64,000 nucleotides of DNA, taken from positions 30,844-94,843 of the IMG/VR virus record IMGVR_UViG_3300027586_000004. One strand, written 5' to 3'. The stretch is from a virus. The first letter of the stretch is position 1, and the number at the start of each line of letters is the position of its first letter. Of the stretch, positions 1-64,000 are shown in pieces. The position numbers were made by a program, and so were the translations under genes. Below the pieces are notes generated by a model. That model was given only the letters and a program-made list of their open reading frames with translations, did not search any database and was not told where the DNA came from.

Positions 1-1785
1 GACGGTTTTCCAAACTTCGTCCGTGTTTTTTTCATACTTCTTGAGAACCTCCTTGAGATAGGGGTTCTTGTAGGTGAACTTGCCTTTGGCGAGGTTCTTG
101 ACAAAGTAGTTGCTGTTGAGCGGTTCAATGCTGGGACTAACTTGTCCGAGGATGAAACTGCTTGAAGTCGTGGGCGCAACAGCAAGCGTCGTGACATTCC
201 TTCGCCCGTATCCTTTGAGCAGTTCGGGTTCGCCGTAGTCCTTGGCCATCTTTTCCGTGGCCTTGTCGGCTCTATCTCTTATTGTCTTCCATATCTCTGT
301 GTTGAGGAGTTTGGCTTGCATGCTCTCAAAGGCTATCATTTTGCTCTGGAGGTATGAGTGCCAGCCAAGGGCGCCTAGTCCGAGGGCCCTCTGGGAGATC
401 GCAAAATTTCTTGCGGCCTCCATGTACTTGACGCCCTCCGTCTTGCTTATGAACTCCTCGCATACGGCATCAAGAAACTGAACCATGGTTTCTACGGCAT
501 CCGTGTCCTTGATCTCATCCCAATGAAGAAGATTTAGGCTTGAAAGGACGCAGACGAACGAATTGTCCATGTCTGAGTAGAGTTGGATTTCCGAGCAGTT
601 CCCGGTCAGTATGCCGTTGAATACCGCCTTGTGTTCGATGGGTTCATTGACGCAGTATGTGTCGCTAGATCCATCGTCCTCAACGGAAAGAACTTCGGGT
701 CTGAACAGTCTGCCTTTTTCGTTGGCGAACGCAAGAAGTATGTCTCCGGGCTTTAGATCGGCAGCTCGCGCCTCTTTGCCGTCTTTTTTGCCGTCTTTGA
801 GATAGAACTTGTGGTATTCGGTTACCGAAAGGCTCGTTCTGAAGATTGTTTCCGTATCCTCGTCGTCAAACTCCCTCTTGATGAAGGTGATCTTTATAAG
901 TTTTTGGTTTTCGCCCGTCTTGACGACCTTTGTCTTTGACCACTGCTTCCCGTTCCAGACCTCAACTTCCCTGCCCTCGTTGTCCCCTATTTTTATTTCG
1001 CCGCTCTTGGTGAGCAGCATCGTGTCTGGGGATACGCAGAGGTTTGATGCTTTTATCTTGAGTTTCTTATCCTTGTAGACCTGCGGGGCGTTTTTGTTGG
1101 CGGTGTCGACAAACATGATGTAGGGATAGCCCGTCTCAAATCGCTTTTGGATGACCTTCGCCCATACTTTCCGCTTTTCTTTGTCTCCCTCCACAAGATC
1201 TTTCATGAACTTGTCGGTGACGGTGACTCCGATGCTCATGTTCTGAATGCTGTGGCCCTCGCTCCTTATCTGCAGGAATTCGTCTATGTCAGAATGTTCT
1301 ATGGGCATGTACGCGGCAAATGATCCTCTTCTTGCGCTTCCCTGGCTGATCACTTCTGCGACCTTGTCAAATATCTCCATGAAGTGAACCGCGCCGCTAC
1401 TCTCTCCTCCGACGCTGATCTTCGTTCCCCGAGGGCGGAGATCTCCAAAAAATCCGCTGGTTCCTCCCCCCATCTTGCTCATGATGCCCACCTCGGCCGA
1501 CTTTGTGAGGATAGCCTCCATGTTGTCGGATATGAAACTTCCGAAGCAACTCGCTGGGAGCCCCCGCTTGTTGCCGAAGTTGGTCCATACTGGCGTGGCG
1601 AGGGAGTAGAATCCCTTGCTCATGAAACTCTCAAATTTGTCCGCAAATCCCTTTATTTTGAGTATCTCTTCTGCCTTGTCGGCAATCTGCCGAACCCTCT
1701 GCTCCGGGGTGGTATCTGGCTCGAGATAGCCTCTCTCTAGAAAAATACGACTGTGCGCGTTCAACCAATAATATTCTTTGTTCAT
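1..1785 (-). CDS. nrdA: Ribonucleotide reductase class Ia alpha subunit, intein-containing, 3' end runs off the window
   Basis: Not in ORF track; manual translation starts MNKEYYWLNAHSRIFLERGYL and contains the SNL/CSEI catalytic motif split by an intein and LAVAPTTSSS; adjacent to nrdB. Confidence 0.95.
   Translation of the reverse strand, partial: MNKEYYWLNAHSRIFLERGYLEPDTTPEQRVRQIADKAEEILKIKGFADKFESFMSKGFYSLATPVWTNFGNKRGLPASCFGSFISDNMEAILTKSAEVGIMSKMGGGTSGFFGDLRPRGTKISVGGESSGAVHFMEIFDKVAEVISQGSARRGSFAAYMPIEHSDIDEFLQIRSEGHSIQNMSIGVTVTDKFMKDLVEGDKEKRKVWAKVIQKRFETGYPYIMFVDTANKNAPQVYKDKKLKIKASNLCVSPDTMLLTKSGEIKIGDNEGREVEVWNGKQWSKTKVVKTGENQKLIKITFIKREFDDEDTETIFRTSLSVTEYHKFYLKDGKKDGKEARAADLKPGDILLAFANEKGRLFRPEVLSVEDDGSSDTYCVNEPIEHKAVFNGILTGNCSEIQLYSDMDNSFVCVLSSLNLLHWDEIKDTDAVETMVQFLDAVCEEFISKTEGVKYMEAARNFAISQRALGLGALGWHSYLQSKMIAFESMQAKLLNTEIWKTIRDRADKATEKMAKDYGEPELLKGYGRRNVTTLAVAPTTSSSFILGQVSPSIEPLNSNYFVKNLAKGKFTYKNPYLKEVLKKYEKNTDEVWKTV
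598..1038 (-). mobile_element. Mini-intein (147 aa, no homing endonuclease) in NrdA just before the catalytic Cys
   Basis: In-frame insertion SNL|CVSPDTMLLT...VTEYHKF...DTYCVNEPIEHKAVFNGILTGN|CSEI: block A Cys1, block B TxxH, block F/G ending GN, +1 Cys. Confidence 0.92.
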
Positions 1786-1825
1786 TCTTTCTTTCTTTCT
1801 TTCTTATTAATTCAGTAGAGTTTGA

Positions 1826-2797
1826 TTAGAACAAGTCTTCTGCGTCGAAGCTTTTGGATTTTTTGGAATATTCCACGCTTCTTGAATGGAAAAAATCGGT
1901 GTTGTTGTTTCCTAGGACCTGCTCTTCAAACCACATCGTCTTGGAAAGAAGATCTTTGTCGACATCGAATATTTCGCGGTAGCCTATTTCTTTGAGGGAC
2001 TCATTCATTCTGTTTTTTATGAATTCCTTAAGGATGTTGGAGTTGAGCTTTTCTGAATCATAGCCGTTGACGATCCACTCCACGATCTGCATCTCGTATT
2101 TGAGTGCGTCCTTTGCCTCGGTGAGTATCTTTTCCTCTAGTTCCTCGTCAAAAAGTTCAGGGTGTTCCTTTCGGATCACATTTATCAATTTCATCCCTAT
2201 GATGGCGTGAAGAGCCTCTTCTCGGGACGTGTACTCCACTTGCTTGTTGGTGTCTTTGAGAACATTCTTATATCTCCCGAACCATCCGATGGTGTAGAAC
2301 TGAGAGAAAAGAGCGATGTTCTCTACGAACAAGGTGAAGAGGATGAGCGAGTATATAAACTGCTTCTTGTTGTCGGCGTGGAACTTGTGGAGGTGCTTCC
2401 TCAAATAGTTGACCCGGCCTTTGATGCAATCCAACTCGAGGATTTTGTCAAACGCATCATTTATGCCAAGGACTTCCAGGAGCCTTTCGTATGCGTCTCC
2501 GTGGATGACCTCTGTGTTTGCCATGACATAGCCCATGTCGTTGATGCTGGGGTGGGGCAAATTGTCTCCAAGCTTGGCCCAGAATTTCTTTACGCTGATC
2601 TCAAGCTGGCCAATTGTCGCGAGGGCTCGTGTGATTATCTCTTGCTCTTGTTTGGTCAGAGACACCCTGAAGTCTTGGACGTCGCTTGAGAAGCTGAATT
2701 CTTTGTCTGTCCAGAAGCCATTATGCATGGCCTCTATGAAATCCTGCGTCCAAGGGTACTTGTCGGGTTTGCGGCCTATCTGTTCTTCAAAAATCAT
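1826..2797 (-). CDS. nrdB: Ribonucleotide reductase class Ia beta subunit
   Basis: EVIHGDAY and SREEALH di-metal motifs, C-terminal TDFF...VEYSK. Confidence 0.95.
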   Translation of the reverse strand: MIFEEQIGRKPDKYPWTQDFIEAMHNGFWTDKEFSFSSDVQDFRVSLTKQEQEIITRALATIGQLEISVKKFWAKLGDNLPHPSINDMGYVMANTEVIHGDAYERLLEVLGINDAFDKILELDCIKGRVNYLRKHLHKFHADNKKQFIYSLILFTLFVENIALFSQFYTIGWFGRYKNVLKDTNKQVEYTSREEALHAIIGMKLINVIRKEHPELFDEELEEKILTEAKDALKYEMQIVEWIVNGYDSEKLNSNILKEFIKNRMNESLKEIGYREIFDVDKDLLSKTMWFEEQVLGNNNTDFFHSRSVEYSKKSKSFDAEDLF

Positions 2798-2836
2798 GTC
2801 TTCTCCTTGGTGTTTTGGTGAGGGTATGTAAGAATA

Positions 2837-4846
2837 TTAATTGAATTTTTTGAAATGTGTGAAGCCTTTTCTTTTTTCGAGGCTTATTAACTCACACCCA
2901 TCCAGCATTTCAAGCAGATTCTGATCGTGGGTGGTGATAAACACCTGCCTGTCCTTGGCTAATTCAAGAATCATGTTATATACCCCAACCACCCCTATTT
3001 GGTCAATGTTAGTTGTAACTTCGTCTAGAAAAACAAGACTGGGGTACATTCCCGAACTCAACATCATCACATGGGCGAACGCCTGAGACACCGCGAGGTT
3101 CAATCTTCTTCTTTCTCCGCCGCTCATCGCGTAATAGACGAACGGATCCCCGTCCGAAGGATTGCGCTCTATTTTCTCCTCAAGTTCGTTGTTGAATTCG
3201 AGGCTGATCTTTCCGTCTATGAGGAACTGAAGCCAGTAGGCCACTCTCGAGTTGAGGGCTGGAATAATCCCGTCAATGATGAACTTCCTGATTCCAGAAT
3301 CGCCGAAGGCCACCGACCAGAATTCGTAGTACGGAAGCTGCTTCTCCAGTTCGTCAAGCTCCTTGTTCCTCGAATTGAATTCCGACTCCCTTGCTTCTAT
3401 TTCTTCCGCCAGTTCGTCTATTATCTTCTTGAATGGGGTGTCCCCCTTCATCTCCTTCTTCTTGGCCGAAACTTGTTCGTTCAGTCCCTCCATCTGCTGC
3501 GTTATAAGCTGGTTCTTTATGTCCTTGCCCTGGGGCTTTTCCACCTTGTTGAGTTCGGCGAGTTCCTTTCTTTTTTCGGAAAGTTCTCTGGAGGATTTGT
3601 TTAGATTGTCCTTGGCCGATGATATACCGTCGGATATTTTAGAAAGCGTACCTGCAAGAGCCTTCAATTTTGAAGAAAGTCCATCCTTCTTTTCATTATC
3701 GGAACCCATTTCGGTCTGGAGCGATCCTATGTTCTCCAAAAGCTGTTCCGTGTACTTGTTGTAGTTCTCCTTTGAGACCTTTCCGAGGCAGAACTTGCAA
3801 GTGGCTCCCTCATTCTTCTCTAGTCTGCCGATTTCTTTCTGATTTTCCTCAATTTTTGACGAAAGGGCTTTTATTGAACTTGAAACGGTGTCGATGGAAA
3901 TGTTGCATTCGTTCTGTTTCTGCTTTATGCCCGAGGACTTCTCCTGTGCGAGGTCGAGAACTTCTTGAATTTTAAGTTGCTTGGCTTCGGCTTGCGGGAT
4001 TTCGGAATTCAATTCCTCTATCCTGGCCTGGGTCTGGTGGTACTTGGATGCTTCCGTGCCCTCCGAGGTGAGTTCGAGTTGCTCCTTGAGCGACCTTATC
4101 TTTGACAGAAGCGAATCAAGTTCGCTCTTCCTCTGAACCGTCCAACTGGACTCCTGCTCCTTGGCAGCCTTGATCCTTGACTTGGACTGCTCCAGCTGTT
4201 TGCGGGTGTTCTCGTAGTCTACCTGAAGAATCTTAATTGCATCCTTCTTTTCCTTCTTAAGATTTTTCGCCCTTTCGGCGAAGCCCTTGTATTTGTCCAG
4301 GGACAGGAGGTTCTCCACTATCTCGCGCTTGTTTGAGGCGTCGCACTCAAGAAAGCTTCCGGCATTGTTGTCGGTGAACACCACAATGTTGACAAATGTT
4401 TCATAGTTGATGCCAAGTTTCTCCTCGAGCAACTTCTGGGTCGCCGGCTGGCCGCCTAGGGTGATCTCGGTGGTGTCGTCCCATATTCCATCCGGACTTT
4501 CCCAGAGCCTCAAGGTGTCTGGTTTTCTTGTGCGGACAACCCTGAAGTCGCCCCACCTGACCTCCGTTTTCAGTCCCTTGCCGACCTGATTGTTTATGAC
4601 GTCCTTGTGGCTGATCTTTTTCGGGTGCTTTATGGTCTTGCCGAAGAGCGTGTAGACGATGATCTCGGGAATGCTACTCTTTCCCACCCCGTTGCTAGCG
4701 ACCCTAGACTCGCCGTCAACCACGTCTAGGTTGAATCCCTTGACGAGGACTATGTTGCCATGATCCTTGAAGGTGAGTTCAAGCGCCTCTGGGCCAAAGC
4801 AGAGGAAATTCTGGGCGTAGATGTATTTGATATCCAGGCTCTTCAT
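2837..4846 (-). CDS. SbcC/Rad50/gp46-like recombination ATPase
   Basis: Walker A NGVGKSS, coiled coil with CKFC zinc hook, MSGGE signature, LDE Walker B, ITTH; start at MKSLD gives ATGA overlap with the upstream nuclease stop. Confidence 0.93.
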   Translation of the reverse strand: MKSLDIKYIYAQNFLCFGPEALELTFKDHGNIVLVKGFNLDVVDGESRVASNGVGKSSIPEIIVYTLFGKTIKHPKKISHKDVINNQVGKGLKTEVRWGDFRVVRTRKPDTLRLWESPDGIWDDTTEITLGGQPATQKLLEEKLGINYETFVNIVVFTDNNAGSFLECDASNKREIVENLLSLDKYKGFAERAKNLKKEKKDAIKILQVDYENTRKQLEQSKSRIKAAKEQESSWTVQRKSELDSLLSKIRSLKEQLELTSEGTEASKYHQTQARIEELNSEIPQAEAKQLKIQEVLDLAQEKSSGIKQKQNECNISIDTVSSSIKALSSKIEENQKEIGRLEKNEGATCKFCLGKVSKENYNKYTEQLLENIGSLQTEMGSDNEKKDGLSSKLKALAGTLSKISDGISSAKDNLNKSSRELSEKRKELAELNKVEKPQGKDIKNQLITQQMEGLNEQVSAKKKEMKGDTPFKKIIDELAEEIEARESEFNSRNKELDELEKQLPYYEFWSVAFGDSGIRKFIIDGIIPALNSRVAYWLQFLIDGKISLEFNNELEEKIERNPSDGDPFVYYAMSGGERRRLNLAVSQAFAHVMMLSSGMYPSLVFLDEVTTNIDQIGVVGVYNMILELAKDRQVFITTHDQNLLEMLDGCELISLEKRKGFTHFKKFN

Positions 4847-5922
4847 TCCGTTTCCCTGCATATCTCCGTGCCGATCCTTATGAGCGTCTCCTTGTCGAGG
4901 CTCTCGGAGTTGGCTTGTTCTACGTACTTCTCAAGCATCTCCTCCTCCTTGTAGAGAATTGCCTTCGCGTCCTTGATTGCGTGATCCTCTTGTTTCTGAA
5001 CCTGCTTTATCTCGAGGGACGAAACCTTGGAGTTCTCAAGCAGGCCCTGCCGTATTTCCGTCATTTGCCTGCTCGTGATGTCCTCCACCTCCAGCCTCAC
5101 GAAGTGGCCTTCCAGGTCGTAGTCGGCGATCTCATTCTCCTTGAGGATGTAGTGCCTTGGGCTGAATGTGTTCTCTATGTACTCGCATTCCCCGTCCAAA
5201 GTGTCAAATACGACAACATGCTTGGACTGAAAGGCTTCTCCGAAGGAGAGCTGCAGGGGGGAGCCTACGTACTCCACCTTCTCGTCCAGTTTCTGCTCGG
5301 CGTGGTAGTGGCCGAGGAAAACTCTGTCCCAGTTGGAGAATATGTCGGATCCCACACGCACCATGTCTCCGTCATGTTCTATGGTGACTTCGGACACAGT
5401 CTTGTATTTGACGTTCCAGACGGCTCCGTCCACCGATATGTGTCCCCCGAGGACTTTCATGCATTTGCCTCCCTTGGCCTTCCAGTCCTTCTCCACGGCC
5501 TTGAGGTCTTCTATCGGGTTGTGTGTGTAGGGAAGGAATCCGAACGAGAATTCCTCGCTCCCTTCCTTGATTACTTCCACGCTGGGCGCGTTGATGACCT
5601 TGATTCCAGGGAGGCTCCTCAATGGGTTGACGCTGGAGACGTCAAGTTTCTGGTAGTGCCAGAGATCGTGGTTGCCAAGCAAAAGAAAGAGATTTTTCTT
5701 TCCATCAAGGTGTTTCTCTAGCACATCAAAGGTTTTCTGGTATGTGAGGACGTCTATCTTCTGCCGGTCGTGGAAGAGGTCTCCGAGGAAGACTATGTTC
5801 TTTATCTCCCTCTCCTTTGCGGTTCTGAACACCCAGTCCAGGACTTCAATGCAGTCGTCAAGCCTTTCCGAGGAGCGCTTGTGGGGGTGAATGTGGAGGT
5901 CGCTGAAGATTAGAACTTTCAT
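4843..5922 (-). CDS. SbcD/Mre11/gp47-like nuclease
   Basis: SDLH, GDLFH, GNHD, GHYH, YVGSP metallophosphoesterase motifs. Confidence 0.93.
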   Translation of the reverse strand: MKVLIFSDLHIHPHKRSSERLDDCIEVLDWVFRTAKEREIKNIVFLGDLFHDRQKIDVLTYQKTFDVLEKHLDGKKNLFLLLGNHDLWHYQKLDVSSVNPLRSLPGIKVINAPSVEVIKEGSEEFSFGFLPYTHNPIEDLKAVEKDWKAKGGKCMKVLGGHISVDGAVWNVKYKTVSEVTIEHDGDMVRVGSDIFSNWDRVFLGHYHAEQKLDEKVEYVGSPLQLSFGEAFQSKHVVVFDTLDGECEYIENTFSPRHYILKENEIADYDLEGHFVRLEVEDITSRQMTEIRQGLLENSKVSSLEIKQVQKQEDHAIKDAKAILYKEEEMLEKYVEQANSESLDKETLIRIGTEICRETE

Positions 5923-5957
5923 GGGCTTTCTGGACGCTCATTGTATCTAAAGTTTTC

Positions 5958-6287
5958 TTATTGTCCAGATTTCTTTAGAGACTTTTCTAGCGCCTTCCAC
6001 ACGTCCACGCTGTTGATCTTCTGAACCTTGGCTGCGGGTGCGGGAGGGGCTCCTCCTTCCGGCCCTAGCCCCGAAGACATACCTCCCATTGGCGGCCCTC
6101 CTAGACCCATTGGCGGCCCTCCTAGACCCATTGGCGGCCCTCCGCCTCCGCCTAGTCCGGGAGGTATTCCCATTCCGACGCCCGGACCGCCCTTAGGAGG
6201 TCCTCCACCCGGCGGACCTTTCGGGCCTCCTGGGGGTGGACCGGGGGGCGTCGCCTCCATCATCATATATTGGTAGAAAGTCTTCAC
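5958..6287 (-). CDS. Pro/Gly-rich low-complexity protein with capsid-targeting-like N-terminus
   Basis: GTG start, MKTFYQYMMME then PPG-rich tract. Confidence 0.7.
   Translation of the reverse strand: MKTFYQYMMMEATPPGPPPGGPKGPPGGGPPKGGPGVGMGIPPGLGGGGGPPMGLGGPPMGLGGPPMGGMSSGLGPEGGAPPAPAAKVQKINSVDVWKALEKSLKKSGQ
6085..6143. repeat. 21-nt coding tandem repeat, ~2.8 copies (encodes LGGPPMG)
   Basis: cccattggcggccctcctaga repeated. Confidence 0.9.
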
Positions 6288-6341
6288 GGACTTATATATG
6301 AACTATCTATATAATTAAGGACTGAACAAAGGAGGTTCAAA

Positions 6342-6518
6342 ATGAAAGACATGGATGCCAAGGATCTCGTGATCCTTCTTGTGACGGTATTTCTGCCCCC
6401 GTTGGGAGTGGCTATCAAATTCGGGCTCGGACTCAAGTTCTTGCTAAATCTAGCCTTGACTTTCCTCGGGTATGTTCCTGGGCTTGTCCACGGCGTGTAT
6501 GTCGTGCTCAAAGGTTGA
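6342..6518 (+). CDS. YqaE/Pmp3 (UPF0057) small membrane proteolipid, 58 aa
   Basis: Below ORF-track cutoff; MKDMDAKDLVILLVTVFLPPLGVAIKFGLGLKFLLNLALTFLGYVPGLVHGVYVVLKG with FLPPLGV and LGYVPGLVH motifs; AGGAGG RBS. Confidence 0.9.
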   Translation: MKDMDAKDLVILLVTVFLPPLGVAIKFGLGLKFLLNLALTFLGYVPGLVHGVYVVLKG

Positions 6519-7092
6519 TCTGCGGTATCTTTGAGGCGATCGTGTTCCAGTTCTTTTGAACCCAGTCGTGGAAGGCCTTTTCTGCGGCCTTGGGTCCGAT
6601 TTCGCTGGTCTTTCCGGTGGTCTGGAACTCAATCTCGTGGGTGGCCTCGTGGACTATCGTGCTGGCGATCTCCACGACGGCCTCCTTCGTGTCGCCCAGC
6701 TCCCTCACTATCCTCTGAACATTCACATGGATCACGTCCGACGGGACTATCTGCCTCTCGTCTATGTCGGGGATATATTGCTTTATGACCGCGTTGGGAA
6801 CCCTATTCAAGGCATTCTGCTGCATTACGTTCTGTCCGAATTTGAACTTAACCTTGTTCGTAACCGCTGGCCCTATGACCTTCTTGTTCTCGGAGGAGGT
6901 ATAAAGGCCGTAAACTCCGCTGTTCAGCGGGGCTATGGTGCTGATGTTGTTCAGTATTTTCTGGTTGGTTGCGCGGCCGTATAGCTGGACGAGTTTTATG
7001 GCGTACTTTGCCTTGTTATAGATGTGGTCTATCTTGCTCTGTACCTCGTCGGTACCCACGGTGTTTTCAAGCCAGTGTCTAAATCCTACCAT
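6508..7092 (-). CDS. Putative zinc metallopeptidase (HExxH) with capsid-targeting-like N-terminus
   Basis: Likely start MVGFRHWLE, 5 nt after a TATATA box; STIVHEATHEIE motif. Confidence 0.65.
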   Translation of the reverse strand: MVGFRHWLENTVGTDEVQSKIDHIYNKAKYAIKLVQLYGRATNQKILNNISTIAPLNSGVYGLYTSSENKKVIGPAVTNKVKFKFGQNVMQQNALNRVPNAVIKQYIPDIDERQIVPSDVIHVNVQRIVRELGDTKEAVVEIASTIVHEATHEIEFQTTGKTSEIGPKAAEKAFHDWVQKNWNTIASKIPQINL

Positions 7093-7121
7093 GGGCATAT
7101 ATACTGTATCTGGAGGTGAAA

Positions 7122-7328
7122 ATGCACATTGTAAGCGATTTTTGGTGGGTTTGGCTGTCGGTTTTTGTCCTTTCCGGGGCTTATATTTTACATGCAAGGA
7201 AAAAGGCCGCCGAGGGAGTTCAGGCACAGTTCGTCTTGACGGGGTGCCTTCTCATCGTCTTCTATTCGGTATGCTTCTTTTCGGGCATCTGTACAATCTT
7301 GAACTTTATTTGGAGATGGATTCTTTAA
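7122..7328 (+). CDS. Small two-TM membrane protein
   Basis: GGAGG RBS, two hydrophobic stretches, TAATG overlap with next gene. Confidence 0.6.
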   Translation: MHIVSDFWWVWLSVFVLSGAYILHARKKAAEGVQAQFVLTGCLLIVFYSVCFFSGICTILNFIWRWIL

Positions 7329-8707
7329 TGTCAAGGTTGATTTGCATATCAGGGAATTCGGGCGTGGGAAAAACCACGATTGCACAAATATTCAGATATT
7401 TTTTGGGGAGCAAAAATTGTTTGGCAATAAGTGGGGACGATCTTCATAGGTGGGAAAGGGGGAATGAGGCTTGGAAGACCATCACGCACCTAAATCCAGA
7501 AGCAAATGATTTAGATTTGGGCTACAAGCATATTGTTGACCTGAAAAGGGGCAAGTCCATTACAAGGTCAATATACAATCACGATACGGGAAAATTTGAC
7601 GACCCCTCTGTTTTTGATTCAAAGCCATGGATAATTTACGAAGGGCTTCATGCTCTTTACCATGAGCCGACACACAGAAAAGCTTTCATGAAAATATTCA
7701 TAGATGCCGAGGAGGATTTGAAAAATGAATGGAAAATCAAAAGGGACACAATAAAAAGAAAATACAAAAAAGAAGAAGTTGTAAAGCAAATAGAAAGAAG
7801 GAAGGCTGACGAGCGATTTATATTTGAACAGAAAAAAAATGCGGATGTATTGATTAAACTCGAAAAGTCAAAAGTTATAAATCTTCATTACAAGTGTACT
7901 GATCCTAATCACGAGCGAATTATGAAGTTCATTGTGGACTTTTATTACTCCATATTTGATTACCTTGACATTTCTTCTCGTTTGTCTATGGATTCAAATT
8001 TAATTCAATTCAAAGGAGGAAATATATCGGTAAAATCAAACGGAAAGATAATTGTAAAGACTTCGGGACAAAAAATTTCCGAGACAAATTTATCCAGCGG
8101 AATATCCATATGTGAAATAAGCAAGGGAAAATTCCAAAATGAAAAGCAGTACTCTGAATACATTTCTAGAATAAATACTTCAGAAAAAAATCCATCTTTG
8201 GAAAGTGGATTTCACATAAAATTGAACAACAAGTATGTAATTCATACACATCCCATTCACTTGAATGCAATATTGTGCAGTAATGAATCAAGGGCGATAA
8301 TAAAAGGAATGTTTAAAAACATGCCCTATCAGTTTGTTGAATACAAAACTCCTGGGGTTGATCTGTGCAATGCGATAGATCCAAATCCGCATGGAAATAA
8401 TATTTTTTTCTTACAAAACCACGGACTCATAGTTGGATCTAACGACAAAAAAAGTGCAATGGAAATAACGACAAAAATAAACGAAAGGTGCAAGCGTTGG
8501 ATCGGGGATCATGCCGAAAAATTCATAGACCTTCACAGAGCCAACAAGCGTCCTCTTTTTCCTGATGCCGTGATGTTCAAAGAAATGGAAGAGGTCAACA
8601 ACATAATACTATATCTTATGGAGACTTCTTGTCTAACCCCAAATTTTCTTGATAAAAATGAAATCAAACTAATAAAAATCTCTAGCCTAGAGAAGATCAG
8701 AAAATAA
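7328..8707 (+). CDS. Phosphoribulokinase/uridine-kinase-like P-loop domain fused to class II aldolase domain
   Basis: GNSGVGKTT, DDLHRWER, YEGLH; then GGNISVK, PSLE, HTHP, FLQNHG; the ORF-track start at 7022 is over-extended. Confidence 0.85.
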   Translation: MSRLICISGNSGVGKTTIAQIFRYFLGSKNCLAISGDDLHRWERGNEAWKTITHLNPEANDLDLGYKHIVDLKRGKSITRSIYNHDTGKFDDPSVFDSKPWIIYEGLHALYHEPTHRKAFMKIFIDAEEDLKNEWKIKRDTIKRKYKKEEVVKQIERRKADERFIFEQKKNADVLIKLEKSKVINLHYKCTDPNHERIMKFIVDFYYSIFDYLDISSRLSMDSNLIQFKGGNISVKSNGKIIVKTSGQKISETNLSSGISICEISKGKFQNEKQYSEYISRINTSEKNPSLESGFHIKLNNKYVIHTHPIHLNAILCSNESRAIIKGMFKNMPYQFVEYKTPGVDLCNAIDPNPHGNNIFFLQNHGLIVGSNDKKSAMEITTKINERCKRWIGDHAEKFIDLHRANKRPLFPDAVMFKEMEEVNNIILYLMETSCLTPNFLDKNEIKLIKISSLEKIRK

Positions 8708-9148
8708 CCTCTTGCACTCTAATGGAAAATCAGAACATACGCCATAAAAACCATATTTGTCAAAGTCAATCAGCGATTCCTTCGACAGCAAAGGTATTAC
8801 GAACTTGCTGTTCATTACTGTAAGATCGTGAGCCCATACATATCCGTTGCTTATCAAGACATAGGGGTCGGACTCGTGGAAGAAAAAAACCAAATCTGAT
8901 CCTAGAATCCATTCCAGAGCCGTTCTCTCTTTCACATGAATCCAAAGATTATTTCTTCTTTCGCGAAGCCATTCTTTTGAAACGGGGTGGTCGGCAGTAT
9001 CATGTCCTAGATGCGGGGTTCCACCTTTAATTCGCAGATCAATCTCCACATCAAACCCCATATCCAAAGCCTTTTGAATGTGTTCGGGCGAGTTTTCAAA
9101 AAAATTTTCGGGTCCGTTTATATTTCCTCTATGGGATATTATTTTCAT
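8687..9148 (-). CDS. Glycerophosphodiester phosphodiesterase-like protein
   Basis: IISHRGN, GFDVEID, LGHD, GVCSD. Confidence 0.75.
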   Translation of the reverse strand: MKIISHRGNINGPENFFENSPEHIQKALDMGFDVEIDLRIKGGTPHLGHDTADHPVSKEWLRERRNNLWIHVKERTALEWILGSDLVFFFHESDPYVLISNGYVWAHDLTVMNSKFVIPLLSKESLIDFDKYGFYGVCSDFPLECKRLFSDLL

Positions 9149-9443
9149 TGAAATCCTCAATTCTAAATGTCTTGTCGTCTATGAAAATGTCGTAATAGGG
9201 CTTATTGCACCAGACTTCATGACTTTTTACTCCCCATGACAAAAGTTGTGCCTTCGTGAACTCTGTCCAGTCTGTTCCCGTTCTACTTCCTCTTGCTGTC
9301 CAATATATAATTTTATGTCCCCGGTCATAAAGTTTGTTCATTTTATTGATGTTGTCCATGATTGGAGCTGACTTGTGATAATCTCTAGGGTTGTCTGGAG
9401 TAACACAAATCGTTTCGTCTATGTCTACAAAAATTACTTTCAT
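9129..9443 (-). CDS. HAD-superfamily phosphatase (capsule-biosynthesis type)
   Basis: DIDETIC, WTARG, KP..D.FIDDK. Confidence 0.85.
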   Translation of the reverse strand: MKVIFVDIDETICVTPDNPRDYHKSAPIMDNINKMNKLYDRGHKIIYWTARGSRTGTDWTEFTKAQLLSWGVKSHEVWCNKPYYDIFIDDKTFRIEDFNENNIP

Positions 9444-10279
9444 TTGACTTTACCTGTTGCGTGGTAGGTTTTCCAATAGTTGTAACAGTTGGCCACATCT
9501 TCTGCATTTTTGATTTGGCCTCCTCTCAACAGATGGGACCAACTTTCAAAATTCTCAACCTCTTCTGGGGTTCCAAAAACTGTCACAAATGGCGTGTCAA
9601 AATAACCAACTCTTAAACCATCTTGTATTAGCAAATTGTAAACTAATGTTACATAACATTCGCCATTATAATTTAAATCTTTCTCTAGAGCCAAATCAAA
9701 GTATTTTTTAAGTATCGCTCCGTTTTTGAAATGATATATTCCCGTTGATGCGTGCTCTTGGGTTGGTTTGTCGGTGTAGGACTGCTTTTCTTTGATCTCC
9801 ATAATCAACGGATATTCATTGTGTTCCTTTACGAATGCCATTTTTGTGGAGGCAAGAGCGTGTGGATGGAATCCAGTGTGAGTAAGAATGCATCCGTCCA
9901 TTTTGTGATTTTTCACATGTGATTGAAAATTTTGTCTATTCAATATGCATGGATTGTCACAATACGATACGACAACCTCTTCGTCATCTCCTATAAATTC
10001 ATACGCACTTTTAACGGTATAGACTGGTCCTTTTTTGTGCTGTGGCATGGAAACGATCTTTGAGTTTGGAACTAAATCCAAAAGAACATTTTTCACTTCT
10101 GTGTTTCTTACATGATTGTCGTTGCATATGAAAACAAAATCATCACTTGTTACGTCAAACATTTCAAGTATGTATTCTATTATTCTTTTTCCATTTACTC
10201 TTATAAGTGGCTTCGGATCTTTGTAGTTTTTTTCTACAAATCTGTTGCCTGTGCCGGCCATGGGTATGACAACTTTCAT
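9440..10279 (-). CDS. Sugar-phosphate nucleotidyltransferase
   Basis: IPMAGTGNRF...PKPLI, EIKEK, TGIYHF, GTPEE. Confidence 0.88.
   Translation of the reverse strand: MKVVIPMAGTGNRFVEKNYKDPKPLIRVNGKRIIEYILEMFDVTSDDFVFICNDNHVRNTEVKNVLLDLVPNSKIVSMPQHKKGPVYTVKSAYEFIGDDEEVVVSYCDNPCILNRQNFQSHVKNHKMDGCILTHTGFHPHALASTKMAFVKEHNEYPLIMEIKEKQSYTDKPTQEHASTGIYHFKNGAILKKYFDLALEKDLNYNGECYVTLVYNLLIQDGLRVGYFDTPFVTVFGTPEEVENFESWSHLLRGGQIKNAEDVANCYNYWKTYHATGKVK
10125..10221. repeat. Repeat A copy 1 (97 nt, inside the nucleotidyltransferase gene)
   Basis: Identical to 16134-16230 except one A/G. Confidence 0.95.
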
Positions 10280-10382
10280 AAAAACTCCTTTTGCTCATTT
10301 GTCAAATTAGCAGAGTTCCAAACTGGGTTTAGCGTCTGTTGTTGTAGTTGTAGGTGTTGTTGTAGGTGTGGACGGGATTCCG

Positions 10383-10558
10383 ATAGTAATCCTTTACTTT
10401 TGTCTCTGTCAATATTTACGATCAAAAATTTTTATTTGATTTTGTTTTGGATAAATTGTCAAATCAAGTCAAGTCAACATGCCGACAATTGGAAGGTATC
10501 CATAGGTCTGTACGAGTTTTATGGCTTGGGCATATATACAATTCCTGGAGGTAGAGAT
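10383..10558. repeat. Repeat B copy 1 (~176 nt divergent intergenic module)
   Basis: Aligns to 17024-17204 with a few substitutions and one 5-nt indel. Confidence 0.95.
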
Positions 10559-11711
10559 GCACAATCCTAGAATTATTTTTTCAATTCCAGCTCATGAGTG
10601 TTTTGAGTGTTTGGAAAAACAAATTGAAAATTTGATACTAAAAGTTCCCAATAGTTTTATTGTAATTTTTTTATCAGCCAACAACAATTTCCATCTAAAT
10701 AAAAACTCCTTTTCTGGGTACGAGGATAAAGTTTTTTTAAATCCAGATTCAAAGCCTACATTCTGGCCGGATTGTTATTATCAGCACTATTCCAATTATA
10801 AGTTCATAAAAGACAAATTAGATTTTGATTATTGGTGTTTTGAAGCTAGCAATTCTATTTTAATAAAGGATGGTCTCAATGAATATTTGACTAAATATGA
10901 CGCTTTGGCGAAGTCTGATAGGCTTTTTGGACCTACGCCGAATCAGACGAACTTCAGATCAATTTTAAAAGCAGAGAATTGGAATAGTTGGTGGAATAGA
11001 TTACCTAAAGATGAAAGATTCATGAAACTTGTAAAAGATAACAAGTTTGAAATGTATAATGGCTTTACTGAAGGAATGGTTTTTAACAAACACATATTGT
11101 CAGAAATTTTTGATATTTTAGATTTTTATGAATGCAATGACTATAGAACTGACAATCCAAATTATTACCCTAGGGATGAGCTGTATTTTACTACTGTATT
11201 TTTCAGCAAATTTTCAGATTCAAAACATAACCACAATTATTGCAATGTAAATTTGAATGTTGATAATATAGAATTTACGATGAAATCATTTGAAGGATTT
11301 TATGCGGTAAAGCCCTGTCCGAGGGATGTGGACTCTAAAATTCATCTAATGCTATATGAAATGGCGGATGTTGGATTCGAAAAATACTTTTACAAGAAAA
11401 AAAACTATCAAATTGGTCAAAAAAAATTCTTTTTCACAAATGATTTTTTGGTAGGAAAAATATTTGAATACATGAACAAAAAAGAAAAACTAGGTGAAGT
11501 TAAATTTCTTCCGGGTGGAGAGATTGGTTTGTTTGATCGCAAAAATGAAACAAGATGGAAAATAGATGAACTTGGTGATTTGTATTTTTTGGACAACGAT
11601 GGAGTGATAACGACTATATTCTATGCCAAAAAAGACCAGTTTTTTTATGGAGATTTTTGGCATAAAGGATTGAAAGAAGGTTACCAATGGCATATGTTGA
11701 AATCACATTGA
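10557..11711 (+). CDS. Putative glycosyltransferase with C-terminal beta-rich domain
   Basis: GGAGG RBS before MHNPRIIFSIPAHE; GT-A-like N-terminus; glycan island context. Confidence 0.5.
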   Translation: MHNPRIIFSIPAHECFECLEKQIENLILKVPNSFIVIFLSANNNFHLNKNSFSGYEDKVFLNPDSKPTFWPDCYYQHYSNYKFIKDKLDFDYWCFEASNSILIKDGLNEYLTKYDALAKSDRLFGPTPNQTNFRSILKAENWNSWWNRLPKDERFMKLVKDNKFEMYNGFTEGMVFNKHILSEIFDILDFYECNDYRTDNPNYYPRDELYFTTVFFSKFSDSKHNHNYCNVNLNVDNIEFTMKSFEGFYAVKPCPRDVDSKIHLMLYEMADVGFEKYFYKKKNYQIGQKKFFFTNDFLVGKIFEYMNKKEKLGEVKFLPGGEIGLFDRKNETRWKIDELGDLYFLDNDGVITTIFYAKKDQFFYGDFWHKGLKEGYQWHMLKSH

Positions 11712-11790
11712 AATTTATCAAACATGCCCCGTCCTGACAGGTTCGAGCGCGATATATATCTTTCTTAAATTTTGACACTTTTATATAATT

Positions 11791-12852
11791 ATGATCAACT
11801 TTACATTTTGTGTTCTAGCTTGTGCCAAAAACGAAAAATACGCAAATAGATTAAAAGATTTTATAGACTCATATGGCTATAAAAATCTAAATAAGGAAAT
11901 AAAAATAAAATTTGTTTACCTGGTGGAGGACGAAGATAAGCCATCTTTCATGAGCGACGAATCAGTGTGGTTTAAGTGTGCTGGGATGCCGATGAGCTGC
12001 AGGTTTTTGAAATATATCAAAGAAGTAAACGACGACTCCGAATGGGTTATGCAAGTAGATGATGATTCTAGTACCGACATAGACAAAACTGTTGAATTTT
12101 TGAATCAATACTACAACCATCAAGATTCAATGATGTTGATGGGAGGAAGAAACACAGATTTAGAACGTGTTCAACAAGCAATTGTCAGAACTATGAATGT
12201 TGGCAACTTCTTTTTTGGATCTAACGACATTTCAAAATTTGATACCCATCCGTTTTTTGTTCACGCATGGGAGCCGACAATAATATCAAAAGCCGCGGTC
12301 AAGGTTATTAAGCAGTGGTCAAGACTGAACGAGTATTTTGATTTGTGTTTGAAAAACAGACCTACATTCGGAGACCAAACGCCTTATGTTGCCGCAAAAC
12401 TAGCAAAAGTTCCGATTGTAGAGTGCTCCTTCATGTCGCCTTTTAACAAACACATGGAATACAGCGCAATTAATTCAGGCGGTAGGTACTCACACATACA
12501 TTATGTTACTGACAAGTGGAGTGGGTATAGTGACTTCAAGAATAAAATGATACGAGTTAAAAGAGGAGAGATACTAGATAAACCGCAACCTGCAAAAGAA
12601 GATTTGTGGCAATTTTTTGGTGGTACAAAAGGAAAGGAATCTTTTTATGGAAATTTTAAGTTAAACGATGATGGAACTTTAGGAATTTACAACAATGATA
12701 ACGAGTTTTTCTGGGAGCGGGATGGCGATAAGATAGTTTTTCTAAACACAAGAAAAGAAAAAACATGTATTTTGAGCAAAATAAATGAAAATGAATATTC
12801 AGGAGAGTTTTTGCTAAATAAGAGTGTAAATCACAAGATAATAAAAACATGA
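11791..12852 (+). CDS. Putative glycosyltransferase (GT31/fringe-like) with C-terminal beta-rich domain
   Basis: WVMQVDDD DxD motif; island context. Confidence 0.55.
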   Translation: MINFTFCVLACAKNEKYANRLKDFIDSYGYKNLNKEIKIKFVYLVEDEDKPSFMSDESVWFKCAGMPMSCRFLKYIKEVNDDSEWVMQVDDDSSTDIDKTVEFLNQYYNHQDSMMLMGGRNTDLERVQQAIVRTMNVGNFFFGSNDISKFDTHPFFVHAWEPTIISKAAVKVIKQWSRLNEYFDLCLKNRPTFGDQTPYVAAKLAKVPIVECSFMSPFNKHMEYSAINSGGRYSHIHYVTDKWSGYSDFKNKMIRVKRGEILDKPQPAKEDLWQFFGGTKGKESFYGNFKLNDDGTLGIYNNDNEFFWERDGDKIVFLNTRKEKTCILSKINENEYSGEFLLNKSVNHKIIKT

Positions 12853-13961
12853 GACTATTTGAAACAATGCCAGGACTTGCATACTCTGCGGTTGATGTCA
12901 GATGCTTATCTCATGATGGGTGCATTGTGGATTTAGGTTGTCTTTTTTGGGATTGGTCTAGATTCTTTATTGGCAAAAAAAGGGTAATAGGAGTTGATCC
13001 ATATGAAAAAGAGATAGAAGGAACAGAATTGTACAAAGGAATTGTTTGCGATGAAACTAATAAAGTTAGCATGTCAAATAACGGCGTTTCTTCAAGCGTT
13101 TTTAATGGAGGCGATGATTTAGTTAATGCTTTAAGTTGGTCAGATTTTTGTAAAAAATTCAATGTAGAAAAAATATCAGTATTGAAAATAAATATTGAAG
13201 GTTCTGAATATAGATTGTTGCGGGCAATGAGTCAAGAAGATTTTGAAAAAATAGATCAGATAGCAGTAAGTTTTCATGATTGGATGAATCCGTCTTGGCG
13301 AAAAGATACTTTGGAATGCCTAAAAATTTTGGAAAAAAACGATTTTTCATTCGTAAAAATACATGAGCCTTATGGTTGGTATTTGGCAATAAAGAATAAG
13401 GAAATGAACGTGGACATAATTTTGGAAGCGTTGAAAAACAATTGGTTGTTTCGTAGAAAAATTCAAATCAAACATCCTGATATGTCAGGGGAACTCTATA
13501 GGCATTTCATGGGATTTTCCTGCGACTTGTCTGCCATTAAAAAATTGATTGACGAAAATCAATATGAAATTCAAGAATTGTACACAGATTGTTGTTTGTC
13601 AATTCTTGTTGGAAAATGGAATCCTGAACGAATAGCAGAAAATAAAATATCTGATAATAGGTCTGAATTACTTTACGAAATAGATTCAGACGCATCGGTC
13701 AATGTTGCAAAAATATTTTTCAAACATGCTTCTGGTGGCCATAGGCTTGACGTCTATCGAGTCGCAATTGAACATGAAGGCAAGGTCATATCCGAAGATG
13801 AACACCACGGATACGCGGGTTTAGGAGAAGACAAAAATTATTACAAAGTTGATTTTAAAGGCTTAAAAAATGTTACTTGTAGAGTTTGTTGCAACGCAAT
13901 TATAGATGGAAATAAATTAGATGGATTTGGAAACATTTATTTTGCCAAATGGAGCAATTAA
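12849..13961 (+). CDS. FkbM-family methyltransferase with extra C-terminal domain
   Basis: IVDLGC, VLKINIEGSE, QIAVSFH. Confidence 0.8.
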   Translation: MRLFETMPGLAYSAVDVRCLSHDGCIVDLGCLFWDWSRFFIGKKRVIGVDPYEKEIEGTELYKGIVCDETNKVSMSNNGVSSSVFNGGDDLVNALSWSDFCKKFNVEKISVLKINIEGSEYRLLRAMSQEDFEKIDQIAVSFHDWMNPSWRKDTLECLKILEKNDFSFVKIHEPYGWYLAIKNKEMNVDIILEALKNNWLFRRKIQIKHPDMSGELYRHFMGFSCDLSAIKKLIDENQYEIQELYTDCCLSILVGKWNPERIAENKISDNRSELLYEIDSDASVNVAKIFFKHASGGHRLDVYRVAIEHEGKVISEDEHHGYAGLGEDKNYYKVDFKGLKNVTCRVCCNAIIDGNKLDGFGNIYFAKWSN

Positions 13962-14641
13962 TGATAATACATCAAATTTGGCTAGGTGATGCTGATAGAA
14001 TTTTAAATCGCGACAAAATACTTATTGAGCAAAACAAAATATTTTGTGATCATTATTCGCATCATTACATATTTTGGTCTTATGACAAAATAGAGAAAGA
14101 ACTTCTTCCCAATTTGATTTCAAATGAAAACATTGCCTTGTTGAGAAAGAAGTACTCAGAAATAAAAAGAAAAAAGTGCTACTCTGCATTTGTAGACATA
14201 TTTAAAATAGCTGTGGTGTATTTTTATGGAGGAATGTATATTGATACAGATTATGAAATCATCACTAATGACTTCGCTAAAGATGTTCAACAAAGATGCG
14301 GACTTGACAAAATAGGAATAGTTCAGCATTATAATTGGGGCATCTATGCGGCAGGCTTGTACTACGCAGAATCAACTTTTCAAAATGAACACGTTAAAAA
14401 CTTCATATATGGTTTGTTTGATTATTTCTTGTCATTGAAAGATATTAATGATGTGAATGTCGCGCTCACGGGTCCCGAGGGGATCAACAAAGTCATAAAA
14501 ACGCATGAAGTGCCTCATGTTTCTCTTGGGAAAAAATACATGTCAATGCCCTATGGTGCGAATCCTGAAGACGACGGTTCTTGGATGGTTCCTTATAAAG
14601 ACGCTTATCTCGTCCATTACTGGTCGGCCAGTTGGCATTAA
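13961..14641 (+). CDS. GT32/OCH1-like DxD glycosyltransferase
   Basis: IIHQIWLG, GGMYIDTD, TGP, HYWSASW; TAATG overlap. Confidence 0.88.
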   Translation: MIIHQIWLGDADRILNRDKILIEQNKIFCDHYSHHYIFWSYDKIEKELLPNLISNENIALLRKKYSEIKRKKCYSAFVDIFKIAVVYFYGGMYIDTDYEIITNDFAKDVQQRCGLDKIGIVQHYNWGIYAAGLYYAESTFQNEHVKNFIYGLFDYFLSLKDINDVNVALTGPEGINKVIKTHEVPHVSLGKKYMSMPYGANPEDDGSWMVPYKDAYLVHYWSASWH

Positions 14642-14680
14642 AAAGAACAATTGAAATACTTTGTTCATGGCATAGCCGAA

Positions 14681-14709
14681 TTGCAAAAATGGAAAATTTT
14701 GGCTAAGAT
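14681..14709 (+). promoter_or_regulatory. Sigma70-type promoter, probably leaderless transcript
   Basis: TTGCAA-17 nt-TAAGAT, ATG 6 nt downstream. Confidence 0.55.
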
Positions 14710-14715
14710 AAGACA

Positions 14716-16125
14716 ATGAAAGAAACCGTCCTCCGCATACAAAACTGCTACTCCTGGCTCTACTGCGAGAAGCCCGAGGTCTTGAGCGTTCTCCACGAGA
14801 ACATGCGGTTCAGGGAGAGGGGCTACTTCCACAGCCGGCTCTACAAGCAGAAACTATGGGACGGGTACACGGAGTTCTTCAGCAAGAAGACGGGCAGGTT
14901 TCTCACGGGACTGCTCCCCGAGGTCAAGGCGGCCCTCGCCCACATCGGCGAGGAGTTCAGGGTTCTTGATGAGCGGGACGCGTTTGAATTCAAGTTCAAT
15001 GAAATAGATGAGGAATTCCTCGGCAAGGACATAAAACTCTACGACTACCAGGTTGACTTGACCAACGCATTGATCAAATACAGGAGGGGCGTGATATGCG
15101 CGCCCACGGCGGCAGGGAAGACGGCCGTGATGGTCTCCATCATCAAGGCTCTCCCCGAGGGATGTCCCACACTCGTGCTTGCGAACAAGAAAAGCCTCGT
15201 GGAGCAGAACTACGATGAGATCGTCAAGTGGGGGTTTCAGAATGTCGGAAGACTCTACGGAAAGTACAACGATCCCGGAGTAATAACCTGTGCAACAGTG
15301 CAGTCCCTACATAAGATGGAGACTCTGCTTGACAAGGTGAAGGTTCTTATCGTGGATGAGATACACGAGAACATGAGCAAGGAGCCGAAGAAGTACTTCA
15401 ACAAAATGAAGAGCTGCTGCGTCAGGGCCGCGGTCAGCGCGACACCCTTCAAATTCGGCGGAAAAGACCTGTGCCAGAAATGGCTGGTAAAGGGCTACTT
15501 CGGGCCGGCCTTCAAGTCGAAGAGTGCCGGAGGCGTGCTGACGACGAGCCATCTCCAAGAGCGGGGCATGCTGTCCAAGAGCAGGTGCGTTTTCTACCCG
15601 GTGAGGGAGCCGGATCTGAAGTACGAGATATACATTGATGCCGTGACCCGTGGAATAGCGGAGAACTGGCACTTTCATGAAATGATAAAGAACCTTGCCG
15701 ACAGGCTGGAGGGGAGGACTCTGATCCTTGTGGAACGCATAGCCCAGGGCGACTCCCTCGCCTCGCTCATTCCCGGCTCCCTGTGGGTTCAGGGCAAGGA
15801 TGACCTGGCGACCAGAAAGATGGTCATAGACAAGCTCAAGACCTCAAAGGAGAAGGTTATCGCGATAGGAACACAGCAAATAATGACCGCCGGAATCAAT
15901 GTCATGACCCACAACGTGGTCAATGCGGCGGGCGGCCAGGCCGACCATCACATCATCCAGAGGGTGGGAAGAGGACTCAGGACGGCCGATGACAAGGATA
16001 TTCTTAACTACTACGACTTCGTATTCCACAACAACGACTATCTCCTGGAACACAGCAAGAAGAGGATCAAGATTCTAAAAAAAGAGGGTCATGAAATAGT
16101 GATTCGCGAAGAGATAGACTTCTGA
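14716..16125 (+). CDS. uvsW: UvsW-like superfamily 2 helicase
   Basis: LYDYQ, PTAAGKT, DEIH, SATP, QRVGRGLR; WDG..F N-terminal motif of UvsW homologues. Confidence 0.85.
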   Translation: MKETVLRIQNCYSWLYCEKPEVLSVLHENMRFRERGYFHSRLYKQKLWDGYTEFFSKKTGRFLTGLLPEVKAALAHIGEEFRVLDERDAFEFKFNEIDEEFLGKDIKLYDYQVDLTNALIKYRRGVICAPTAAGKTAVMVSIIKALPEGCPTLVLANKKSLVEQNYDEIVKWGFQNVGRLYGKYNDPGVITCATVQSLHKMETLLDKVKVLIVDEIHENMSKEPKKYFNKMKSCCVRAAVSATPFKFGGKDLCQKWLVKGYFGPAFKSKSAGGVLTTSHLQERGMLSKSRCVFYPVREPDLKYEIYIDAVTRGIAENWHFHEMIKNLADRLEGRTLILVERIAQGDSLASLIPGSLWVQGKDDLATRKMVIDKLKTSKEKVIAIGTQQIMTAGINVMTHNVVNAAGGQADHHIIQRVGRGLRTADDKDILNYYDFVFHNNDYLLEHSKKRIKILKKEGHEIVIREEIDF

Positions 16126-16133
16126 TCGCGGCT

Positions 16134-16230
16134 CATATGAAAACAAAATCATCACTTGTTACGTCAAACATTTCAAGTATGTATTCTATTATTCTTTTTC
16201 CATTTGCTCTTATAAGTGGCTTCGGATCTT
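16134..16230. repeat. Repeat A copy 2 (orphan fragment of the nucleotidyltransferase gene)
   Basis: 96/97 identical to 10125-10221. Confidence 0.95.
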
Positions 16231-16236
16231 ATATAA

Positions 16237-16956
16237 TCATATTTCATTAATCCAATTCTTTCTAGTAGCAACTCCAATACCCAAATAAGATCCATTTACA
16301 CTATCATATTGATCAGTAAACTCGTAAAAATCATGAGTATCCACATAACATTCTTTTACTTCGTTCCACCATTGTGTTACTCCAGGACAAGCATCACTTA
16401 AAATATCATGAAAAACTTGTATGTTACATTTATCTTTTGTTATTATTGAATCATTTTTAACTCCATCATAACTATGATCTCCATCAATAAAAATTAAATC
16501 AAAAAAATTACTTTCAATATATTTTTTAAATTCACTTGATGAAGAATTTATTTTTTTAAAAGAAGCATTATCATTAAATTCTACATATTCTTGCAATAGA
16601 TTACATGAATCAATAATGTCTACAGAAACAGATTCACTAAAGTTAAAATTTAATCTATTAAGATATTCTGTGGTTAATATAAAAGTACCACCAAATCTAC
16701 ATCCAATTTCCAAATAAGAATTTATTTTTTTAGATGACAAGTATTTTAAATATTTTGAAAATTGATTTGGATATTGCCAGATACGTAAACCAAATCCTTT
16801 ACCATAATAATCATATAATTCTTTAGGTTGTTCAGATAAAAGTTCATTATTCAACCCAAATTTTAAGATTAATTCATTTTCTATAAATGATTCATCTTTG
16901 AGTTTTTTTATAGTTATTTTTTCAAAATAACTCCTAACTTCATTAAATATTACCAT
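16237..16956 (-). CDS. Class I SAM methyltransferase (Methyltransf_24-like), very AT-rich
   Basis: YLEIGCRFGG, DLIFIDGDHSY, FHD. Confidence 0.85.
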   Translation of the reverse strand: MVIFNEVRSYFEKITIKKLKDESFIENELILKFGLNNELLSEQPKELYDYYGKGFGLRIWQYPNQFSKYLKYLSSKKINSYLEIGCRFGGTFILTTEYLNRLNFNFSESVSVDIIDSCNLLQEYVEFNDNASFKKINSSSSEFKKYIESNFFDLIFIDGDHSYDGVKNDSIITKDKCNIQVFHDILSDACPGVTQWWNEVKECYVDTHDFYEFTDQYDSVNGSYLGIGVATRKNWINEI

Positions 16957-17023
16957 TTAAAATCTCCACCATATTCTGAACTTCTTTCAAAAATATTCGC
17001 CAAAATAAACCAAAATAAATTTC

Positions 17024-17204
17024 ATAGTAATCCTTTACTTTTGTCTATATTCTGTCAATATTTACGATCAAAAATTTTTATTTTATGTTGTTTTGGATAA
17101 ATTGTCAAATCAAGTCAAGTCAACATGCCGACAATTGAAAGGTATCTGTAGGTCTGGACGAGCTTTATGGCTTGGGCATATATACAATTCCCGGAGGTAG
17201 AGAT
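17024..17204. repeat. Repeat B copy 2
   Basis: Aligns to 10383-10558. Confidence 0.95.
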
Positions 17205-17215
17205 ATATAGCCTTT

Positions 17216-18010
17216 ATGGATACCTTCATACAGTGGCTAGAGAACAGCGGCGACATATTCGGCTTCGAAGGAAAAAGGCACGAGAAGCCCAGTGAGGTCA
17301 ATGAAGACCCGATAATCCCCGTGGATGCAGGGGTCATCATAGAGACCATGCTCGGCACCGACATTGGGGGTCGCAAGGCGTTCTCCGACTACCCCGCCCA
17401 GATACAGTGGGGAAGGGAGCCGGGCGCGATGCAGATGGTCATAACCCCGCTGGGATCCTTCAAAAGCATCGTCAGGAAACTCTTGACAAACCTCAAGGGT
17501 GAGAGCGTATGGGCCTGCAAGAAGATCATACCCTACAAGGATATCATGCGTTCCAACGACAGATTTGACGAGGCTTTTGCCATGGATCTGTTCGAGCAGA
17601 TTGAAGAGATAAGCAAGGGCGAGATGGAGGCTCCAGTCTTGGACTATGACGGACTTGAGTCATTGACGCTCAAGGTGGCCAACAGGTGCGTCAGGAATGA
17701 TGTCCTGCCCGAGATATTCGTGTTCAGGGGCGTCCGCGCAATAAAGAAGAACGAGAACTACGTAATCTTCTTCGAGCCGAGGGGTCATGGGGTGGAGGCT
17801 CCGGGATCGGCAAGACTAGAACAGTTCATGATAGACATGAGCTACGACGGAAAGACGGGAATGGTCAGGAGCTTCGGTCACGACGTGCAGTCTCCCACGA
17901 AGGGCCACGTCTGGTATCCGCAGCCGTCCGAGTGGGACGAGTACTTCTCTCCGACCCAGGAAAAGAACGAGATAACCGACGCCATATCATCGGCGTTCAG
18001 GACATACTGA
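17216..18010 (+). CDS. Hypothetical protein with capsid-targeting-like N-terminus
   Basis: MDTFIQWLE; TATATA 6 nt upstream. Confidence 0.75.
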   Translation: MDTFIQWLENSGDIFGFEGKRHEKPSEVNEDPIIPVDAGVIIETMLGTDIGGRKAFSDYPAQIQWGREPGAMQMVITPLGSFKSIVRKLLTNLKGESVWACKKIIPYKDIMRSNDRFDEAFAMDLFEQIEEISKGEMEAPVLDYDGLESLTLKVANRCVRNDVLPEIFVFRGVRAIKKNENYVIFFEPRGHGVEAPGSARLEQFMIDMSYDGKTGMVRSFGHDVQSPTKGHVWYPQPSEWDEYFSPTQEKNEITDAISSAFRTY

Positions 18011-18011
18011 C

Positions 18012-18209
18012 ATGACTTTCAAGCAGTACCTCAATGAGATCGCGGGAACTTTCGCAATGGTGTCGTGCAAGGACATGGAAAACCCCAATTTTCAGGTCTG
18101 GGGGGCGATGTCTGATCTCAAATGCCGGAAAGGCAGGAGCTCAATTCCTAAAATGAAACTCAACGGAGACAAGGAGAATTCCAATGGCAAAGCCCACAAA
18201 AAGCAATGA
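18012..18209 (+). CDS. Small protein with capsid-targeting-like N-terminus
   Basis: MTFKQYLNE. Confidence 0.65.
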   Translation: MTFKQYLNEIAGTFAMVSCKDMENPNFQVWGAMSDLKCRKGRSSIPKMKLNGDKENSNGKAHKKQ

Positions 18210-18450
18210 TACCAACCTCAGGAAGGCAATAGTGGACATTGCCAAGGAGCTGGAGTCTGTGTTCAAGAAATACAGCAGGCAGACAAGAACCAAGGCGTGG
18301 GAGAGGCTGACCGGCAAGGAAGGCGAAAAAGAGGTCAGAAAGATACTCAATGACCCGACTCGTCCCATAAACACTTTTCAGAAATTGGCCACAAAAAACG
18401 AAACTGTGACGAAATTTGGGGAGTGGATCAAAGAGCGAACCAACGGCTAG
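18184..18450 (+). CDS. Hypothetical protein
   Basis: AAGGAG RBS; C-terminal NETVTKFGEWIKE. Confidence 0.65.
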   Translation: MAKPTKSNDTNLRKAIVDIAKELESVFKKYSRQTRTKAWERLTGKEGEKEVRKILNDPTRPINTFQKLATKNETVTKFGEWIKERTNG

Positions 18451-18453
18451 TCG

Positions 18454-18480
18454 ATCGGGCCGGGACATTGCCCGCCCGGT
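18454..18480. terminator. GC-rich hairpin between convergent genes
   Basis: ATCGGGC(C)GGG-ACATTG-CCCGCCCGGT. Confidence 0.35.
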
Positions 18481-18515
18481 TGGATAACTCTTCTGGGGTG
18501 ACCCGTCTAGAATCA

Positions 18516-19058
18516 TTAACAAGCCTCGGCGTTTGGGCAAATAGCGGCAGGGCACGATTCGCAACCGGGGCAATTACCAATCTCGCAGTCGGGAGCGCAG
18601 TCCGTTGGCGGGTTCGCGCAGTCACAATCATAAATTTGCACTCCAGAGGTTAGAAGGCCTCCGCACGCAACGGTAAGTGTTTGGCCTAATACGACACTTG
18701 GAGATACAGTTGTATTTGTCCACATAATGTCCACGGAAGCCCCAACACACACTGTAAGTGTGGAGCGGTATGTGTAGTCTGCTGTCCCGTTTGAAAAGAC
18801 TGTTCCAGTCAGAAGTTCACGTCCAGTACCGAGTTCTGGCGCGCCTGGGACGTTCTCTGTTATGGTGAAGGGCAAGCCCGTGCCGTTTAAAAGTGGCGGA
18901 CAGCCGACGCCGGCGTCTGAATTTCCAGAAGTCCATTGTCTTACTCTCAATCGCACACGTATTTGACACTTTGGACAGTCAGTCGGCGGTGGCGGCTTGT
19001 CCAACAGAGAAAATAAAACATCCTTGTTCTTGGTATTTTTTATTTCTCCAAGTCGCAT
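18516..19058 (-). CDS. Cys-rich hypothetical protein, possibly virion-associated
   Basis: Thr/Gly-rich beta region, C-terminal run of Cys. Confidence 0.6.
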   Translation of the reverse strand: MRLGEIKNTKNKDVLFSLLDKPPPPTDCPKCQIRVRLRVRQWTSGNSDAGVGCPPLLNGTGLPFTITENVPGAPELGTGRELLTGTVFSNGTADYTYRSTLTVCVGASVDIMWTNTTVSPSVVLGQTLTVACGGLLTSGVQIYDCDCANPPTDCAPDCEIGNCPGCESCPAAICPNAEAC

Positions 19059-19063
19059 TATTT

Positions 19064-20275
19064 CTAGTCTTCCACGATGAATCTGAATTCAAATATGTCG
19101 GTTATTTTGGATATTTCCCCCCTCTGCCCTTCGGGGATTTCTTCCGAGGAAATGATATCAATCGTATTTAGGCCGCATCTGACTTGTTTTATGCATTTGG
19201 AATTAATTTTTACTATTCTGCATTTAAGGTCTTGCAGACATGTCCCTTTCATTGAAAACGGCCTGTTTTCTAGGAATTCAAATTCTCTGTAGAGTCTGCC
19301 GCACTCGCACCTTTTGTAGGACTTTGATATTGAACACATGTCTCCATTCCAGTATCTGACAAAAGGAGAAGGAATTGAGAAATAGTCGGTGCTAATCAGT
19401 TTCCCGTCCGCCTCCTCGCACCAGGACAGATTGTCAAGAAGGTGGTAGTTTTTGTACTTGCATGTGAAAAAAGTCGCTCCTCCATCCCAGCACCTCATGT
19501 GATCGCAGACATGATCTGCTCGGCCTTCCATGAGGTAGGCCGCATCCTCCTGAAGAAGTCTTTCATTGCTGTTGCTTAGCAGGCCGCATATTTTATCGCT
19601 TATGTTCATCTTTCTCATGTAGTGGCACATGGAGTTGGTTGCGGGTCCGGGGGCGAAAATGACATCAATTCTGTATTCTAGAAGATGGCTGATTAGATTG
19701 ACGAAGAAATCACGGTGGTTGCCCTCAAAGGCCTTGAAGTTCACGTAATGGACTTCGGCCTTTCTTGATGTTCCATGGTGTTCCATGAAGTTGGCGGAGT
19801 CGTCCCGCACAGTGATTAATTTTTTAGGATCGTACTGATTGCTGTTGAAGAAATAGAGTATTTTTGGTCTTTTTGGCACATCAAATTCATCCATTATTAG
19901 ATCGTAGTGGTTCGATCCCTCTATGAAATAAAGGAAAGGCTCCCATCTCATGTATCCAAAAGGAATTCCTGTGGTGCTTCCGCTGGTCGTCATTGGTTGC
20001 GCCTCGTCCGTCGCCGATTTGACATACCACAGGTTTTTGTCCAAAAGATCTGCCTTTGATACAAAGTTCCTTTTTTTTGAATAAACGGGACTCATTTTTT
20101 GAGCCCACGCCTCTATGTTTATCTTCAGTATCCCCGTGGTCTCTAGTACTAGTTCTTCTTCCTCAAAAAGCAGATCGCGACAGAATGGCTTGTACTCATG
20201 GAGCATCTCCCTGGAAGGAAGCGAAGCATTCCTCCATTTGTATATGAATTCTTTTAGAGCCTGTGTATTCCGCAT
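19064..20275 (-). CDS. Phenylacetate-CoA-ligase/CapK-like adenylate-forming enzyme
   Basis: TTSGSTTG, PFVRYWNGD, CECGR. Confidence 0.75.
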   Translation of the reverse strand: MRNTQALKEFIYKWRNASLPSREMLHEYKPFCRDLLFEEEELVLETTGILKINIEAWAQKMSPVYSKKRNFVSKADLLDKNLWYVKSATDEAQPMTTSGSTTGIPFGYMRWEPFLYFIEGSNHYDLIMDEFDVPKRPKILYFFNSNQYDPKKLITVRDDSANFMEHHGTSRKAEVHYVNFKAFEGNHRDFFVNLISHLLEYRIDVIFAPGPATNSMCHYMRKMNISDKICGLLSNSNERLLQEDAAYLMEGRADHVCDHMRCWDGGATFFTCKYKNYHLLDNLSWCEEADGKLISTDYFSIPSPFVRYWNGDMCSISKSYKRCECGRLYREFEFLENRPFSMKGTCLQDLKCRIVKINSKCIKQVRCGLNTIDIISSEEIPEGQRGEISKITDIFEFRFIVED

Positions 20276-20952
20276 CCTTCACGCACATAGAAGTTAAGGG
20301 TGACTTTTCCGGTGTGTCTCCATGAGACATCCTTCCATCTGGATACTATGTCCCAGTCGTTGCATTTTGGAACGAACCTCCAGCCACCGTATCTATGTAT
20401 GAGGTGCCTTTTGTGCATCATCTCGCTTGTGTCTATGTGGCCGGCGGCCGGCATGGCGATATGCACTCTTTCTCCTATCACCTTCATTTCGTGGTCGTAT
20501 AGTCTTGTACCGGTGTATGCCATGTCAACATCGCCGTATTTCATTAGTGAATAGAGCGATTCAAGGTGATCCGGTTCGTACCAGTTGTCATCGTCGAGGT
20601 AGCTGATGAGATCGTTGTCTGTGTTGAGGATCGCGAAGTTTCTCGGACCCCATCCTGCAGCTCCGCAGTTGACGGGAAGGTTGAAAAAACGGAACCTCTT
20701 GTCTTTTATTGACATGCAGAAGTCCACGGCAGACCTGCAATTTTCGCATTCCCTGCAGGTGTTAAGATCGCAGGCGGTTCTGCATCCGTCTTTGACGATC
20801 ATGCAGTCGAAATTGGAATGAGTCTGCTCCATCAGTGATGCTACGGATCTCTTCAACCACTCTATTTTGGAGTGGTATGTGGGTAGACAAACCAAAACCC
20901 TATCGGACTTTCCATGTCCAGACATCTGCCTCCTTGCAGCGGCACCCGCCAT
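20254..20952 (-). CDS. GT2 family glycosyltransferase
   Basis: LPTYH, VKDG, PRN.AI, SYLDDDN. Confidence 0.88.
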   Translation of the reverse strand: MAGAAARRQMSGHGKSDRVLVCLPTYHSKIEWLKRSVASLMEQTHSNFDCMIVKDGCRTACDLNTCRECENCRSAVDFCMSIKDKRFRFFNLPVNCGAAGWGPRNFAILNTDNDLISYLDDDNWYEPDHLESLYSLMKYGDVDMAYTGTRLYDHEMKVIGERVHIAMPAAGHIDTSEMMHKRHLIHRYGGWRFVPKCNDWDIVSRWKDVSWRHTGKVTLNFYVREGCGIHRL

Positions 20953-21053
20953 GGCGGATTTACCTGCATTATTTACGCATGAAAGGCCTCATGATTTGGG
21001 TGTTTTGGAAAAAAATCTGTTCAAATGACTATTGCGGGCTATAGATATAAAAC

Positions 21054-21809
21054 ATGCCAATCGCTCTTGCCGGATTGATGTTTGTACTGATGACTTCGTT
21101 CTCTTATTCGGGAACAATCGACCCTTCAGTCCCCGATTCAAAGCATGTGGAGTATGGAAAGCAATTCGTCCATGTCGTAAAGATCAAGGGCGTGTGCAAC
21201 TGCAGGAAGAGAGACAGCGAGCATGACTTCCGTGCGAGTGCAGTAATAATTTCTCCCCACTGGGCGATGACCGCCGCTCATGTTGTCAGTTCCGCTGATG
21301 ACGTGGTGATTGTGAAGGGCGGAAAAGAGCACAAGATAAGCAAGGTCAAAATCCATAAGGATTTCGACAAGGACAAAGTTGGACACAACGACATAGCCCT
21401 GTGCCATTCCGAAGAGGATTTCGGAATGGCTTTCTATCCGGAGATGTATGTCCGCGATGACGAGGCGGGAAAGATTGCGGCCATATGCGGATATGGAATC
21501 ACCGGCACATTTTCCACGGGAGCAGTCAAGTCAGACGATCTAAAAAGGGCGGGTTCCAATGTGATTGAAAGAACAGAAAGGAACTGTCTCATATGCAAAA
21601 ATCAAGGGGGCAGGAAAACCGAACTTGAATTCATGATCGCCAGTGGTGACAGCGGAGGCGGACTTTTCATAGACGGCAAGCTGGCGGGGATAAACTCGTT
21701 CGTCATGGCGGACGATGGAAAGCCAAACTCCGACTACGGCGACGAATGCGCCCACACGAGGGTGAGCCTCTATGCAGATTGGATTAAAGAAGCAATGGGG
21801 GAGGATTGA
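21054..21809 (+). CDS. Trypsin-like (S1) serine protease with hydrophobic N-terminus
   Basis: TAAH, DIAL, GDSGG catalytic triad motifs. Confidence 0.92.
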   Translation: MPIALAGLMFVLMTSFSYSGTIDPSVPDSKHVEYGKQFVHVVKIKGVCNCRKRDSEHDFRASAVIISPHWAMTAAHVVSSADDVVIVKGGKEHKISKVKIHKDFDKDKVGHNDIALCHSEEDFGMAFYPEMYVRDDEAGKIAAICGYGITGTFSTGAVKSDDLKRAGSNVIERTERNCLICKNQGGRKTELEFMIASGDSGGGLFIDGKLAGINSFVMADDGKPNSDYGDECAHTRVSLYADWIKEAMGED

Positions 21810-22165
21810 ACAAGGTTTTCTTCAAGAAATGGATGCTTTCAAGGCCTAATGTAAAGTATGTGGGCAAGGTCGCCGTGTTCTGCTTGCCTGCGGACAAGCT
21901 CAGCGAAGAAGTGAGATCAAAAATTCACGACTTTCTCGTATCCAACTACAGCGCATACACGCACGAATCCAGTGATATAGAGGGGTATTGGGCAGGGAAA
22001 GGAAACCTTGTGAGGGATGCCCACGAAAGATACGAGGTCTCGTTCAACGGAGACGAAAACTTCAAGAGGTTTGTGGATTTCCTTTCGGAAATCTGCGCCA
22101 TGATCCGGGAGGATTCTATATATCTGACAATCGCCGACGAGTCCTACCTCGTCATGGGTCAATAG
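21806..22165 (+). CDS. Hypothetical protein
   Basis: GGAGG RBS before TTG, coupled to protease. Confidence 0.6.
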   Translation: MNKVFFKKWMLSRPNVKYVGKVAVFCLPADKLSEEVRSKIHDFLVSNYSAYTHESSDIEGYWAGKGNLVRDAHERYEVSFNGDENFKRFVDFLSEICAMIREDSIYLTIADESYLVMGQ

Positions 22166-22532
22166 TGATATACATTGTTTCAGGGGGATCCTTGAAAACG
22201 AGCCTCATGTACCCGCATACCCAAGCCTTTCTCCTTTGAGGCCCAGAAGTTATCTCGTACATCCAGCCATCCATGAACTTCTCAAGATAACTTGCGGAAG
22301 CGTCGCATTCCAACGAGGGTTCATGGGAGAATTGCAGCATGAAGTCTCCATCAATGCCCTTTCTTTTTGCGCCCTCTATAAGAAAGGAATCTACGCCGGT
22401 GACATTGGGCGGAAGAACCATGCGGACGAAATCGGGAGGCGAAAGATCGTATGTCCAACCTCCGTAATCCAGAAAGAGTTTTCCTTTTCTCTTGATAACC
22501 TTGAATTTCAATGATTTTTCAGGAATATTCAT
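22152..22532 (-). CDS. Hypothetical protein, DUF6717-like
   Basis: F.L.FS..P, GW.Y, W.C....F..PP..Y pattern recalled from that family. Confidence 0.45.
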   Translation of the reverse strand: MNIPEKSLKFKVIKRKGKLFLDYGGWTYDLSPPDFVRMVLPPNVTGVDSFLIEGAKRKGIDGDFMLQFSHEPSLECDASASYLEKFMDGWMYEITSGPQRRKAWVCGYMRLVFKDPPETMYITIDP

Positions 22533-23262
22533 GGACGAAAAGTTCCTTAAAAAGCAACTCCACATACGGACTTATGGAAGAGCGGTAGTAGACCTTGTCA
22601 AAATCCAAGGAATCTAGGTCTCCAAAAATGCGAGACATCCAGGGAGAAAGCACGGCGTAGAAAGGAGAAACCTCTCCGGTTCCTATCCATGTTTTCATCT
22701 TATCCATGTTCAGTTCCATGGGTTTAAATTCTAAAAGGCTCCTTTTTTCAAAAAATTCATATGTCGCCTTTATTTCGGAAATTATCTTGGATGATTTCGT
22801 TGAAATGTCAGATTCCTTCGAAGTCAAAACCCGCTCAAGTTTTCTTCTGTACCTGTACCGCCAGAGTTTCCATCTCTTCCATGCCTTCTCACCCACAAGG
22901 CAGTGGGGTTCTATGAGGGCGTGAACCTCTCCCTCCTTGATTGCCTTCAAAATCTGAAGTTGAGCACGGATGTATAGGCATATCTCATTGTCTTGCAAGA
23001 TTCCTTTCATTTCTTTTGCAAGTTTATAGCAGTACTTAAAAAGCGTGGACTTTCTGGGGTCTGTATTGGCCTTGAGCTTGACAAACTGCTCTTTTGGCAG
23101 TTCCCTTCTGCACTCATCCTGCCATATGAGGGCTATCTTGTAGGCCTTGGCCTCCAAGTCCGTCATCTTGTACTTAATTATAAGCTCAAGTTCCTTCATT
23201 TTTTCTCTATTGCAGAAGTTTTCAAGTCTAGTTATGATTCCAGCATGCGAAAGATCATCCAC
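22519..23262 (-). CDS. Hypothetical protein (start may be 23199)
   Basis: 247-aa ORF, divergent from the structured non-coding region. Confidence 0.7.
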   Translation of the reverse strand: MDDLSHAGIITRLENFCNREKMKELELIIKYKMTDLEAKAYKIALIWQDECRRELPKEQFVKLKANTDPRKSTLFKYCYKLAKEMKGILQDNEICLYIRAQLQILKAIKEGEVHALIEPHCLVGEKAWKRWKLWRYRYRRKLERVLTSKESDISTKSSKIISEIKATYEFFEKRSLLEFKPMELNMDKMKTWIGTGEVSPFYAVLSPWMSRIFGDLDSLDFDKVYYRSSISPYVELLFKELFVHEYS

Positions 23263-23340
23263 TAACTATCATAACCTAATAACCTGAAACTTTCAACGTT
23301 TTCGTGGGATGAAATTTCGCAAGAGTAAATGTTTGGCATT

Positions 23341-23700
23341 CCCGTATTTCGGTACGGGCGGCCGGGTTAAAAACTCCCCGGCAGTTCGAAGCCTTGCGCT
23401 GAGACGCGTGTATGACTGAGGGGCTGAATCGTTTGGATGAAAGACTTTTATTGTAGTGAGAGCTGCATTTTTCCGTGTAACCCGATACTAGTTGATGTAT
23501 CACGGGGCCTGGGTCACGGTCCGCAATGGAGACAGATCAAAAAGTCAGTTTAGTCCGGATAGAGGAACGGTAAAGGTATAGCCAGACAGCGGTATTGTTG
23601 AACTCAAAAAGAAGGCAAGGATATAAGAACTAGGCAATTGGATCACTCTAATTAACTAGTTCTTATATAAGGGTCTCCTGAGGGAAGGCCCCCTTTCTAG
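23341..23700 (+). ncRNA. Candidate structured non-coding RNA or origin-like element
   Basis: Longest gene-free gap; UUCG-capped hairpin 23341-23358, GCCGGG/CCCGGC stem 23361-23382, nested stems ~23473-23519, 13-bp inverted repeat 23621-23633/23656-23668 with inner G-U stem. Confidence 0.5.
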
Positions 23701-23723
23701 ACACACTAAATAAAGGAATATAA

Positions 23724-23933
23724 ATGAACGATAAAAGCAGAAGACTTGAGGATTTGACTGGAAAGAGACTTAAGCCAAGGAAGGAGAACAACAGGAGGCT
23801 TCGCAGGAACATCAGAAGGATCGCAGAAAGAAAGGGAATAACCTACAAGGAGGCCATACTCAAGTTCTACAAGGTTCACAGCTATAAGGAACTAGATAAG
23901 AATCTTATTTATTCGCTTAACAAAGGCAAGTAA
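23724..23933 (+). CDS. Small Arg/Lys-rich protein
   Basis: AAAGGA RBS; highly basic 69 aa. Confidence 0.6.
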   Translation: MNDKSRRLEDLTGKRLKPRKENNRRLRRNIRRIAERKGITYKEAILKFYKVHSYKELDKNLIYSLNKGK

Positions 23934-23945
23934 ATCTGTTAGAAT
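23917..23945 (+). promoter_or_regulatory. Sigma70-type promoter for the polymerase, probably leaderless
   Basis: TTAACA-17 nt-(TGn)TAGAAT, ATG 7 nt downstream. Confidence 0.55.
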
Positions 23946-23952
23946 CTATTAG

Positions 23953-25260
23953 ATGAGCGTGTTTTCCGAAATACTCCCGAGGATAAAGGGGCAGGACGTA
24001 TATTTATATCTCTCCAAGGAGAACCCGGATTGGCAAAACCACAAGCAGGATGTCAGCCTTGTGGTTCATTTCGGAGGCAAGAGGGTCACGCTCCCCCTAG
24101 GCGACTCTTCTGACCTTAACTACCTCGTCTCCTCGCTCTACCACTTCCTGGACAAGGACAGGCTCGTTATTGCGTGGAGAGCCAAGGAAATCTTCTCCTA
24201 CCTCAAGGGTCGTACGGAGATGAGCCTGGAAGTACATAACCAGGTCTATGACCTCTCCCTCATCTCGTCATATCTCGGATCATCCCCTTTGCGTCCCGAA
24301 AACTTCAGGGATGCGGTCTCGCTGCTGAAGAGGCTGATGTCCGATCCGCTCTGGAAGAAATTTTCACCATACTACTCCGCCATACAAGTTCCCATGTTAT
24401 CGTCGATACTTCCCGAAATGGAGACGGGATGCATTGTCGATAACAAGAGGAAGAAGTGCGTGTATCCGACCTATGTGATGGAGGGCCAGGCCAACGGAAG
24501 ACTCAGCACCACCAAGGTCAATTCGTCCTCCTACAACCCCCATTCCATAGGCAAGGAAGAGAAGTCGAATCTCCGTCCTAGTGGCTACGACGAGGCATTT
24601 GTCTGCTACGACTACAGGAACATGGAGGTGGCCGTCCTGCAGTGGCTGTCGGGCGACCCAGCCCTGGCGTCAATCCTGGAATCGGGCAAGGATCTCTACA
24701 AGGAGATATGGCGTAAGATCACAAGGCAGGATCCCACCGACGCCCATAGAAAAATATGCAAGAACACATTTCTTCCGGTCGTTTTCGGACAGGGCAAGGC
24801 GTCTCTGGCCAAAAATCTGGGATCATCGGAAAAAATTGCTGCCAAGCTCATAAATAGCCTCGTCGATACCTTTCCCGTTGCTTTCGACTGGGTCAATGCC
24901 CAGTCACCCGACAGCAACAACACGGCAACTGATGTTTTTGGCCGCAGAAGAACTTTTGACGGACACGAACTGTACAAAATTAAAAATTTTTGTATCCAGT
25001 CGCCAGCGAGCATGATTTGTTTGAGAAAACTTGTGAAATTGCACGATGCCCTGGCTAGTAAGGCCAGCATCGGTTTTCATGTGCATGACGGATATTGCGT
25101 AATTTGCCATAAAAAGAACCTTGTTTCCACCTGCGAACTCGGAGCGAGTGTCCTCGAGGAGGAGGATGAAATGTTCCCCGGCCTATTACTCAAGACCACA
25201 TGCAAGTTCGGACAAAATCTCAATGATTTAGAAACTTTTACCAAGAGGATAAAGATATGA
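23953..25260 (+). CDS. Family A DNA polymerase, short (435 aa), thumb apparently deleted
   Basis: NGRLS, motif A DYRNMEVAVLQWLSGD, motif B RKICKNTFLPVVFG, FGRRR, NFCIQ, motif C HVHDG. Confidence 0.88.
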   Translation: MSVFSEILPRIKGQDVYLYLSKENPDWQNHKQDVSLVVHFGGKRVTLPLGDSSDLNYLVSSLYHFLDKDRLVIAWRAKEIFSYLKGRTEMSLEVHNQVYDLSLISSYLGSSPLRPENFRDAVSLLKRLMSDPLWKKFSPYYSAIQVPMLSSILPEMETGCIVDNKRKKCVYPTYVMEGQANGRLSTTKVNSSSYNPHSIGKEEKSNLRPSGYDEAFVCYDYRNMEVAVLQWLSGDPALASILESGKDLYKEIWRKITRQDPTDAHRKICKNTFLPVVFGQGKASLAKNLGSSEKIAAKLINSLVDTFPVAFDWVNAQSPDSNNTATDVFGRRRTFDGHELYKIKNFCIQSPASMICLRKLVKLHDALASKASIGFHVHDGYCVICHKKNLVSTCELGASVLEEEDEMFPGLLLKTTCKFGQNLNDLETFTKRIKI

Positions 25261-25814
25261 AGATGATTCAGGATTCCTTCCCCGTCACCGAAGAGGAGTA
25301 TCTTCTTCTGGACGGCAAGTTCGGCGAACTCTGCGAATACCAGGCCTGGCAGCTTATAAAAAAGAACACCAGGAACAACCACACGGACGCTCAGGAGGAC
25401 ATCGCGCAGGACATGCGGATCGCCCTCCTCCGCGCGGCCTCGTACTACAAGAGGCAGTGCTACATCGAGGAGTGCCTTGATAAATGCGAGAAGCATGTCA
25501 AGGACGCGGTAATCAAGAGCGTCCTGAAGCAGCTTCAGAACCTGTGGGAGAACAAGACGAGGCACGGCGCGAACAAGCAGAAGTTCGGCCCGCATCAGGA
25601 AAAGATGCTTGAAAAGCTCGTAAAATCCCTCGTCCCTTCCAAGGAGAGGCCGAACAGGAAGGCTTCTTTGAGGATAGACACGAAGTTCATCACCTACTGC
25701 AAGGCGATAACATGGAATGCGCAAAAGTCGCTCGGCAAGAGGATAACTAGGGAGAAGTCAATCAGGACCGGGATGGTCTCCCTGTCCGAATACGACTACC
25801 TAGGCGGAAATTAA
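25257..25814 (+). CDS. Putative phage sigma factor (region 2 only, gp55-like)
   Basis: EDIAQDMRIALLRAA and TKFITYCKAITWNA...RITREK resemble sigma regions 2.2-2.4 separated by an insertion; no region 4. Confidence 0.55.
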   Translation: MKMIQDSFPVTEEEYLLLDGKFGELCEYQAWQLIKKNTRNNHTDAQEDIAQDMRIALLRAASYYKRQCYIEECLDKCEKHVKDAVIKSVLKQLQNLWENKTRHGANKQKFGPHQEKMLEKLVKSLVPSKERPNRKASLRIDTKFITYCKAITWNAQKSLGKRITREKSIRTGMVSLSEYDYLGGN

Positions 25815-28372
25815 TGTCAAAAATCTGTGTTGTCCAATTTTATACTTCCAATGTTTCCTACGGTAGTTTTGCCGAGGAGATAAACAGAAAATATTGCGAA
25901 GCACAGGGATATGACTATTTCATTGAAAAGGATGACGAGAAGCTGAAATCTATGGCGGAAGGCCGGGCCTTCACATGGATAAAGCCTAAGTTGATAGGCG
26001 AGGTCATAGGCAAGTACGACCACGTCTTGTTCATGGATATTGACGCCATATTCTCCAATCAAGAAATGAGGATAGAGGAGTTCTTAGATTCCGGCTACGA
26101 TCTGATCGCCGCCGAAGACTACAGCCGTCATTCCAAGATGAATGCCGGGGTGCTACTTTTCAGCAATTCATCTTGGACTTCTGATTTTTTGAGAAAATGG
26201 TGGGAGTCAGGCGATAATTTGAAAGGTTCGGACATTGCTGAACTGGGAACAAACAATGATCAGCCTGGGTATTTCAAGCATGGCTATTGGCATGATCAAT
26301 CCTGCTTGTCTTATTTGTACTTGAATGGATATGGCGACCGCATCAAGGTAATCAGCAACAGAAGTTTCAACTGGCGGGAATACAACCAAGACAATTTCAT
26401 TTTTCACGCATTCGCCAGGGGGCACAGGCGAAACAGGTCTTTGGACACGATACACGCCAAAATTTTTGGCACAAAGATAAATCCGGAAGAGATGACGCTT
26501 GCGCAGTTGGCAGAGTTTTACGGCACCGATAAAGAGTATGAGCATCGCTATGTCACCAACCACTATGAAAGAATATTTGCGTTCTATAGAAAAAAGGCAA
26601 AAAGGTTTTGTGAGATAGGAATTGCAGACGGGGTTTCACTCATGATGTTCCGCGATTATTTTTCTGAAGCCACTATAGTGGGATGCGATCTTGTGGACAA
26701 ATCAATAGAAGAAGATAGGGTTTTCGTCGTAAAAATGAATCAGTCCGTAGATGCTGAAATTGATTCATTTTGTGAGTCACAGGATGACTTTGACATTATA
26801 TTGGACGACGGATCGCACAAGATGAGGGATCAGCAGGTCACATTTTCAAAGCTTTTCAGAAAGCTCAATCCGGGCGGGCTGTTTATCATTGAGGATCTGC
26901 ACACAAGCACGGAGGCCCGCATGCCCGAGAAATCTGTATACAACTGGGGCGATCCTGAAAAGACCACCACTTTGGAGATGTTGGAAAACTTCATGTCTTC
27001 CGGAAAAATAAAGTCCGACTACCTCACTGAAGAAGAATCCAGATATTTGGAGGAAAACATAGAATCTTGTGAGGTTTTGAAAAAAGATAGTCATTACTTC
27101 AGCATAACTTCTGTTTTGAAGAAAAAGTCTATGTCTGTTGATTTTGACAAGACAAAGGCTTCCGAAAAAAATTTTGAAAAGCCAAAGATACTATTTCTTG
27201 CGTACACAAGCAAGAAATACAAGGGACATGGCATAGAAATTGATAGGTCTGATCTTACAAGAAAAATGTCATGCATGGAGACATGGGTTCCTAGGATAGA
27301 GGCCCTAGGACATGAAGTTATTTTTTTTGATGGAGGAAATGACAATCAATTCTTTGACAAAAAGAATAAAACACTGCATCTTATTTCAAATGAATCTTAC
27401 GATTATCACCATCTCAAAGAAATTGGGTTTGGTTCTCTCATGCTAGAACGCTTAAAGGAGGCCATCTCCTGGTGTCTTGAAAACAGGGATTTTGATTACA
27501 TATTCAGGACTGATGACGGCTCTTATCTGAATGCGTGGAAGTTGGGAGATTTTTTAGAAGAGCTGAAGAGCGAGCCAGGTGCGGTATTTTCTTCTGCGGG
27601 CGGAGGAGGTGCGGGCATTGCCTTTTCTAGAAAAACTTGTGAACTTTTGGCTTCATATGAAAACAAATCAAAGATACACATAGAAGATGTTGCTATTTTT
27701 AAGTTTTTTACCGACCTAGGCATCAACGGGATTTCAAGTTCAATTCTTTGGCCCAATTATGTTCTGGGAGAAAAATTCTTTAGTTTTCACTACACAAATG
27801 GAAAAAGACAGTACTTCGCAGACGATGTCATTTCTTACTACAACAATGGAATTCCCATAAGAAGAAAAGTTATGATAAACTTTCCTTTTGACTTAATGGA
27901 AAATGAATTTCACTATTTGCCAATAAAAACATGGGATTTTGAGAATTCAGAAAAAACTCCAATTTGGTATTCATTTGAAAAAGACGATCAAAATTGGGAG
28001 TATATTGGAAACTACGCCCGATCAGGCCTCTGTGTCAATCAACAATGCCCTTTTGGAATCAAATCCATAAATGAACTTGCTTTTTGGAATGTAAGCTTTG
28101 ATACTTCTTTAATTCATGAGGAAAGAATTTTCATGGATTATGTTGAATCCGTGATGGACAAAGGAGTTTTGTATTTCAATCTTACTGAAGATTTCACTCA
28201 AAGGTTGGGCGAAAATACAAAGCCATTTGGATTCGCAGATGTGAACATTGAGAGTTATATTGGTGGGGTTGAATCCTATATGGATGTTTTAGAAGTAGAC
28301 CACAACTCGGACTTCAATCCCACATTCAAGCTTTCAGGCAAGGTTACAACAATAAAGGCCAAAAAAAGATGA
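25814..28372 (+). CDS. Multidomain GT34-like glycosyltransferase / SAM methyltransferase / second glycosyltransferase
   Basis: FMDIDA, NAGV, HDQ (GT34); GTDK, EIGI, DDGSH, IEDLHTS (MTase); YIFRTDDGSY (GT31-like). Confidence 0.82.
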   Translation: MSKICVVQFYTSNVSYGSFAEEINRKYCEAQGYDYFIEKDDEKLKSMAEGRAFTWIKPKLIGEVIGKYDHVLFMDIDAIFSNQEMRIEEFLDSGYDLIAAEDYSRHSKMNAGVLLFSNSSWTSDFLRKWWESGDNLKGSDIAELGTNNDQPGYFKHGYWHDQSCLSYLYLNGYGDRIKVISNRSFNWREYNQDNFIFHAFARGHRRNRSLDTIHAKIFGTKINPEEMTLAQLAEFYGTDKEYEHRYVTNHYERIFAFYRKKAKRFCEIGIADGVSLMMFRDYFSEATIVGCDLVDKSIEEDRVFVVKMNQSVDAEIDSFCESQDDFDIILDDGSHKMRDQQVTFSKLFRKLNPGGLFIIEDLHTSTEARMPEKSVYNWGDPEKTTTLEMLENFMSSGKIKSDYLTEEESRYLEENIESCEVLKKDSHYFSITSVLKKKSMSVDFDKTKASEKNFEKPKILFLAYTSKKYKGHGIEIDRSDLTRKMSCMETWVPRIEALGHEVIFFDGGNDNQFFDKKNKTLHLISNESYDYHHLKEIGFGSLMLERLKEAISWCLENRDFDYIFRTDDGSYLNAWKLGDFLEELKSEPGAVFSSAGGGGAGIAFSRKTCELLASYENKSKIHIEDVAIFKFFTDLGINGISSSILWPNYVLGEKFFSFHYTNGKRQYFADDVISYYNNGIPIRRKVMINFPFDLMENEFHYLPIKTWDFENSEKTPIWYSFEKDDQNWEYIGNYARSGLCVNQQCPFGIKSINELAFWNVSFDTSLIHEERIFMDYVESVMDKGVLYFNLTEDFTQRLGENTKPFGFADVNIESYIGGVESYMDVLEVDHNSDFNPTFKLSGKVTTIKAKKR

Positions 28373-29340
28373 TGGCTATTGTATTTTATTGCTTTATGAT
28401 CAATGACTGGGAGCCACGATTCCTCAGGCAGATCAAAAGAATATTGTCTTCGGGACTCTATGAAGAAGCCGTTGAAATTCATCTTTTTGCTTGTGATACA
28501 ACCGATGAAAAAAAAATCAATCTAGATCGGATAATTTGTGATTTACCAAAAATAGAATTGCACTATACAAACATTAATCACGGGGGGGAATATCTTGCCT
28601 TGCTGAAGATAGACGAATTCAGAAATAAAAGTAACTTCAAAATACTTTACTTTCACACTAAAGGAGTTTACAACAAATATAAGAATTTTGTAACCAATGA
28701 ATTGGATAATTTGAAAATAGAATCTATAAATTGTTGGGTGGAAATGATGGAGTACTTTTTATTGGACAATTGGAAATCTTGCTCCGGAAAACTTGGAGAA
28801 TATGATACGGTGGGGGTTTCTAACTTTAATGGGTGGTGGTGGGGCAATTTTTGGTGGACTACATCGGAACACATAAGGAACTTGGCACCCCTCGGTCAGT
28901 ACTACCACGACAGATGGTCTGCGGAGGCTTGGTTGCACGATTCGCATTCTGACAAACAAGCCATCAAGTTTTATGAATTCAAACGCATGGAATACGATCC
29001 CCATTATTCGCGACTGCCCAAGTACTTGTATGACGGAACAAATGTCAAGGGCATCAAGTTTGAGATAGATGAGGCAAAATATGGCTGGTTTTCAGAACAG
29101 AGAGACGAAGGCTCCCCTTTTTTGTCCAATTCGTCAATTATAGAAGATGTGACTGAAAGAGTTCGTGAAATCATCATGCAAAATAATGGAAAAGTAGAAA
29201 TTATGCCTATTATGTTTATGGGTGTGAGAGATGTTGCCCCCGGGCGAGAGAAAATACTCAGGATAAAGTTCAGAACGAATATAGACCCAGAGAACGAATA
29301 TGTTATATCTTCTTTTAGAGACTGGAAAATAACACTATGA
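28369..29340 (+). CDS. Glycosyltransferase-like protein with small C-terminal domain
   Basis: LYFHTKG, GNFWW, R..AE.W; C-terminal AKYG...DVT...D.APG..K.L. Confidence 0.6.
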   Translation: MMAIVFYCFMINDWEPRFLRQIKRILSSGLYEEAVEIHLFACDTTDEKKINLDRIICDLPKIELHYTNINHGGEYLALLKIDEFRNKSNFKILYFHTKGVYNKYKNFVTNELDNLKIESINCWVEMMEYFLLDNWKSCSGKLGEYDTVGVSNFNGWWWGNFWWTTSEHIRNLAPLGQYYHDRWSAEAWLHDSHSDKQAIKFYEFKRMEYDPHYSRLPKYLYDGTNVKGIKFEIDEAKYGWFSEQRDEGSPFLSNSSIIEDVTERVREIIMQNNGKVEIMPIMFMGVRDVAPGREKILRIKFRTNIDPENEYVISSFRDWKITL

Positions 29341-30005
29341 GACTAAGTGAAATTGCAAAAAAATACCCGACCGACAAGGACTTCACCCACAACTATTACG
29401 AGACAGCATACGAGTCTGCTTTGAGTTCTATAAGAGAAGGGGTCAAGTTTGTCTGTGAGATAGGCATAGGGGGCTTCTGGAATGAAGCGGGATGGGTTCA
29501 CGGAAACTCTCTCAAGGTTTGGAGGGACTACTTTCCGAACGCCGATATTCTTGGATTGGACATAAAAGAATATCAGATAGAAGACCTGGGCAGAATAAGG
29601 ACGGGCTGGCTGGATCAGTCCAAGAAGGATCTGGTGGTGGATTACGCGTCAAAACTGAAGGACTACGATCTGATAGTGGACGACGGATCGCACAATATAT
29701 ACGACCAGCAGATCACGCTGGCCTATTTTTTCAAATGCCTCAAGCCGGGGGGCATATACATACTGGAAGACCTCCACAGCAGCATAGAGGTCAATGACCT
29801 TGAGAAGGCGAAGTTATGGGGCTGGGGAGAGGCCGGGCACATAACTCCGCTTCAGATGCTGGAGCATCATATCGGCACCAAAGAAATAATCAGCGATTAT
29901 TTGGATGAGGGCGAAAAGCAGTATCTGGAGCAGAGCATAGACAAAATAGAGGTGTTTCACATAGGGCCCACTAGCATCACATCAATAATTAGAAAGAAGA
30001 TTTGA
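29337..30005 (+). CDS. SAM-dependent methyltransferase, paralogue of the middle domain of 25814..28372
   Basis: PTDK, EIGIG, DDGSH, LEDLHSS. Confidence 0.85.
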   Translation: MRLSEIAKKYPTDKDFTHNYYETAYESALSSIREGVKFVCEIGIGGFWNEAGWVHGNSLKVWRDYFPNADILGLDIKEYQIEDLGRIRTGWLDQSKKDLVVDYASKLKDYDLIVDDGSHNIYDQQITLAYFFKCLKPGGIYILEDLHSSIEVNDLEKAKLWGWGEAGHITPLQMLEHHIGTKEIISDYLDEGEKQYLEQSIDKIEVFHIGPTSITSIIRKKI

Positions 30006-30112
30006 TGCCGATCAATTTCGCATCAAACAACGCCCGGAGGCACTATGAGGAAAGCCTCTCCCCCAAAGTCAGGGCCAGAAACACTATTCTGAAATTAGGA
30101 TTAATTATATGA
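30005..30112 (+). pseudogene. 35-codon ORF, possible remnant of a deleted gene
   Basis: MPINFASNNARRHYEESLSPK..., coupled to both neighbours. Confidence 0.3.
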
Positions 30113-31794
30113 ACAATAATGTGACCATAGTTACGGGTCTCTGGGATCTAGGCAGAGGGGACATAGACGGCTGGGCCAAGAGGGACTTCTCCCATTACAA
30201 GGACAAGTTTTTTGAGCTTTTGAAGTGCGACGCGCAGATGTGCGTCTGGATTCCCGAAATCCTCAGGCGCGAGGTAGAGGAGATCAGAGGTGACAAGCCG
30301 ACAAAAATATTCATCAAGAACAATTCCGACTTTGATACGTGGAACCCATTCTTCAGAAGGATGCAGGAAATAAGAAACGATCCTTCATGGAGGAATTCTG
30401 CGGGCTGGCTTGCCGAATCACCCCAGGCGGCCCTGGAATACTACAACGCGATGATGTTCACGAAGATGTTCATGATCAATGATTCGGCGATTACCAATCC
30501 GTTCTCGAGCGAGTATTTCTTCTGGATGGACGGAGGATTGACAAATACTGTGAACGCGGGGTATTTCCTCCACGACATGGTTCTTGACAATCTGGATAGA
30601 TATGTTCTGAAGAACGGCGGCAAGTTCGTCTTCATCTCCTATCCTTACGATGGCAACGACGAAATCCATGGATTTGAACGTAAGGCCATGGCTCGGTACT
30701 GCGATGTGGATTTCGTCAATTATGTCTGCCGTGGCGGGTTCTTCGGCGGATCCAAGGAGAAAGTCCACGCCTTCAACGACCTTCATTACGGCGTCATGAA
30801 GTCCACATTGAATGAAGGCCTCATGGGAGCCGACGAGTGCATTTTCACAATCCTCGCCCACAGGAATCCTGAAATAACTCATAGGTTTGAAATATCGGGC
30901 GACGGCCTCGTGTGGCCTTTCTTTGAGAATCTGAAGGAGTTCACGGAGGATAAGATGAGGCATGATCCCTCGTTCTCCGACCCGGACAACACCGCAATAT
31001 ATGTGATAACTTTCAATAGTCCTTCACAATTTGAGGCTCTCCTGCAGAGCATGGAGACCTACGACAATGACTTTATAACTAAACCGAGGCGGAAGTATCT
31101 GTTGGACAACTCCTCCGATCTCTCCACCACCGAGAGATACAGTTCCGTCTGTGAAAAATACGGCTACGAGCACATAAAGAAGGACAATCTAGGAATATGC
31201 GGAGGCAGGCAGTTCATTGCCGAACACGCGGAGGAGAACGGTTTTGATTTCTATATGTTTTTTGAAGACGACATGTTCTTTTACTCGGGGCCGGATCAGT
31301 ACTGCAAGAGCGGGTTCAGAAGAAAAGTCGCAGGCTTGTACAAGAACTCCATAAACATCATAAGGGAAAACGGCTTTGACTTTCTCAAGTTGTCTTTCAC
31401 GGAGTTCTACGGCGACAACGGAACACAGTGGTCTTGGTACAACATACCGCAGGATGTGAGGGGGAGGCATTTCCCCGAAAAGACCAAGCTCCCCGTCATG
31501 GGAACCGATCCGAACGCGCCGAGGACTAAATTTGGAAGCATAAGAGTTTTAAATGGAATTCCTTACATAGATGGAGAGATATACTACTGCAACTGGCCCC
31601 AGGTCGTAAGCCGAAGCGGCAACAAAAAGATGTTCCTCACCGAACGATGGTCTCATCCCTATGAGGGAACATGGATGTCATATATTTTCCAGGAGACAAA
31701 GAAGGGCAACATCCTCCCTGGCCTCCTCTTGGCTTCTCCCACACAGCACGAACGCAGAGATTTCTATGACGGAAAATTGAGGAAGGAGTCTTAG
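30109..31794 (+). CDS. HtrL/WlaTC-like glycosyltransferase fused to a GT2-like domain
   Basis: TIVTGLWDLGR, NPF.S.YFFWMDGG, GGFFGG; later FFEDD. Confidence 0.8.
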   Translation: MNNNVTIVTGLWDLGRGDIDGWAKRDFSHYKDKFFELLKCDAQMCVWIPEILRREVEEIRGDKPTKIFIKNNSDFDTWNPFFRRMQEIRNDPSWRNSAGWLAESPQAALEYYNAMMFTKMFMINDSAITNPFSSEYFFWMDGGLTNTVNAGYFLHDMVLDNLDRYVLKNGGKFVFISYPYDGNDEIHGFERKAMARYCDVDFVNYVCRGGFFGGSKEKVHAFNDLHYGVMKSTLNEGLMGADECIFTILAHRNPEITHRFEISGDGLVWPFFENLKEFTEDKMRHDPSFSDPDNTAIYVITFNSPSQFEALLQSMETYDNDFITKPRRKYLLDNSSDLSTTERYSSVCEKYGYEHIKKDNLGICGGRQFIAEHAEENGFDFYMFFEDDMFFYSGPDQYCKSGFRRKVAGLYKNSINIIRENGFDFLKLSFTEFYGDNGTQWSWYNIPQDVRGRHFPEKTKLPVMGTDPNAPRTKFGSIRVLNGIPYIDGEIYYCNWPQVVSRSGNKKMFLTERWSHPYEGTWMSYIFQETKKGNILPGLLLASPTQHERRDFYDGKLRKES

Positions 31795-32069
31795 TCCCAA
31801 TGTTCTGTTCCGTCTTCTTTGAAGTAGTGAAGCACCCAACCATTCGTTGAATAATACTTCCTGTCCAACTTGATTTTGCCGTTGTGGATTTTTCTATGAC
31901 ACACGGCGCATGTGGTCACTGTATTTAATTCCACGTATTCGCCTCCGAGTTCTCCCGGGACTATCCTGTGGACATCCAGGGTGCAGTAGTCGTCCTCCCC
32001 GCAGAAGTGGCACTTCTTGTCCGACTTCTTTTTGATGGCCTTGTTGATCAGTCTTTTCTTTCTAGGCAT
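31791..32069 (-). CDS. HNH endonuclease
   Basis: CHFC, VHRIVP..GG, N...CAVCH..IH. Confidence 0.85.
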   Translation of the reverse strand: MPRKKRLINKAIKKKSDKKCHFCGEDDYCTLDVHRIVPGELGGEYVELNTVTTCAVCHRKIHNGKIKLDRKYYSTNGWVLHYFKEDGTEHWD

Positions 32070-32106
32070 TGCATGATAAGATAGTAGAAACCCATGGATT
32101 GCCCTG

Positions 32107-33138
32107 ATGCGAATTGAAAACGAGATCAAGTTGGATTATTCTGATGTTCTCATCTGCCCGAAGAGATCCGAATCCCCCAGCAGGAAGAATGTAAGCCTTC
32201 ACCAGAAGTTCAGGTTTCTGAACTCCGGAGCGGACTGGGAGGGGGTTCCGATAGTCGCCGCGAACATGTCCACGGTCGGGACTTTCGCCATGGCAAAGGC
32301 TCTCGCGGAATACGATATGCCGGTGTGCCTTCACAAGCACTACTCGGTAGCGCAGCTATCGGAGTTCTTTGAGAACAACGAGGCGTTCTACACGCTCGGC
32401 ATAAAGGACGAGGATTTTGAAAAACTGGAGGACTTCAGGGGCAGGCGCGGGGATCCCAAATATGTTTGCCTTGATGTGGCCAACGGCTACACGAGGTTCT
32501 TTGTGGAGAGGTGCAAGAGGCTCCGGGGAGCCCTTCCGAAAAGTGTTCTGATGGCGGGCAACGTATGCACGCCCGAGATGGTGCAGGAACTACTGCTTTC
32601 CGGCGGGGTCGACATCGTCAAGATAGGAATAGGCCCCGGCTCCGCATGCACCACTAGAATTGTAACTGGTGTGGGATTCCCGCAGCTCAGCGCATGCCTT
32701 GAATGCGCAGATGCGGCCCACGGCCTCAGGGGACACATTGTCGCGGACGGAGGATGCACAACGCCGGGCGACGTCGCCAAGGCCTTCGGTGCTGGCGCCG
32801 ACTTCGTGATGCTCGGAGGAATGCTGAGCGGACACGACGAGTGCGAGGGGGACTGGGAACTTGACGAGTCCGGCAACAGGAAATTCTTCAGGTTCTACGG
32901 AATGAGCAGCAATGAGGCCATGGAGAAGTTCAACGGCGGGAAGGCGAGGTACAGGGCCAGCGAGGGGAGAAGCGCTAAAATCCCGTACGGGGGTCCGGTG
33001 AAGTCCGCCGTTGAGGAGATTCTCGGAGGCTTGAGGAGTGCCTGCACCTATGTGGGAACCGAAAACCTGAAGGACTTGAGCAAGTGCTGCAAATTTGTTA
33101 GAGTGAACAACACCCACAATAGAATATTTGAGAACTGA
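32107..33138 (+). CDS. guaC: GMP reductase
   Basis: DVLICPKRS, AANM, LDVANGY, GIGPGSACTTR, FYGMSS, YRASEG. Confidence 0.95.
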   Translation: MRIENEIKLDYSDVLICPKRSESPSRKNVSLHQKFRFLNSGADWEGVPIVAANMSTVGTFAMAKALAEYDMPVCLHKHYSVAQLSEFFENNEAFYTLGIKDEDFEKLEDFRGRRGDPKYVCLDVANGYTRFFVERCKRLRGALPKSVLMAGNVCTPEMVQELLLSGGVDIVKIGIGPGSACTTRIVTGVGFPQLSACLECADAAHGLRGHIVADGGCTTPGDVAKAFGAGADFVMLGGMLSGHDECEGDWELDESGNRKFFRFYGMSSNEAMEKFNGGKARYRASEGRSAKIPYGGPVKSAVEEILGGLRSACTYVGTENLKDLSKCCKFVRVNNTHNRIFEN

Positions 33139-33161
33139 ATCGGACGCGACTAGGTTACGAT

Positions 33162-34772
33162 ATGCATGAATTAGAAGACGAACCTCTGTCGGACGTCGAG
33201 CAGGCGGAACTCGATAAACTCACCAATCCGGATGAAAATCCCGACGAAAAGTACAAGTGGGACGAGGAATTTCAAAGGACGATAATCGGACTTCTTCTCA
33301 ACGACAGGTGGTTTGCGACCCAGTGCCGGGACCTCATAAAGTCTTCTTATTTCGTGGACGAACGGCACCAACTTGTCTGCCGGATACTTTTTGATCACAT
33401 AGATTCTTACAAGGCGATTCCTTCGAAGACTCTCGTGATGCAGGATGTGAAGGACAAGACCGCAAACAAGGACGAGCAGTCTAAATTTCATTACACCGCA
33501 GAGATAGAACTGATATACAAAAAGTATGTCCCGGGACTTGACACAAGAGAGGCCTTTCTCGCCAAGATAATAAACTTTGCCAAGCTGATGGCTCTAAAGG
33601 TCGCCTTTGATCAGTCCCTCGGCCTCATAAAGAGGGATCCCGAAAGCGAGGATACGTGGATAAAGATCCAGGATGTCCTCAAAGGCGCCCTTCTTGTGGA
33701 CAGGAACTTCGAGTTGGGTCTGAACTACTTCCAGACCTTTGAGGAACGCTATGAGAGGATGCAGAAGGATGAGGAGACGAGGGAGAGGTTCACAAGCGGG
33801 TTTGACAGGATAGACGACGCCCTTCTCGGGGGCGGGTGTCACCGTGGCGAGATTTATTCGTGGATCGGAATGAGCGGAAGCGGAAAGTCCCTCGCCCTAG
33901 TCGGAGCCGCCCTTCAGAACGTCGTCAGGCTCGGAAAGAAGGTTCTTTATGTTTCTCTTGAAATGGGAGAGGACGCCATAGCCGAAAGATTTGACGCCCA
34001 GCTTTCGGGGGTGGACATCAACAAACTACAAGAATATAAAGAAAAGGTCATGGCGGCCTTTGAGGACAAGCTCCGCGACAAGGAGGACAAGCGCCTTCTA
34101 ATAATAAAGCAGTTTCCCGCCGGAAGCATGACTGTCGCGACCCTCAGGGCATACATGCAGCAGCTTCAGCTCCTGGGATTCATCCCCGATCTTGTCGTCA
34201 TAGATTACATCGGTGAAATGAAGGACTATCCCGGCATTCCCACATACGAATCCAGATACAGGATGGTTCGTGACCTCCGCGGCCTCGCCACGGAGGAGAA
34301 CATATGCGTATTCACCGCCATGCAGCCGAACAAGGACGCCCGCGAGGCCCAGAAGAAGGATGGCCTCGGCGACGGCGTCATAGACGACACCAATCTCGCT
34401 GACTCCTACGGGCAGATCAGACCCCTTGACGGGTGTTGGAGCATAAATCAGATGCAGGCCGAGAAGGAGGCCGGCATAGCCCGAATATTCGTAATCAAAC
34501 ACAGGCACGGCAAGAGCAGGTTCACCTTCTGGGCTCAGTTTGATAAGGAGACGCTCCAAATAAAGCAGATAGCGGAGGATGTCTACAACAAAATGTGGAA
34601 GGAATACTCTTTCAGTAAGACGGATCGCGCTGCCGACATGGACATTCAGGCCGAGATGCTCGCATCCAAGACAAAGAAGAAAAAGATGCTGGAGAACGAC
34701 GCGGGGTACGAGGATCCCGACTCTCCCGACGTACAACCGCCATTAGAAGAAGGAGAAAGAAAGAATGACTGA
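33162..34772 (+). CDS. Replicative helicase (DnaB/gp41-like)
   Basis: GMSGSGKS, YVSLEM, IIKQFP, VIDY, TAMQ, K.RHG. Confidence 0.93.
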   Translation: MHELEDEPLSDVEQAELDKLTNPDENPDEKYKWDEEFQRTIIGLLLNDRWFATQCRDLIKSSYFVDERHQLVCRILFDHIDSYKAIPSKTLVMQDVKDKTANKDEQSKFHYTAEIELIYKKYVPGLDTREAFLAKIINFAKLMALKVAFDQSLGLIKRDPESEDTWIKIQDVLKGALLVDRNFELGLNYFQTFEERYERMQKDEETRERFTSGFDRIDDALLGGGCHRGEIYSWIGMSGSGKSLALVGAALQNVVRLGKKVLYVSLEMGEDAIAERFDAQLSGVDINKLQEYKEKVMAAFEDKLRDKEDKRLLIIKQFPAGSMTVATLRAYMQQLQLLGFIPDLVVIDYIGEMKDYPGIPTYESRYRMVRDLRGLATEENICVFTAMQPNKDAREAQKKDGLGDGVIDDTNLADSYGQIRPLDGCWSINQMQAEKEAGIARIFVIKHRHGKSRFTFWAQFDKETLQIKQIAEDVYNKMWKEYSFSKTDRAADMDIQAEMLASKTKKKKMLENDAGYEDPDSPDVQPPLEEGERKND

Positions 34773-35292
34773 AATAAACGAACTTGTGCCAAAGGGCGAC
34801 GCCGACAGGATCGCACCCCACGCACAGACCACGATAAAGATAGGTGGCCAGGAGATCGTCCTGGACAATACAAGGCTGTCTTTCAACGAGATTAGCCTCA
34901 ATAATTTCATGGAGAACCTCGCCCTCTGGTATGACTTTTTTAGTCAGAAACTCGCAGAGGCCGAGGCCATACTAGCCTACAAGGAATATGAGTATGATAT
35001 ACTTTTTTCCGCCTCTTACGAGAAGAGCAAGGAGGAGGGGTGTACTGACAAGCTTGCGGAGGCAAGCACAAAGAAGGATGCAAATGTCTGCGAGGCCAAG
35101 AGGGAGATAATAGGCGCCAAGCACAAGGTCACCCTCCTCAAGCAGCACCTCAAGGCCTGGGACAAGGCTCACGAGAACGCGATGAGCAGGGGCCATATGG
35201 TTCGAAAGGAAATGGACAAACTAAACACGGACATCGTGTTAAAGAACAGGGACGACGCAGTCTCCGGGATTATCGGCAGAAGATCCCAATAG
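34765..35292 (+). CDS. UvsY-like recombination mediator
   Basis: Helical protein with the UvsY-like layout (TDK..E...); position after helicase. Confidence 0.55.
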   Translation: MTEINELVPKGDADRIAPHAQTTIKIGGQEIVLDNTRLSFNEISLNNFMENLALWYDFFSQKLAEAEAILAYKEYEYDILFSASYEKSKEEGCTDKLAEASTKKDANVCEAKREIIGAKHKVTLLKQHLKAWDKAHENAMSRGHMVRKEMDKLNTDIVLKNRDDAVSGIIGRRSQ

Positions 35293-35302
35293 GACTTGAA
35301 TC

Positions 35303-35893
35303 TTGAATTTCCTTGTCGACCCAAACAACATAACTAAGTTTGACTGCACGGATCACGAATTGCAGTTGGTTCTGCTTTTTTGGATATGTGCCGCGGGCAA
35401 GAAGGCCTCCACCGCGGCGCGAAACTTGGATCGCATGCTTTCTTACGGAAGTGATAGATTCGGCACGGACGAGCCGTTCAAGATAATCCGCAGGTTTGGA
35501 GCCGAACTTGCGGAATCCATGAGGATCCACGGGATCGGTTGTTACAACAACAAGAGTAGATCAATGCTTGATCTGGCCGACAAGGACTTTGATCTAAAAA
35601 AATGCTCCGTTTCGGACCTTGAGTCCGTTCATTGTATAGGACCAAAGACGGCACGGTGTTTTCTGATACACAGCCGAAAGGACGCAAGGTTTGCCGGTCT
35701 GGACACCCATGCTCTTAAGTATATGAGAGAGCAAGGCTTTGACGTGCCGAAATCAACTCCTTCGGGCAAGAAATACCTTGATTTAGAGGCCAAATTTCTT
35801 GAAATGGCCGACAGATCGGGGAAGACGCTTGCGGAGTTTGACCTAGACATTTGGAGGCACTACAGCTATATAAAGATAGAGCCTGGACTTTAG
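35303..35893 (+). CDS. HhH-GPD DNA glycosylase (8-oxoG/Ogg-like)
   Basis: IGPKTARCFL, GLDTH, Y..LE..F, E.DL.IW. Confidence 0.8.
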   Translation: MNFLVDPNNITKFDCTDHELQLVLLFWICAAGKKASTAARNLDRMLSYGSDRFGTDEPFKIIRRFGAELAESMRIHGIGCYNNKSRSMLDLADKDFDLKKCSVSDLESVHCIGPKTARCFLIHSRKDARFAGLDTHALKYMREQGFDVPKSTPSGKKYLDLEAKFLEMADRSGKTLAEFDLDIWRHYSYIKIEPGL

Positions 35894-36077
35894 GGTTGGA
35901 AGTACCAGAAGAAGATAGAGAAATAATTCGGGTGGGGGACATTTCAAGGCCCAACAATGCAGTTCCTTATCTTAAACCAGATCACATAAAAACAATTACT
36001 AGGTTGGGCCTAGGAAAGCAAAAGCCCAGAGACGCACAAAGATTCGTAGGTACTTATAAAAGATTATTTGGTGACAG

Positions 36078-36827
36078 ATGAAAACATTCAAACAATACTT
36101 AGAAGACCAACAGATGATGATGTTCTCTACTAAAACAGTGGAGCTATATCATGGGTCAAACACAGGAGCGGATAATAATGTTCTGTATAGTTTTAAGACG
36201 AAAGGTATAATGCCTATTGGTAATGGACATGGTCAAGGAAGTGGTTTTTATGTTTTTAGTGATAGAAAAACTGCAGAACATCACGCAAAAACTTTAAAGG
36301 ATGAAGAAAACTGGCAAGCTGGTTTCACTACTTATGCCGACAACTCAGGCGTTCCAATGATTGTTACTGTAGAGTCTTTTTTAGAGCCATCTAAATGGGA
36401 TTTAGATTATGAACTTAATAGTAAAAAAATAATTAAATGGATTTACGATAATTGGGATATAGTGAGCAAACATATGGAAGATTTATTTGATATGGAAAGA
36501 ACTAAAAGATTCCATTATCCAGAAACTCCAAGTGTGTTAGGAGGAGTTAATCCATCTAGAACTGGTGTCCAACTTTATCCTAAAGAAGTTGGGCCAGTAA
36601 AAAGCATAACAACGACACCGACAGGAGTAGGTGGAACTGGTCATGGTGAAATTTTAGGGAAAATTTTAACAAAACTTAAGCAAAAAGACCCCCAAACAGT
36701 GGATAAATTTGAAGAATTATTTTTTGCCAATATGAAGACAGGAGTTGCAATAAAATATGTAGGCACAGAAACTTTAACTCCGAAAAGAATAGAGATATTT
36801 AAAGATGGTCAATGGGTTCAAGCTTAA
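36078..36827 (+). CDS. ADP-ribosyltransferase-fold-like protein with capsid-targeting-like N-terminus
   Basis: MKTFKQYLE, then LYHGS ... G.GFYV ... A..HA. Confidence 0.55.
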   Translation: MKTFKQYLEDQQMMMFSTKTVELYHGSNTGADNNVLYSFKTKGIMPIGNGHGQGSGFYVFSDRKTAEHHAKTLKDEENWQAGFTTYADNSGVPMIVTVESFLEPSKWDLDYELNSKKIIKWIYDNWDIVSKHMEDLFDMERTKRFHYPETPSVLGGVNPSRTGVQLYPKEVGPVKSITTTPTGVGGTGHGEILGKILTKLKQKDPQTVDKFEELFFANMKTGVAIKYVGTETLTPKRIEIFKDGQWVQA

Positions 36828-37024
36828 TTAGAGAATTTTTCTCTAATATAAGTAGCATCTTTTAACACTTCTGGGTTGTGCCTGTTCCAGTTTTTAAGAT
36901 GACCAAAAAATAAATGGCAATTGAAACTTTCACTTTCACAAAGAGAAATTAAATTATCTGGATCTAATTCTTTGTCTGGATCTAAGTGAACTGGAATTAT
37001 ATGGTGCGCTCCAAGGCTAGTCAA
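36824..37024 (-). pseudogene. 5'-truncated HNH endonuclease
   Basis: HHIIP...NLISLC...CH..GH present, first CxxC and credible start missing. Confidence 0.65.
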
Positions 37025-37033
37025 AATATTGCT

Positions 37034-37234
37034 TCATGAAGCAAAAATTTGTAGAAAAATAAAGAATGACATGACAAAAAAAGCGATACCGACAGACACC
37101 CACAAGTGAGGATGTTTTTCGACCAATGAGGCCTCCCTTGCTTTTTTTTCTGCTCTTTTAGTTTTTTTGATTTTTTTTAATGAATCTATTGCTTCTTTGG
37201 CGTACTCAGACGCACTTTTAATTGTTGCTTCCAT
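37034..37234 (-). CDS. Small protein with C-terminal TM helix
   Basis: Basic N-terminus, hydrophobic C-terminus. Confidence 0.5.
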   Translation of the reverse strand: MEATIKSASEYAKEAIDSLKKIKKTKRAEKKAREASLVEKHPHLWVSVGIAFFVMSFFIFLQIFAS

Positions 37235-37287
37235 GGAACTATCGTATTATGTGGGGAGACCGCTTTTTAAGCTAGATTATCATTAGC

Positions 37288-37908
37288 ATGGATTTGAATA
37301 AACTGAAAAATGACATGGAGGATTCTCTTGAGGGTGGCCTCGCGGGGCCGCGGGCGCTTCTGGACAAGCTCAGAATGATGGACGACGACTCTAGAAAAAG
37401 CCCACAGTACCAAGATCCTAATTATCTTCCCTTCTATTACCATCTGTCTAAACATCTGAGACCAAAGACGATCCTTCAGGTTGGATTCAATCTCGGACTT
37501 CCCTTGTGCTGTTTTCTCCAGGGATGTTCGTCCGTTACAATGGCCGTGGGGTTCCAATTTGAATCCGGTGATTTTTATTCGCGGCGCCTTGGCGTATCAA
37601 ACATCAAGGACATCAAAGGCCGTTCGTTTCCATTCGCCTTCCATCTCGGACGCATCACGGATGAGCCTTTCGTGCGGATGATTTCCCAGGGAATTGACCT
37701 TGTGATCGTCGCCGAAAAAGTCGGCCTAGACCTCTCGGATGTACTGGAGGTCTGCTGGCAGAACCTTAATCTTGATGGATTTATTGTTTTGGATAAGGCC
37801 TCGCCGGAATCTGCCGAGGGCGTGCTTTTCTCCGATTTCTGCAGGTCGAAGAACAGAGACTTCATTTTTTTTGGCACGAGGTACGGAACCGCCCTCGCTA
37901 TGAAATGA
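37288..37908 (+). CDS. Methyltransferase-like protein (divergent)
   Basis: PKTILQVGFNLG, IDLVIV, L..DG.IVLD. Confidence 0.6.
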   Translation: MDLNKLKNDMEDSLEGGLAGPRALLDKLRMMDDDSRKSPQYQDPNYLPFYYHLSKHLRPKTILQVGFNLGLPLCCFLQGCSSVTMAVGFQFESGDFYSRRLGVSNIKDIKGRSFPFAFHLGRITDEPFVRMISQGIDLVIVAEKVGLDLSDVLEVCWQNLNLDGFIVLDKASPESAEGVLFSDFCRSKNRDFIFFGTRYGTALAMK

Positions 37909-37931
37909 AACGCCGCAGCTACTTTTAATAT

Positions 37932-38693
37932 ATGGGATACGAGATTTTTTACAGTTTTAAGGAGGCCTTGGAAAGTCCCGGCACGTACGGGGAAGAGGTC
38001 AAGACAAAGAGCGTCAAGGTGGGCAAGGTCACCGAAGAGGTCGGTCTGGAAGTTGTCGCGGGCAAGGTGATGAGCCAGCTCGCCCGGCGGAACATACTGA
38101 TCGTGGATGTGGAGATATACGAGTACGCCAAGAAGAAGCTTGGATACAGGGAGACATCCGACGGCATTGTAATAAAGGGGAAGAAGTTCAGCTTTGATTC
38201 GGGGTCGGTTGTCACGACCGAAGAATTTGAGCCCGAGGATGACCTTAAGCCCAAGGATGAACTTAAGCCCGAGGATGAACTTAAGCCCGAGGATGCCTTT
38301 AAACCAGTGCCCTCGCCTTCAAGAGATCTCGCCGACAAGTCCTGCTCCATCAAGAGGGGTCAGAATCTTGTGAAGCGAGCGATCCGCCAGGAAATGTATG
38401 ATCCCGATCCCGTAGGCGAGCAGAAAGTCAGTCAGAAGGGTCTGAAGTTCACGATGGGCAGGAAATACCCCGTCTATTCCGAGGAATCCCTCGGATCCAC
38501 CCTCGTCTACAGCACCACCGACGACTCCGGAAAGGAAGTGAAGGTCAGCGCCGAGTATTTCGTCGCCGTTGGAGTCGGACTTTCGCAGGAGGGCGAGGCG
38601 GCGAAGTACGTCGGAGCCGAGAATCAGAAGGAAGAGGTAAACCTCTGGAGAAACTACGAGAGAACCGAAATGCCGGACATAAGGAGAAGATGA
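37932..38693 (+). CDS. Hypothetical protein
   Basis: 253-aa ORF with core-like codon usage. Confidence 0.75.
   Translation: MGYEIFYSFKEALESPGTYGEEVKTKSVKVGKVTEEVGLEVVAGKVMSQLARRNILIVDVEIYEYAKKKLGYRETSDGIVIKGKKFSFDSGSVVTTEEFEPEDDLKPKDELKPEDELKPEDAFKPVPSPSRDLADKSCSIKRGQNLVKRAIRQEMYDPDPVGEQKVSQKGLKFTMGRKYPVYSEESLGSTLVYSTTDDSGKEVKVSAEYFVAVGVGLSQEGEAAKYVGAENQKEEVNLWRNYERTEMPDIRRR
38231..38302. repeat. 18-nt coding tandem repeat x4 (PEDELK)
   Basis: gcccgaggatgaacttaa variants. Confidence 0.9.
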
Positions 38694-39124
38694 TGGCAAC
38701 CAATAAGCAGCTTCAGAAGAAGAAGGCGCGCGAACTCAAGGGCAAGGCTAGAACCGCGGCACGGCGGCACAAGCTCGAACAGATCAAGAGGGATGAGAAG
38801 AAGGGCGCAAAACTGAACAGAAGGTTCAGGGAAAAGATCGTCCCATTCGTCAAGGATCTAGAGAAGAAGAAGTCCATAGAGGAAAAGAGCAATCAGAAGT
38901 CAATTGAGAAGCTCGAAAAGAACATGCAAATTCTCAAGGCTTTGGAGGAGGAGCATCTCAGGGAGGCCGAAGAAAGACGCAAGATCAACGAGAGCCTTGA
39001 GGCCGAGGGTCACATCACGCTCCAGGATAAGTTCAAGGCTATTGAGGAGAAGGCCAGGGCGAGCCTTGATGATGAGCAAGTGGCGTTGGGTGGTATAGAT
39101 TTGACCGCGGAAACACCATCTTGA
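38690..39124 (+). CDS. Hypothetical coiled-coil protein
   Basis: AAGGAG RBS, K/E-rich. Confidence 0.7.
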   Translation: MMATNKQLQKKKARELKGKARTAARRHKLEQIKRDEKKGAKLNRRFREKIVPFVKDLEKKKSIEEKSNQKSIEKLEKNMQILKALEEEHLREAEERRKINESLEAEGHITLQDKFKAIEEKARASLDDEQVALGGIDLTAETPS

Positions 39125-39164
39125 ACTGGATTCTGTCGGTGAGAAAAAAATCTAAAAAAATCTA

Positions 39165-39193
39165 TTGACAGCCACCCTATATTACATTATAAC
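39165..39193 (+). promoter_or_regulatory. Strong sigma70 promoter upstream of SSB
   Basis: TTGACA-17 nt-TATAAC with upstream A-tracts. Confidence 0.85.
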
Positions 39194-39255
39194 TTGCTGA
39201 CGCGAACAGAAGTAGCGTTGGTTTGAACTTTTAACTTTAACAATGGAGAATTAAC

Positions 39256-40188
39256 ATGTCACTTGATCTTGGTTCACTTCGTAGCGATTATAAGGGTCTC
39301 AAGTCCGCCGAGGGTTCTGGCGGCTCCTTCCTCGAGAATTTCGTAAAGATGCCGGAAGGCAAGGGGAGCGTGGTGATGCGACTTCTCCCCCCCGCACCGG
39401 AAAGCAAGTTCGGTCGCGAAAAGAGCCCCTTCTATCTAACCACCGCCCTCCACAGGGTGAACGGAAAGAGCATCCATGACATACGCGAGTACGTCAACGG
39501 CAAGTGGGTCGGCAATAATCCCATCGTGGATTACATCCGCCACTGCTGGAAGGAATCGGAGCAGGCCGCTCCCGCCGAGCGAGACCGCCTGCAGAGCCTG
39601 TACAGACAGCTCAAGCCGATTGAGAGGTACTACTACAACGTCATCGTACGCTCCGAGACCGCAGAAGACGGCACGGTAAAGAAGAACGTTGGGCCAAAGA
39701 TTCTTTCCGTCGGCAAGACGGTTCATGAGATCATTCTCAGGGGCATCCTCGGCGACAAGGATATGAATCAGCCGCAGCTTGGCGATGTTACCGACTTCAA
39801 GGCTGGGTATGACTTCAAACTCATCAAGACGATCCGCAAGTCGGGCGACCAGCAGTTCCCGAACTACGAGGGATCGCTTTTCCTAGATCAGAGCCCCGCC
39901 GGAGACCCAGACGAGTGCAAGAAGTGGATGGAGAACGTCCATGACCTCGTCGCCCTAAGAACCCTGAAGAGCTACGAGGATCTTGAGCACGAACTTGCCG
40001 TGCATCTCGGACTCAAGCAGGAATCTTCCGGAGGCTTTGATCCATCAAAGTTTGCCACGAAGACTCCCGCCCCCGTCGTCGAGGAGAAGGTTTTGACTCC
40101 CAAGGCGAGGGTCGAGGATGAATCCACCGGAGGCGACGACGAGATCGCCGACAAGGACTTCCTTGAGGAACTCAGAAGGTTGGGTTGA
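39256..40188 (+). CDS. Single-stranded DNA-binding protein (gp32-like)
   Basis: MRLLPP, RYYYNVIVR, GYDFKLIK, FPNY, acidic tail. Confidence 0.88.
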   Translation: MSLDLGSLRSDYKGLKSAEGSGGSFLENFVKMPEGKGSVVMRLLPPAPESKFGREKSPFYLTTALHRVNGKSIHDIREYVNGKWVGNNPIVDYIRHCWKESEQAAPAERDRLQSLYRQLKPIERYYYNVIVRSETAEDGTVKKNVGPKILSVGKTVHEIILRGILGDKDMNQPQLGDVTDFKAGYDFKLIKTIRKSGDQQFPNYEGSLFLDQSPAGDPDECKKWMENVHDLVALRTLKSYEDLEHELAVHLGLKQESSGGFDPSKFATKTPAPVVEEKVLTPKARVEDESTGGDDEIADKDFLEELRRLG

Positions 40189-40206
40189 TAGGATTTGATA
40201 AGAGAC

Positions 40207-40240
40207 CCCCTCTCCGGAACAATCGGGTTCCGGAGAGGGG
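40207..40240 (+). terminator. 14-bp perfect hairpin after SSB gene
   Basis: CCCCTCTCCGGAAC-AATCGG-GTTCCGGAGAGGGG; no U-tract. Confidence 0.6.
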
Positions 40241-40302
40241 ATATATCTCCAGCACCCAGCACCCAGCACCCGCACATAGAACTAAATACAAAGGAAAAAA
40301 AT

Positions 40303-41490
40303 ATGGCCAAATCAAAAATTAAAAGCGATGATTCCATACTGGATGAAATCCTCAGCTCCACAGGGGGCGAGACCCTCAGGAATGCCGGTCAAGTTCCCTA
40401 CTATGTGGACACCGGAAACCTTGCAATAAACTTCGCATGCAGCGGTAAGTTTATAAAAGGCGGATTTCCCGGCGGACGCATAATTGAGGCGTTCGGCCCC
40501 GAGGCTTCGGGAAAGTCCCTACTTGGATACTGCTTTCTTGGCGCGATACAGAAGCAAGACGGCATTGCCGTGCTTCTTGACTGCGAGCGTTCTAGCGGAA
40601 GCGACTTTGCCGAAAGGTGCGGCCATGTGAATCCCGACAAGCTTCTGGTTTTTGATCCAGTCACTCTTCAGCAGGTTGAAAAGAAGATCATAGCCGTCGT
40701 CAATGCCATTCGCGCAAAGTACCCAAAGAAGCCCATTGGAATTGTTTGGGACTCCATCGGAGTAAATCCCACCGATCGCGAATGGAGCGAGATTGAGCTT
40801 CCCGAGAACGCGACTAAAGCCGAACGCGACGCCGTGGGCAACGAGCGACCAGGAGAGCGAGCCAAGTTCGCCAACAAGATATTGAGAAGCCTCAATCCTT
40901 TCCTCAATGACAAGGACGCAACTCTCTACGTAGTGAATCAGGTCCGAAAGAAGATCGGTGTCATTTATGGAAATGATGAGACGACATCCGGCGGAGGAGA
41001 GGCTCTCAAATTTTATGCATCCCTCAGGTTCCGTACAGGATCGCCAAAGGCTTTTCAGGACAAAAATACAAAGTTGTCCCTCGGAACCAACATGACAATT
41101 GTCAACAAGAAGAACAGGCACTTCACCCCAGGCATTAAAATTGAGAATGTCCCTCTATTCTATGGTTCTGGGATCAATCCGCTCGGCGGTCTTATGGATG
41201 CCATTATCATGTCCAAGAGGGTAGAGCCCACAAAGGGCGCAGGAAAGTATAAAATACTTTCACCCTGGAACGGCGGAGACGAGGAGGCGGTATTCCAGCA
41301 GGCCAAGTCCGCCCCTTTTGACTCGGAGATCCTCCTTAAGTATCCGGCTCTCGTAGATGCCGAAAGTGCCGATGTGGTCACGGAGTATTTGAAGGAGTGG
41401 TCCGAAGCCATAGCCCTCACCAGTAGCGACAGCGTGGAGCAGATAGACACGAATATAAGCAACTTGATGGGCGAAAGAAATGAAGATTAA
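40303..41490 (+). CDS. uvsX: RecA/UvsX recombinase
   Basis: DTGN, GPEASGKS, DCE, WDSIG, NQVR, GGEALKFYASLR; start at MAKSK after AAAGGA. Confidence 0.92.
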   Translation: MAKSKIKSDDSILDEILSSTGGETLRNAGQVPYYVDTGNLAINFACSGKFIKGGFPGGRIIEAFGPEASGKSLLGYCFLGAIQKQDGIAVLLDCERSSGSDFAERCGHVNPDKLLVFDPVTLQQVEKKIIAVVNAIRAKYPKKPIGIVWDSIGVNPTDREWSEIELPENATKAERDAVGNERPGERAKFANKILRSLNPFLNDKDATLYVVNQVRKKIGVIYGNDETTSGGGEALKFYASLRFRTGSPKAFQDKNTKLSLGTNMTIVNKKNRHFTPGIKIENVPLFYGSGINPLGGLMDAIIMSKRVEPTKGAGKYKILSPWNGGDEEAVFQQAKSAPFDSEILLKYPALVDAESADVVTEYLKEWSEAIALTSSDSVEQIDTNISNLMGERNED

Positions 41491-41686
41491 GTTGTCGGAC
41501 GATCAGATTGACGAGGTCGTTCTTTTTGAACTTCAGAGACACTCTGATCTGCTCAAGTTCAATATATCCAACCTCAATAGAAAAAGATCTAAATCCGAAT
41601 ACGAGCAGGAAGATCTAGATAGATTTGTCGAGGCGCAAGCCGCGATGAAAGTTCTTTTGGGCTACTACGGAAGCCAACTTAACTGA
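41480..41686 (+). CDS. Hypothetical protein
   Basis: Overlaps recombinase stop. Confidence 0.55.
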   Translation: MKIKLSDDQIDEVVLFELQRHSDLLKFNISNLNRKRSKSEYEQEDLDRFVEAQAAMKVLLGYYGSQLN

Positions 41687-41921
41687 CTTTCTTGGACTCC
41701 AGCACCTTGTAGGCGACCTTTTCGTTCTTGTGGTTCTTGTTACAGAGAGCCGGAACGAGTCTCTCAAGGGTCAGGACTCTCTTTCTTTCTATATCCGCCT
41801 TAACAACGAACATCTTGGCGCCGAAGGCCCGGCAGTATTCCTTCAAGTGCTTGAAGTTCCCGAGCAAGGTGAAGAATCTCTCCTTTTCTCTCGTCTCTAG
41901 CATCAAGCATTTCAGAGCCAT
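41679..41921 (-). CDS. Hypothetical protein
   Basis: AGGAG RBS. Confidence 0.6.
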   Translation of the reverse strand: MALKCLMLETREKERFFTLLGNFKHLKEYCRAFGAKMFVVKADIERKRVLTLERLVPALCNKNHKNEKVAYKVLESKKVS

Positions 41922-42042
41922 TGAAATTTTCTCCTATTGCGTTAAAATTAACATTTTTTGTACAATCCGTCAATGCATGTTTTTTGGACGAATAATCGCT
42001 TTTATTACTTTTACAGATCATAAATAATGCGAGCGAAAAGCC

Positions 42043-42492
42043 ATGTCAAAATTTGACGAAAAAATAGAAATAATGAGGGAGTTAGCCCAGTGGCTGGTCC
42101 CCTATAATTTTCCGCTAGGCCCGGTGGAGCTGGAATACCACATAGCGCCCCTCAAGAGGTGCGAGGCCGTCGTGGACGGCTATTCCGTCGTGTTCCACAT
42201 CAACAGGGCCATGTACAACGACCACTATTTGGAGACTTTCCAGGTCTACGGCAAGTACGCTCCCTTCCTGCCCTTCTGCCTTGTGACCAAACTCGCAAAG
42301 AAGGCGCTCGGAGGGAATTTCCTTGCTCTCGTGGAGTTCTACCAGGATGACAGGAAGATCTACTGCTGGAGTGTTTGTCTAGACGACAGGGGCAGGCCGA
42401 TCTCGTCGCCGATAAAGGAGAAGTCCAAGCCGAGGGTTTTCGAGGGGTTTGAATACATGTACATGACCCCTGAGCAGCTGAATTTATACTGA
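42043..42492 (+). CDS. Hypothetical protein
   Basis: Core-like codon usage; CATAAATA upstream. Confidence 0.7.
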   Translation: MSKFDEKIEIMRELAQWLVPYNFPLGPVELEYHIAPLKRCEAVVDGYSVVFHINRAMYNDHYLETFQVYGKYAPFLPFCLVTKLAKKALGGNFLALVEFYQDDRKIYCWSVCLDDRGRPISSPIKEKSKPRVFEGFEYMYMTPEQLNLY

Positions 42493-42534
42493 TTCATGAT
42501 TCTTTGCAGTCGGTCTCAAAAAGGGAGGACGTCC

Positions 42535-42840
42535 ATGAAAAGGAACACCAGGGAGAAGATTCAGAGGCTTTTTGTTGAATATCTTTTGAAGGAGGGCGGA
42601 GTTGTTCTGACCCTTCCCAATGGGATGGTTCTTGAGGTCGGCGTCACCCAAGAAAACAGGTACGGCGACCTAGAGATAATCCCCGACTACTGCTGGGTGA
42701 TAGCGTCCCAGCGGGATCGCTCCGTCTCCATAGACAGCTACAACCTCGGAATCAGGTTCCCGGAGGGCAGGGAGATGGTGTGCGAGCACTCCATGCAGTC
42801 GTCCGATGGAACGAGCATGAACGTCCTTGATGTTATCTAG
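42535..42840 (+). CDS. Hypothetical protein
   Basis: GGAGG RBS before MKRNT. Confidence 0.65.
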   Translation: MKRNTREKIQRLFVEYLLKEGGVVLTLPNGMVLEVGVTQENRYGDLEIIPDYCWVIASQRDRSVSIDSYNLGIRFPEGREMVCEHSMQSSDGTSMNVLDVI

Positions 42841-42958
42841 CAGAATCTGATATTGACCGATCTATTAAAATCTACTAATCTATGATCCATGTGGCTCGTT
42901 GAGAGCCTTTTAATTGTCGCCTTCTTAAGGGCGTGTTTTCAATACGATGGAGATTTGA

Positions 42959-43237
42959 ATGGTTCAGCCGAAGAGAAAATTAGTAAAATCGGAGATATCT
43001 CTGATCAAGGAGTATTGTTCCAGTCTTTCGGACGAGGATCTGCATACCGTTGTCGTTATGCTTCGGGATGAGTTCGCTCTCGATATAGGTGTTGCCATGG
43101 AAATATTTCAGAAGGATGTTCCGGTGGATCGCTGGCTCGCACAGTCAACCGGCAACGACGATCTGCGCATGCGGGTTGACGGAATCGGCGAGTTTGCCTT
43201 CATGGAGGCAAACTCTAGGCTATCTAAGAAGAAGTGA
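42959..43237 (+). CDS. Hypothetical protein
   Basis: GGAG RBS. Confidence 0.6.
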   Translation: MVQPKRKLVKSEISLIKEYCSSLSDEDLHTVVVMLRDEFALDIGVAMEIFQKDVPVDRWLAQSTGNDDLRMRVDGIGEFAFMEANSRLSKKK

Positions 43238-43294
43238 TTTGGAGGGTGGGGTGGGGGCGGTCGGAATGAAAATTGCGGCTGCCCTCATTATTTT

Positions 43295-45304
43295 ATGTCG
43301 CTTATAAGACTTTCGGATCAGCTGGAACTCGTCAGCACGGCTGACTTCTCCCACGGGAAATACCCGTTTGAGAAGTTCAATCAGGTGCAGAGCCGGGTTT
43401 TTGAAATCTGTGATAAGAACTGCAACTGCGTCATTGCGGCTCCTACGAGCGTCGGCAAGACGGTATGTGCGGAGTTCTTCATGAGCCACGAGGTCCGCGT
43501 ACGCGGGGGCAAGGCCATATACCTCGCTCCCTTGAGGGCTCTCGCAAAGGAGAAGATAGACGACTGGACATCGCCCGAATCCATCTTCGGCGATCTCAAG
43601 ATCTCAATATGCACGGGCGACTACAGGCTGACTGAATCAAGGGTCAAGGAGCTCAATGAGGCGGACATCATCGTGATGACCTCGGAGATGCTCAACAGCC
43701 GATGCAGGAACATGGATTCGGAGAAGAACGACTTCCTGAGGGACTGCGGCACCATTGTCGTGGACGAGTCTCACCTTCTCACGGTTCCCGGCCGCGGAGA
43801 TCACCTTGAGGTCGGCCTGATGAAGTTCTCCGAGTTCGCCAGGGATCCGAGGATGGTGTTTCTCTCCGCGACCATGCCGAATGTCGATCAGATAGCCGAC
43901 TGGGTGGGGTGCAGCCTCGTCAAGAAGGACACCTACCTTGTGAAGTCGGAATATAGACCGTGCCCTCTGGACATCCACTACGAGAACTACGAGGTGTCCG
44001 AAAGCTACGAGCTGACGGAGGAGTACAAGGTCTCCAAGGCTGTGGACATAGTAAGGAACTATCCCGACGACAAGTTCCTTGTTTTTGTCCATTCCAAGTT
44101 GACTGGCGAACGCGTCAAAAAGGCATTGCAAGACGCAAAGGTTGAATGCGAATTTCACAACGCTGATCTTGTCAAAGACAAGCGTCATGAGGTGGAGAAA
44201 AAATTCAAATACGGAAAATTGAGGGTAATAATAGCGACGAGCACTTTGGCCTGGGGCGTAAACCTACCCTCTAGAAGGGTGGTCATAACCGGCGTACACC
44301 GGGGCATGAACGAGGTTGAGACCTACGACATATTTCAGATGGCTGGTCGTGCGGGGAGGCCGGGATACGACCCGCGCGGCGACGTCTACATTCTTCTGCC
44401 CGACAACAATTCTGAACACCACGAGGACCGACTCTCCTCGCCCAACGACATAGAATCGCAGCTTCTCAGTTACTCCGGCAAGGCAGAGGAACCCCATTAC
44501 AAGACTCTCGCCTTCCACCTCGTCAGCGAGATACACCACGGCCATATAGCCACACTCAAGGACATTCACCACTGGTACGGCAAGTCTCTGGCCTACTTTC
44601 AGTACAACGACCTTGAGGACTCCATAGTTGACAAAACGATGGAACTCCTCATGAGGGTCGGTGCGGTCAAGGAGGTCGACGGGAAGTACGAGGTCACCTC
44701 CGTCGGCAAGGTCTCCAGCATGATGTACTACAGCCCTTTTGACATTGCGGATCTGAGGAGGAATTTCAAGTACCTTTTCGGTCAGGGGCTGCAGACCAAC
44801 GATATGGCCGTCGCCCTCGCGCTCGGCAATGTAGACTCCATCAGGATGGGTTTTGTCACAAGAGCCGAAAAGGATGAAATGGAGGCTTTCGCCTCCAAGG
44901 TGCAGGACTCCTGCGGAGATAGGTATCTTGAATCATCCATAAAGGGAGCGTATGCCTACCACTGTCTCCTTAGTGGCCGTGCCCTTGGTCCGTTCAACGC
45001 AATGGCCCGGGGACTACAGATGGATTTTGAGAGGCTGGCCTCCGTGCTAAACATGCTTGACTCCATGGCTGCCAAATGGAACAAGCGGGACTTCTTCAGC
45101 AATCTCTCGCTCAGAATAGCATACGGAGTCAGGCCGGAGCTCATAGACCTATGCAAGGTTCCCAATGTCGGTAAGGTGCGGGCGGAGAGACTTTACGCCG
45201 CAGGAATAAGGAAGCCCGCGGATATGTTGAAAAATCCCCATGCTGTAAAGAAAATTTTGAACATGAAGGACGATAAGATAATGGAGATTCTCAAGGGCGC
45301 CAAA

Positions 45305-45322
<18 letters not shown>
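43295..45322 (+). CDS. Hel308/Ski2-like DExH helicase
   Basis: APTSVGKT, PLRALA.EK, TGD, DESH, LSAT, RPCPL, TLAWGVNLP, QMAGRAGRP, C-terminal GV..EL..L....VG..RAE.LY..G. Confidence 0.92.
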
Positions 45323-46972
<1,650 letters not shown>

Positions 46973-47224
46973 TCAGTTTCCAAAGAAATCGTCTTGATAT
47001 TCAATTTTTACAACTCCATTCTTGTCGGTCTTTTCGCCGGTTTTAGGATCCTCCACCCACCATCTGACTTGGCTTACTGGTATGCCGAGTTCGTCCATGT
47101 GACACGCATCACGAGGACTCACGGGCATGTGGTGTTTCTGGCCTTCCATCAGGATCGCCACATTGCATAGGCCTTCTGATCTGTTGAACAGGAGGCAGTT
47201 TCCGCATATTGGTTCTTTGGGCAT
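46973..47224 (-). CDS. Small Cys-containing hypothetical protein
   Basis: CGNC..C motif; abuts the mucin-like gene. Confidence 0.65.
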   Translation of the reverse strand: MPKEPICGNCLLFNRSEGLCNVAILMEGQKHHMPVSPRDACHMDELGIPVSQVRWWVEDPKTGEKTDKNGVVKIEYQDDFFGN

Positions 47225-47269
47225 GCAATAGTTGAGCTTTGGAAGGACAAATAAACCCGTCAGTATGTA

Positions 47270-47298
47270 TTGATAGCGGCCTGTCTTTTTGATATCAT
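47270..47298 (+). promoter_or_regulatory. Sigma70-type promoter
   Basis: TTGATA-17 nt-TATCAT, then AGGAG RBS. Confidence 0.6.
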
Positions 47299-47316
47299 CC
47301 ACACAGGAGAAAATCC

Positions 47317-47907
47317 ATGAAATTCATATGTACCGCAGGGCAGATGAGAAGTGGCAAGAATGTCACTGGAGAGTACTTGTGTGGCAAAAGTGGCTTCATC
47401 CCCGCTTCGTTCGCCAAGCCCGTCAAGGATATATATTGCGGGGCTTTCGGCGTTGATATGGATTTCGTGGAGAAATGGAAGGTAATAGACGAAAATCCCC
47501 CGGGATTTGACAAGACGGTCAGGCAATCACTCCAGTTCATAGGCGAAGGGTTCCGGAGCATAAATCCGAATGTTTGGGTAGACTACGCCTTCAGCAATAA
47601 TCCTGAAAAATCCTGCTACATGGACGGAAGGTACCTCAATGAGCTATCTAGGGTGAGGCTTGAGGGCGGAGCAAACATCCTTCTGTGGCGGCCAAGACAT
47701 GAGAACAACGACTCCAATCAGTCTGAAGCGCAAGTGAGACCTCTTGTGGATTGGTACGCCGAAAGGCGGATAGAGGGAGAGGTTGGAATGCTGGATAGGT
47801 CTTCGGCTCCAAAGGGCTGCGAATTCGTAGATTTCTTTCTGATCAACGACGGAGACATTGCGAGCCTCTACAAAAAAATAGACAGTCTCGTGATTCCAAA
47901 AATCTAG
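47317..47907 (+). CDS. Deoxynucleoside monophosphate kinase
   Basis: G..RSGK, SFAKPVK, R..LQ.IGE..R, DGRYLNE. Confidence 0.85.
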   Translation: MKFICTAGQMRSGKNVTGEYLCGKSGFIPASFAKPVKDIYCGAFGVDMDFVEKWKVIDENPPGFDKTVRQSLQFIGEGFRSINPNVWVDYAFSNNPEKSCYMDGRYLNELSRVRLEGGANILLWRPRHENNDSNQSEAQVRPLVDWYAERRIEGEVGMLDRSSAPKGCEFVDFFLINDGDIASLYKKIDSLVIPKI

Positions 47908-48680
47908 AGGACAGGCCAGCTTCTGCGGATTAGGAATCCCCCCGGTTGCTTCTCAAGCCACTTTTTGAATCCCATTCTCCCCTCGCTTGTCTGCATGGCT
48001 TGCCTCTGCTGGATTCCCATGGTCTTCGGCGACTGTGAACCCATGGGCCCGCTTCTGTCTGATGGGACGAACAGGGGCTTGTTGTAGGTCGTATTGGGAA
48101 GCTGTTGTGGCCTTGCGAAGGAGTTTGTGTTTTTTATGTCGGCCAGCGTGGCATCAAAACTTCTGTTGGTTTTGTGGTCGTACACGCTGAATTCTATTTC
48201 TTCTTGCGGCTCCTCTATGCCCTCTTGGTCAAGTATTTCTTCTATTCCATTTGAAATCTGCTTTTTCTTGTTGGCGTCGTACCCGAATAATTCTATGTTG
48301 TTAGATCTGACGGCGATCCATCCGTCGTGCTTCATGACGTAGAGCCGTGCGTCCCCGCCTCCCCCTAGAATATTGTAGACCTCCATGTTTATGCCGAGTT
48401 TCTTTATCACCATGTCTGCAGCCCAATAAACTCCGCGTTCGAGGAGTGCGTAACGGATCGCCTCTAGTAGTTCGGATGTGCTTGTGAAGGGTTCGTCGTG
48501 AATTCCCAGATCTTCGGTGTCCACGCCTAGTTCCTGGGCATAGTCCATGATTCTGTCTACATGGTCGGCCGCTATAGAATTCAGCGCGATCATCTCGTGG
48601 TTCTGATCTCCCACGTCGCCGTCCGCGAATTCAACTTGGCCCCCTTGAATCCAATATTCCCCTCTAATCTTTGACATCAC
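47904..48680 (-). CDS. Hypothetical protein
   Basis: 258-aa ORF; SEGRMGFKKWLE near C-terminus. Confidence 0.75.
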   Translation of the reverse strand: MMSKIRGEYWIQGGQVEFADGDVGDQNHEMIALNSIAADHVDRIMDYAQELGVDTEDLGIHDEPFTSTSELLEAIRYALLERGVYWAADMVIKKLGINMEVYNILGGGGDARLYVMKHDGWIAVRSNNIELFGYDANKKKQISNGIEEILDQEGIEEPQEEIEFSVYDHKTNRSFDATLADIKNTNSFARPQQLPNTTYNKPLFVPSDRSGPMGSQSPKTMGIQQRQAMQTSEGRMGFKKWLEKQPGGFLIRRSWPVL

Positions 48681-49066
48681 ATGCTCCCCGGCTGGGGCTG
48701 GAAGTCCTGGGACATGAGTTTGTCAAGGTCTTCTATTCCAACGAGGAACTTCCTCTCGTCGGGAGTTCCGTCTATTTTGACGAATCCGCCTTCTCCGTCG
48801 TCCTTGTACTGTCTGTTGCTCATGGACTTGTCCGTCGTCTGCTTGACGAGGGCGTGGGTGATCCTTCCATTGTGGTCGCGCTTGAACCCCAGGACTTTGT
48901 AGGGGGCTATGTTGCTTAGGGTCTTTCCGAAAGAAAAGAAGCTTGCGACCAAGGGCTCGTGCTCCAGGTCAGAAGGTTTTATGCCTAGTTCGTCCCTGAT
49001 CGAAGACAGGAAGGGGTGCTTGTTCTCCTCCTCGCGGAGGAATTCGGAAAAAGTTTTTTCAGTCAT
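48677..49066 (-). CDS. Hypothetical protein with capsid-targeting-like N-terminus
   Basis: MTEKTFSEFLREEE; TATATA 8 nt upstream. Confidence 0.75.
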   Translation of the reverse strand: MTEKTFSEFLREEENKHPFLSSIRDELGIKPSDLEHEPLVASFFSFGKTLSNIAPYKVLGFKRDHNGRITHALVKQTTDKSMSNRQYKDDGEGGFVKIDGTPDERKFLVGIEDLDKLMSQDFQPQPGSM

Positions 49067-49107
49067 ACAAAAGATATATATCTAGGTCGCAATTTTTTAG
49101 GAGAAAC

Positions 49108-49500
49108 ATGGCGGGTCCGGCATTTTCAGACTTCCGAGAACTCATGGACAAATGGGATGCATCGTCGCATCTTTTTTACGAGAACGACTTGTGCATGTTC
49201 TTCAAGAAAGACGGCGTCCTGTATGGAACGACCGAGCCGGGAAGGATCACCTTTGCCAGGATGAAAAGCCCAGAATCCAAGGAGGACAAGGACTGGGCGA
49301 AGGAGGCGACCTTCGTGGCCTATGACTTGGATAAGACGGCTTCCGGAGAGAAGTCCATGTCCGTTTTCGGACACAAAGATGCGGGCAAGGCCAAGATCGT
49401 GAGCCAGGACGAGGCCGAAAGGGAACTGAAGAAGAAGGGCAGAACTCTCCCCGTCGTCAGCGACGAAAGTGACGAGGACCGCACCATAGGCGAGGAATGA
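49108..49500 (+). CDS. Hypothetical protein
   Basis: AGGAG RBS. Confidence 0.7.
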   Translation: MAGPAFSDFRELMDKWDASSHLFYENDLCMFFKKDGVLYGTTEPGRITFARMKSPESKEDKDWAKEATFVAYDLDKTASGEKSMSVFGHKDAGKAKIVSQDEAERELKKKGRTLPVVSDESDEDRTIGEE

Positions 49501-49679
49501 AGAGCACATTCAGCACAATAGAAAGCTGGGCCAGTTCCATAGGCTATGTCGTGGAAAAGACCGATTGCGGATTGGTCTTGTACAAGGAGCATTGCACCCG
49601 CTTTTACAGATTCTCATCGGTGGACGAGGTCGTTGATCACATACTCTCCGAAATCAGAGATTCGCTGAAGGAGGGCTGA
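49497..49679 (+). CDS. Hypothetical protein
   Basis: ATGA-coupled. Confidence 0.55.
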   Translation: MKSTFSTIESWASSIGYVVEKTDCGLVLYKEHCTRFYRFSSVDEVVDHILSEIRDSLKEG

Positions 49680-50341
49680 TGACCCTCCCATTCGGCGACT
49701 CGTCAGGCAAGCACGTCTGCTTCTGTTGCGGAATCCAATTCTCCGAATACGAGGAGTTCAGGAGCCATATAATCGAAAGCCACGAGGAGGGCCGGGAGTT
49801 TGTCCGATGCCCCCTTGAACACTGCAAGGCGCCCGTGAGGGATGTCAAGCTCCACATGAAGGTCAAGCACCCGAACTTTGATCTCCGCAACTTCAAGGGT
49901 CAGGCGAGAGCCATAATATGGCACGACTTCTCCGCCAAGGGCAAGAAGACTAGAAAGCCCCGTTTCAAGCAGGGCAAGTACGAGTCCACCAAGACGGGAA
50001 AGACACTTGGATACAGATCGGGCCTGGAGGAAAAACTCTACAAAGTACTAGACCAGCACGACGAGGTTATGTCTTTTTATTCGGAGCCTTTCAATATAGA
50101 CTACATTCACAAGGGTCAGGCCCACAAGTACACGCCCGACCTCATCGTCAACTTCATGGACGGAAGGAGGCAGGTGTGGGAGGTGAAGCCCTCCAACCAG
50201 ACCGACCTTGAGATGAACAAGAACAAGTGGCGGGCCGCCGAGGAGGCCTGCAAGATCAGGGGCTGGTCATTTGAGGTATTTACCGAACAGCGGATAGACA
50301 AGCTTGCCGTCGAGGTCAGAAGACAGAAGCTGGACGACTGA
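49679..50341 (+). CDS. C2H2 zinc-finger plus TnsA-N/gp4-like endonuclease
   Basis: Two CxxC...HxxxH fingers; YRSGLE, SEP, YTPD, EVKP. Confidence 0.8.
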   Translation: MTLPFGDSSGKHVCFCCGIQFSEYEEFRSHIIESHEEGREFVRCPLEHCKAPVRDVKLHMKVKHPNFDLRNFKGQARAIIWHDFSAKGKKTRKPRFKQGKYESTKTGKTLGYRSGLEEKLYKVLDQHDEVMSFYSEPFNIDYIHKGQAHKYTPDLIVNFMDGRRQVWEVKPSNQTDLEMNKNKWRAAEEACKIRGWSFEVFTEQRIDKLAVEVRRQKLDD

Positions 50342-50342
50342 A

Positions 50343-50681
50343 ATGGAAATAGTCACAAAGGGATGGGGCCACGAGAAGGTGATACACAACTCGGGGGGCT
50401 ACTGCGGCAAAATACTCTGCTTCAGGAAGGGAGCGAAGTGTTCTTATCATTATCACGCAATTAAGGACGAACATTTCTACTGCGTTGGAAAAATTCTCCT
50501 GAGATACGGATGGACGGACGACATCGCCTCGACAGAGCGGGTCGTCCTAAGTACGGGGGATGACTTCCACATCCCGGTGGGAATGAGACACCAGATGGAG
50601 GCTCTCGAGGACTCCGAACTTTTTGAGTTCTCCACCACGGATTACGCGGATGATTCCATAAGAATAGTCCCCGGCGACTAG
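50343..50681 (+). CDS. Cupin, sugar-isomerase-like
   Basis: KGWGHE, YCGK, S.HYH..KDE, H. Confidence 0.8.
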   Translation: MEIVTKGWGHEKVIHNSGGYCGKILCFRKGAKCSYHYHAIKDEHFYCVGKILLRYGWTDDIASTERVVLSTGDDFHIPVGMRHQMEALEDSELFEFSTTDYADDSIRIVPGD

Positions 50682-50689
50682 ATATCGTC

Positions 50690-51496
50690 ATGGAATTTAG
50701 GGACTTCATTATCAACGAGTATGAGAGAAAACTCGCCAAGGCGTACGCGGACATCCTCAGGGACGTACCCCAGAGTCCTGAACACCACCCCGAGGGATCC
50801 GTTCTCAATCATGTCAGACTCGTAAGGAAGGCGATATCCGCCGCAATAGAGGAACTGAAGAGCCTGAAGTCGGATGCCGTCCTTGGGGATGTACTCGCCA
50901 ACCTTGATTTCAACATGAACTCCGAGGAGATAAAAATACTCAACACCGCCGCGTGGCTGCACGACATAGGCAAGTTCAGTTCCACCACCATAGATGGAAT
51001 TCATTTCAACTCCGCTCCCAACAAGAGCGGAAAGATACAGGCCATAGGCCACGAGACTCCATCGCACTACCAACCCCAACTGGACAAACTTTCCGGTCTG
51101 GCTCCGAAGGAATTAGTGGACTTCTATGAAACGCACAAGGAAACAATCAATTTCCTCATCGAACGCCACATGGATTTTGCTCACGGAGGCTTCGGCAAGC
51201 GAGTCGTCGCCAACTACTTTGACAATGGCAGGATCAAGAACGACAGGAATATGAGGCTCCTTCTTGTTCTAATGTGGGCCGACAAGATGGGTCGGGGAAC
51301 GGTGGCTGACCTCGCGGACAACATATTGAAGCTAAGGACGGCGTCCGAAAAGAGCAGGCAGAACCACACCAATCTTTCAAAGCAATTCAAGCCGTTCCAG
51401 GGCGGAGAGGACGACCTCAGGGCCATGCTCAGACAGAGGGGATTGTCCGAAAAGGACATAGAGGCGGCCGTCACTTCCAAATTTGGATTCCGATAG
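50690..51496 (+). CDS. HD-domain phosphohydrolase with capsid-targeting-like N-terminus
   Basis: MEFRDFIINE; Q..EHHPEG.V..H, LHDIGK, GHE, HM, AD..GR. Confidence 0.8.
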   Translation: MEFRDFIINEYERKLAKAYADILRDVPQSPEHHPEGSVLNHVRLVRKAISAAIEELKSLKSDAVLGDVLANLDFNMNSEEIKILNTAAWLHDIGKFSSTTIDGIHFNSAPNKSGKIQAIGHETPSHYQPQLDKLSGLAPKELVDFYETHKETINFLIERHMDFAHGGFGKRVVANYFDNGRIKNDRNMRLLLVLMWADKMGRGTVADLADNILKLRTASEKSRQNHTNLSKQFKPFQGGEDDLRAMLRQRGLSEKDIEAAVTSKFGFR

Positions 51497-51509
51497 CTCT
51501 TTGAGGTTG

Positions 51510-52556
51510 ATGACCAAGACACCCCTCTACGTATTCCAGTGGATATCCGACCTCGGCGGAGCGGACACGAGGCTCAAGGAGCTTCTGATCCTTCTGAAGG
51601 ACGACTTCAAAATAACCTGCATTCCGAACGACGAGTTCAGGCTCAAGGAAAAGCACAATACTGACTTCCTTGACTTCCACGGAATCAAATACTGCATGCC
51701 CTCCTCTCTTCCCGCTAAGCTGAAGGGTTTCGCCTACGCGAATTGCAACTTCCGCCTCTTTGACGAGGTCGATCGAATAGACTTCATCCACGGATCGGGT
51801 CTGAAATTACTATGGTCTAATGACATGATGTGGACCACCGCCAACGAGCTGGCGGGCATATCAAGGAAGCAGGTGGACTGCTGCCTCTTCACCTCGCCCT
51901 TCCACATGGAGGCCATCGCCCCTAGCATATTCAAGGCCAGACCCGATCAGAAGGCGGCCATAATGGACAACTACTTTGACAGCTCCACATGGGAGTACGT
52001 AGACAGGCCAACAAGAGAGAATGTAGTATGCGGCAAGCACAGCAGGAACGACACCATGAAGTTCTCCGAGAACTTTCCCGTCTTCTACGAGTCGGCGACC
52101 AACGGGCTGCCAGTTTCCTACCGTGTGATGGGATGGAGCAATGACCTCGCCAAGAAGTACTCGTGGTTCAGATTCTCGGATAGGTGGGAACTCCTCAACA
52201 CCAATCAGGAACCGACACAGAAATATTTGTCGTCCATAGACTTGTTTTTATACAACTGCAACCACAGGTTCATAGAAAACCAGAGCAGGTCCGTTATAGA
52301 GGCTCAGCTCACCGGATGTCCGATAGTGGCTCCCGGCAAGTGGAATTTCCCCAACATGGTATGGGACAAAAGAACCGGCTTCCTATGGGAGGATCTGGAG
52401 GAGTTGAAGGATGTGATGAAGGATCTCATGAACGCCGAGTTTAGAAGGAAGGTCGGCCGTCTCGCGAGTCATATAACGCGGGAGATATGGTGCGACAAGG
52501 AGTCTGCCAAGAGGAAGTTGAACGCGGTTCTAAATTATGTCGGAGGTGGCAATTGA
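51510..52556 (+). CDS. GT-B (GT4-like) glycosyltransferase
   Basis: GGAD, ENQSRSVIEA...G.P, TGFL. Confidence 0.82.
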   Translation: MTKTPLYVFQWISDLGGADTRLKELLILLKDDFKITCIPNDEFRLKEKHNTDFLDFHGIKYCMPSSLPAKLKGFAYANCNFRLFDEVDRIDFIHGSGLKLLWSNDMMWTTANELAGISRKQVDCCLFTSPFHMEAIAPSIFKARPDQKAAIMDNYFDSSTWEYVDRPTRENVVCGKHSRNDTMKFSENFPVFYESATNGLPVSYRVMGWSNDLAKKYSWFRFSDRWELLNTNQEPTQKYLSSIDLFLYNCNHRFIENQSRSVIEAQLTGCPIVAPGKWNFPNMVWDKRTGFLWEDLEELKDVMKDLMNAEFRRKVGRLASHITREIWCDKESAKRKLNAVLNYVGGGN

Positions 52557-53389
52557 AGACTCTCATATGGTCGGTAGCGTGGGGCGACTACAGATATATG
52601 CTCCAATCCCTGATGAGTTCAATAAGGAATGTTGGCCTGACGCACGACATTATCACCTTTACAGACCAGCCCCTAACGGGCGTGATATCGTGCAAGGCCG
52701 ACGAAGGGATAGAGCTGGATTTCAAGCAGTACTGGAAGTTTAACTATTTGAAAAAACTGAAGGAGCTGGACTACGACCTCTTCGTCTTCATAGACAGCGA
52801 CCATTACTTCGTCAGGAAGCCGGAGAAGGACTTCTCCGAAATCATAGGGGGGGACTTGTGGCACTCGTTTCTTGAGTCGCCGATCAACTCACCGAGAACC
52901 AAAAGGGGAGACTGGTGGGGTGTTCCCAACGGAGCCATGGCTCAACTGTACAGGGATTTCGGCGTCAACCAGGGCGAGGTCTACAGCACTAACGGAGGAT
53001 TCTGGATGTGCAAAAAGGAGTTCATAGACCATGCGGCCGACACGGGATTTCTTTTCCGCGACTTTCAGAAGGGCAAAGGTCTTGATCTGCCAGAGGAGGT
53101 GGCGATTTCGGTTCTGTCGCACCTTTTCAGCACGGAATACGAGAACAGGTTCCATTACCGATATATGGACATCTGGGCGAGCGAGTGGACGGGAGTCATG
53201 AAGGACAAGGTTCCTGATGGATCGTTCTGGGACTTCCAGGAATACATGACGATGGAGACAAAGAATGTAAACCCCGCGATAGTCCATGCCATGAGAAGCA
53301 AGAATGCGCTTGTAGAACTCGGGAAGAAGATATTGGAGGACGCCACCCCGCCAGAATTTGTGCCGTGGGAGAACGCATTCAGAGCCTGA
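52553..53389 (+). CDS. Putative GT-A glycosyltransferase
   Basis: TTG start after GGAGG; FIDSD, NGGF. Confidence 0.65.
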   Translation: MKTLIWSVAWGDYRYMLQSLMSSIRNVGLTHDIITFTDQPLTGVISCKADEGIELDFKQYWKFNYLKKLKELDYDLFVFIDSDHYFVRKPEKDFSEIIGGDLWHSFLESPINSPRTKRGDWWGVPNGAMAQLYRDFGVNQGEVYSTNGGFWMCKKEFIDHAADTGFLFRDFQKGKGLDLPEEVAISVLSHLFSTEYENRFHYRYMDIWASEWTGVMKDKVPDGSFWDFQEYMTMETKNVNPAIVHAMRSKNALVELGKKILEDATPPEFVPWENAFRA

Positions 53390-53485
53390 ATGTCATTCTG
53401 AGTCAAAATTGGAATTGACGCGTGCGCGTACAGATGCGAGCCATAAGGGGTTGTGCGGTTTGCTGCATTTTGCTAGATTACATTA

Positions 53486-54130
53486 ATGAAAGCAGAACTG
53501 TTGAATCATTTCGGAGATGACCTCATGGTGGTCAATGCCGCGAGAGTCAGTTATGGGAAGAGCAAGGGGTCGCTTGACGAAAAGGACGCGAGACTGATCA
53601 GATTTCTTGTTGATCACGGCCACACCTCTCCCTTCCGCCACCCGCAACTTCAGTTCAGGGTTGAGTGTCCCATATTCGTAGAAAGACAGCTCTTCAAGCA
53701 CCAGGTTGGCTTGACAGCCAACAGCATAAGCGGCAGGTATGTGGACTTCTCGGACGAGTACTGGCTTCCGGAGCAGCTCAGGATGCAGGCAAAGGACAGC
53801 AAACAGGGAAGTGCCGGCGACCTTGACGCAACGGACAACATGCACTTTCTTACAAGAATGAATTGCCTCATATCCCAGTGCAAGGAACTCTACGAGGATA
53901 TGGTCACGGTGGGGATTGCGAAGGAGCAGTGCCGCATAATCCTCCCCCTTTGCCTTGAGACGCAGTTCATATGGACTGGCTCAATCGCGGCCTTCATGCA
54001 TCTGTTTAAGCTTCGTCTTAAGCAGGACTCACAGAAGGAGACCAGGGATGTCGCCTTGATGATGCTGGCGGCCATAAAAAACATACCCGAAAGTCCTTTC
54101 AGGATGACCATGGAGGCATTCGGGCTTTGA
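53486..54130 (+). CDS. thyX: Flavin-dependent thymidylate synthase
   Basis: VNAARVS, H.SPF, RQLFKH, S.RY, R..LP. Confidence 0.95.
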   Translation: MKAELLNHFGDDLMVVNAARVSYGKSKGSLDEKDARLIRFLVDHGHTSPFRHPQLQFRVECPIFVERQLFKHQVGLTANSISGRYVDFSDEYWLPEQLRMQAKDSKQGSAGDLDATDNMHFLTRMNCLISQCKELYEDMVTVGIAKEQCRIILPLCLETQFIWTGSIAAFMHLFKLRLKQDSQKETRDVALMMLAAIKNIPESPFRMTMEAFGL

Positions 54131-55482
54131 ACGAACTTCTGCAACGCATGCATGACTTTAGGCCGCGTGTCGCCGTCTGTGGCGACGCAATGGTCGACGA
54201 GTATTATGAAGTCAAGGCGGACAAGGTAAGCCCCGAGTTTCCCATCCCGGTTCTGCGCTCAACCACGGGGGAACCCACCGGGGTCGTCCTCGGCGGCGCC
54301 GCAAATGTCTGTGCCCAGTTTGAGCACTTCAACTTTGACGTGAGCCTCTTTGCCCTCACCAACGAAAGGGTCAAGTTGATGGGCGAGCGGAATGGGATCA
54401 ATATGGACGGCTGCATTTTTTCCAGCTCCGTACCAGTGAAGAAAAGGTACTACAGCGAAGGTTTTCCGCTCTGCAGAATAGACGAGGAGGCGATGGGCTA
54501 CCGGCTTGATTCCTCCCAACTCCGTAAATTACAAGATAAGATACTGGGCGACCTCTTTTCGGGAGCTCACGACGTCGTCGTTTTCTCCGACTACGACAAG
54601 GGCATTTTTTCGGGGCTGTCCGATTTCATTTCCCGAGCGGGTGACGCGATCACCATAGTAGACCCCAAGTGTGGCCCTTTGGATCGTTGGAGGGGATGCA
54701 CCATATTCAAGCCCAACGCCAAGGAGGCCCGCGACATGACTGGCCTCGAGGATTCTAAAGAACAGTGTGAATTCCTTACGGAGCAGCTCGGATGTCAGGC
54801 CGTGGTCATCACTCAAGGAGGCGATGCTGTGGTCGGCAGCGTGCAGGGGGTTCCCTTTGAGTACCGACCCAAGTCATCTGCGATCCCAAGGTCTGTGGTG
54901 GGCGCCGGCGACTGCTTTGTGGCATTCCTCGCCATGTGCATGTGCCACTCCATAGATATCAGGAGGGCGGTTACCATAGCGTTTGAGGCCTGCTCCCTAT
55001 ATGTCCAGGAACCCTACAACAGACCGATCCATCCATACCAGATAGAGCCTTCCAAATTCGTCGACCCCAGGAACCTCATCGGACGCGACTTCTCACTGGC
55101 GTTCGCGAACGGATTTTGGGACATTCTCCACCCAGGCCATGTGGAACTGCTAAAATTCGCAAGATCAAAGGCCGACCGCCTCGCCGTGGCTCTGAACTCA
55201 GACGAGAGCGCCCGCAGGCAGGGCAAGTCCCACCCGCTCATCAACGACCTGACCTACCGCAAATCCATGATCGCCTCGCTGGGATGCGTTGATTTTGTAT
55301 TGGATTTCAGCGAGGACACTCCCTACGAACTGATAAAAAAGATCAGGCCAGATGTGTTGGTGAAAGGTTCCGACTGGACGAATCCTGTGGGTTCCGACCT
55401 CGTTCCAGAAGTCCACTCTTTCGGTCTTGTCGGCGGCCATTCAACGACCAAAATAATAGATAAAATTAGGTCGGACAACTAG
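54127..55482 (+). CDS. hldE: Bifunctional heptose-7-phosphate kinase / heptose-1-phosphate adenylyltransferase
   Basis: SPEFPIPV, GGAANV, SDYDKG, VDPK, GAGD; NG..DILHPGH, LNSD.S, VKG.D, STT. Confidence 0.92.
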   Translation: MNELLQRMHDFRPRVAVCGDAMVDEYYEVKADKVSPEFPIPVLRSTTGEPTGVVLGGAANVCAQFEHFNFDVSLFALTNERVKLMGERNGINMDGCIFSSSVPVKKRYYSEGFPLCRIDEEAMGYRLDSSQLRKLQDKILGDLFSGAHDVVVFSDYDKGIFSGLSDFISRAGDAITIVDPKCGPLDRWRGCTIFKPNAKEARDMTGLEDSKEQCEFLTEQLGCQAVVITQGGDAVVGSVQGVPFEYRPKSSAIPRSVVGAGDCFVAFLAMCMCHSIDIRRAVTIAFEACSLYVQEPYNRPIHPYQIEPSKFVDPRNLIGRDFSLAFANGFWDILHPGHVELLKFARSKADRLAVALNSDESARRQGKSHPLINDLTYRKSMIASLGCVDFVLDFSEDTPYELIKKIRPDVLVKGSDWTNPVGSDLVPEVHSFGLVGGHSTTKIIDKIRSDN

Positions 55483-55656
55483 ATTTGTACATTTCGCGCT
55501 GATGCGCGTGTGGTGCCGAAGGTGATGAAGACGATCGGCACCCGCGTTATGTCGCCAGGCTCGGCATCCAGCTTCCCATGCGATCAAGTTTAAAATACTA
55601 GAAAACACATACATACTGATGTGCAAAAAATTCAAATAATATAAGGGAAGTTCTTT

Positions 55657-57789
55657 ATGCCAAAATACGAATTGGAATTAAGTCCAACAAATACGCCAAC
55701 CGAGGGCGGGGAAGGATCACTTGACACATCTTTGCTAAATGGCAGTTCAATTCAGAGAACTGGTTATATTACAATTATAAATGAAGATGGAAGCACCAAA
55801 ACCCTAAACCTTAAAGATGGAGCCAATTTTGATTCAACAACACAAGGATTTGTTGATATTCCTCAGATAATTATTCTTGTTTCTTCTGATGCTTCGCCCA
55901 CACCCACGCCCACCTTGACCTTAACATCAACGCCCACACCCACGCCCACCTTGACCTTAACATCAACGCCCACACCCACACCCACGCCAACTCAAACGCC
56001 TCCTGCTCCTGCATTCGCAGCAACTGTAGAGATTGCGGCGGAAAATTTTACTTTAACAATGCCATATTGGTCCGAAGGAACTTATTCTGGAACTATCAAT
56101 TGGGGAGATGGAACCACATCAGATAACGAAATAGGAGCAGATCACACCTATGCTACCGCTGGTACTTACTCCATCACAATTGGCGGAGGGATAACTGGTT
56201 GGTTTACCTATGACAACGGAGAGGTTGATGTTAACGGAAATATTCATGAAGTGCTTATTTCAATAGATGCTTTTGGATCGAATTTTGACTTCGGAACTTA
56301 TGCTGCACAAACCAATGGTAGTCTTTTTGATGGCTGTTTGTTGTTAGAATCAATAGCAACAGACATTCCAACTGAAAATGTTACAACTATGAGTGGTATG
56401 TTCTATGAGTGTACTGTATTCAATCAACCGTTATCTTTCGACACTTCAAGTGTTACAGATATGAGTTATATGTTCTATTACTGTGAGAACTTCAATCAAC
56501 CGTTATCTTTTGACACTTCAAATGTTACAGATATGCAAGGAATGTTTGAAGAGTGTAATACCTTTAATCAACCGTTATCTTCTTTCGACACTTCAAGTGT
56601 TACAAATATGAGTGATATGTTCTATGTCGCTTTGAACTTCAATCAAGATTTATCTAATTTCGATACTTCAAATGTTACAGATATGAGTTCAATGTTCGCT
56701 ATCAGTAGCTTCAATCAAGATTTATCTGCTTTCGACACTTCAAGTGTTACAGATATGAATGGTATGTTCACAAACTGTTCTACATTCAATCAAGATTTAT
56801 CTACTTTTGACACTTCAAGTGTTACAAATATGAGTGATATGTTCCAAGGATGTTCTTTATTCAATCAAGATTTATCTACTTTTGACACTTCAAGCGTTAC
56901 AAATATGGAAGAAATGTTTCGTGGATGTTTACTCTTAGCTCAACCGGTATCTTTCGACACTTCAAGTGTTACAAATATGAAGGGTATGTTCTATGACATT
57001 CCTTTATTCAATCAACCATTATCTTTTGACACTTCAAGTGTTACAGAGATGACTTCAATGTTTGATAACTGTCCTTCATTCAATCAAGATTTATCTTCTT
57101 TTGACACTTCAAATGTTACAGATATGGGATATATGTTCTTTAACTGTTCTACATTCAATCAAGATTTAAGTGGTTGGTGTGTTAATCTTATACAATCAGA
57201 GCCAGTAGGGTTTTCAGTCCAAACAAATGCTTGGGTTTTGCCAAAGCCAATTTGGGGTAACTGTCCAGCCGACTACACCTACACGACCAGTAATAGCGAG
57301 ATCACCATTACCGGATACGCCGGAGCTGGAGGGGCGATCACCATCCCCTCGACTATTGGTGGTCTTCCCGTCGTTGCGATTGGGAACGGTGCGTTCTACG
57401 GCCGCACCGGCCTCACCAGCGTGACGATCCCAAGCAGCGTCACCAGTATTGGGAGCAGTGCGTTCTTTGGCTGCACCGGCCTCACCAGCGTGACGATCCC
57501 AAGCAGCGTCACCAGTATTGGGAACAATGCGTTCCGCGACTGCACCGGCCTAACCAGCGTGACGATTTCAAACGGCGTCACCAGTATTGGAGACGGTGCG
57601 TTCTTCAACTGCAGAGGCCTAACCAGCGTGACGATCCCAAGCAGCGTCACCAGTATTGGGGATAGTACGTTCTACGATTCTGGATTAACAACTGTAACTA
57701 TAGCAAATAACCAATTATCAGGTATAGCATCGCCCGCTGCAGGCGTTGACTTTTTTGGAGTAACTGTTACCACTCAGCTTCCTTTTTAA
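55657..57789 (+). CDS. BspA-type surface/adhesin protein: Pro/Thr linker, PKD-like domain, DUF285 repeats, LRR_5 repeats
   Basis: INWGDG; about a dozen FNQ.L..FDTS.VT.M..MF repeats; C-terminal LTSVTIPSSVTSIG..AF repeats. Confidence 0.9.
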   Translation: MPKYELELSPTNTPTEGGEGSLDTSLLNGSSIQRTGYITIINEDGSTKTLNLKDGANFDSTTQGFVDIPQIIILVSSDASPTPTPTLTLTSTPTPTPTLTLTSTPTPTPTPTQTPPAPAFAATVEIAAENFTLTMPYWSEGTYSGTINWGDGTTSDNEIGADHTYATAGTYSITIGGGITGWFTYDNGEVDVNGNIHEVLISIDAFGSNFDFGTYAAQTNGSLFDGCLLLESIATDIPTENVTTMSGMFYECTVFNQPLSFDTSSVTDMSYMFYYCENFNQPLSFDTSNVTDMQGMFEECNTFNQPLSSFDTSSVTNMSDMFYVALNFNQDLSNFDTSNVTDMSSMFAISSFNQDLSAFDTSSVTDMNGMFTNCSTFNQDLSTFDTSSVTNMSDMFQGCSLFNQDLSTFDTSSVTNMEEMFRGCLLLAQPVSFDTSSVTNMKGMFYDIPLFNQPLSFDTSSVTEMTSMFDNCPSFNQDLSSFDTSNVTDMGYMFFNCSTFNQDLSGWCVNLIQSEPVGFSVQTNAWVLPKPIWGNCPADYTYTTSNSEITITGYAGAGGAITIPSTIGGLPVVAIGNGAFYGRTGLTSVTIPSSVTSIGSSAFFGCTGLTSVTIPSSVTSIGNNAFRDCTGLTSVTISNGVTSIGDGAFFNCRGLTSVTIPSSVTSIGDSTFYDSGLTTVTIANNQLSGIASPAAGVDFFGVTVTTQLPF

Positions 57790-57942
57790 ATGAGTTCTTA
57801 CGGCGATGTTTAACTCTTTGGAGAAGGGTGAATTCTGGCGACGAGGATATGAATATGCTGGGAAAAAGTATAGATAGGGCATGGAGAAATTTATGAAAAA
57901 AAACCCGCCGGCACTTGAATATTGGAATCCGGAGACTCAAAA

Positions 57943-58233
57943 ATGAAATTTACCGAATGGATGAAACTGAAGGAACAGGTGATCGGCACGGCTGCCGCGG
58001 GAGCTTCCGGTCTTGTCAGCAAGATGCCTGGAATGTCGGGATTTGACAAGACCAAGAAGAGAATAGATTCTACGATTAAGGGTCTTTTTCTCAAAGGAGA
58101 CACCAAGCAGGCAACCAAGAAGGTTGACACGATCATAAACGGCGAGATCAACAACGCGGCCACCGGCCTAGAGGACGCAGCCAAGCTCGCCGGCATGAGA
58201 GATTCAATAAAGAAGAATCTTTCTTCGCTATGA
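57943..58233 (+). CDS. Small protein with capsid-targeting-like N-terminus
   Basis: GGAG RBS before MKFTEWMKLKE. Confidence 0.7.
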   Translation: MKFTEWMKLKEQVIGTAAAGASGLVSKMPGMSGFDKTKKRIDSTIKGLFLKGDTKQATKKVDTIINGEINNAATGLEDAAKLAGMRDSIKKNLSSL

Positions 58234-58415
58234 GTTTCCGCGAATGGCTTTTGAGCGAGGGCGGCAAGGGTTCCGGGACCAAGTTTACGTCCACCGGTCT
58301 AAATGCAGGAGGCCAGGCTCAAAGCGGAATGACATTCAGGATGTCCGTAAAACCTGCAAAGCCTTTTGTTCCCCGCATAAAAACTAAAATAAGGCCGTGG
58401 AAGAGCTCTATTTGA
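58230..58415 (+). CDS. Small protein with capsid-targeting-like N-terminus
   Basis: MSFREWLLSE; ATGA-coupled. Confidence 0.65.
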   Translation: MSFREWLLSEGGKGSGTKFTSTGLNAGGQAQSGMTFRMSVKPAKPFVPRIKTKIRPWKSSI

Positions 58416-58418
58416 TAT

Positions 58419-58877
58419 GTGAGCGATTTGTCTAACATAACAATAGTCTGCGAGTGCCTTCCATATCACGACTGGATGTCCTTTGCCTCATGGTACTCGC
58501 TGAACAAGAGGCTGCCGGACTCCAAGGTTTCGCTGGAATGCAGGCACTGCCATCTTTTTTCATGGGCGAGGAGGCTCGGGGTTCCCGTCAAGTCCCCGGC
58601 TCCAGGCTTCAGGATCGCCCCCACTGTCATTGCCGCGAGGGACTTTGACGGGGACTTTTCCACATCCTCGTCCAAGAGCGATGTCCAGACCTGTTTCGTT
58701 GATTATTCGGAGGGATGCGGCAATTTTGTTGTTGGCGACTGGATAAATAACGGCAAGGTTCCGTTCCTCAACGCAGTCAAGAGGTTTGGAACCGGCAGCT
58801 TGACCGTCAATGAGATGGCCATCCTGAATGTCTGGGAGCAGTGTCATAATCTTTATTTGCATGCGGGGGGCCAATGA
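58419..58877 (+). CDS. Hypothetical protein
   Basis: Operon-coupled ORF. Confidence 0.6.
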   Translation: MSDLSNITIVCECLPYHDWMSFASWYSLNKRLPDSKVSLECRHCHLFSWARRLGVPVKSPAPGFRIAPTVIAARDFDGDFSTSSSKSDVQTCFVDYSEGCGNFVVGDWINNGKVPFLNAVKRFGTGSLTVNEMAILNVWEQCHNLYLHAGGQ

Positions 58878-59140
58878 AAAGGTTCTATTTCGGCAACGAC
58901 GAGGGTGACGACGAGGACGAGGAAGACCTAGAAGACCCCCGGTTCATGATGCCCGACCCATCGGAGTTCATCTCCATGGCCAAGTTTGACAATCCCGATG
59001 AACACCTTCTTGAATGTGCCATGAGGATTTGCGAAAAGAGCTTTTTATGGATGTTTTTCGGCGTTGAAAGGAAGACTTCCATGGTCGGCAAGGTGTTTCT
59101 TGATCTTAAAAAACTAACGGAAGGAATGGACGATGCCTAG
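58874..59140 (+). CDS. Hypothetical acidic protein
   Basis: ATGA-coupled. Confidence 0.6.
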   Translation: MKRFYFGNDEGDDEDEEDLEDPRFMMPDPSEFISMAKFDNPDEHLLECAMRICEKSFLWMFFGVERKTSMVGKVFLDLKKLTEGMDDA

Positions 59141-59483
59141 GTATGAAATGCAGTGTTCGAAGTGTGAGGAAGTATATGATGTGTGGTGCAAGATCGCCGA
59201 AAAGGACGAATCCGTAGGCAAAGCCAAGTGCCCATCGTGCAAGTCCAAGAAGAAAGAGGAGATATTCGGATGTCCCTCTGTAAAGTTCGCCAATCCTGTT
59301 GGAACCGACCGCTGGAACAGCGAATCTAAGGGGCATGACTACAGGTTCAAGTTCAACATGGACAAGCCCGGCGGCACGCGGGATCAGAGATCGGCGGCGG
59401 CCAGGGCATCCAAGGTCGGCCCCGACCCCTACAGAAAGATAGACGACATATCGGGAGGTAAGCATTTTGGCGAAGTGAAATGA
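59133..59483 (+). CDS. FmdB-family zinc-ribbon protein
   Basis: MPRYEMQCSKC...CPSC. Confidence 0.85.
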   Translation: MPRYEMQCSKCEEVYDVWCKIAEKDESVGKAKCPSCKSKKKEEIFGCPSVKFANPVGTDRWNSESKGHDYRFKFNMDKPGGTRDQRSAAARASKVGPDPYRKIDDISGGKHFGEVK

Positions 59484-59548
59484 GCTTGATTTTTGTTTTA
59501 AAATATGCCATACTAGTCTAAAAGGGTCACCATGGAAAGGAACCTGAC

Positions 59549-61624
59549 ATGAGCGACATGCTCAATAAAATCTCCGCAAAGTTCGACAAAGAAAATTTCA
59601 AGAAGCTTAACGAGGGCATGTCCTTCTCGGAGTACATCGACTTCGTGTACAAGAACCCGAGGCTCGCAAGAACTGCGTACCAGTACCTCTATGACATGAT
59701 CAGGAGCAAGGGAACATCCAAGGTGGAGAGGTATAGAAGGACTTACATCCGCTATAAGTTCTTTGACGACTCCGATACTCCCATCTTCGGCCTTGATGAG
59801 ACACTCCACCAGTTGGTTCAGTTCTTCAAGGGCGCCGCGGGTGGCTATGGCCCGGAACGCAGATTCCTGCTTCTACACGGCCCGGTGGGAAGTTCAAAGT
59901 CTACAATTCTGCGTTGCATAAAAAAGGGACTTGAGAAGTACTCTCTCACCGACGAAGGAGCCTGGTACACATTCAAATGGGTCAACCTTCCGACCGGCAA
60001 GGAGGACGGCATCTACACGCAGGCCGAGGATGAGTCTCCGATGCATGAGGATCCCCTCAAACTACTGCCTCCGGACATGCGCGCGGAAGTCGTAAAGGAG
60101 CTGAATGAAATCCTCGTGGGCATGACCCCCGAAAAGGACCGCACTTCCCTCTACAGGCTCTCGGTGGACGGCGAGCTTGACCCCCGTTCCAAGAAGTTCA
60201 TGCAGGAACTTCTGACCAAGTACGACGGCGATTGGGGCAAGGTGGTGGAGAACCACATCAGGGCGGTCAGAAAGGTTCACAGCGAGGCCGACAGGTGCGG
60301 CATAGCCACCTTCCAGCCGAAGGACGAGAAGAATCAGGATAGCACAGAGCTCACCGGCGATATTAATTGGGGTAAGTTGCCCCATTTTGGCACAGATTCG
60401 GATCCTAGGGCATTCAATTTTGATGGCGAATTTTGCGTGGGAAGCCGCGGCATCGTCGAATTCATTGAAGTTCTTAAACTTGCCAAGGAATTTCTCTACG
60501 ACCTTCTCGGAGCGTCACAGGAGAAGCAGATCAAGCCCAAGAAGTTCCCTCAAATCGCGGTGGACACCGTCCTCGTAGGTCATACCAACAGCCCGGAGTT
60601 CCTGAAGCTCAAAAGCGACCAGACCATGGAGGCTCTCAGGGACAGAACCGTCAAAATTGACGTGCCTTACCTCCTCCGCTGGAGCGACGAACTCAAGGTT
60701 CTTGAGAGCCAGTACTCCGGGGACAAGATCAAGCAGCACATCGCTCCACACACACTGGAAATAGCGGCCCTCTGGACGGTTCTCACGAGGCTCCAGGATG
60801 ACAAGGACGGCAAGATAAGCCTCGTGGAGAAGGCGAAGCTGTATGACGGCAAGAGCCTTCCGGGGTGGACCGAGGACAGCGTCAAGGAGATGAGGGACAA
60901 GTATCCGGACGAGGGGATGACCGGCGTCAGCTGCCGCTACACCCAGGACAAGATAAGCAACTGCCTCAGTTCCCACTACGACTACATCAATTTCTTCATG
61001 GTTCTCAATGAACTCAAGGCGGGCATAGACCACCAGTCACTCCTCAACAACCAAGAGGACAAGGCAAAGTACGTCGCTTGCATAGACCTCGCCAAGAAGG
61101 AACTCGACGAGATTCTCAAGACCGAGGTTCAGAAGGCCCTTGTGGGCGACGAGCATGCCATAGAGAGGCTGTGTGGCAACTACATTGACAATGTAATGGC
61201 CTACATCAACGGCACCAAGATCAAGAACCCCTTCACAGAACAGGACCAGGAGCCGGACGAGAGGCTCATGCGCTCCATAGAGGAAAAGATAGAAATCCCC
61301 GAGGTCGGGGCGGACGACTTCCGCAGGATGCTCGCGGGCTTCATCGGACACCTCGCCCATAGCGGCAAGCAGTTCAAGTGGGACTCAAACCCCCAGCTGA
61401 AGAAAGCCCTTGAGTCCAAGCTCTTCGAGGACACCAAGGATCACATCAAGCTATCCGCCCTCAACATCAAGGGCGCGACCGTGGTTGACAAGGAGATTCA
61501 AGAGAAGATCGACGCTGTGAAGAAGAGGCTCATAAGCCAGTATGGCTACAACGAGCAGAGCGCCACCGACGTACTAGAGTACATAAGCTCAATCTTCGCA
61601 CGCGGCGACGTGTCCGAGGATTAA
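59549..61624 (+). CDS. prkA: PrkA/YeaG AAA+ serine-kinase family protein
   Basis: LLHGPVGSSKST, MHEDPL, PKDEKNQDSTELTG, DPRAFNFDGE, IAPH. Confidence 0.95.
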   Translation: MSDMLNKISAKFDKENFKKLNEGMSFSEYIDFVYKNPRLARTAYQYLYDMIRSKGTSKVERYRRTYIRYKFFDDSDTPIFGLDETLHQLVQFFKGAAGGYGPERRFLLLHGPVGSSKSTILRCIKKGLEKYSLTDEGAWYTFKWVNLPTGKEDGIYTQAEDESPMHEDPLKLLPPDMRAEVVKELNEILVGMTPEKDRTSLYRLSVDGELDPRSKKFMQELLTKYDGDWGKVVENHIRAVRKVHSEADRCGIATFQPKDEKNQDSTELTGDINWGKLPHFGTDSDPRAFNFDGEFCVGSRGIVEFIEVLKLAKEFLYDLLGASQEKQIKPKKFPQIAVDTVLVGHTNSPEFLKLKSDQTMEALRDRTVKIDVPYLLRWSDELKVLESQYSGDKIKQHIAPHTLEIAALWTVLTRLQDDKDGKISLVEKAKLYDGKSLPGWTEDSVKEMRDKYPDEGMTGVSCRYTQDKISNCLSSHYDYINFFMVLNELKAGIDHQSLLNNQEDKAKYVACIDLAKKELDEILKTEVQKALVGDEHAIERLCGNYIDNVMAYINGTKIKNPFTEQDQEPDERLMRSIEEKIEIPEVGADDFRRMLAGFIGHLAHSGKQFKWDSNPQLKKALESKLFEDTKDHIKLSALNIKGATVVDKEIQEKIDAVKKRLISQYGYNEQSATDVLEYISSIFARGDVSED

Positions 61625-61636
61625 TCTGGAGGAATC

Positions 61637-62830
61637 GTGCCCCGCAGGATTGACTCTGACCACAAAGACTTCCAAGACGTCTATGGCGGCATACGGCGCA
61701 AGGAACTCAAGAAGTACATCAAGAACGGCACGATCTTCCGCAGCAGGGGCAAGAACGGGAAGATCGTCGTCACCATCCCCAAGATAGACATACCCCACAT
61801 CGTCTACGGCGACAGCGACGACGGCGTGGGAAGGGGCAAGGCAGAGAAGGGGGACGTCATAGGAAAAGACCCCCAGAAGGGCGACGGCAAGGGCAAGGCC
61901 GGTCAGGACGCCGGCGACGGCATGGATATAGCGGTTGATCTCGAGGAAGTTCTCAAGTTCATGCAGGAGGAACTGGAACTTCCCGACATGAAGCCCAAGC
62001 CCGGCGACACCTACGATCAGGTAATCAAAAAGTACAACAACATATCCCTTGTCGGTCCGGAAAGCCTGCGACACAACGTCAGGACGCTGAAACAAGCCCT
62101 GAAAAGGCAGTGTTCGGACGGATCAATACACAAGCTCCATCAGATACCCGGATTTGCAAACCCGGTCAGGCTTATAACCCCCATAAACAGTGACAAGCGA
62201 TACAGGCAGTTCAGCGAGATAAAACTGCCATCCAGCAACGCGGTCATATTCTTCGCCCGTGACGGCTCCGGGAGCATGGATCAGTACAAGTGCGACATCG
62301 TCAGCGACATGAGCTGGTGGATAGACACCTGGATCAGGAAGTTCTACGACAAGGTTGAGCGGGTGTATGTCTGGCACGATACCGTCGCCAAGGAAGTGGA
62401 CGAGAAGAAATTCTATAAGTACAGGTACGGCGGAGGCACCACCTGCTCCACCGCACTGAAACTCATCTCAAAGATGTTCGAGAACAGGTACAACCCAATC
62501 AAGTGGAACATCTACCTCTTCTACTTCACCGACGGCGAGAACTGGGACAACGACAACGAGGTGTTCTGCGACGTGCTTGAGAAGGAGTTCGGCGGCAATG
62601 TCGTCAACATGGTCGGCATCACACAGATACTCCCGTGGCAGTCTGAAAACAGCCTGAAACAGTATGTCGATGACAAGTGCGGAAACAAAAACATGAGGAC
62701 TACGCAGATCGGATCGTCCTCAAGGCAGATGTCCGATGAGGAAAGAGACGCCCAGATAAAGAACTCTATAATAGAACTGCTTGGAAGGGGATCAAAGAAG
62801 GAGAACTACTGGGCTAACGCGCTTGGTTGA
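61637..62830 (+). CDS. yeaH: YeaH/YhbH (DUF444) vWA-domain protein
   Basis: DGSGSM MIDAS, GGT..S, WNIY.F..TDGENW. Confidence 0.93.
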   Translation: MPRRIDSDHKDFQDVYGGIRRKELKKYIKNGTIFRSRGKNGKIVVTIPKIDIPHIVYGDSDDGVGRGKAEKGDVIGKDPQKGDGKGKAGQDAGDGMDIAVDLEEVLKFMQEELELPDMKPKPGDTYDQVIKKYNNISLVGPESLRHNVRTLKQALKRQCSDGSIHKLHQIPGFANPVRLITPINSDKRYRQFSEIKLPSSNAVIFFARDGSGSMDQYKCDIVSDMSWWIDTWIRKFYDKVERVYVWHDTVAKEVDEKKFYKYRYGGGTTCSTALKLISKMFENRYNPIKWNIYLFYFTDGENWDNDNEVFCDVLEKEFGGNVVNMVGITQILPWQSENSLKQYVDDKCGNKNMRTTQIGSSSRQMSDEERDAQIKNSIIELLGRGSKKENYWANALG

Positions 62831-62832
62831 AT

Positions 62833-64000
62833 ATGAACCAGAACAAATTCATGCTGGGTTCGCCCGTACTTATGGGCGACAAGACCATTCCGGGCGTGCC
62901 GATGCCCGAGGACCTCAAGAGGCTCCTTCCCGAGATATTCAGGAAGGTGAGCGAGTTCGGCTGCGACTTCCCGCCCACGGTCGTGGAGATGCTCACCTAC
63001 GACGAGATTAGCGAGATCGCGGCCTACGGGGGCTTTCCGGTCCGCTATCCGCACTGGAAGTGGGGCATGGAGTACGAGGAGCTCCAGCGCGGATATATGC
63101 ATGGGATGCATCGGATATATGAAATGGTCGTGAACACAAATCCTTGCTACCTGTATTGCCTTGATTCAAATACGCTTCTTGACAACGTGACCGTCGTCGC
63201 CCACGCCCTCGGCCACGCGGACTTCTTCAAGAACAACATCTACTTCGCCCAGACAAGCCAGAACATGATGAATGAGCTGGCGAACCACGGCACGAGGATC
63301 CGGCGGTACATGAGCCGGTGGGGCAAAGAGAGGGTCACGGAGTTCATAGACCACGTACTTCGGATAGAGACCCTCATAGACCCCTCCAAGGCCTGGGAGC
63401 CCAAGAGATACAAGAACAATATCCCGAGGGACGACAGGAAGCACAGGCATCCCGACCGCCTCAAGGTGGATGAGGGACGCGACTACATGGATGGATACCT
63501 CAACACCGAAGAGTGGATGCGCGAGCAGCATAAGAAGATAGATAAGATGGAGGCGGCGGAATACCTTGACCTCTTCGTCGGCTCCACGAAGGACATCATG
63601 GGGTTCATCAGGGATAACGCCCCTCTGAAGACCTGGGAGAGCGACATCGTCTCAATGATCTACGAGGAGAGCATGTACTTCGCGCCGCAAAGAATGACTA
63701 AGGTAGTGAATGAGGGACATGCCAGCTGGGTTGACTACCACATAATCGCAAGACAGGGTCTCGCCGGCCTCGGACAGGAGTCTGACAGTTCAGGGATCAT
63801 AGAGTACGCGAAGCACAAGATGGGCGTTCTGGGAGGCAAGTACTCAATGAATCCCTACAAGCTCGGATTCAGCTTGTTATGCGACATAGAGGAGCGGTGG
63901 GACAAGGGTCAGTTCGGCAGTGAGTGGGAGTACTGCGAAAATATAAAGGAGAAGGAGAACTGGGACAAGAAGCTCGGACTTGGCAAGGAGAAGGTCTTTG
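62833..64000 (+). CDS. spoVR: SpoVR/YcgB family protein, runs off window
   Basis: Manual translation: AAYGGFPVRYPHWKWG, IYEMVVNTNPC, AHALGHADFFKNN, TKVVNEGHAS, NPYKLG. Confidence 0.95.
   Translation, partial: MNQNKFMLGSPVLMGDKTIPGVPMPEDLKRLLPEIFRKVSEFGCDFPPTVVEMLTYDEISEIAAYGGFPVRYPHWKWGMEYEELQRGYMHGMHRIYEMVVNTNPCYLYCLDSNTLLDNVTVVAHALGHADFFKNNIYFAQTSQNMMNELANHGTRIRRYMSRWGKERVTEFIDHVLRIETLIDPSKAWEPKRYKNNIPRDDRKHRHPDRLKVDEGRDYMDGYLNTEEWMREQHKKIDKMEAAEYLDLFVGSTKDIMGFIRDNAPLKTWESDIVSMIYEESMYFAPQRMTKVVNEGHASWVDYHIIARQGLAGLGQESDSSGIIEYAKHKMGVLGGKYSMNPYKLGFSLLCDIEERWDKGQFGSEWEYCENIKEKENWDKKLGLGKEKVF

Follow-up and report, generated by a model that had tools for sequence, protein, structure and literature searches.

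A T4-like capsid-targeting sequence as the probable common N-terminus of unrelated proteins in an uncultured giant T4-like myovirus

Genes for dissimilar proteins, spread over 52 kb and both strands of a viral genome fragment with no constant neighbor, begin with the same short amphipathic peptide, and the question raised by this locus is what that peptide does. The window analyzed here is a 64,000-nt stretch (positions 30,844 to 94,843) of IMG/VR record IMGVR_UViG_3300027586_000004, which is 94,843 nt long and rated 16% complete. A sequence-only reading of the window had named nine such N-termini, and all nine are present where it placed them, with the translations as it wrote them. A six-frame scan of the whole record revealed two further tagged ORFs upstream of the window, both on the minus strand (682 aa, L002:1242-3290; 115 aa, L003:13936-14282), bringing the total to eleven. 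The observation of a shared N-terminal tag is confirmed.

The peptide also lies well above background, the outcome on which the sequence-only reading had staked its claim. Using the strict motif M-x(0-4)-F-x-[EQDH]-[WYF]-[LIM]-x(0-4)-E, we found matches at 7/96 called gene starts of this record compared to 1/508 internal ATGs (Fisher p 1.5e-5), at 11/166 compared to 3/845 in the relative G004, and at 21/981 compared to 5/2720 in LR756511, a complete 595-kb relative. A position matrix trained on other genomes only, with a cut-off of 10 bits, picked 8/96 genes here and 0/508 internal ATGs, one of the eight being a false match to an internal Met of PrkA; overall, 7-8% of the called genes in the record carry the motif, compared to 0.2% of its internal ATGs. 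An all-against-all BLASTP of the eleven proteins with the first 14 residues removed gave a best E of 0.3, and the predicted folds differ (ADP-ribosyltransferase, ART, compared to zincin-like), in agreement with the earlier description of the proteins as unrelated. That the identified enzymes are untagged also holds for every Pfam-identified enzyme of the window: ribonucleotide reductase small chain, SbcC/SbcD-like proteins, family A polymerase, DnaB-like and DEAD helicases, RecA-like protein, glycosyltransferase, kinase/cytidylyltransferase and PrkA.

Conservation in the tag is confined to two aromatic residues three apart, an aliphatic residue next to the second, and a Glu a few residues on. 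In each of the 11 tags an F at residue 2-6 is followed three residues later by W, Y or F, and the F and second aromatic are invariant across the 120-member families. Orthologues retain the tag in three families: the HExxH family (377 homologues), in which F-x-x-W-[LMI] stands near residue 4 in 106 of the 120 listed; the family of a 264-aa protein, with the tag on 103/120 homologues and F and W invariant; and the ART-fold family, with the tag on 16/18. The structure models of the ART-fold and HExxH proteins place the tag in a separate helix (residues 4-12 and 4-9, respectively) followed by a flexible, low-confidence linker that sets it apart from the folded body. A possible cleavage site follows: [LIMV]-x-E occurs within 9 residues past the second aromatic in 34/58 clade tags (59%) compared to 14% of control windows (p 6e-15). 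Seven of the eleven tags end in [LI]-x-E, one in M-x-E and three in aromatic-L-E; since the endings of these last four (aromatic-Leu-Glu, or Met-Met-Glu in the single case) differ from the canonical L/I-x-E, their predicted cleavage is less certain.

Any interpretation of the peptide depends on what kind of phage carries it. Protein matches show the record to be, by homology, a fragment of a distant T4-like myovirus from an uncultured clade with genomes of about 0.6 Mb. Upstream of the window, PHROG matches identify a neck adaptor, sheath stabilizer, sheath (4e-78), tube and baseplate hub, and a gp55-type late sigma factor is also matched. Prohead protease, scaffold and capsid genes are absent from the 95-kb fragment and are known from its relatives. 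G004, which shares tagged orthologues with the record at 46-71% identity, has a head module in T4 order (portal, S77 protease, scaffold-position protein, capsid protein) whose protease belongs to the gp21 family (Pfam 1.6e-28, PHROG 1e-48), and a tagged 270-aa gene sits within this module. The G004 capsid propeptide and the N-terminus of its protease carry the same type of [LIMV]-x-E site as the tags. LR756511 has the same T4-order module and at least 21 tagged genes. The clade's capsid protein shares about 30% identity with the capsid proteins of cultured T4-likes, and to our knowledge no member of the clade has been cultured.

Our comparison with T4 is what gives the peptide a likely function. 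For the capsid-targeting sequence of T4 (internal proteins IPI, IPII and IPIII) and of the polymorphic ip genes in T-even phages, PMC9958956 and PMC12373910 cite Mullaney and Black 1996 and Repoila et al. 1994. In the mutational map of T4, targeting depends on residues 4 and 7 and processing on residues 8 and 10, with gp21 cutting after L/I-X-E (PMC9026906), and the invariant tag positions of the present phage match both pairs. The T4 tags in AF158101 read MKTYQEFIAE (IPII, IPIII) and MKTFKEF... (IPI), and the window gene at 36078 begins MKTFKQYLE, two differences from IPI in the first seven residues. As in the T4 internal proteins, a peptide of about 10 residues with aromatics at 4 and 7, an aliphatic residue and the Glu of a gp21-type site is common to unrelated proteins, in a T4-like phage whose relatives encode an S77 prohead protease. 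The differences are that the second aromatic is mostly Trp, that the Glu follows at a spacing that varies by 1-4 residues, and that many tagged genes follow immediately on a promoter-like box, leaving hardly any leader.

We therefore consider it likely that the T4 capsid-targeting sequence and the shared N-terminus are homologous, and the capsid-targeting interpretation of the earlier reading is supported to the extent that sequence comparison can support it. Under this model, the tagged genes would be expressed late, often from a promoter-like box abutting the ATG, and the tag would dock their products onto the scaffold core as the prohead assembles. The prohead protease would then cleave after the Glu, leaving the mature protein free inside the head, and the enzyme cargo at least would exit with the DNA at infection: the ART, zincin-like and HD-like proteins here, and in relatives a SNF2-type helicase, a DnaJ-domain protein and a CCA/poly(A)-polymerase-like nucleotidyltransferase, all three of which are tagged, although the first two may just as well be normal intracellular proteins. 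As nearly T4's head-loading peptide stands on at least eleven unrelated proteins, the phage probably packs, and perhaps injects, an enzyme kit. Injection of the mature proteins is suggested by analogy with T4, which injects its internal proteins bearing the same tag (PMC12373910). What did not stand is the description of the set as hidden: for the T-even phages, ten or more unrelated internal proteins with only this signal in common were already on record (PMC3012670, PMC12373910), so the set is not new in kind.

The cargo calls of the sequence-only reading fared unevenly. Its ART is supported by homologues and by a model (pLDDT 82) of the 249-aa product of 36078-36827 (plus strand), in which H25, Y58 and E212/E213, an H-Y-E type triad, are invariant in 18 sequences and ARTs make up almost the whole of the top 50 structural matches (Z 4-7), the nearest being PARP, Tpt1 and toxin-type ARTs (Z 5-7); searches of Pfam and PHROG gave no Pfam match and no similarity to a named family. 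The protein resembles T4 Alt in being an ART-fold enzyme with an N-terminal propeptide in a T4-like phage, and it too would reach the host along with the DNA and modify targets there. It differs from Alt, which is about 680 aa and of the R-S-E type, in its size and triad. Head-packaged ARTs are widely predicted in myoviruses (PMC9503650). For the HExxH peptidase (194 aa, 6508-7092, minus strand, with a second in-frame ATG two codons upstream), the case for a zincin-like protein is moderate: H148, E149, H152 and E155 are invariant in 47 sequences and zincins (ACE, zincin-like protease, Wss1, deuterolysin) lead the matches of a model with pLDDT 74, at only Z 5-6 and mixed with helical prenyl synthases, with no Pfam match over threshold. 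The HD hydrolase (268 aa, 50690-51496, plus strand, with a tagged orthologue in G004) is a lead only; the HD dyad and flanking His of an H..HD..D pattern are visible and its Atlas feature matches (0.93) are to clusters in which 36-58% of members carry PF01966, and a Pfam search at E 0.01 matched nothing. The Pro/Gly-rich protein can be read straight from the sequence: the minus-strand ORF at 5958-6287 (109 aa, GTG start with the first residue read as Met) encodes the tag, Glu-Ala and a Pro/Gly-rich low-complexity body, and has tagged orthologues adjoining the HExxH gene in G003, G004 and G005.

The remaining tagged genes of the window carry fewer clues. The 264-aa protein (17216-18010, plus strand), which is conserved more widely in the clade than any other tagged protein, has no match in Pfam or PHROG, and one base past its stop codon begins a tagged 65-aa ORF (18012-18209, plus strand). 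A 129-aa ORF on the minus strand (48677-49066) has tagged orthologues in G003, G004 and G005. Two plus-strand ORFs overlap by 4 nt: 57943-58233 (96 aa), which has a GGAG ribosome-binding site ahead and starts at the first ATG of its ORF, the longest form beginning with TTG at 22, and 58230-58415 (61 aa).

Could the conservation instead reside in the nucleic acid? Five of the tagged window genes have a promoter-like TA[TGA]A[TA]A box 5-8 nt ahead of their starts: a TATATA at 17204-17209, 6 nt ahead of the 17216 ATG, and boxes at 6293-6298, 7098-7103, 49075-49080 and 50679-50684 before 6287, 7092, 49066 and 50690, respectively. Tag and box (3-16 nt before the ATG) are statistically associated in this record (p 0.002), in G004 (8e-6) and in LR756511 (1e-6), as would be expected if leader-poor genes behind the box needed a set 5' coding sequence to start transcription or translation. 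We regard this as very improbable. The tagged genes at 18012, 57943 and 58230 are boxless, using a ribosome-binding site or abutting or overlapping the prior gene, while genes for a neck protein, a head-module protein and membrane proteins carry the box but no tag. Synonymous variation is free at every conserved residue, Phe being encoded by 31 TTT and 27 TTC and Leu by all six codons; because usage also matches that of the genome, the codons argue that selection acts on the peptide. The box itself is T4-late-like and may point to late expression of the tagged genes, a timing drawn from the kind of untagged genes that share it. A peptide-level alternative is that the N-terminus is a recognition leader for a target other than the capsid, such as a modifying enzyme, a chaperone, the membrane or another part of the virion, as N-terminal amphipathic helices serve generically for docking. 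This too seems improbable, given that the record has no radical-SAM gene, that the peptide has no hydrophobic core and no twin-Arg motif, that the scattered genes have no constant neighbor, and that the peptide matches the experimentally defined T4 tag position by position with a prohead-protease site after it.

A further question is whether loading into the prohead implies delivery. Most of the tagged proteins, the small ones (61-129 aa) and the Pro/Gly-rich one above all, might be accessories of the core or scaffold that are degraded or retained like T4 gp67 and gp68; T4 cores do contain cleaved proteins that are not injected (PMC9958956). Of the nine window proteins, the five in this size range lack a recognizable domain, and the 264-aa and HExxH families are conserved clade-wide in a manner more like structural genes than variable arms-race genes. 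However, an ART fold, an HD-like protein and the nucleotidyltransferase of relatives make little sense in a scaffold, and the injection of T4 proteins bearing the same tag speaks for delivery, so that we judge this explanation unlikely, though a real contender.

Read as a T4-type capsid-targeting sequence, the peptide extends a mechanism already known and does not define a novel type of system; the novelty lies in the clade, in how many genes are tagged and in the enzymes among the cargo. The 95-kb record has 11 tagged genes and the complete genome at least 21, compared to three in T4 and about ten known across the T-evens, and the cargo extends beyond small basic anti-restriction proteins to enzymes of up to 946-1040 aa. 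Giant phages of the phiKZ type (201phi2-1, phiKZ, SPN3US) also carry many head-internal proteins cut after Glu by a gp21-related protease, with propeptides thought to target the prohead (PMC5694885, PMC9026906); those propeptides are mostly longer than 100 residues with no common short motif and are cleaved at S/A-X-E, whereas the present tag is short, of T4 length and recognizable. We also entertain, tentatively and with more doubt than belief, a bolder proposal in which the tag defines a sequence-predictable "injectome" of at least 20-30 proteins per ~0.6-Mb genome, an enzymatic starter kit delivered with the DNA, and box plus tag form a portable cassette that turns captured genes into late head cargo. 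Its proposed members are the ART, the zincin-like protein, the HD-like hydrolase, the SNF2-type helicase, the DnaJ-domain protein and the CCA/poly(A)-polymerase-like enzyme.

Should the tag function as it does in T4, sequence would reveal what the heads of an uncultured ~0.6-Mb clade carry, providing a list of candidates for host takeover and anti-defense (ART, zincin-like and HD-like here; helicase, DnaJ-domain protein and nucleotidyltransferase in relatives). The T4 loading signal would then be recognizable across very deep divergence, as measured by the capsid proteins, and the clade would help to narrow down its requirements (two aromatics, an aliphatic residue, a Glu) and the core protein that recognizes it, a point that reviews call unresolved (PMC9958956). 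Public gene calls sometimes begin tagged genes past the tag, as in one record that starts the 36078 protein at Met13 and so loses it, and possibly do so for the HExxH and 264-aa families; the signal can therefore be missed in protein databases. Outside the eleven, a weak candidate on the plus strand at 21806-22165 has a TTG start and an x-x-V-F-F-K-K-W-M N-terminus with no Glu after it, and a similar TTG-started ORF is present in G003.

The nine N-termini that the sequence-only reading had listed are all found as described, the start codon at 6287(-) being GTG, and scanning the entire record in six frames with the motif M-x(0-4)-F-x-x-[FYW]-[LIMF] yielded two further true tagged ORF starts upstream of the window, those of a 682-aa and a 115-aa protein. 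A tag-like internal Met in a membrane-protein ORF, also upstream of the window, was set aside as a false positive. When genes were called by simple codon usage, the strict motif turned up at 7 of the 96 gene starts in this record and at 1 of its 508 internal ATGs (p 1.5e-5), and at 10 bits a position matrix trained on other genomes alone picks out 8 of the 96 genes and none of the 508 internal ATGs, one of the eight being a false match inside PrkA. On these counts we reject chance as the origin of the motif; the enrichment over background that had been proposed as a check is far beyond chance when internal ATGs serve as the comparison. Beyond residue 14 no kinship was seen among the eleven tagged proteins, and none of the window's replication and metabolic enzymes identified by Pfam has the motif, both as claimed from the sequence. 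The internal Met of PrkA at 59618 is conserved and has a tag-like score in every genome, and was likewise set aside; the related contigs G004 and G005 and the complete relative LR756511 also have a PrkA-like internal Met-Ser-Phe motif.

Six related IMG/VR contigs were located through the 264-aa tagged protein (start 17216), and three of these were used whole, together with the complete 595,163-nt LR756511. Many ORF starts carry the same motif in all compared relatives (11 of 166 gene starts in G004 and 21 of 981 in LR756511; internal ATGs carry it in 0.2-0.4% of cases), and the tag is kept in orthologues of the window's tagged genes while its other residues drift. In a large protein database the tag is present in 106 of the 120 listed among at least 377 homologues of the HExxH protein (start 7092), in 103 of 120 homologues of the 264-aa protein and in 16 of 18 homologues of the ART-like protein (36078-36827), and its Phe and Trp are essentially invariant. 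In one public record the ART-like protein begins at Met13, so that the tag is cut off, and several apparently tagless members of the 264-aa and HExxH families begin within or just past the tag. Such homologues may be start-codon miscalls, and automatic start calls may hide the tag signal in databases. LR756511 itself is not mentioned in the literature searched; the 'moraphage' lineage, considered as its clade, is a different, smaller group.

The tag closely resembles the capsid-targeting sequence of phage T4. Read from the T4 genome, IPII and IPIII start with MKTYQEFIAE followed by Ala, and IPI starts with MKTFKEF, which is close to the MKTFKQYLE that begins window gene 36078. Amber-suppressor scanning in T4 assigned targeting to residues 4 and 7 and processing to residues 8 and 10, and gp21 cleaves after L/I-X-E (PMC9026906). 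The conserved positions of the tag, namely an aromatic residue, a second one three positions later, an adjoining aliphatic and a Glu 1-4 residues further along, match this map. Of 58 tags, 34 have a [LIMV]-x-E site no more than 9 residues from the second aromatic, whereas matched control windows have one in 14% of cases (p 6e-15); the tag Glu is followed mostly by Asn, Ala, Ser or Gly. In the head module of G004, portal, a tagged 270-aa gene, a 598-aa gene, Peptidase_S77 protease, scaffold-position protein and gp23-like capsid protein stand in T4 order, and the module recurs in LR756511. Four sites of the [LIMV]-x-E type are found in the G004 capsid propeptide and one at the N-terminus of the protease, and the presence of such sites in both places is again like T4. 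No Peptidase_S77 gene was found on the 95-kb fragment, a search that covers the fragment rather than the whole genome. AlphaFold models of 36078 and 7092 both show the tag as a short helix that a low-confidence linker separates from the folded body, the arrangement expected of a removable label. Co-folding the first 40 residues of a tagged G004 protein with the scaffold-position protein of that contig gave a score of 0.00, which counts neither for nor against. The likeness to the T4 tag, the T4-order head module with an S77 protease in relatives and the protease-type site that follows the motif all support the capsid-targeting interpretation put forward in the sequence-only reading. Judged from sequence comparison, the tag probably both directs loading into the capsid and is removed by the protease; that the tagged proteins are also injected is a less probable proposal.

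A conserved stretch at the very start of a gene could instead reflect a constraint on the nucleic acid of leaderless genes. A TATATA or TAGATA box is found at five of the nine window tags, 5-8 nt upstream of the start codon: TATATA/TAGATA at 6293-6298 for the start at 6287(-), at 7098-7103 for 7092(-), at 49075-49080 for 49066(-) and at 50679-50684 for 50690(+), and TATATA at 17204-17209 for 17216(+). At these five no Shine-Dalgarno sequence lies between box and start codon, and the box fits a T4-late-like promoter that would give almost leaderless mRNAs. Box and tag are associated (p 0.002 in this record, 1e-6 in LR756511). The same box also precedes untagged genes in this record and G004, among them several membrane-protein genes, a neck gene and the 598-aa gene of the head module. 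The tag nevertheless does not need the box, since the tags at 18012, 57943 and 58230 have none, and these boxless tags contradict a constraint on the nucleic acid. So do the codons: the conserved tag residues show synonymous variation in genome-typical proportions (31 TTT to 27 TTC for Phe, and all six Leu codons), which points to selection on the peptide. It is also unlikely that the tag is a leader for a modifying enzyme such as a radical-SAM protein, since the record yielded no radical-SAM gene and the called genes around tagged genes show no constant neighbour. The alternative to be taken most seriously is a narrower form of capsid loading, in which many tagged proteins would be core accessories, not delivered effectors.

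Pfam and PHROG searches of the tagged proteins returned essentially nothing, apart from a sub-threshold VLTF3-like match for 7092 and weak matches to PHROGs of unknown function. Foldseek gave no match at E 0.001 for the ART model against PDB or the HExxH model against BFVD; the structural matches reported here come from an all-against-all structural aligner. For 36078, modelled with 18 homologues (pLDDT 82), nearly all of the best 50 structural matches are ADP-ribosyltransferases (Z 4-7), including Tpt1/KptA, Rhs ART toxins, PARPs, Arr, pertussis- and cholera-type toxins and DarT. Together with the invariant His25, Tyr58 and Glu212/213, this model-based evidence favours the ART fold that had been proposed. 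The predicted ART cargo would parallel Alt of T4, and head-packaged ARTs have been predicted more widely (PMC9503650). The proposed HExxH peptidase, 7092, retains an invariant HExxH..E, and zincins lead its structural matches, but at Z 5-6 only; the proposed HD hydrolase, 50690, shows the HD pattern in its sequence and Atlas leads to HD clusters, but it has no Pfam match. The Pro/Gly-rich tagged protein is 6287, as seen in the sequence, and its gene always adjoins the HExxH gene. Tagged proteins in relatives include a 946-aa SNF2/DEAD-type helicase (G004, L013:10755-13595, minus strand), a 417-aa DnaJ-domain protein (L013:13670-14923, plus strand) and a poly(A)-polymerase/CCA-type nucleotidyltransferase. 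The helicase and DnaJ-domain genes each have the promoter-like box, and they diverge from one short intergenic region.

The internal proteins of T-even phages are a diverse set with the targeting sequence as their sole common feature (PMC3012670), and at least ten are known, found via the signal (PMC12373910). Given this precedent, the tag system described here belongs to a known type. What is new is its occurrence in a very distant clade with genomes of about 0.6 Mb and a capsid protein about 30% identical to those of cultured T4-likes, as well as the Trp-centred form of the tag, the abundance of tagged genes (11 in 95 kb) and the predicted enzyme cargo. A literature search for 'capsid targeting sequence' found no description for huge phages.

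CheckV puts the completeness of the 94,843-nt IMG/VR record, of which the window is bases 30,844-94,843, at 16%, which implies a genome near 0.6 Mb, and megablast with 15 kb of the window matched no cultured or GenBank phage at the DNA level. The part of the record upstream of the window has tail and neck genes of T4 type (neck adaptor, sheath stabiliser, sheath with PHROG E 4e-78, tube, a second tube-like gene and baseplate hub) and a 176-aa late sigma factor (L003:5309-5839, minus strand) that matches the T4 gp55-type PHROG at E 7e-7. The window itself has SbcC/D-like genes and a PrkA operon, many genes related to sugars, and genes for ribonucleotide reductase, a family A polymerase, DnaB-like and DEAD helicases, a RecA-like protein, SSB and ThyX. 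Two adjacent genes upstream, L002:18837-19424 and L003:4523-5038, have similar N-termini, the first matching tail-tube PHROGs, and may be a duplicated tail tube. In G004 a homing-endonuclease-like gene (L011:10754-11926, minus strand) directly follows the major capsid gene. Window positions 8000-16000 look like a compositionally foreign block, with a markedly lower G+C content (35-41% compared with about 48%) and ORFs that score weakly in the gene call. The segment 59549-63999 holds a gene of the PrkA kinase/AAA family (Pfam E 1e-75 to 1e-78) and, after it, two long ones that encode 397 and 390+ aa and presumably occupy the places of YeaH and SpoVR in bacterial PrkA operons.

Follow-up and report, generated by a model that had tools for sequence, protein, structure and literature searches.

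The window, by which we mean the whole 64,000-nucleotide stretch of DNA analyzed here, belongs to a 94.8-kb IMG/VR virus record with a CheckV completeness of 16%. At a major switch in gene orientation, a gene on the minus strand is separated by a long non-coding gap from a ~40-kb block that begins at 23.7 kb and extends to the window's end, in which nearly all long open reading frames lie on the + strand. The gap holds a structured RNA, which stands at the head of this block. The principal features of the locus are as follows.

Left of the RNA, minus strand: divergent gene encoding a 226-amino acid protein, with homologues flanking the locus across relatives.
23296-23268, minus strand: predicted sigma-70-like promoter of the divergent gene, TTGAAA-17-TATGAT, both hexamers conserved in GC-rich relatives.
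23211-23239, + strand: rightward TTGCAG-17-TATGAT, conserved in GC-rich members as judged by eye.
23330-23692, + strand: structured RNA of ~370 nt, with a core (23330-23588) closed by an 8-bp helix.
23724..23933, + strand: gene for a 69-amino acid Arg/Lys-rich protein, homologues of which adjoin the RNA in the members read.
23953..25260, + strand: gene for a 435-amino acid family A DNA polymerase-like protein (Pfam PF00476, DNA_pol_A, E 2e-25, residues 164-423).

The mechanical gene call begins the 226-amino acid protein at a GTG (23262), whereas its relatives begin at the position of a methionine codon, ATG 23199 (MKELELI...). The ATG is probably the true start and the GTG wrong, so we place the non-coding gap at 23200-23723 (524 nt). 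An initial sequence-only reading had called this the longest gene-free gap, and the stretch 23200-23952 is indeed the longest in the window without an ATG-initiated open reading frame of at least 80 amino acids (the runner-up is 460 nt). The rightward hexamer pair was not called by the promoter scan, its first hexamer matching at 3/6 positions; if used, it would start a transcript ~85 nt before the closing helix of the RNA. The transcripts predicted from the rightward and leftward promoters overlap by ~15 nt at their 5' ends.

The divergent protein matches no Pfam or PHROG family and has no significant PDB match by sequence. The polymerase-like protein has Pol nu, Pol I, and Pol theta as its matches in the PDB. 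Among GenBank phages the closest is LR756511.1, an uncultured huge phage of 595 kb whose PolA and divergent-gene homologues are 34% and 35% identical, respectively. LR756511.1 (locus L144) and a 225-kb relative each have a DnaE-type polymerase and, as their sole family A gene, the short PolA; a family B polymerase was not found in either. The pattern of a DnaE-type Pol III alpha gene plus the short PolA, with no family B polymerase, was seen in LR756511.1 and in the records behind L011 and L017, the alpha gene of the 225-kb record being split into two open reading frames. Because the relatives also carry DnaE as main replicase, we take the short PolA to be an accessory enzyme.

The sequence-only reading had placed a multi-stem RNA at 23341-23700, described it as not AT-rich, and listed four stems. 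All four are present in the window (P0, P1, the nested P6, P7, and P8, and a 13-bp hairpin, given with their positions below), and the GC content of the RNA is 0.49. The proposed bounds were nearly correct, as the closing helix begins at 23330 and the final paired base is 23692. The thermodynamic stability of the whole gap is unexceptional (MFE z-score -1.0 on the + strand and -0.4 on the minus strand). Since these z-scores are ordinary on both strands, the stems taken alone do not exceed chance expectation; they rise above it because they are conserved with compensatory change in relatives.

Related loci were gathered in three ways: through homologues of the flanking proteins, by a motif scan of viral contigs, and by a stricter motif scan of metagenome contigs. 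Covariance models were seeded from close relatives and then realigned, the model R1 being seeded on four sequences and R2 being fuller. These models identify 17 distinct members in IMG/VR and JGI metagenomes (E 1e-14 to 1e-112), which range in GC content from 0.57 (GC-rich) to 0.31 (AU-rich). Nucleotide identity in the gap is 77-80% over ~100-330 nt (blastn), whereas the flanking proteins are only 46-61% identical; gene order is kept. The place of the RNA is constant among members: it follows the 226-amino acid divergent gene and lies 15-53 nt before the Arg/Lys-rich gene, which is followed by the short PolA gene. One copy of the RNA occurs per record (five records, all fragments).

R1 found nothing significant in more distant relatives even with filters off, and in LR756511.1 the position of the RNA and small gene (L144:1793-2956, + strand) is filled by a 387-amino acid open reading frame that belongs to no Pfam family. 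A search with the conserved-motif pattern alone, over one genome from each of 185,579 prokaryote species, yielded no member (3 chance matches, none confirmed). To judge from these searches, the RNA class is so far confined to uncultured huge phages with genomes of ~0.6 Mb, relatives of the 595-kb phage.

RNAalifold applied to a MAFFT alignment recovered the structure only partly, and a column-pair scan of a MAFFT alignment was dominated by chance stacks rich in G-U; covariance models were used instead for this reason. The resulting R2 alignment of 18 matches (A7: the 17 distinct members and one truncated copy) supports the following core, all on the + strand, in which "changed" refers to pairs altered on both sides among members.

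23330-37 (UGUUUGGC) / 23581-88: Pc, the closing helix; 8/8 pairs changed, 97% of A7 cells paired.
23341-47 / 23352-58: P0, a 7-bp hairpin (CCCGTAT/GTACGGG) with a UUCG loop; 7/7 pairs changed.
23361-66 / 23377-82: P1, a hairpin (GCCGGG/CCCGGC) with the conserved loop UUAAAAACUC; 6/6 pairs changed.
23385-88 (GUUC) / 23565-68 (GAAC): Px, 4-5 bp between two junction strands; covaries by eye on A7.
23390-93 (AGCC) / 23422-25 (GGCU): P2, enclosing P3; variants UGCC/GGCA, AGCU/AGCU, and AGCA/UGCU.
23395-99 / 23406-10: P3, a hairpin; 4/5 pairs changed.
23432-38 (UUUGGAU) / 23553-59: P4a; 7/7 pairs changed.
23443-49 (GACUUUU) / 23540-46: P4; 6/7 pairs changed.
23453-57 / 23462-66: P5, a hairpin with a GNRA-type tetraloop; 5/5 pairs changed, 97% paired.
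23473-77 / 23515-19: P6; CCGUG/CACGG becomes CCAUG/CAUGG.
23480-83 / 23511-14: P7, whose 5' strand is ACCC; adds little covariation support.
23484-88 / 23497-501: P8; four forms (GAUAC, GAUAG, GACGC, and GACAG) with matching partners, 100% paired.
23520-22 / 23528-30: P9, a small hairpin (UCC/GGA, 23520..23530); U-A to U-G changes only, the weakest helix.
23560..23588: conserved purine-rich strand, AGAGGAAC..AAAGG, which holds the 3' strand of Px (23565-68) and then that of Pc.

The closing helix takes the forms UGUUUGGU/ACCAGACA, CUGCUUGA/UCAAGCAG, and UUAAUCUUC/GAAGAUUAA in other members. Within it, P0 is a hairpin in all members at an equivalent place, with unrelated sequences, and P1 presents a 10-nt loop that is near-invariant in sequence. 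By eye, Px varies as GUUC/GAAC, GUCC/GGAC, GUUUC/GAAAC, and AUUUC/GAAAU. A long arm is formed by the stacked helices P4a and P4, the 5' strands of which are separated by GAAA, and carries P5, the P6-P7-P8 arm, and P9. The P5 tetraloop is GAGA in the window and GAAA in most members. The most conserved part of the RNA is the P6/P7/P8 arm (23473..23519), with the loop UAGUUGAU and an asymmetric internal loop. P9 is conserved without any changes on both sides.

Five AU-rich members (L010, L159, L153, L149, and L012) have two hairpins in place of the single P3, and L012 has an extra insertion in P9; both places are predicted to be expansion-tolerant sites. Two pairings considered for the core were dropped. 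A helix first named P10 (CCG 23555-57 with CGG 23569-71) conflicts with the better-supported P4a, and P4a with Px was used in its stead; pairing of AAAGG (23572-76) with a CCUUU downstream of the pseudoknot is not conserved.

The covariation in relatives that the sequence-only reading had looked for is present. The A7 alignment contains 66 pairs in 11 helices, with 94.2% of 1039 cells standard-paired and 50 of the 66 pairs changed on both sides. Because the alignments are model-fitted and the members, 17 in all, represent only ~7 sequence types, fewer independent events have occurred than these counts suggest. None of 500 column shuffles reached any of five measures, and sliding the 3' partners by 1-3 columns reduced pairing to 35-47%. 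Similarly, in the smaller R1 alignment (A4), 96% of cells are paired and 26/39 pairs have changed on both sides. Reading the alignment on the minus strand lowers pairing to 88.7% of cells, and G-U cells number 64 as against 7 A-C cells; the RNA is therefore made from the + strand, as the G-U pairs noted in the window had suggested.

These results bear on whether the gap might instead be a DNA-level element, such as a cruciform or operator array, or an unrecognized small protein gene. In favor of a DNA element, the 13-bp hairpin forms a perfect palindrome at the DNA level, and divergent promoters lie within the gap. However, the excess of G-U over A-C cells, the GNRA and UUCG loops, and the covariation of nested long-range helices and a pseudoknot all speak for RNA. 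As for a protein, all six frames of the core are interrupted by stops in most members, no frame is open or conserved across members, and indels among them are not multiples of three. A non-RNA explanation thus has a negligible chance of being right. One further proposed pairing, TTCAAC 23292-97 with GTTGAA 23597-602, was rejected: it is not conserved in L006, and its TTCAAC strand belongs to the leftward promoter as the -35 box. We conclude that positions 23330-23692 (+ strand) almost certainly encode a real structured RNA of a new family, a conclusion drawn from comparative sequence analysis.

The RNA was proposed to be undescribed, and the searches bear this out. None of the 4227 models of Rfam 15 matched anywhere in the window at the gathering threshold, and in E-value mode the gap and two divergent members gave chance-level matches only, far below threshold. 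Our literature search found no description of the RNA; pieces of it may be present among the ~8,500 short candidate structures that a 2023 study catalogued in IMG/VR (PMC10690425). By Rfam 15 and the literature searched, the RNA is a new class, a statement that concerns the family and not its mechanism.

Huge phages carry tmRNA genes. The RNA resembles tmRNA, including the permuted two-piece form, in having a GGGGCUGA stretch like an acceptor strand and a hairpin loop that starts GGUU..ACUCC like a T-arm. This identity was rejected. ARAGORN reports no tmRNA gene, nor any tRNA gene in the whole 64-kb window, and Rfam gives no match. The GGGGCUG strand that would form the acceptor stem contains the GGCU that covaries with AGCC 23390-93 as P2, the P1 loop has 10 nt and not the 7 of a T-arm, and no frame that could encode a tag is conserved across members.

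Downstream of the core, a 3' extension leads to the small gene and contains a partner for the internal loop of the P6/P7/P8 arm. Its elements, all on the + strand, are as follows.

23504-10 (GGGGCCU, internal loop of the P6-P8 arm) / 23686-92 (AGGCCCC): pseudoknot, strands ~175 nt apart; covaries by eye.
23621..23668: long variable hairpin with a 13-bp outer stem (23621-33/23656-68) and an inner stem; 8-30 stacked pairs in 15/17 members.
23671..23698: 3' element, comprising GGGUCUCC, a conserved AGGGA (23681-85), AGGCCCC (23686-92), and a U-rich tail (23694-98).

Among members, the pseudoknot takes the forms GGGGCGU/ACGCCCC, GGGUAUA/UAUACCC, GGGGCGUA/UACGCCCC, GGGGUAUA/UAUACCCC, and GGGCCU/AGGCCC, and also AAGGGUUUU/AAAGGCCCUU, which includes two U-G pairs. 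The duplex formed by a member's own strands is more stable than pairings across members, and none of 5000 permutations gave as low a mean. In nearly every member, the long hairpin sits between Pc and the 3' strand of the pseudoknot. Its sequence is unrelated among members; L005 and L034 have only a weak version, and that of L098 contains G-U pairs. Just 5' of the G-run, most members have an A/T-rich, TAtA-like box at the equivalent of 23663-23672 (TATATAAG, TATATAGG, TAATATAG, or similar), which could be a -10-only promoter or simply the foot of the long hairpin.

The distance from the 3' strand of the pseudoknot to the start codon of the small gene is 31 nt in the window, 15 nt in L012, and 15-53 nt overall. 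In GC-rich members, this strand can also complete a local hairpin (GGGUC.../...GGCCC; -8 to -16 kcal/mol) as its 3' half. Downstream of the hairpin, some members have UUUUCU or UUUCU and others weaker tails, and the U-tract is weak or absent in many (L006, L008, and the AU-rich group). Because of this, one shared termination mechanism does not fit all members. The AU-rich members lack the outer stem of the local hairpin; there, AGGGA can form a small hairpin with the CCC(C) run, and no Shine-Dalgarno sequence precedes the start codons of their small genes. The choice of the C-rich strand between a distant loop and nearby G-runs reads as the logic of an expression platform, though one not uniform across the family.

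The protein encoded directly downstream has a core of ~45 residues, consisting of a basic helix, HRRNI(K/R)RL, followed by ..I...EAI..FY and then ..KN..YS. (consensus of the first two parts, HRRNI(K/R)RL..(K/R)..I...EAI..FY). An AF2 model of the 69-amino acid protein is all-helical, with four helices and a pLDDT of 83. The protein has no Pfam or PHROG family and no significant sequence match in the PDB. Matches to ribosomal protein uL29 are weak and non-significant (E 0.07-0.6), and fold searches gave a best E of 5 with Foldseek and a best Z of 3.2 with VIA-align. A partnership between this protein and the RNA had been suggested from the window. The association holds in every member that could be read, each having a homologue 15-53 nt downstream of the RNA; whether it extends to binding is a matter of hypothesis.

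What the RNA does can be approached through this arrangement. Our leading, and still tentative, proposal is that of a cis-acting leader whose pseudoknot gates the downstream operon, a reading to which we give a little less than an even chance. The RNA would be co-transcribed with the rightward genes, since in most members the 15-53 nt to the ATG are too short to hold a separate promoter, and it would act in cis on the operon of the small basic protein and PolA. With the core folded, the G-rich internal loop would capture the C-rich strand. With the core unfolded or the loop occupied, the C-rich strand would pair locally with its G-rich neighbors, which in GC-rich members would create a terminator-like hairpin followed by U-rich sequence, and in AU-rich members a small hairpin beside the start codon that lacks a Shine-Dalgarno sequence. 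The gate would thus act on termination or translation of the downstream operon. The most obvious candidate for an effector is the Arg-rich protein, which would then be autoregulatory; a small-molecule ligand is equally open.

For such a leader, the covarying core (66 pairs, 94% of cells paired) offers a sensor domain. The local hairpin overlaps a strand of the pseudoknot, and the RNA heads the ~40-kb + strand block, both of which count in favor of the gate. A single copy of the RNA per record and a single occurrence of the 3' box AGGGAAGGCCCC in the window are expected for a cis element. Riboswitch and protein-responsive leaders (T-box, cobalamin, lysine, and the T4 gene 32 pseudoknot operator) likewise lie directly upstream of a gene, and leaders with a pseudoknotted expression platform likewise have a multi-helix junction core with conserved unpaired nucleotides and a long-range pairing that overlaps a local hairpin near the start codon. 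However, the phage RNA matches no Rfam leader in sequence or structure, is larger (~370 nt), and has no family-wide terminator-like hairpin. Counting against the gate are the AU-rich group, without the outer stem of the local hairpin; the capture of the 3' half of a terminator by a pseudoknot, which is kinetically unusual; and the ~260-nt closed core, which exceeds most leaders in size. In addition, the TAtA-like box, if a promoter, could put the 3' strand of the pseudoknot in a separate mRNA.

As the RNA heads a long operon, it might also be a processive antitermination element, whose nascent transcript, with or without the Arg-rich protein, would modify RNA polymerase to let it pass terminators. 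The order in phage lambda is pL-nutL-N, with two nut sites in that phage; put, from HK022, and EAR, from the Bacillus eps operon, are protein-independent antiterminator RNAs. All of these are, like the phage RNA, structured RNAs that head a long operon. By analogy, the succession of structured RNA, small Arg-rich gene directly after it, and ~40-kb co-directional block would mirror that of lambda, the small protein has an arginine-rich helix, and P5 is a conserved GNRA-type hairpin. On the other hand, the phage RNA is many times larger than nut, put, or EAR, is present once per record (in five records, all fragments) as compared to the two nut sites of lambda, and contains no boxA/boxB-like unit that we recognized, albeit without a specific search. 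The sister clade described below, moreover, does without the small protein. We regard antitermination as distinctly improbable.

The neighboring polymerase gene suggested to the sequence-only reading an RNA-primed origin, in which a persistent RNA-DNA hybrid, as formed by ColE1 RNA II, would be extended by the Pol I-like enzyme before DnaE takes over. As with RNA II and DNA polymerase I, a structured RNA adjoins the gene of an accessory Pol I-type enzyme while the main replicase is of the Pol III type (DnaE); the locus is, moreover, a major gene-orientation switch, and the pairing of a G-rich loop with a distant C-rich stretch loosely recalls RNA II. The evidence lends this proposal no support. 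Cumulative GC skew reaches its lowest value near 6-7 kb and does not turn at 23.3 kb. The C-rich partner lies on the RNA-sense strand and not the template strand, and its covariation is explained by RNA-RNA pairing. No promoter for an antisense RNA regulator and no origin-type repeats were seen, in which respect the locus differs from that of RNA II, and the more distant 595-kb relative has its 387-amino acid open reading frame in place of the RNA. A primer or origin RNA is accordingly a very doubtful explanation.

The elaborate architecture of the RNA points in another direction, toward a free-standing, trans-acting RNA or the scaffold of an RNP with the Arg-rich protein, conceivably including the PolA-like enzyme, that does not regulate its own operon. 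With ~13 helices, a closing helix, a pseudoknot, and conserved loops, it resembles stable RNAs more than typical leaders. It also co-occurs strictly with a small basic helical protein (the uL29 matches being non-significant), and the sister clade has a different large structured RNA beside its PolA homologue. Against this, the 15-53 nt to the start codon leave no space for a terminator and a promoter in most members, no convincing terminator is common to all members, a second target of the G-rich loop was not found in the window, and the fold of the small protein is without a match. We consider a trans-acting role unlikely, if well within reach.

GOLLD, ROOL, OLE, and raiA are large, ornate, covariation-supported RNAs of obscure biochemical function, found mainly in metagenomic or phage DNA, and the phage RNA is similar to them in these respects. 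GOLLD and ROOL are frequently located beside tRNA genes, and OLE and raiA occur in bacteria. The phage RNA differs from GOLLD and ROOL in giving no covariance-model match, in having no tRNA cluster nearby (none in the 64-kb window), and in its tight coupling to a downstream gene.

A more specific RNP may be imagined, in which the Arg-rich protein would hold the ~370-nt RNA while it primes or templates DNA synthesis by the short family A polymerase. Huge phages would then employ a Pol I-type enzyme in a manner reminiscent of telomerase, retrons, or RNA II, and the sister-clade RNA beside a PolA homologue would be an analogous partner. We consider it highly speculative, with a slim likelihood.

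Large RNAs with more than 10 covarying helices are rare, and new classes have opened lines of research, as riboswitches, ribozymes, OLE, GOLLD, ROOL, and the guide RNAs of IscB/TnpB did. The RNA described here heads a block of replication genes, and it is coupled there with both a small arginine-rich protein and a Pol I-like enzyme of accessory role. Should it prove to be a leader, it would rank among the largest and most elaborate phage cis-regulators known and would provide a handle on the timing of replication genes in huge phages; if a component of an RNP, it could belong to a new RNA-protein machine. Under either reading, clear mutants follow from the structure model, the set of 17 sequences, and the pseudoknot.

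The sister clade consists of four loci (L018, L023, L026, and L027), whose homologues of the divergent gene are ~38% identical. These have a gap of ~600-700 nt at the equivalent place, directly before the PolA homologue, and lack the small protein gene. The gap matches neither R1 nor Rfam. It contains a very conserved non-coding stretch of ~450-600 nt (L018:3440-3900, minus strand, and also in L026, L027, and L023), for which RNAalifold predicts 116 pairs, 16 of them changed on both sides among four sequences only. This stretch is probably a second undescribed large RNA, as modeled from that alignment.
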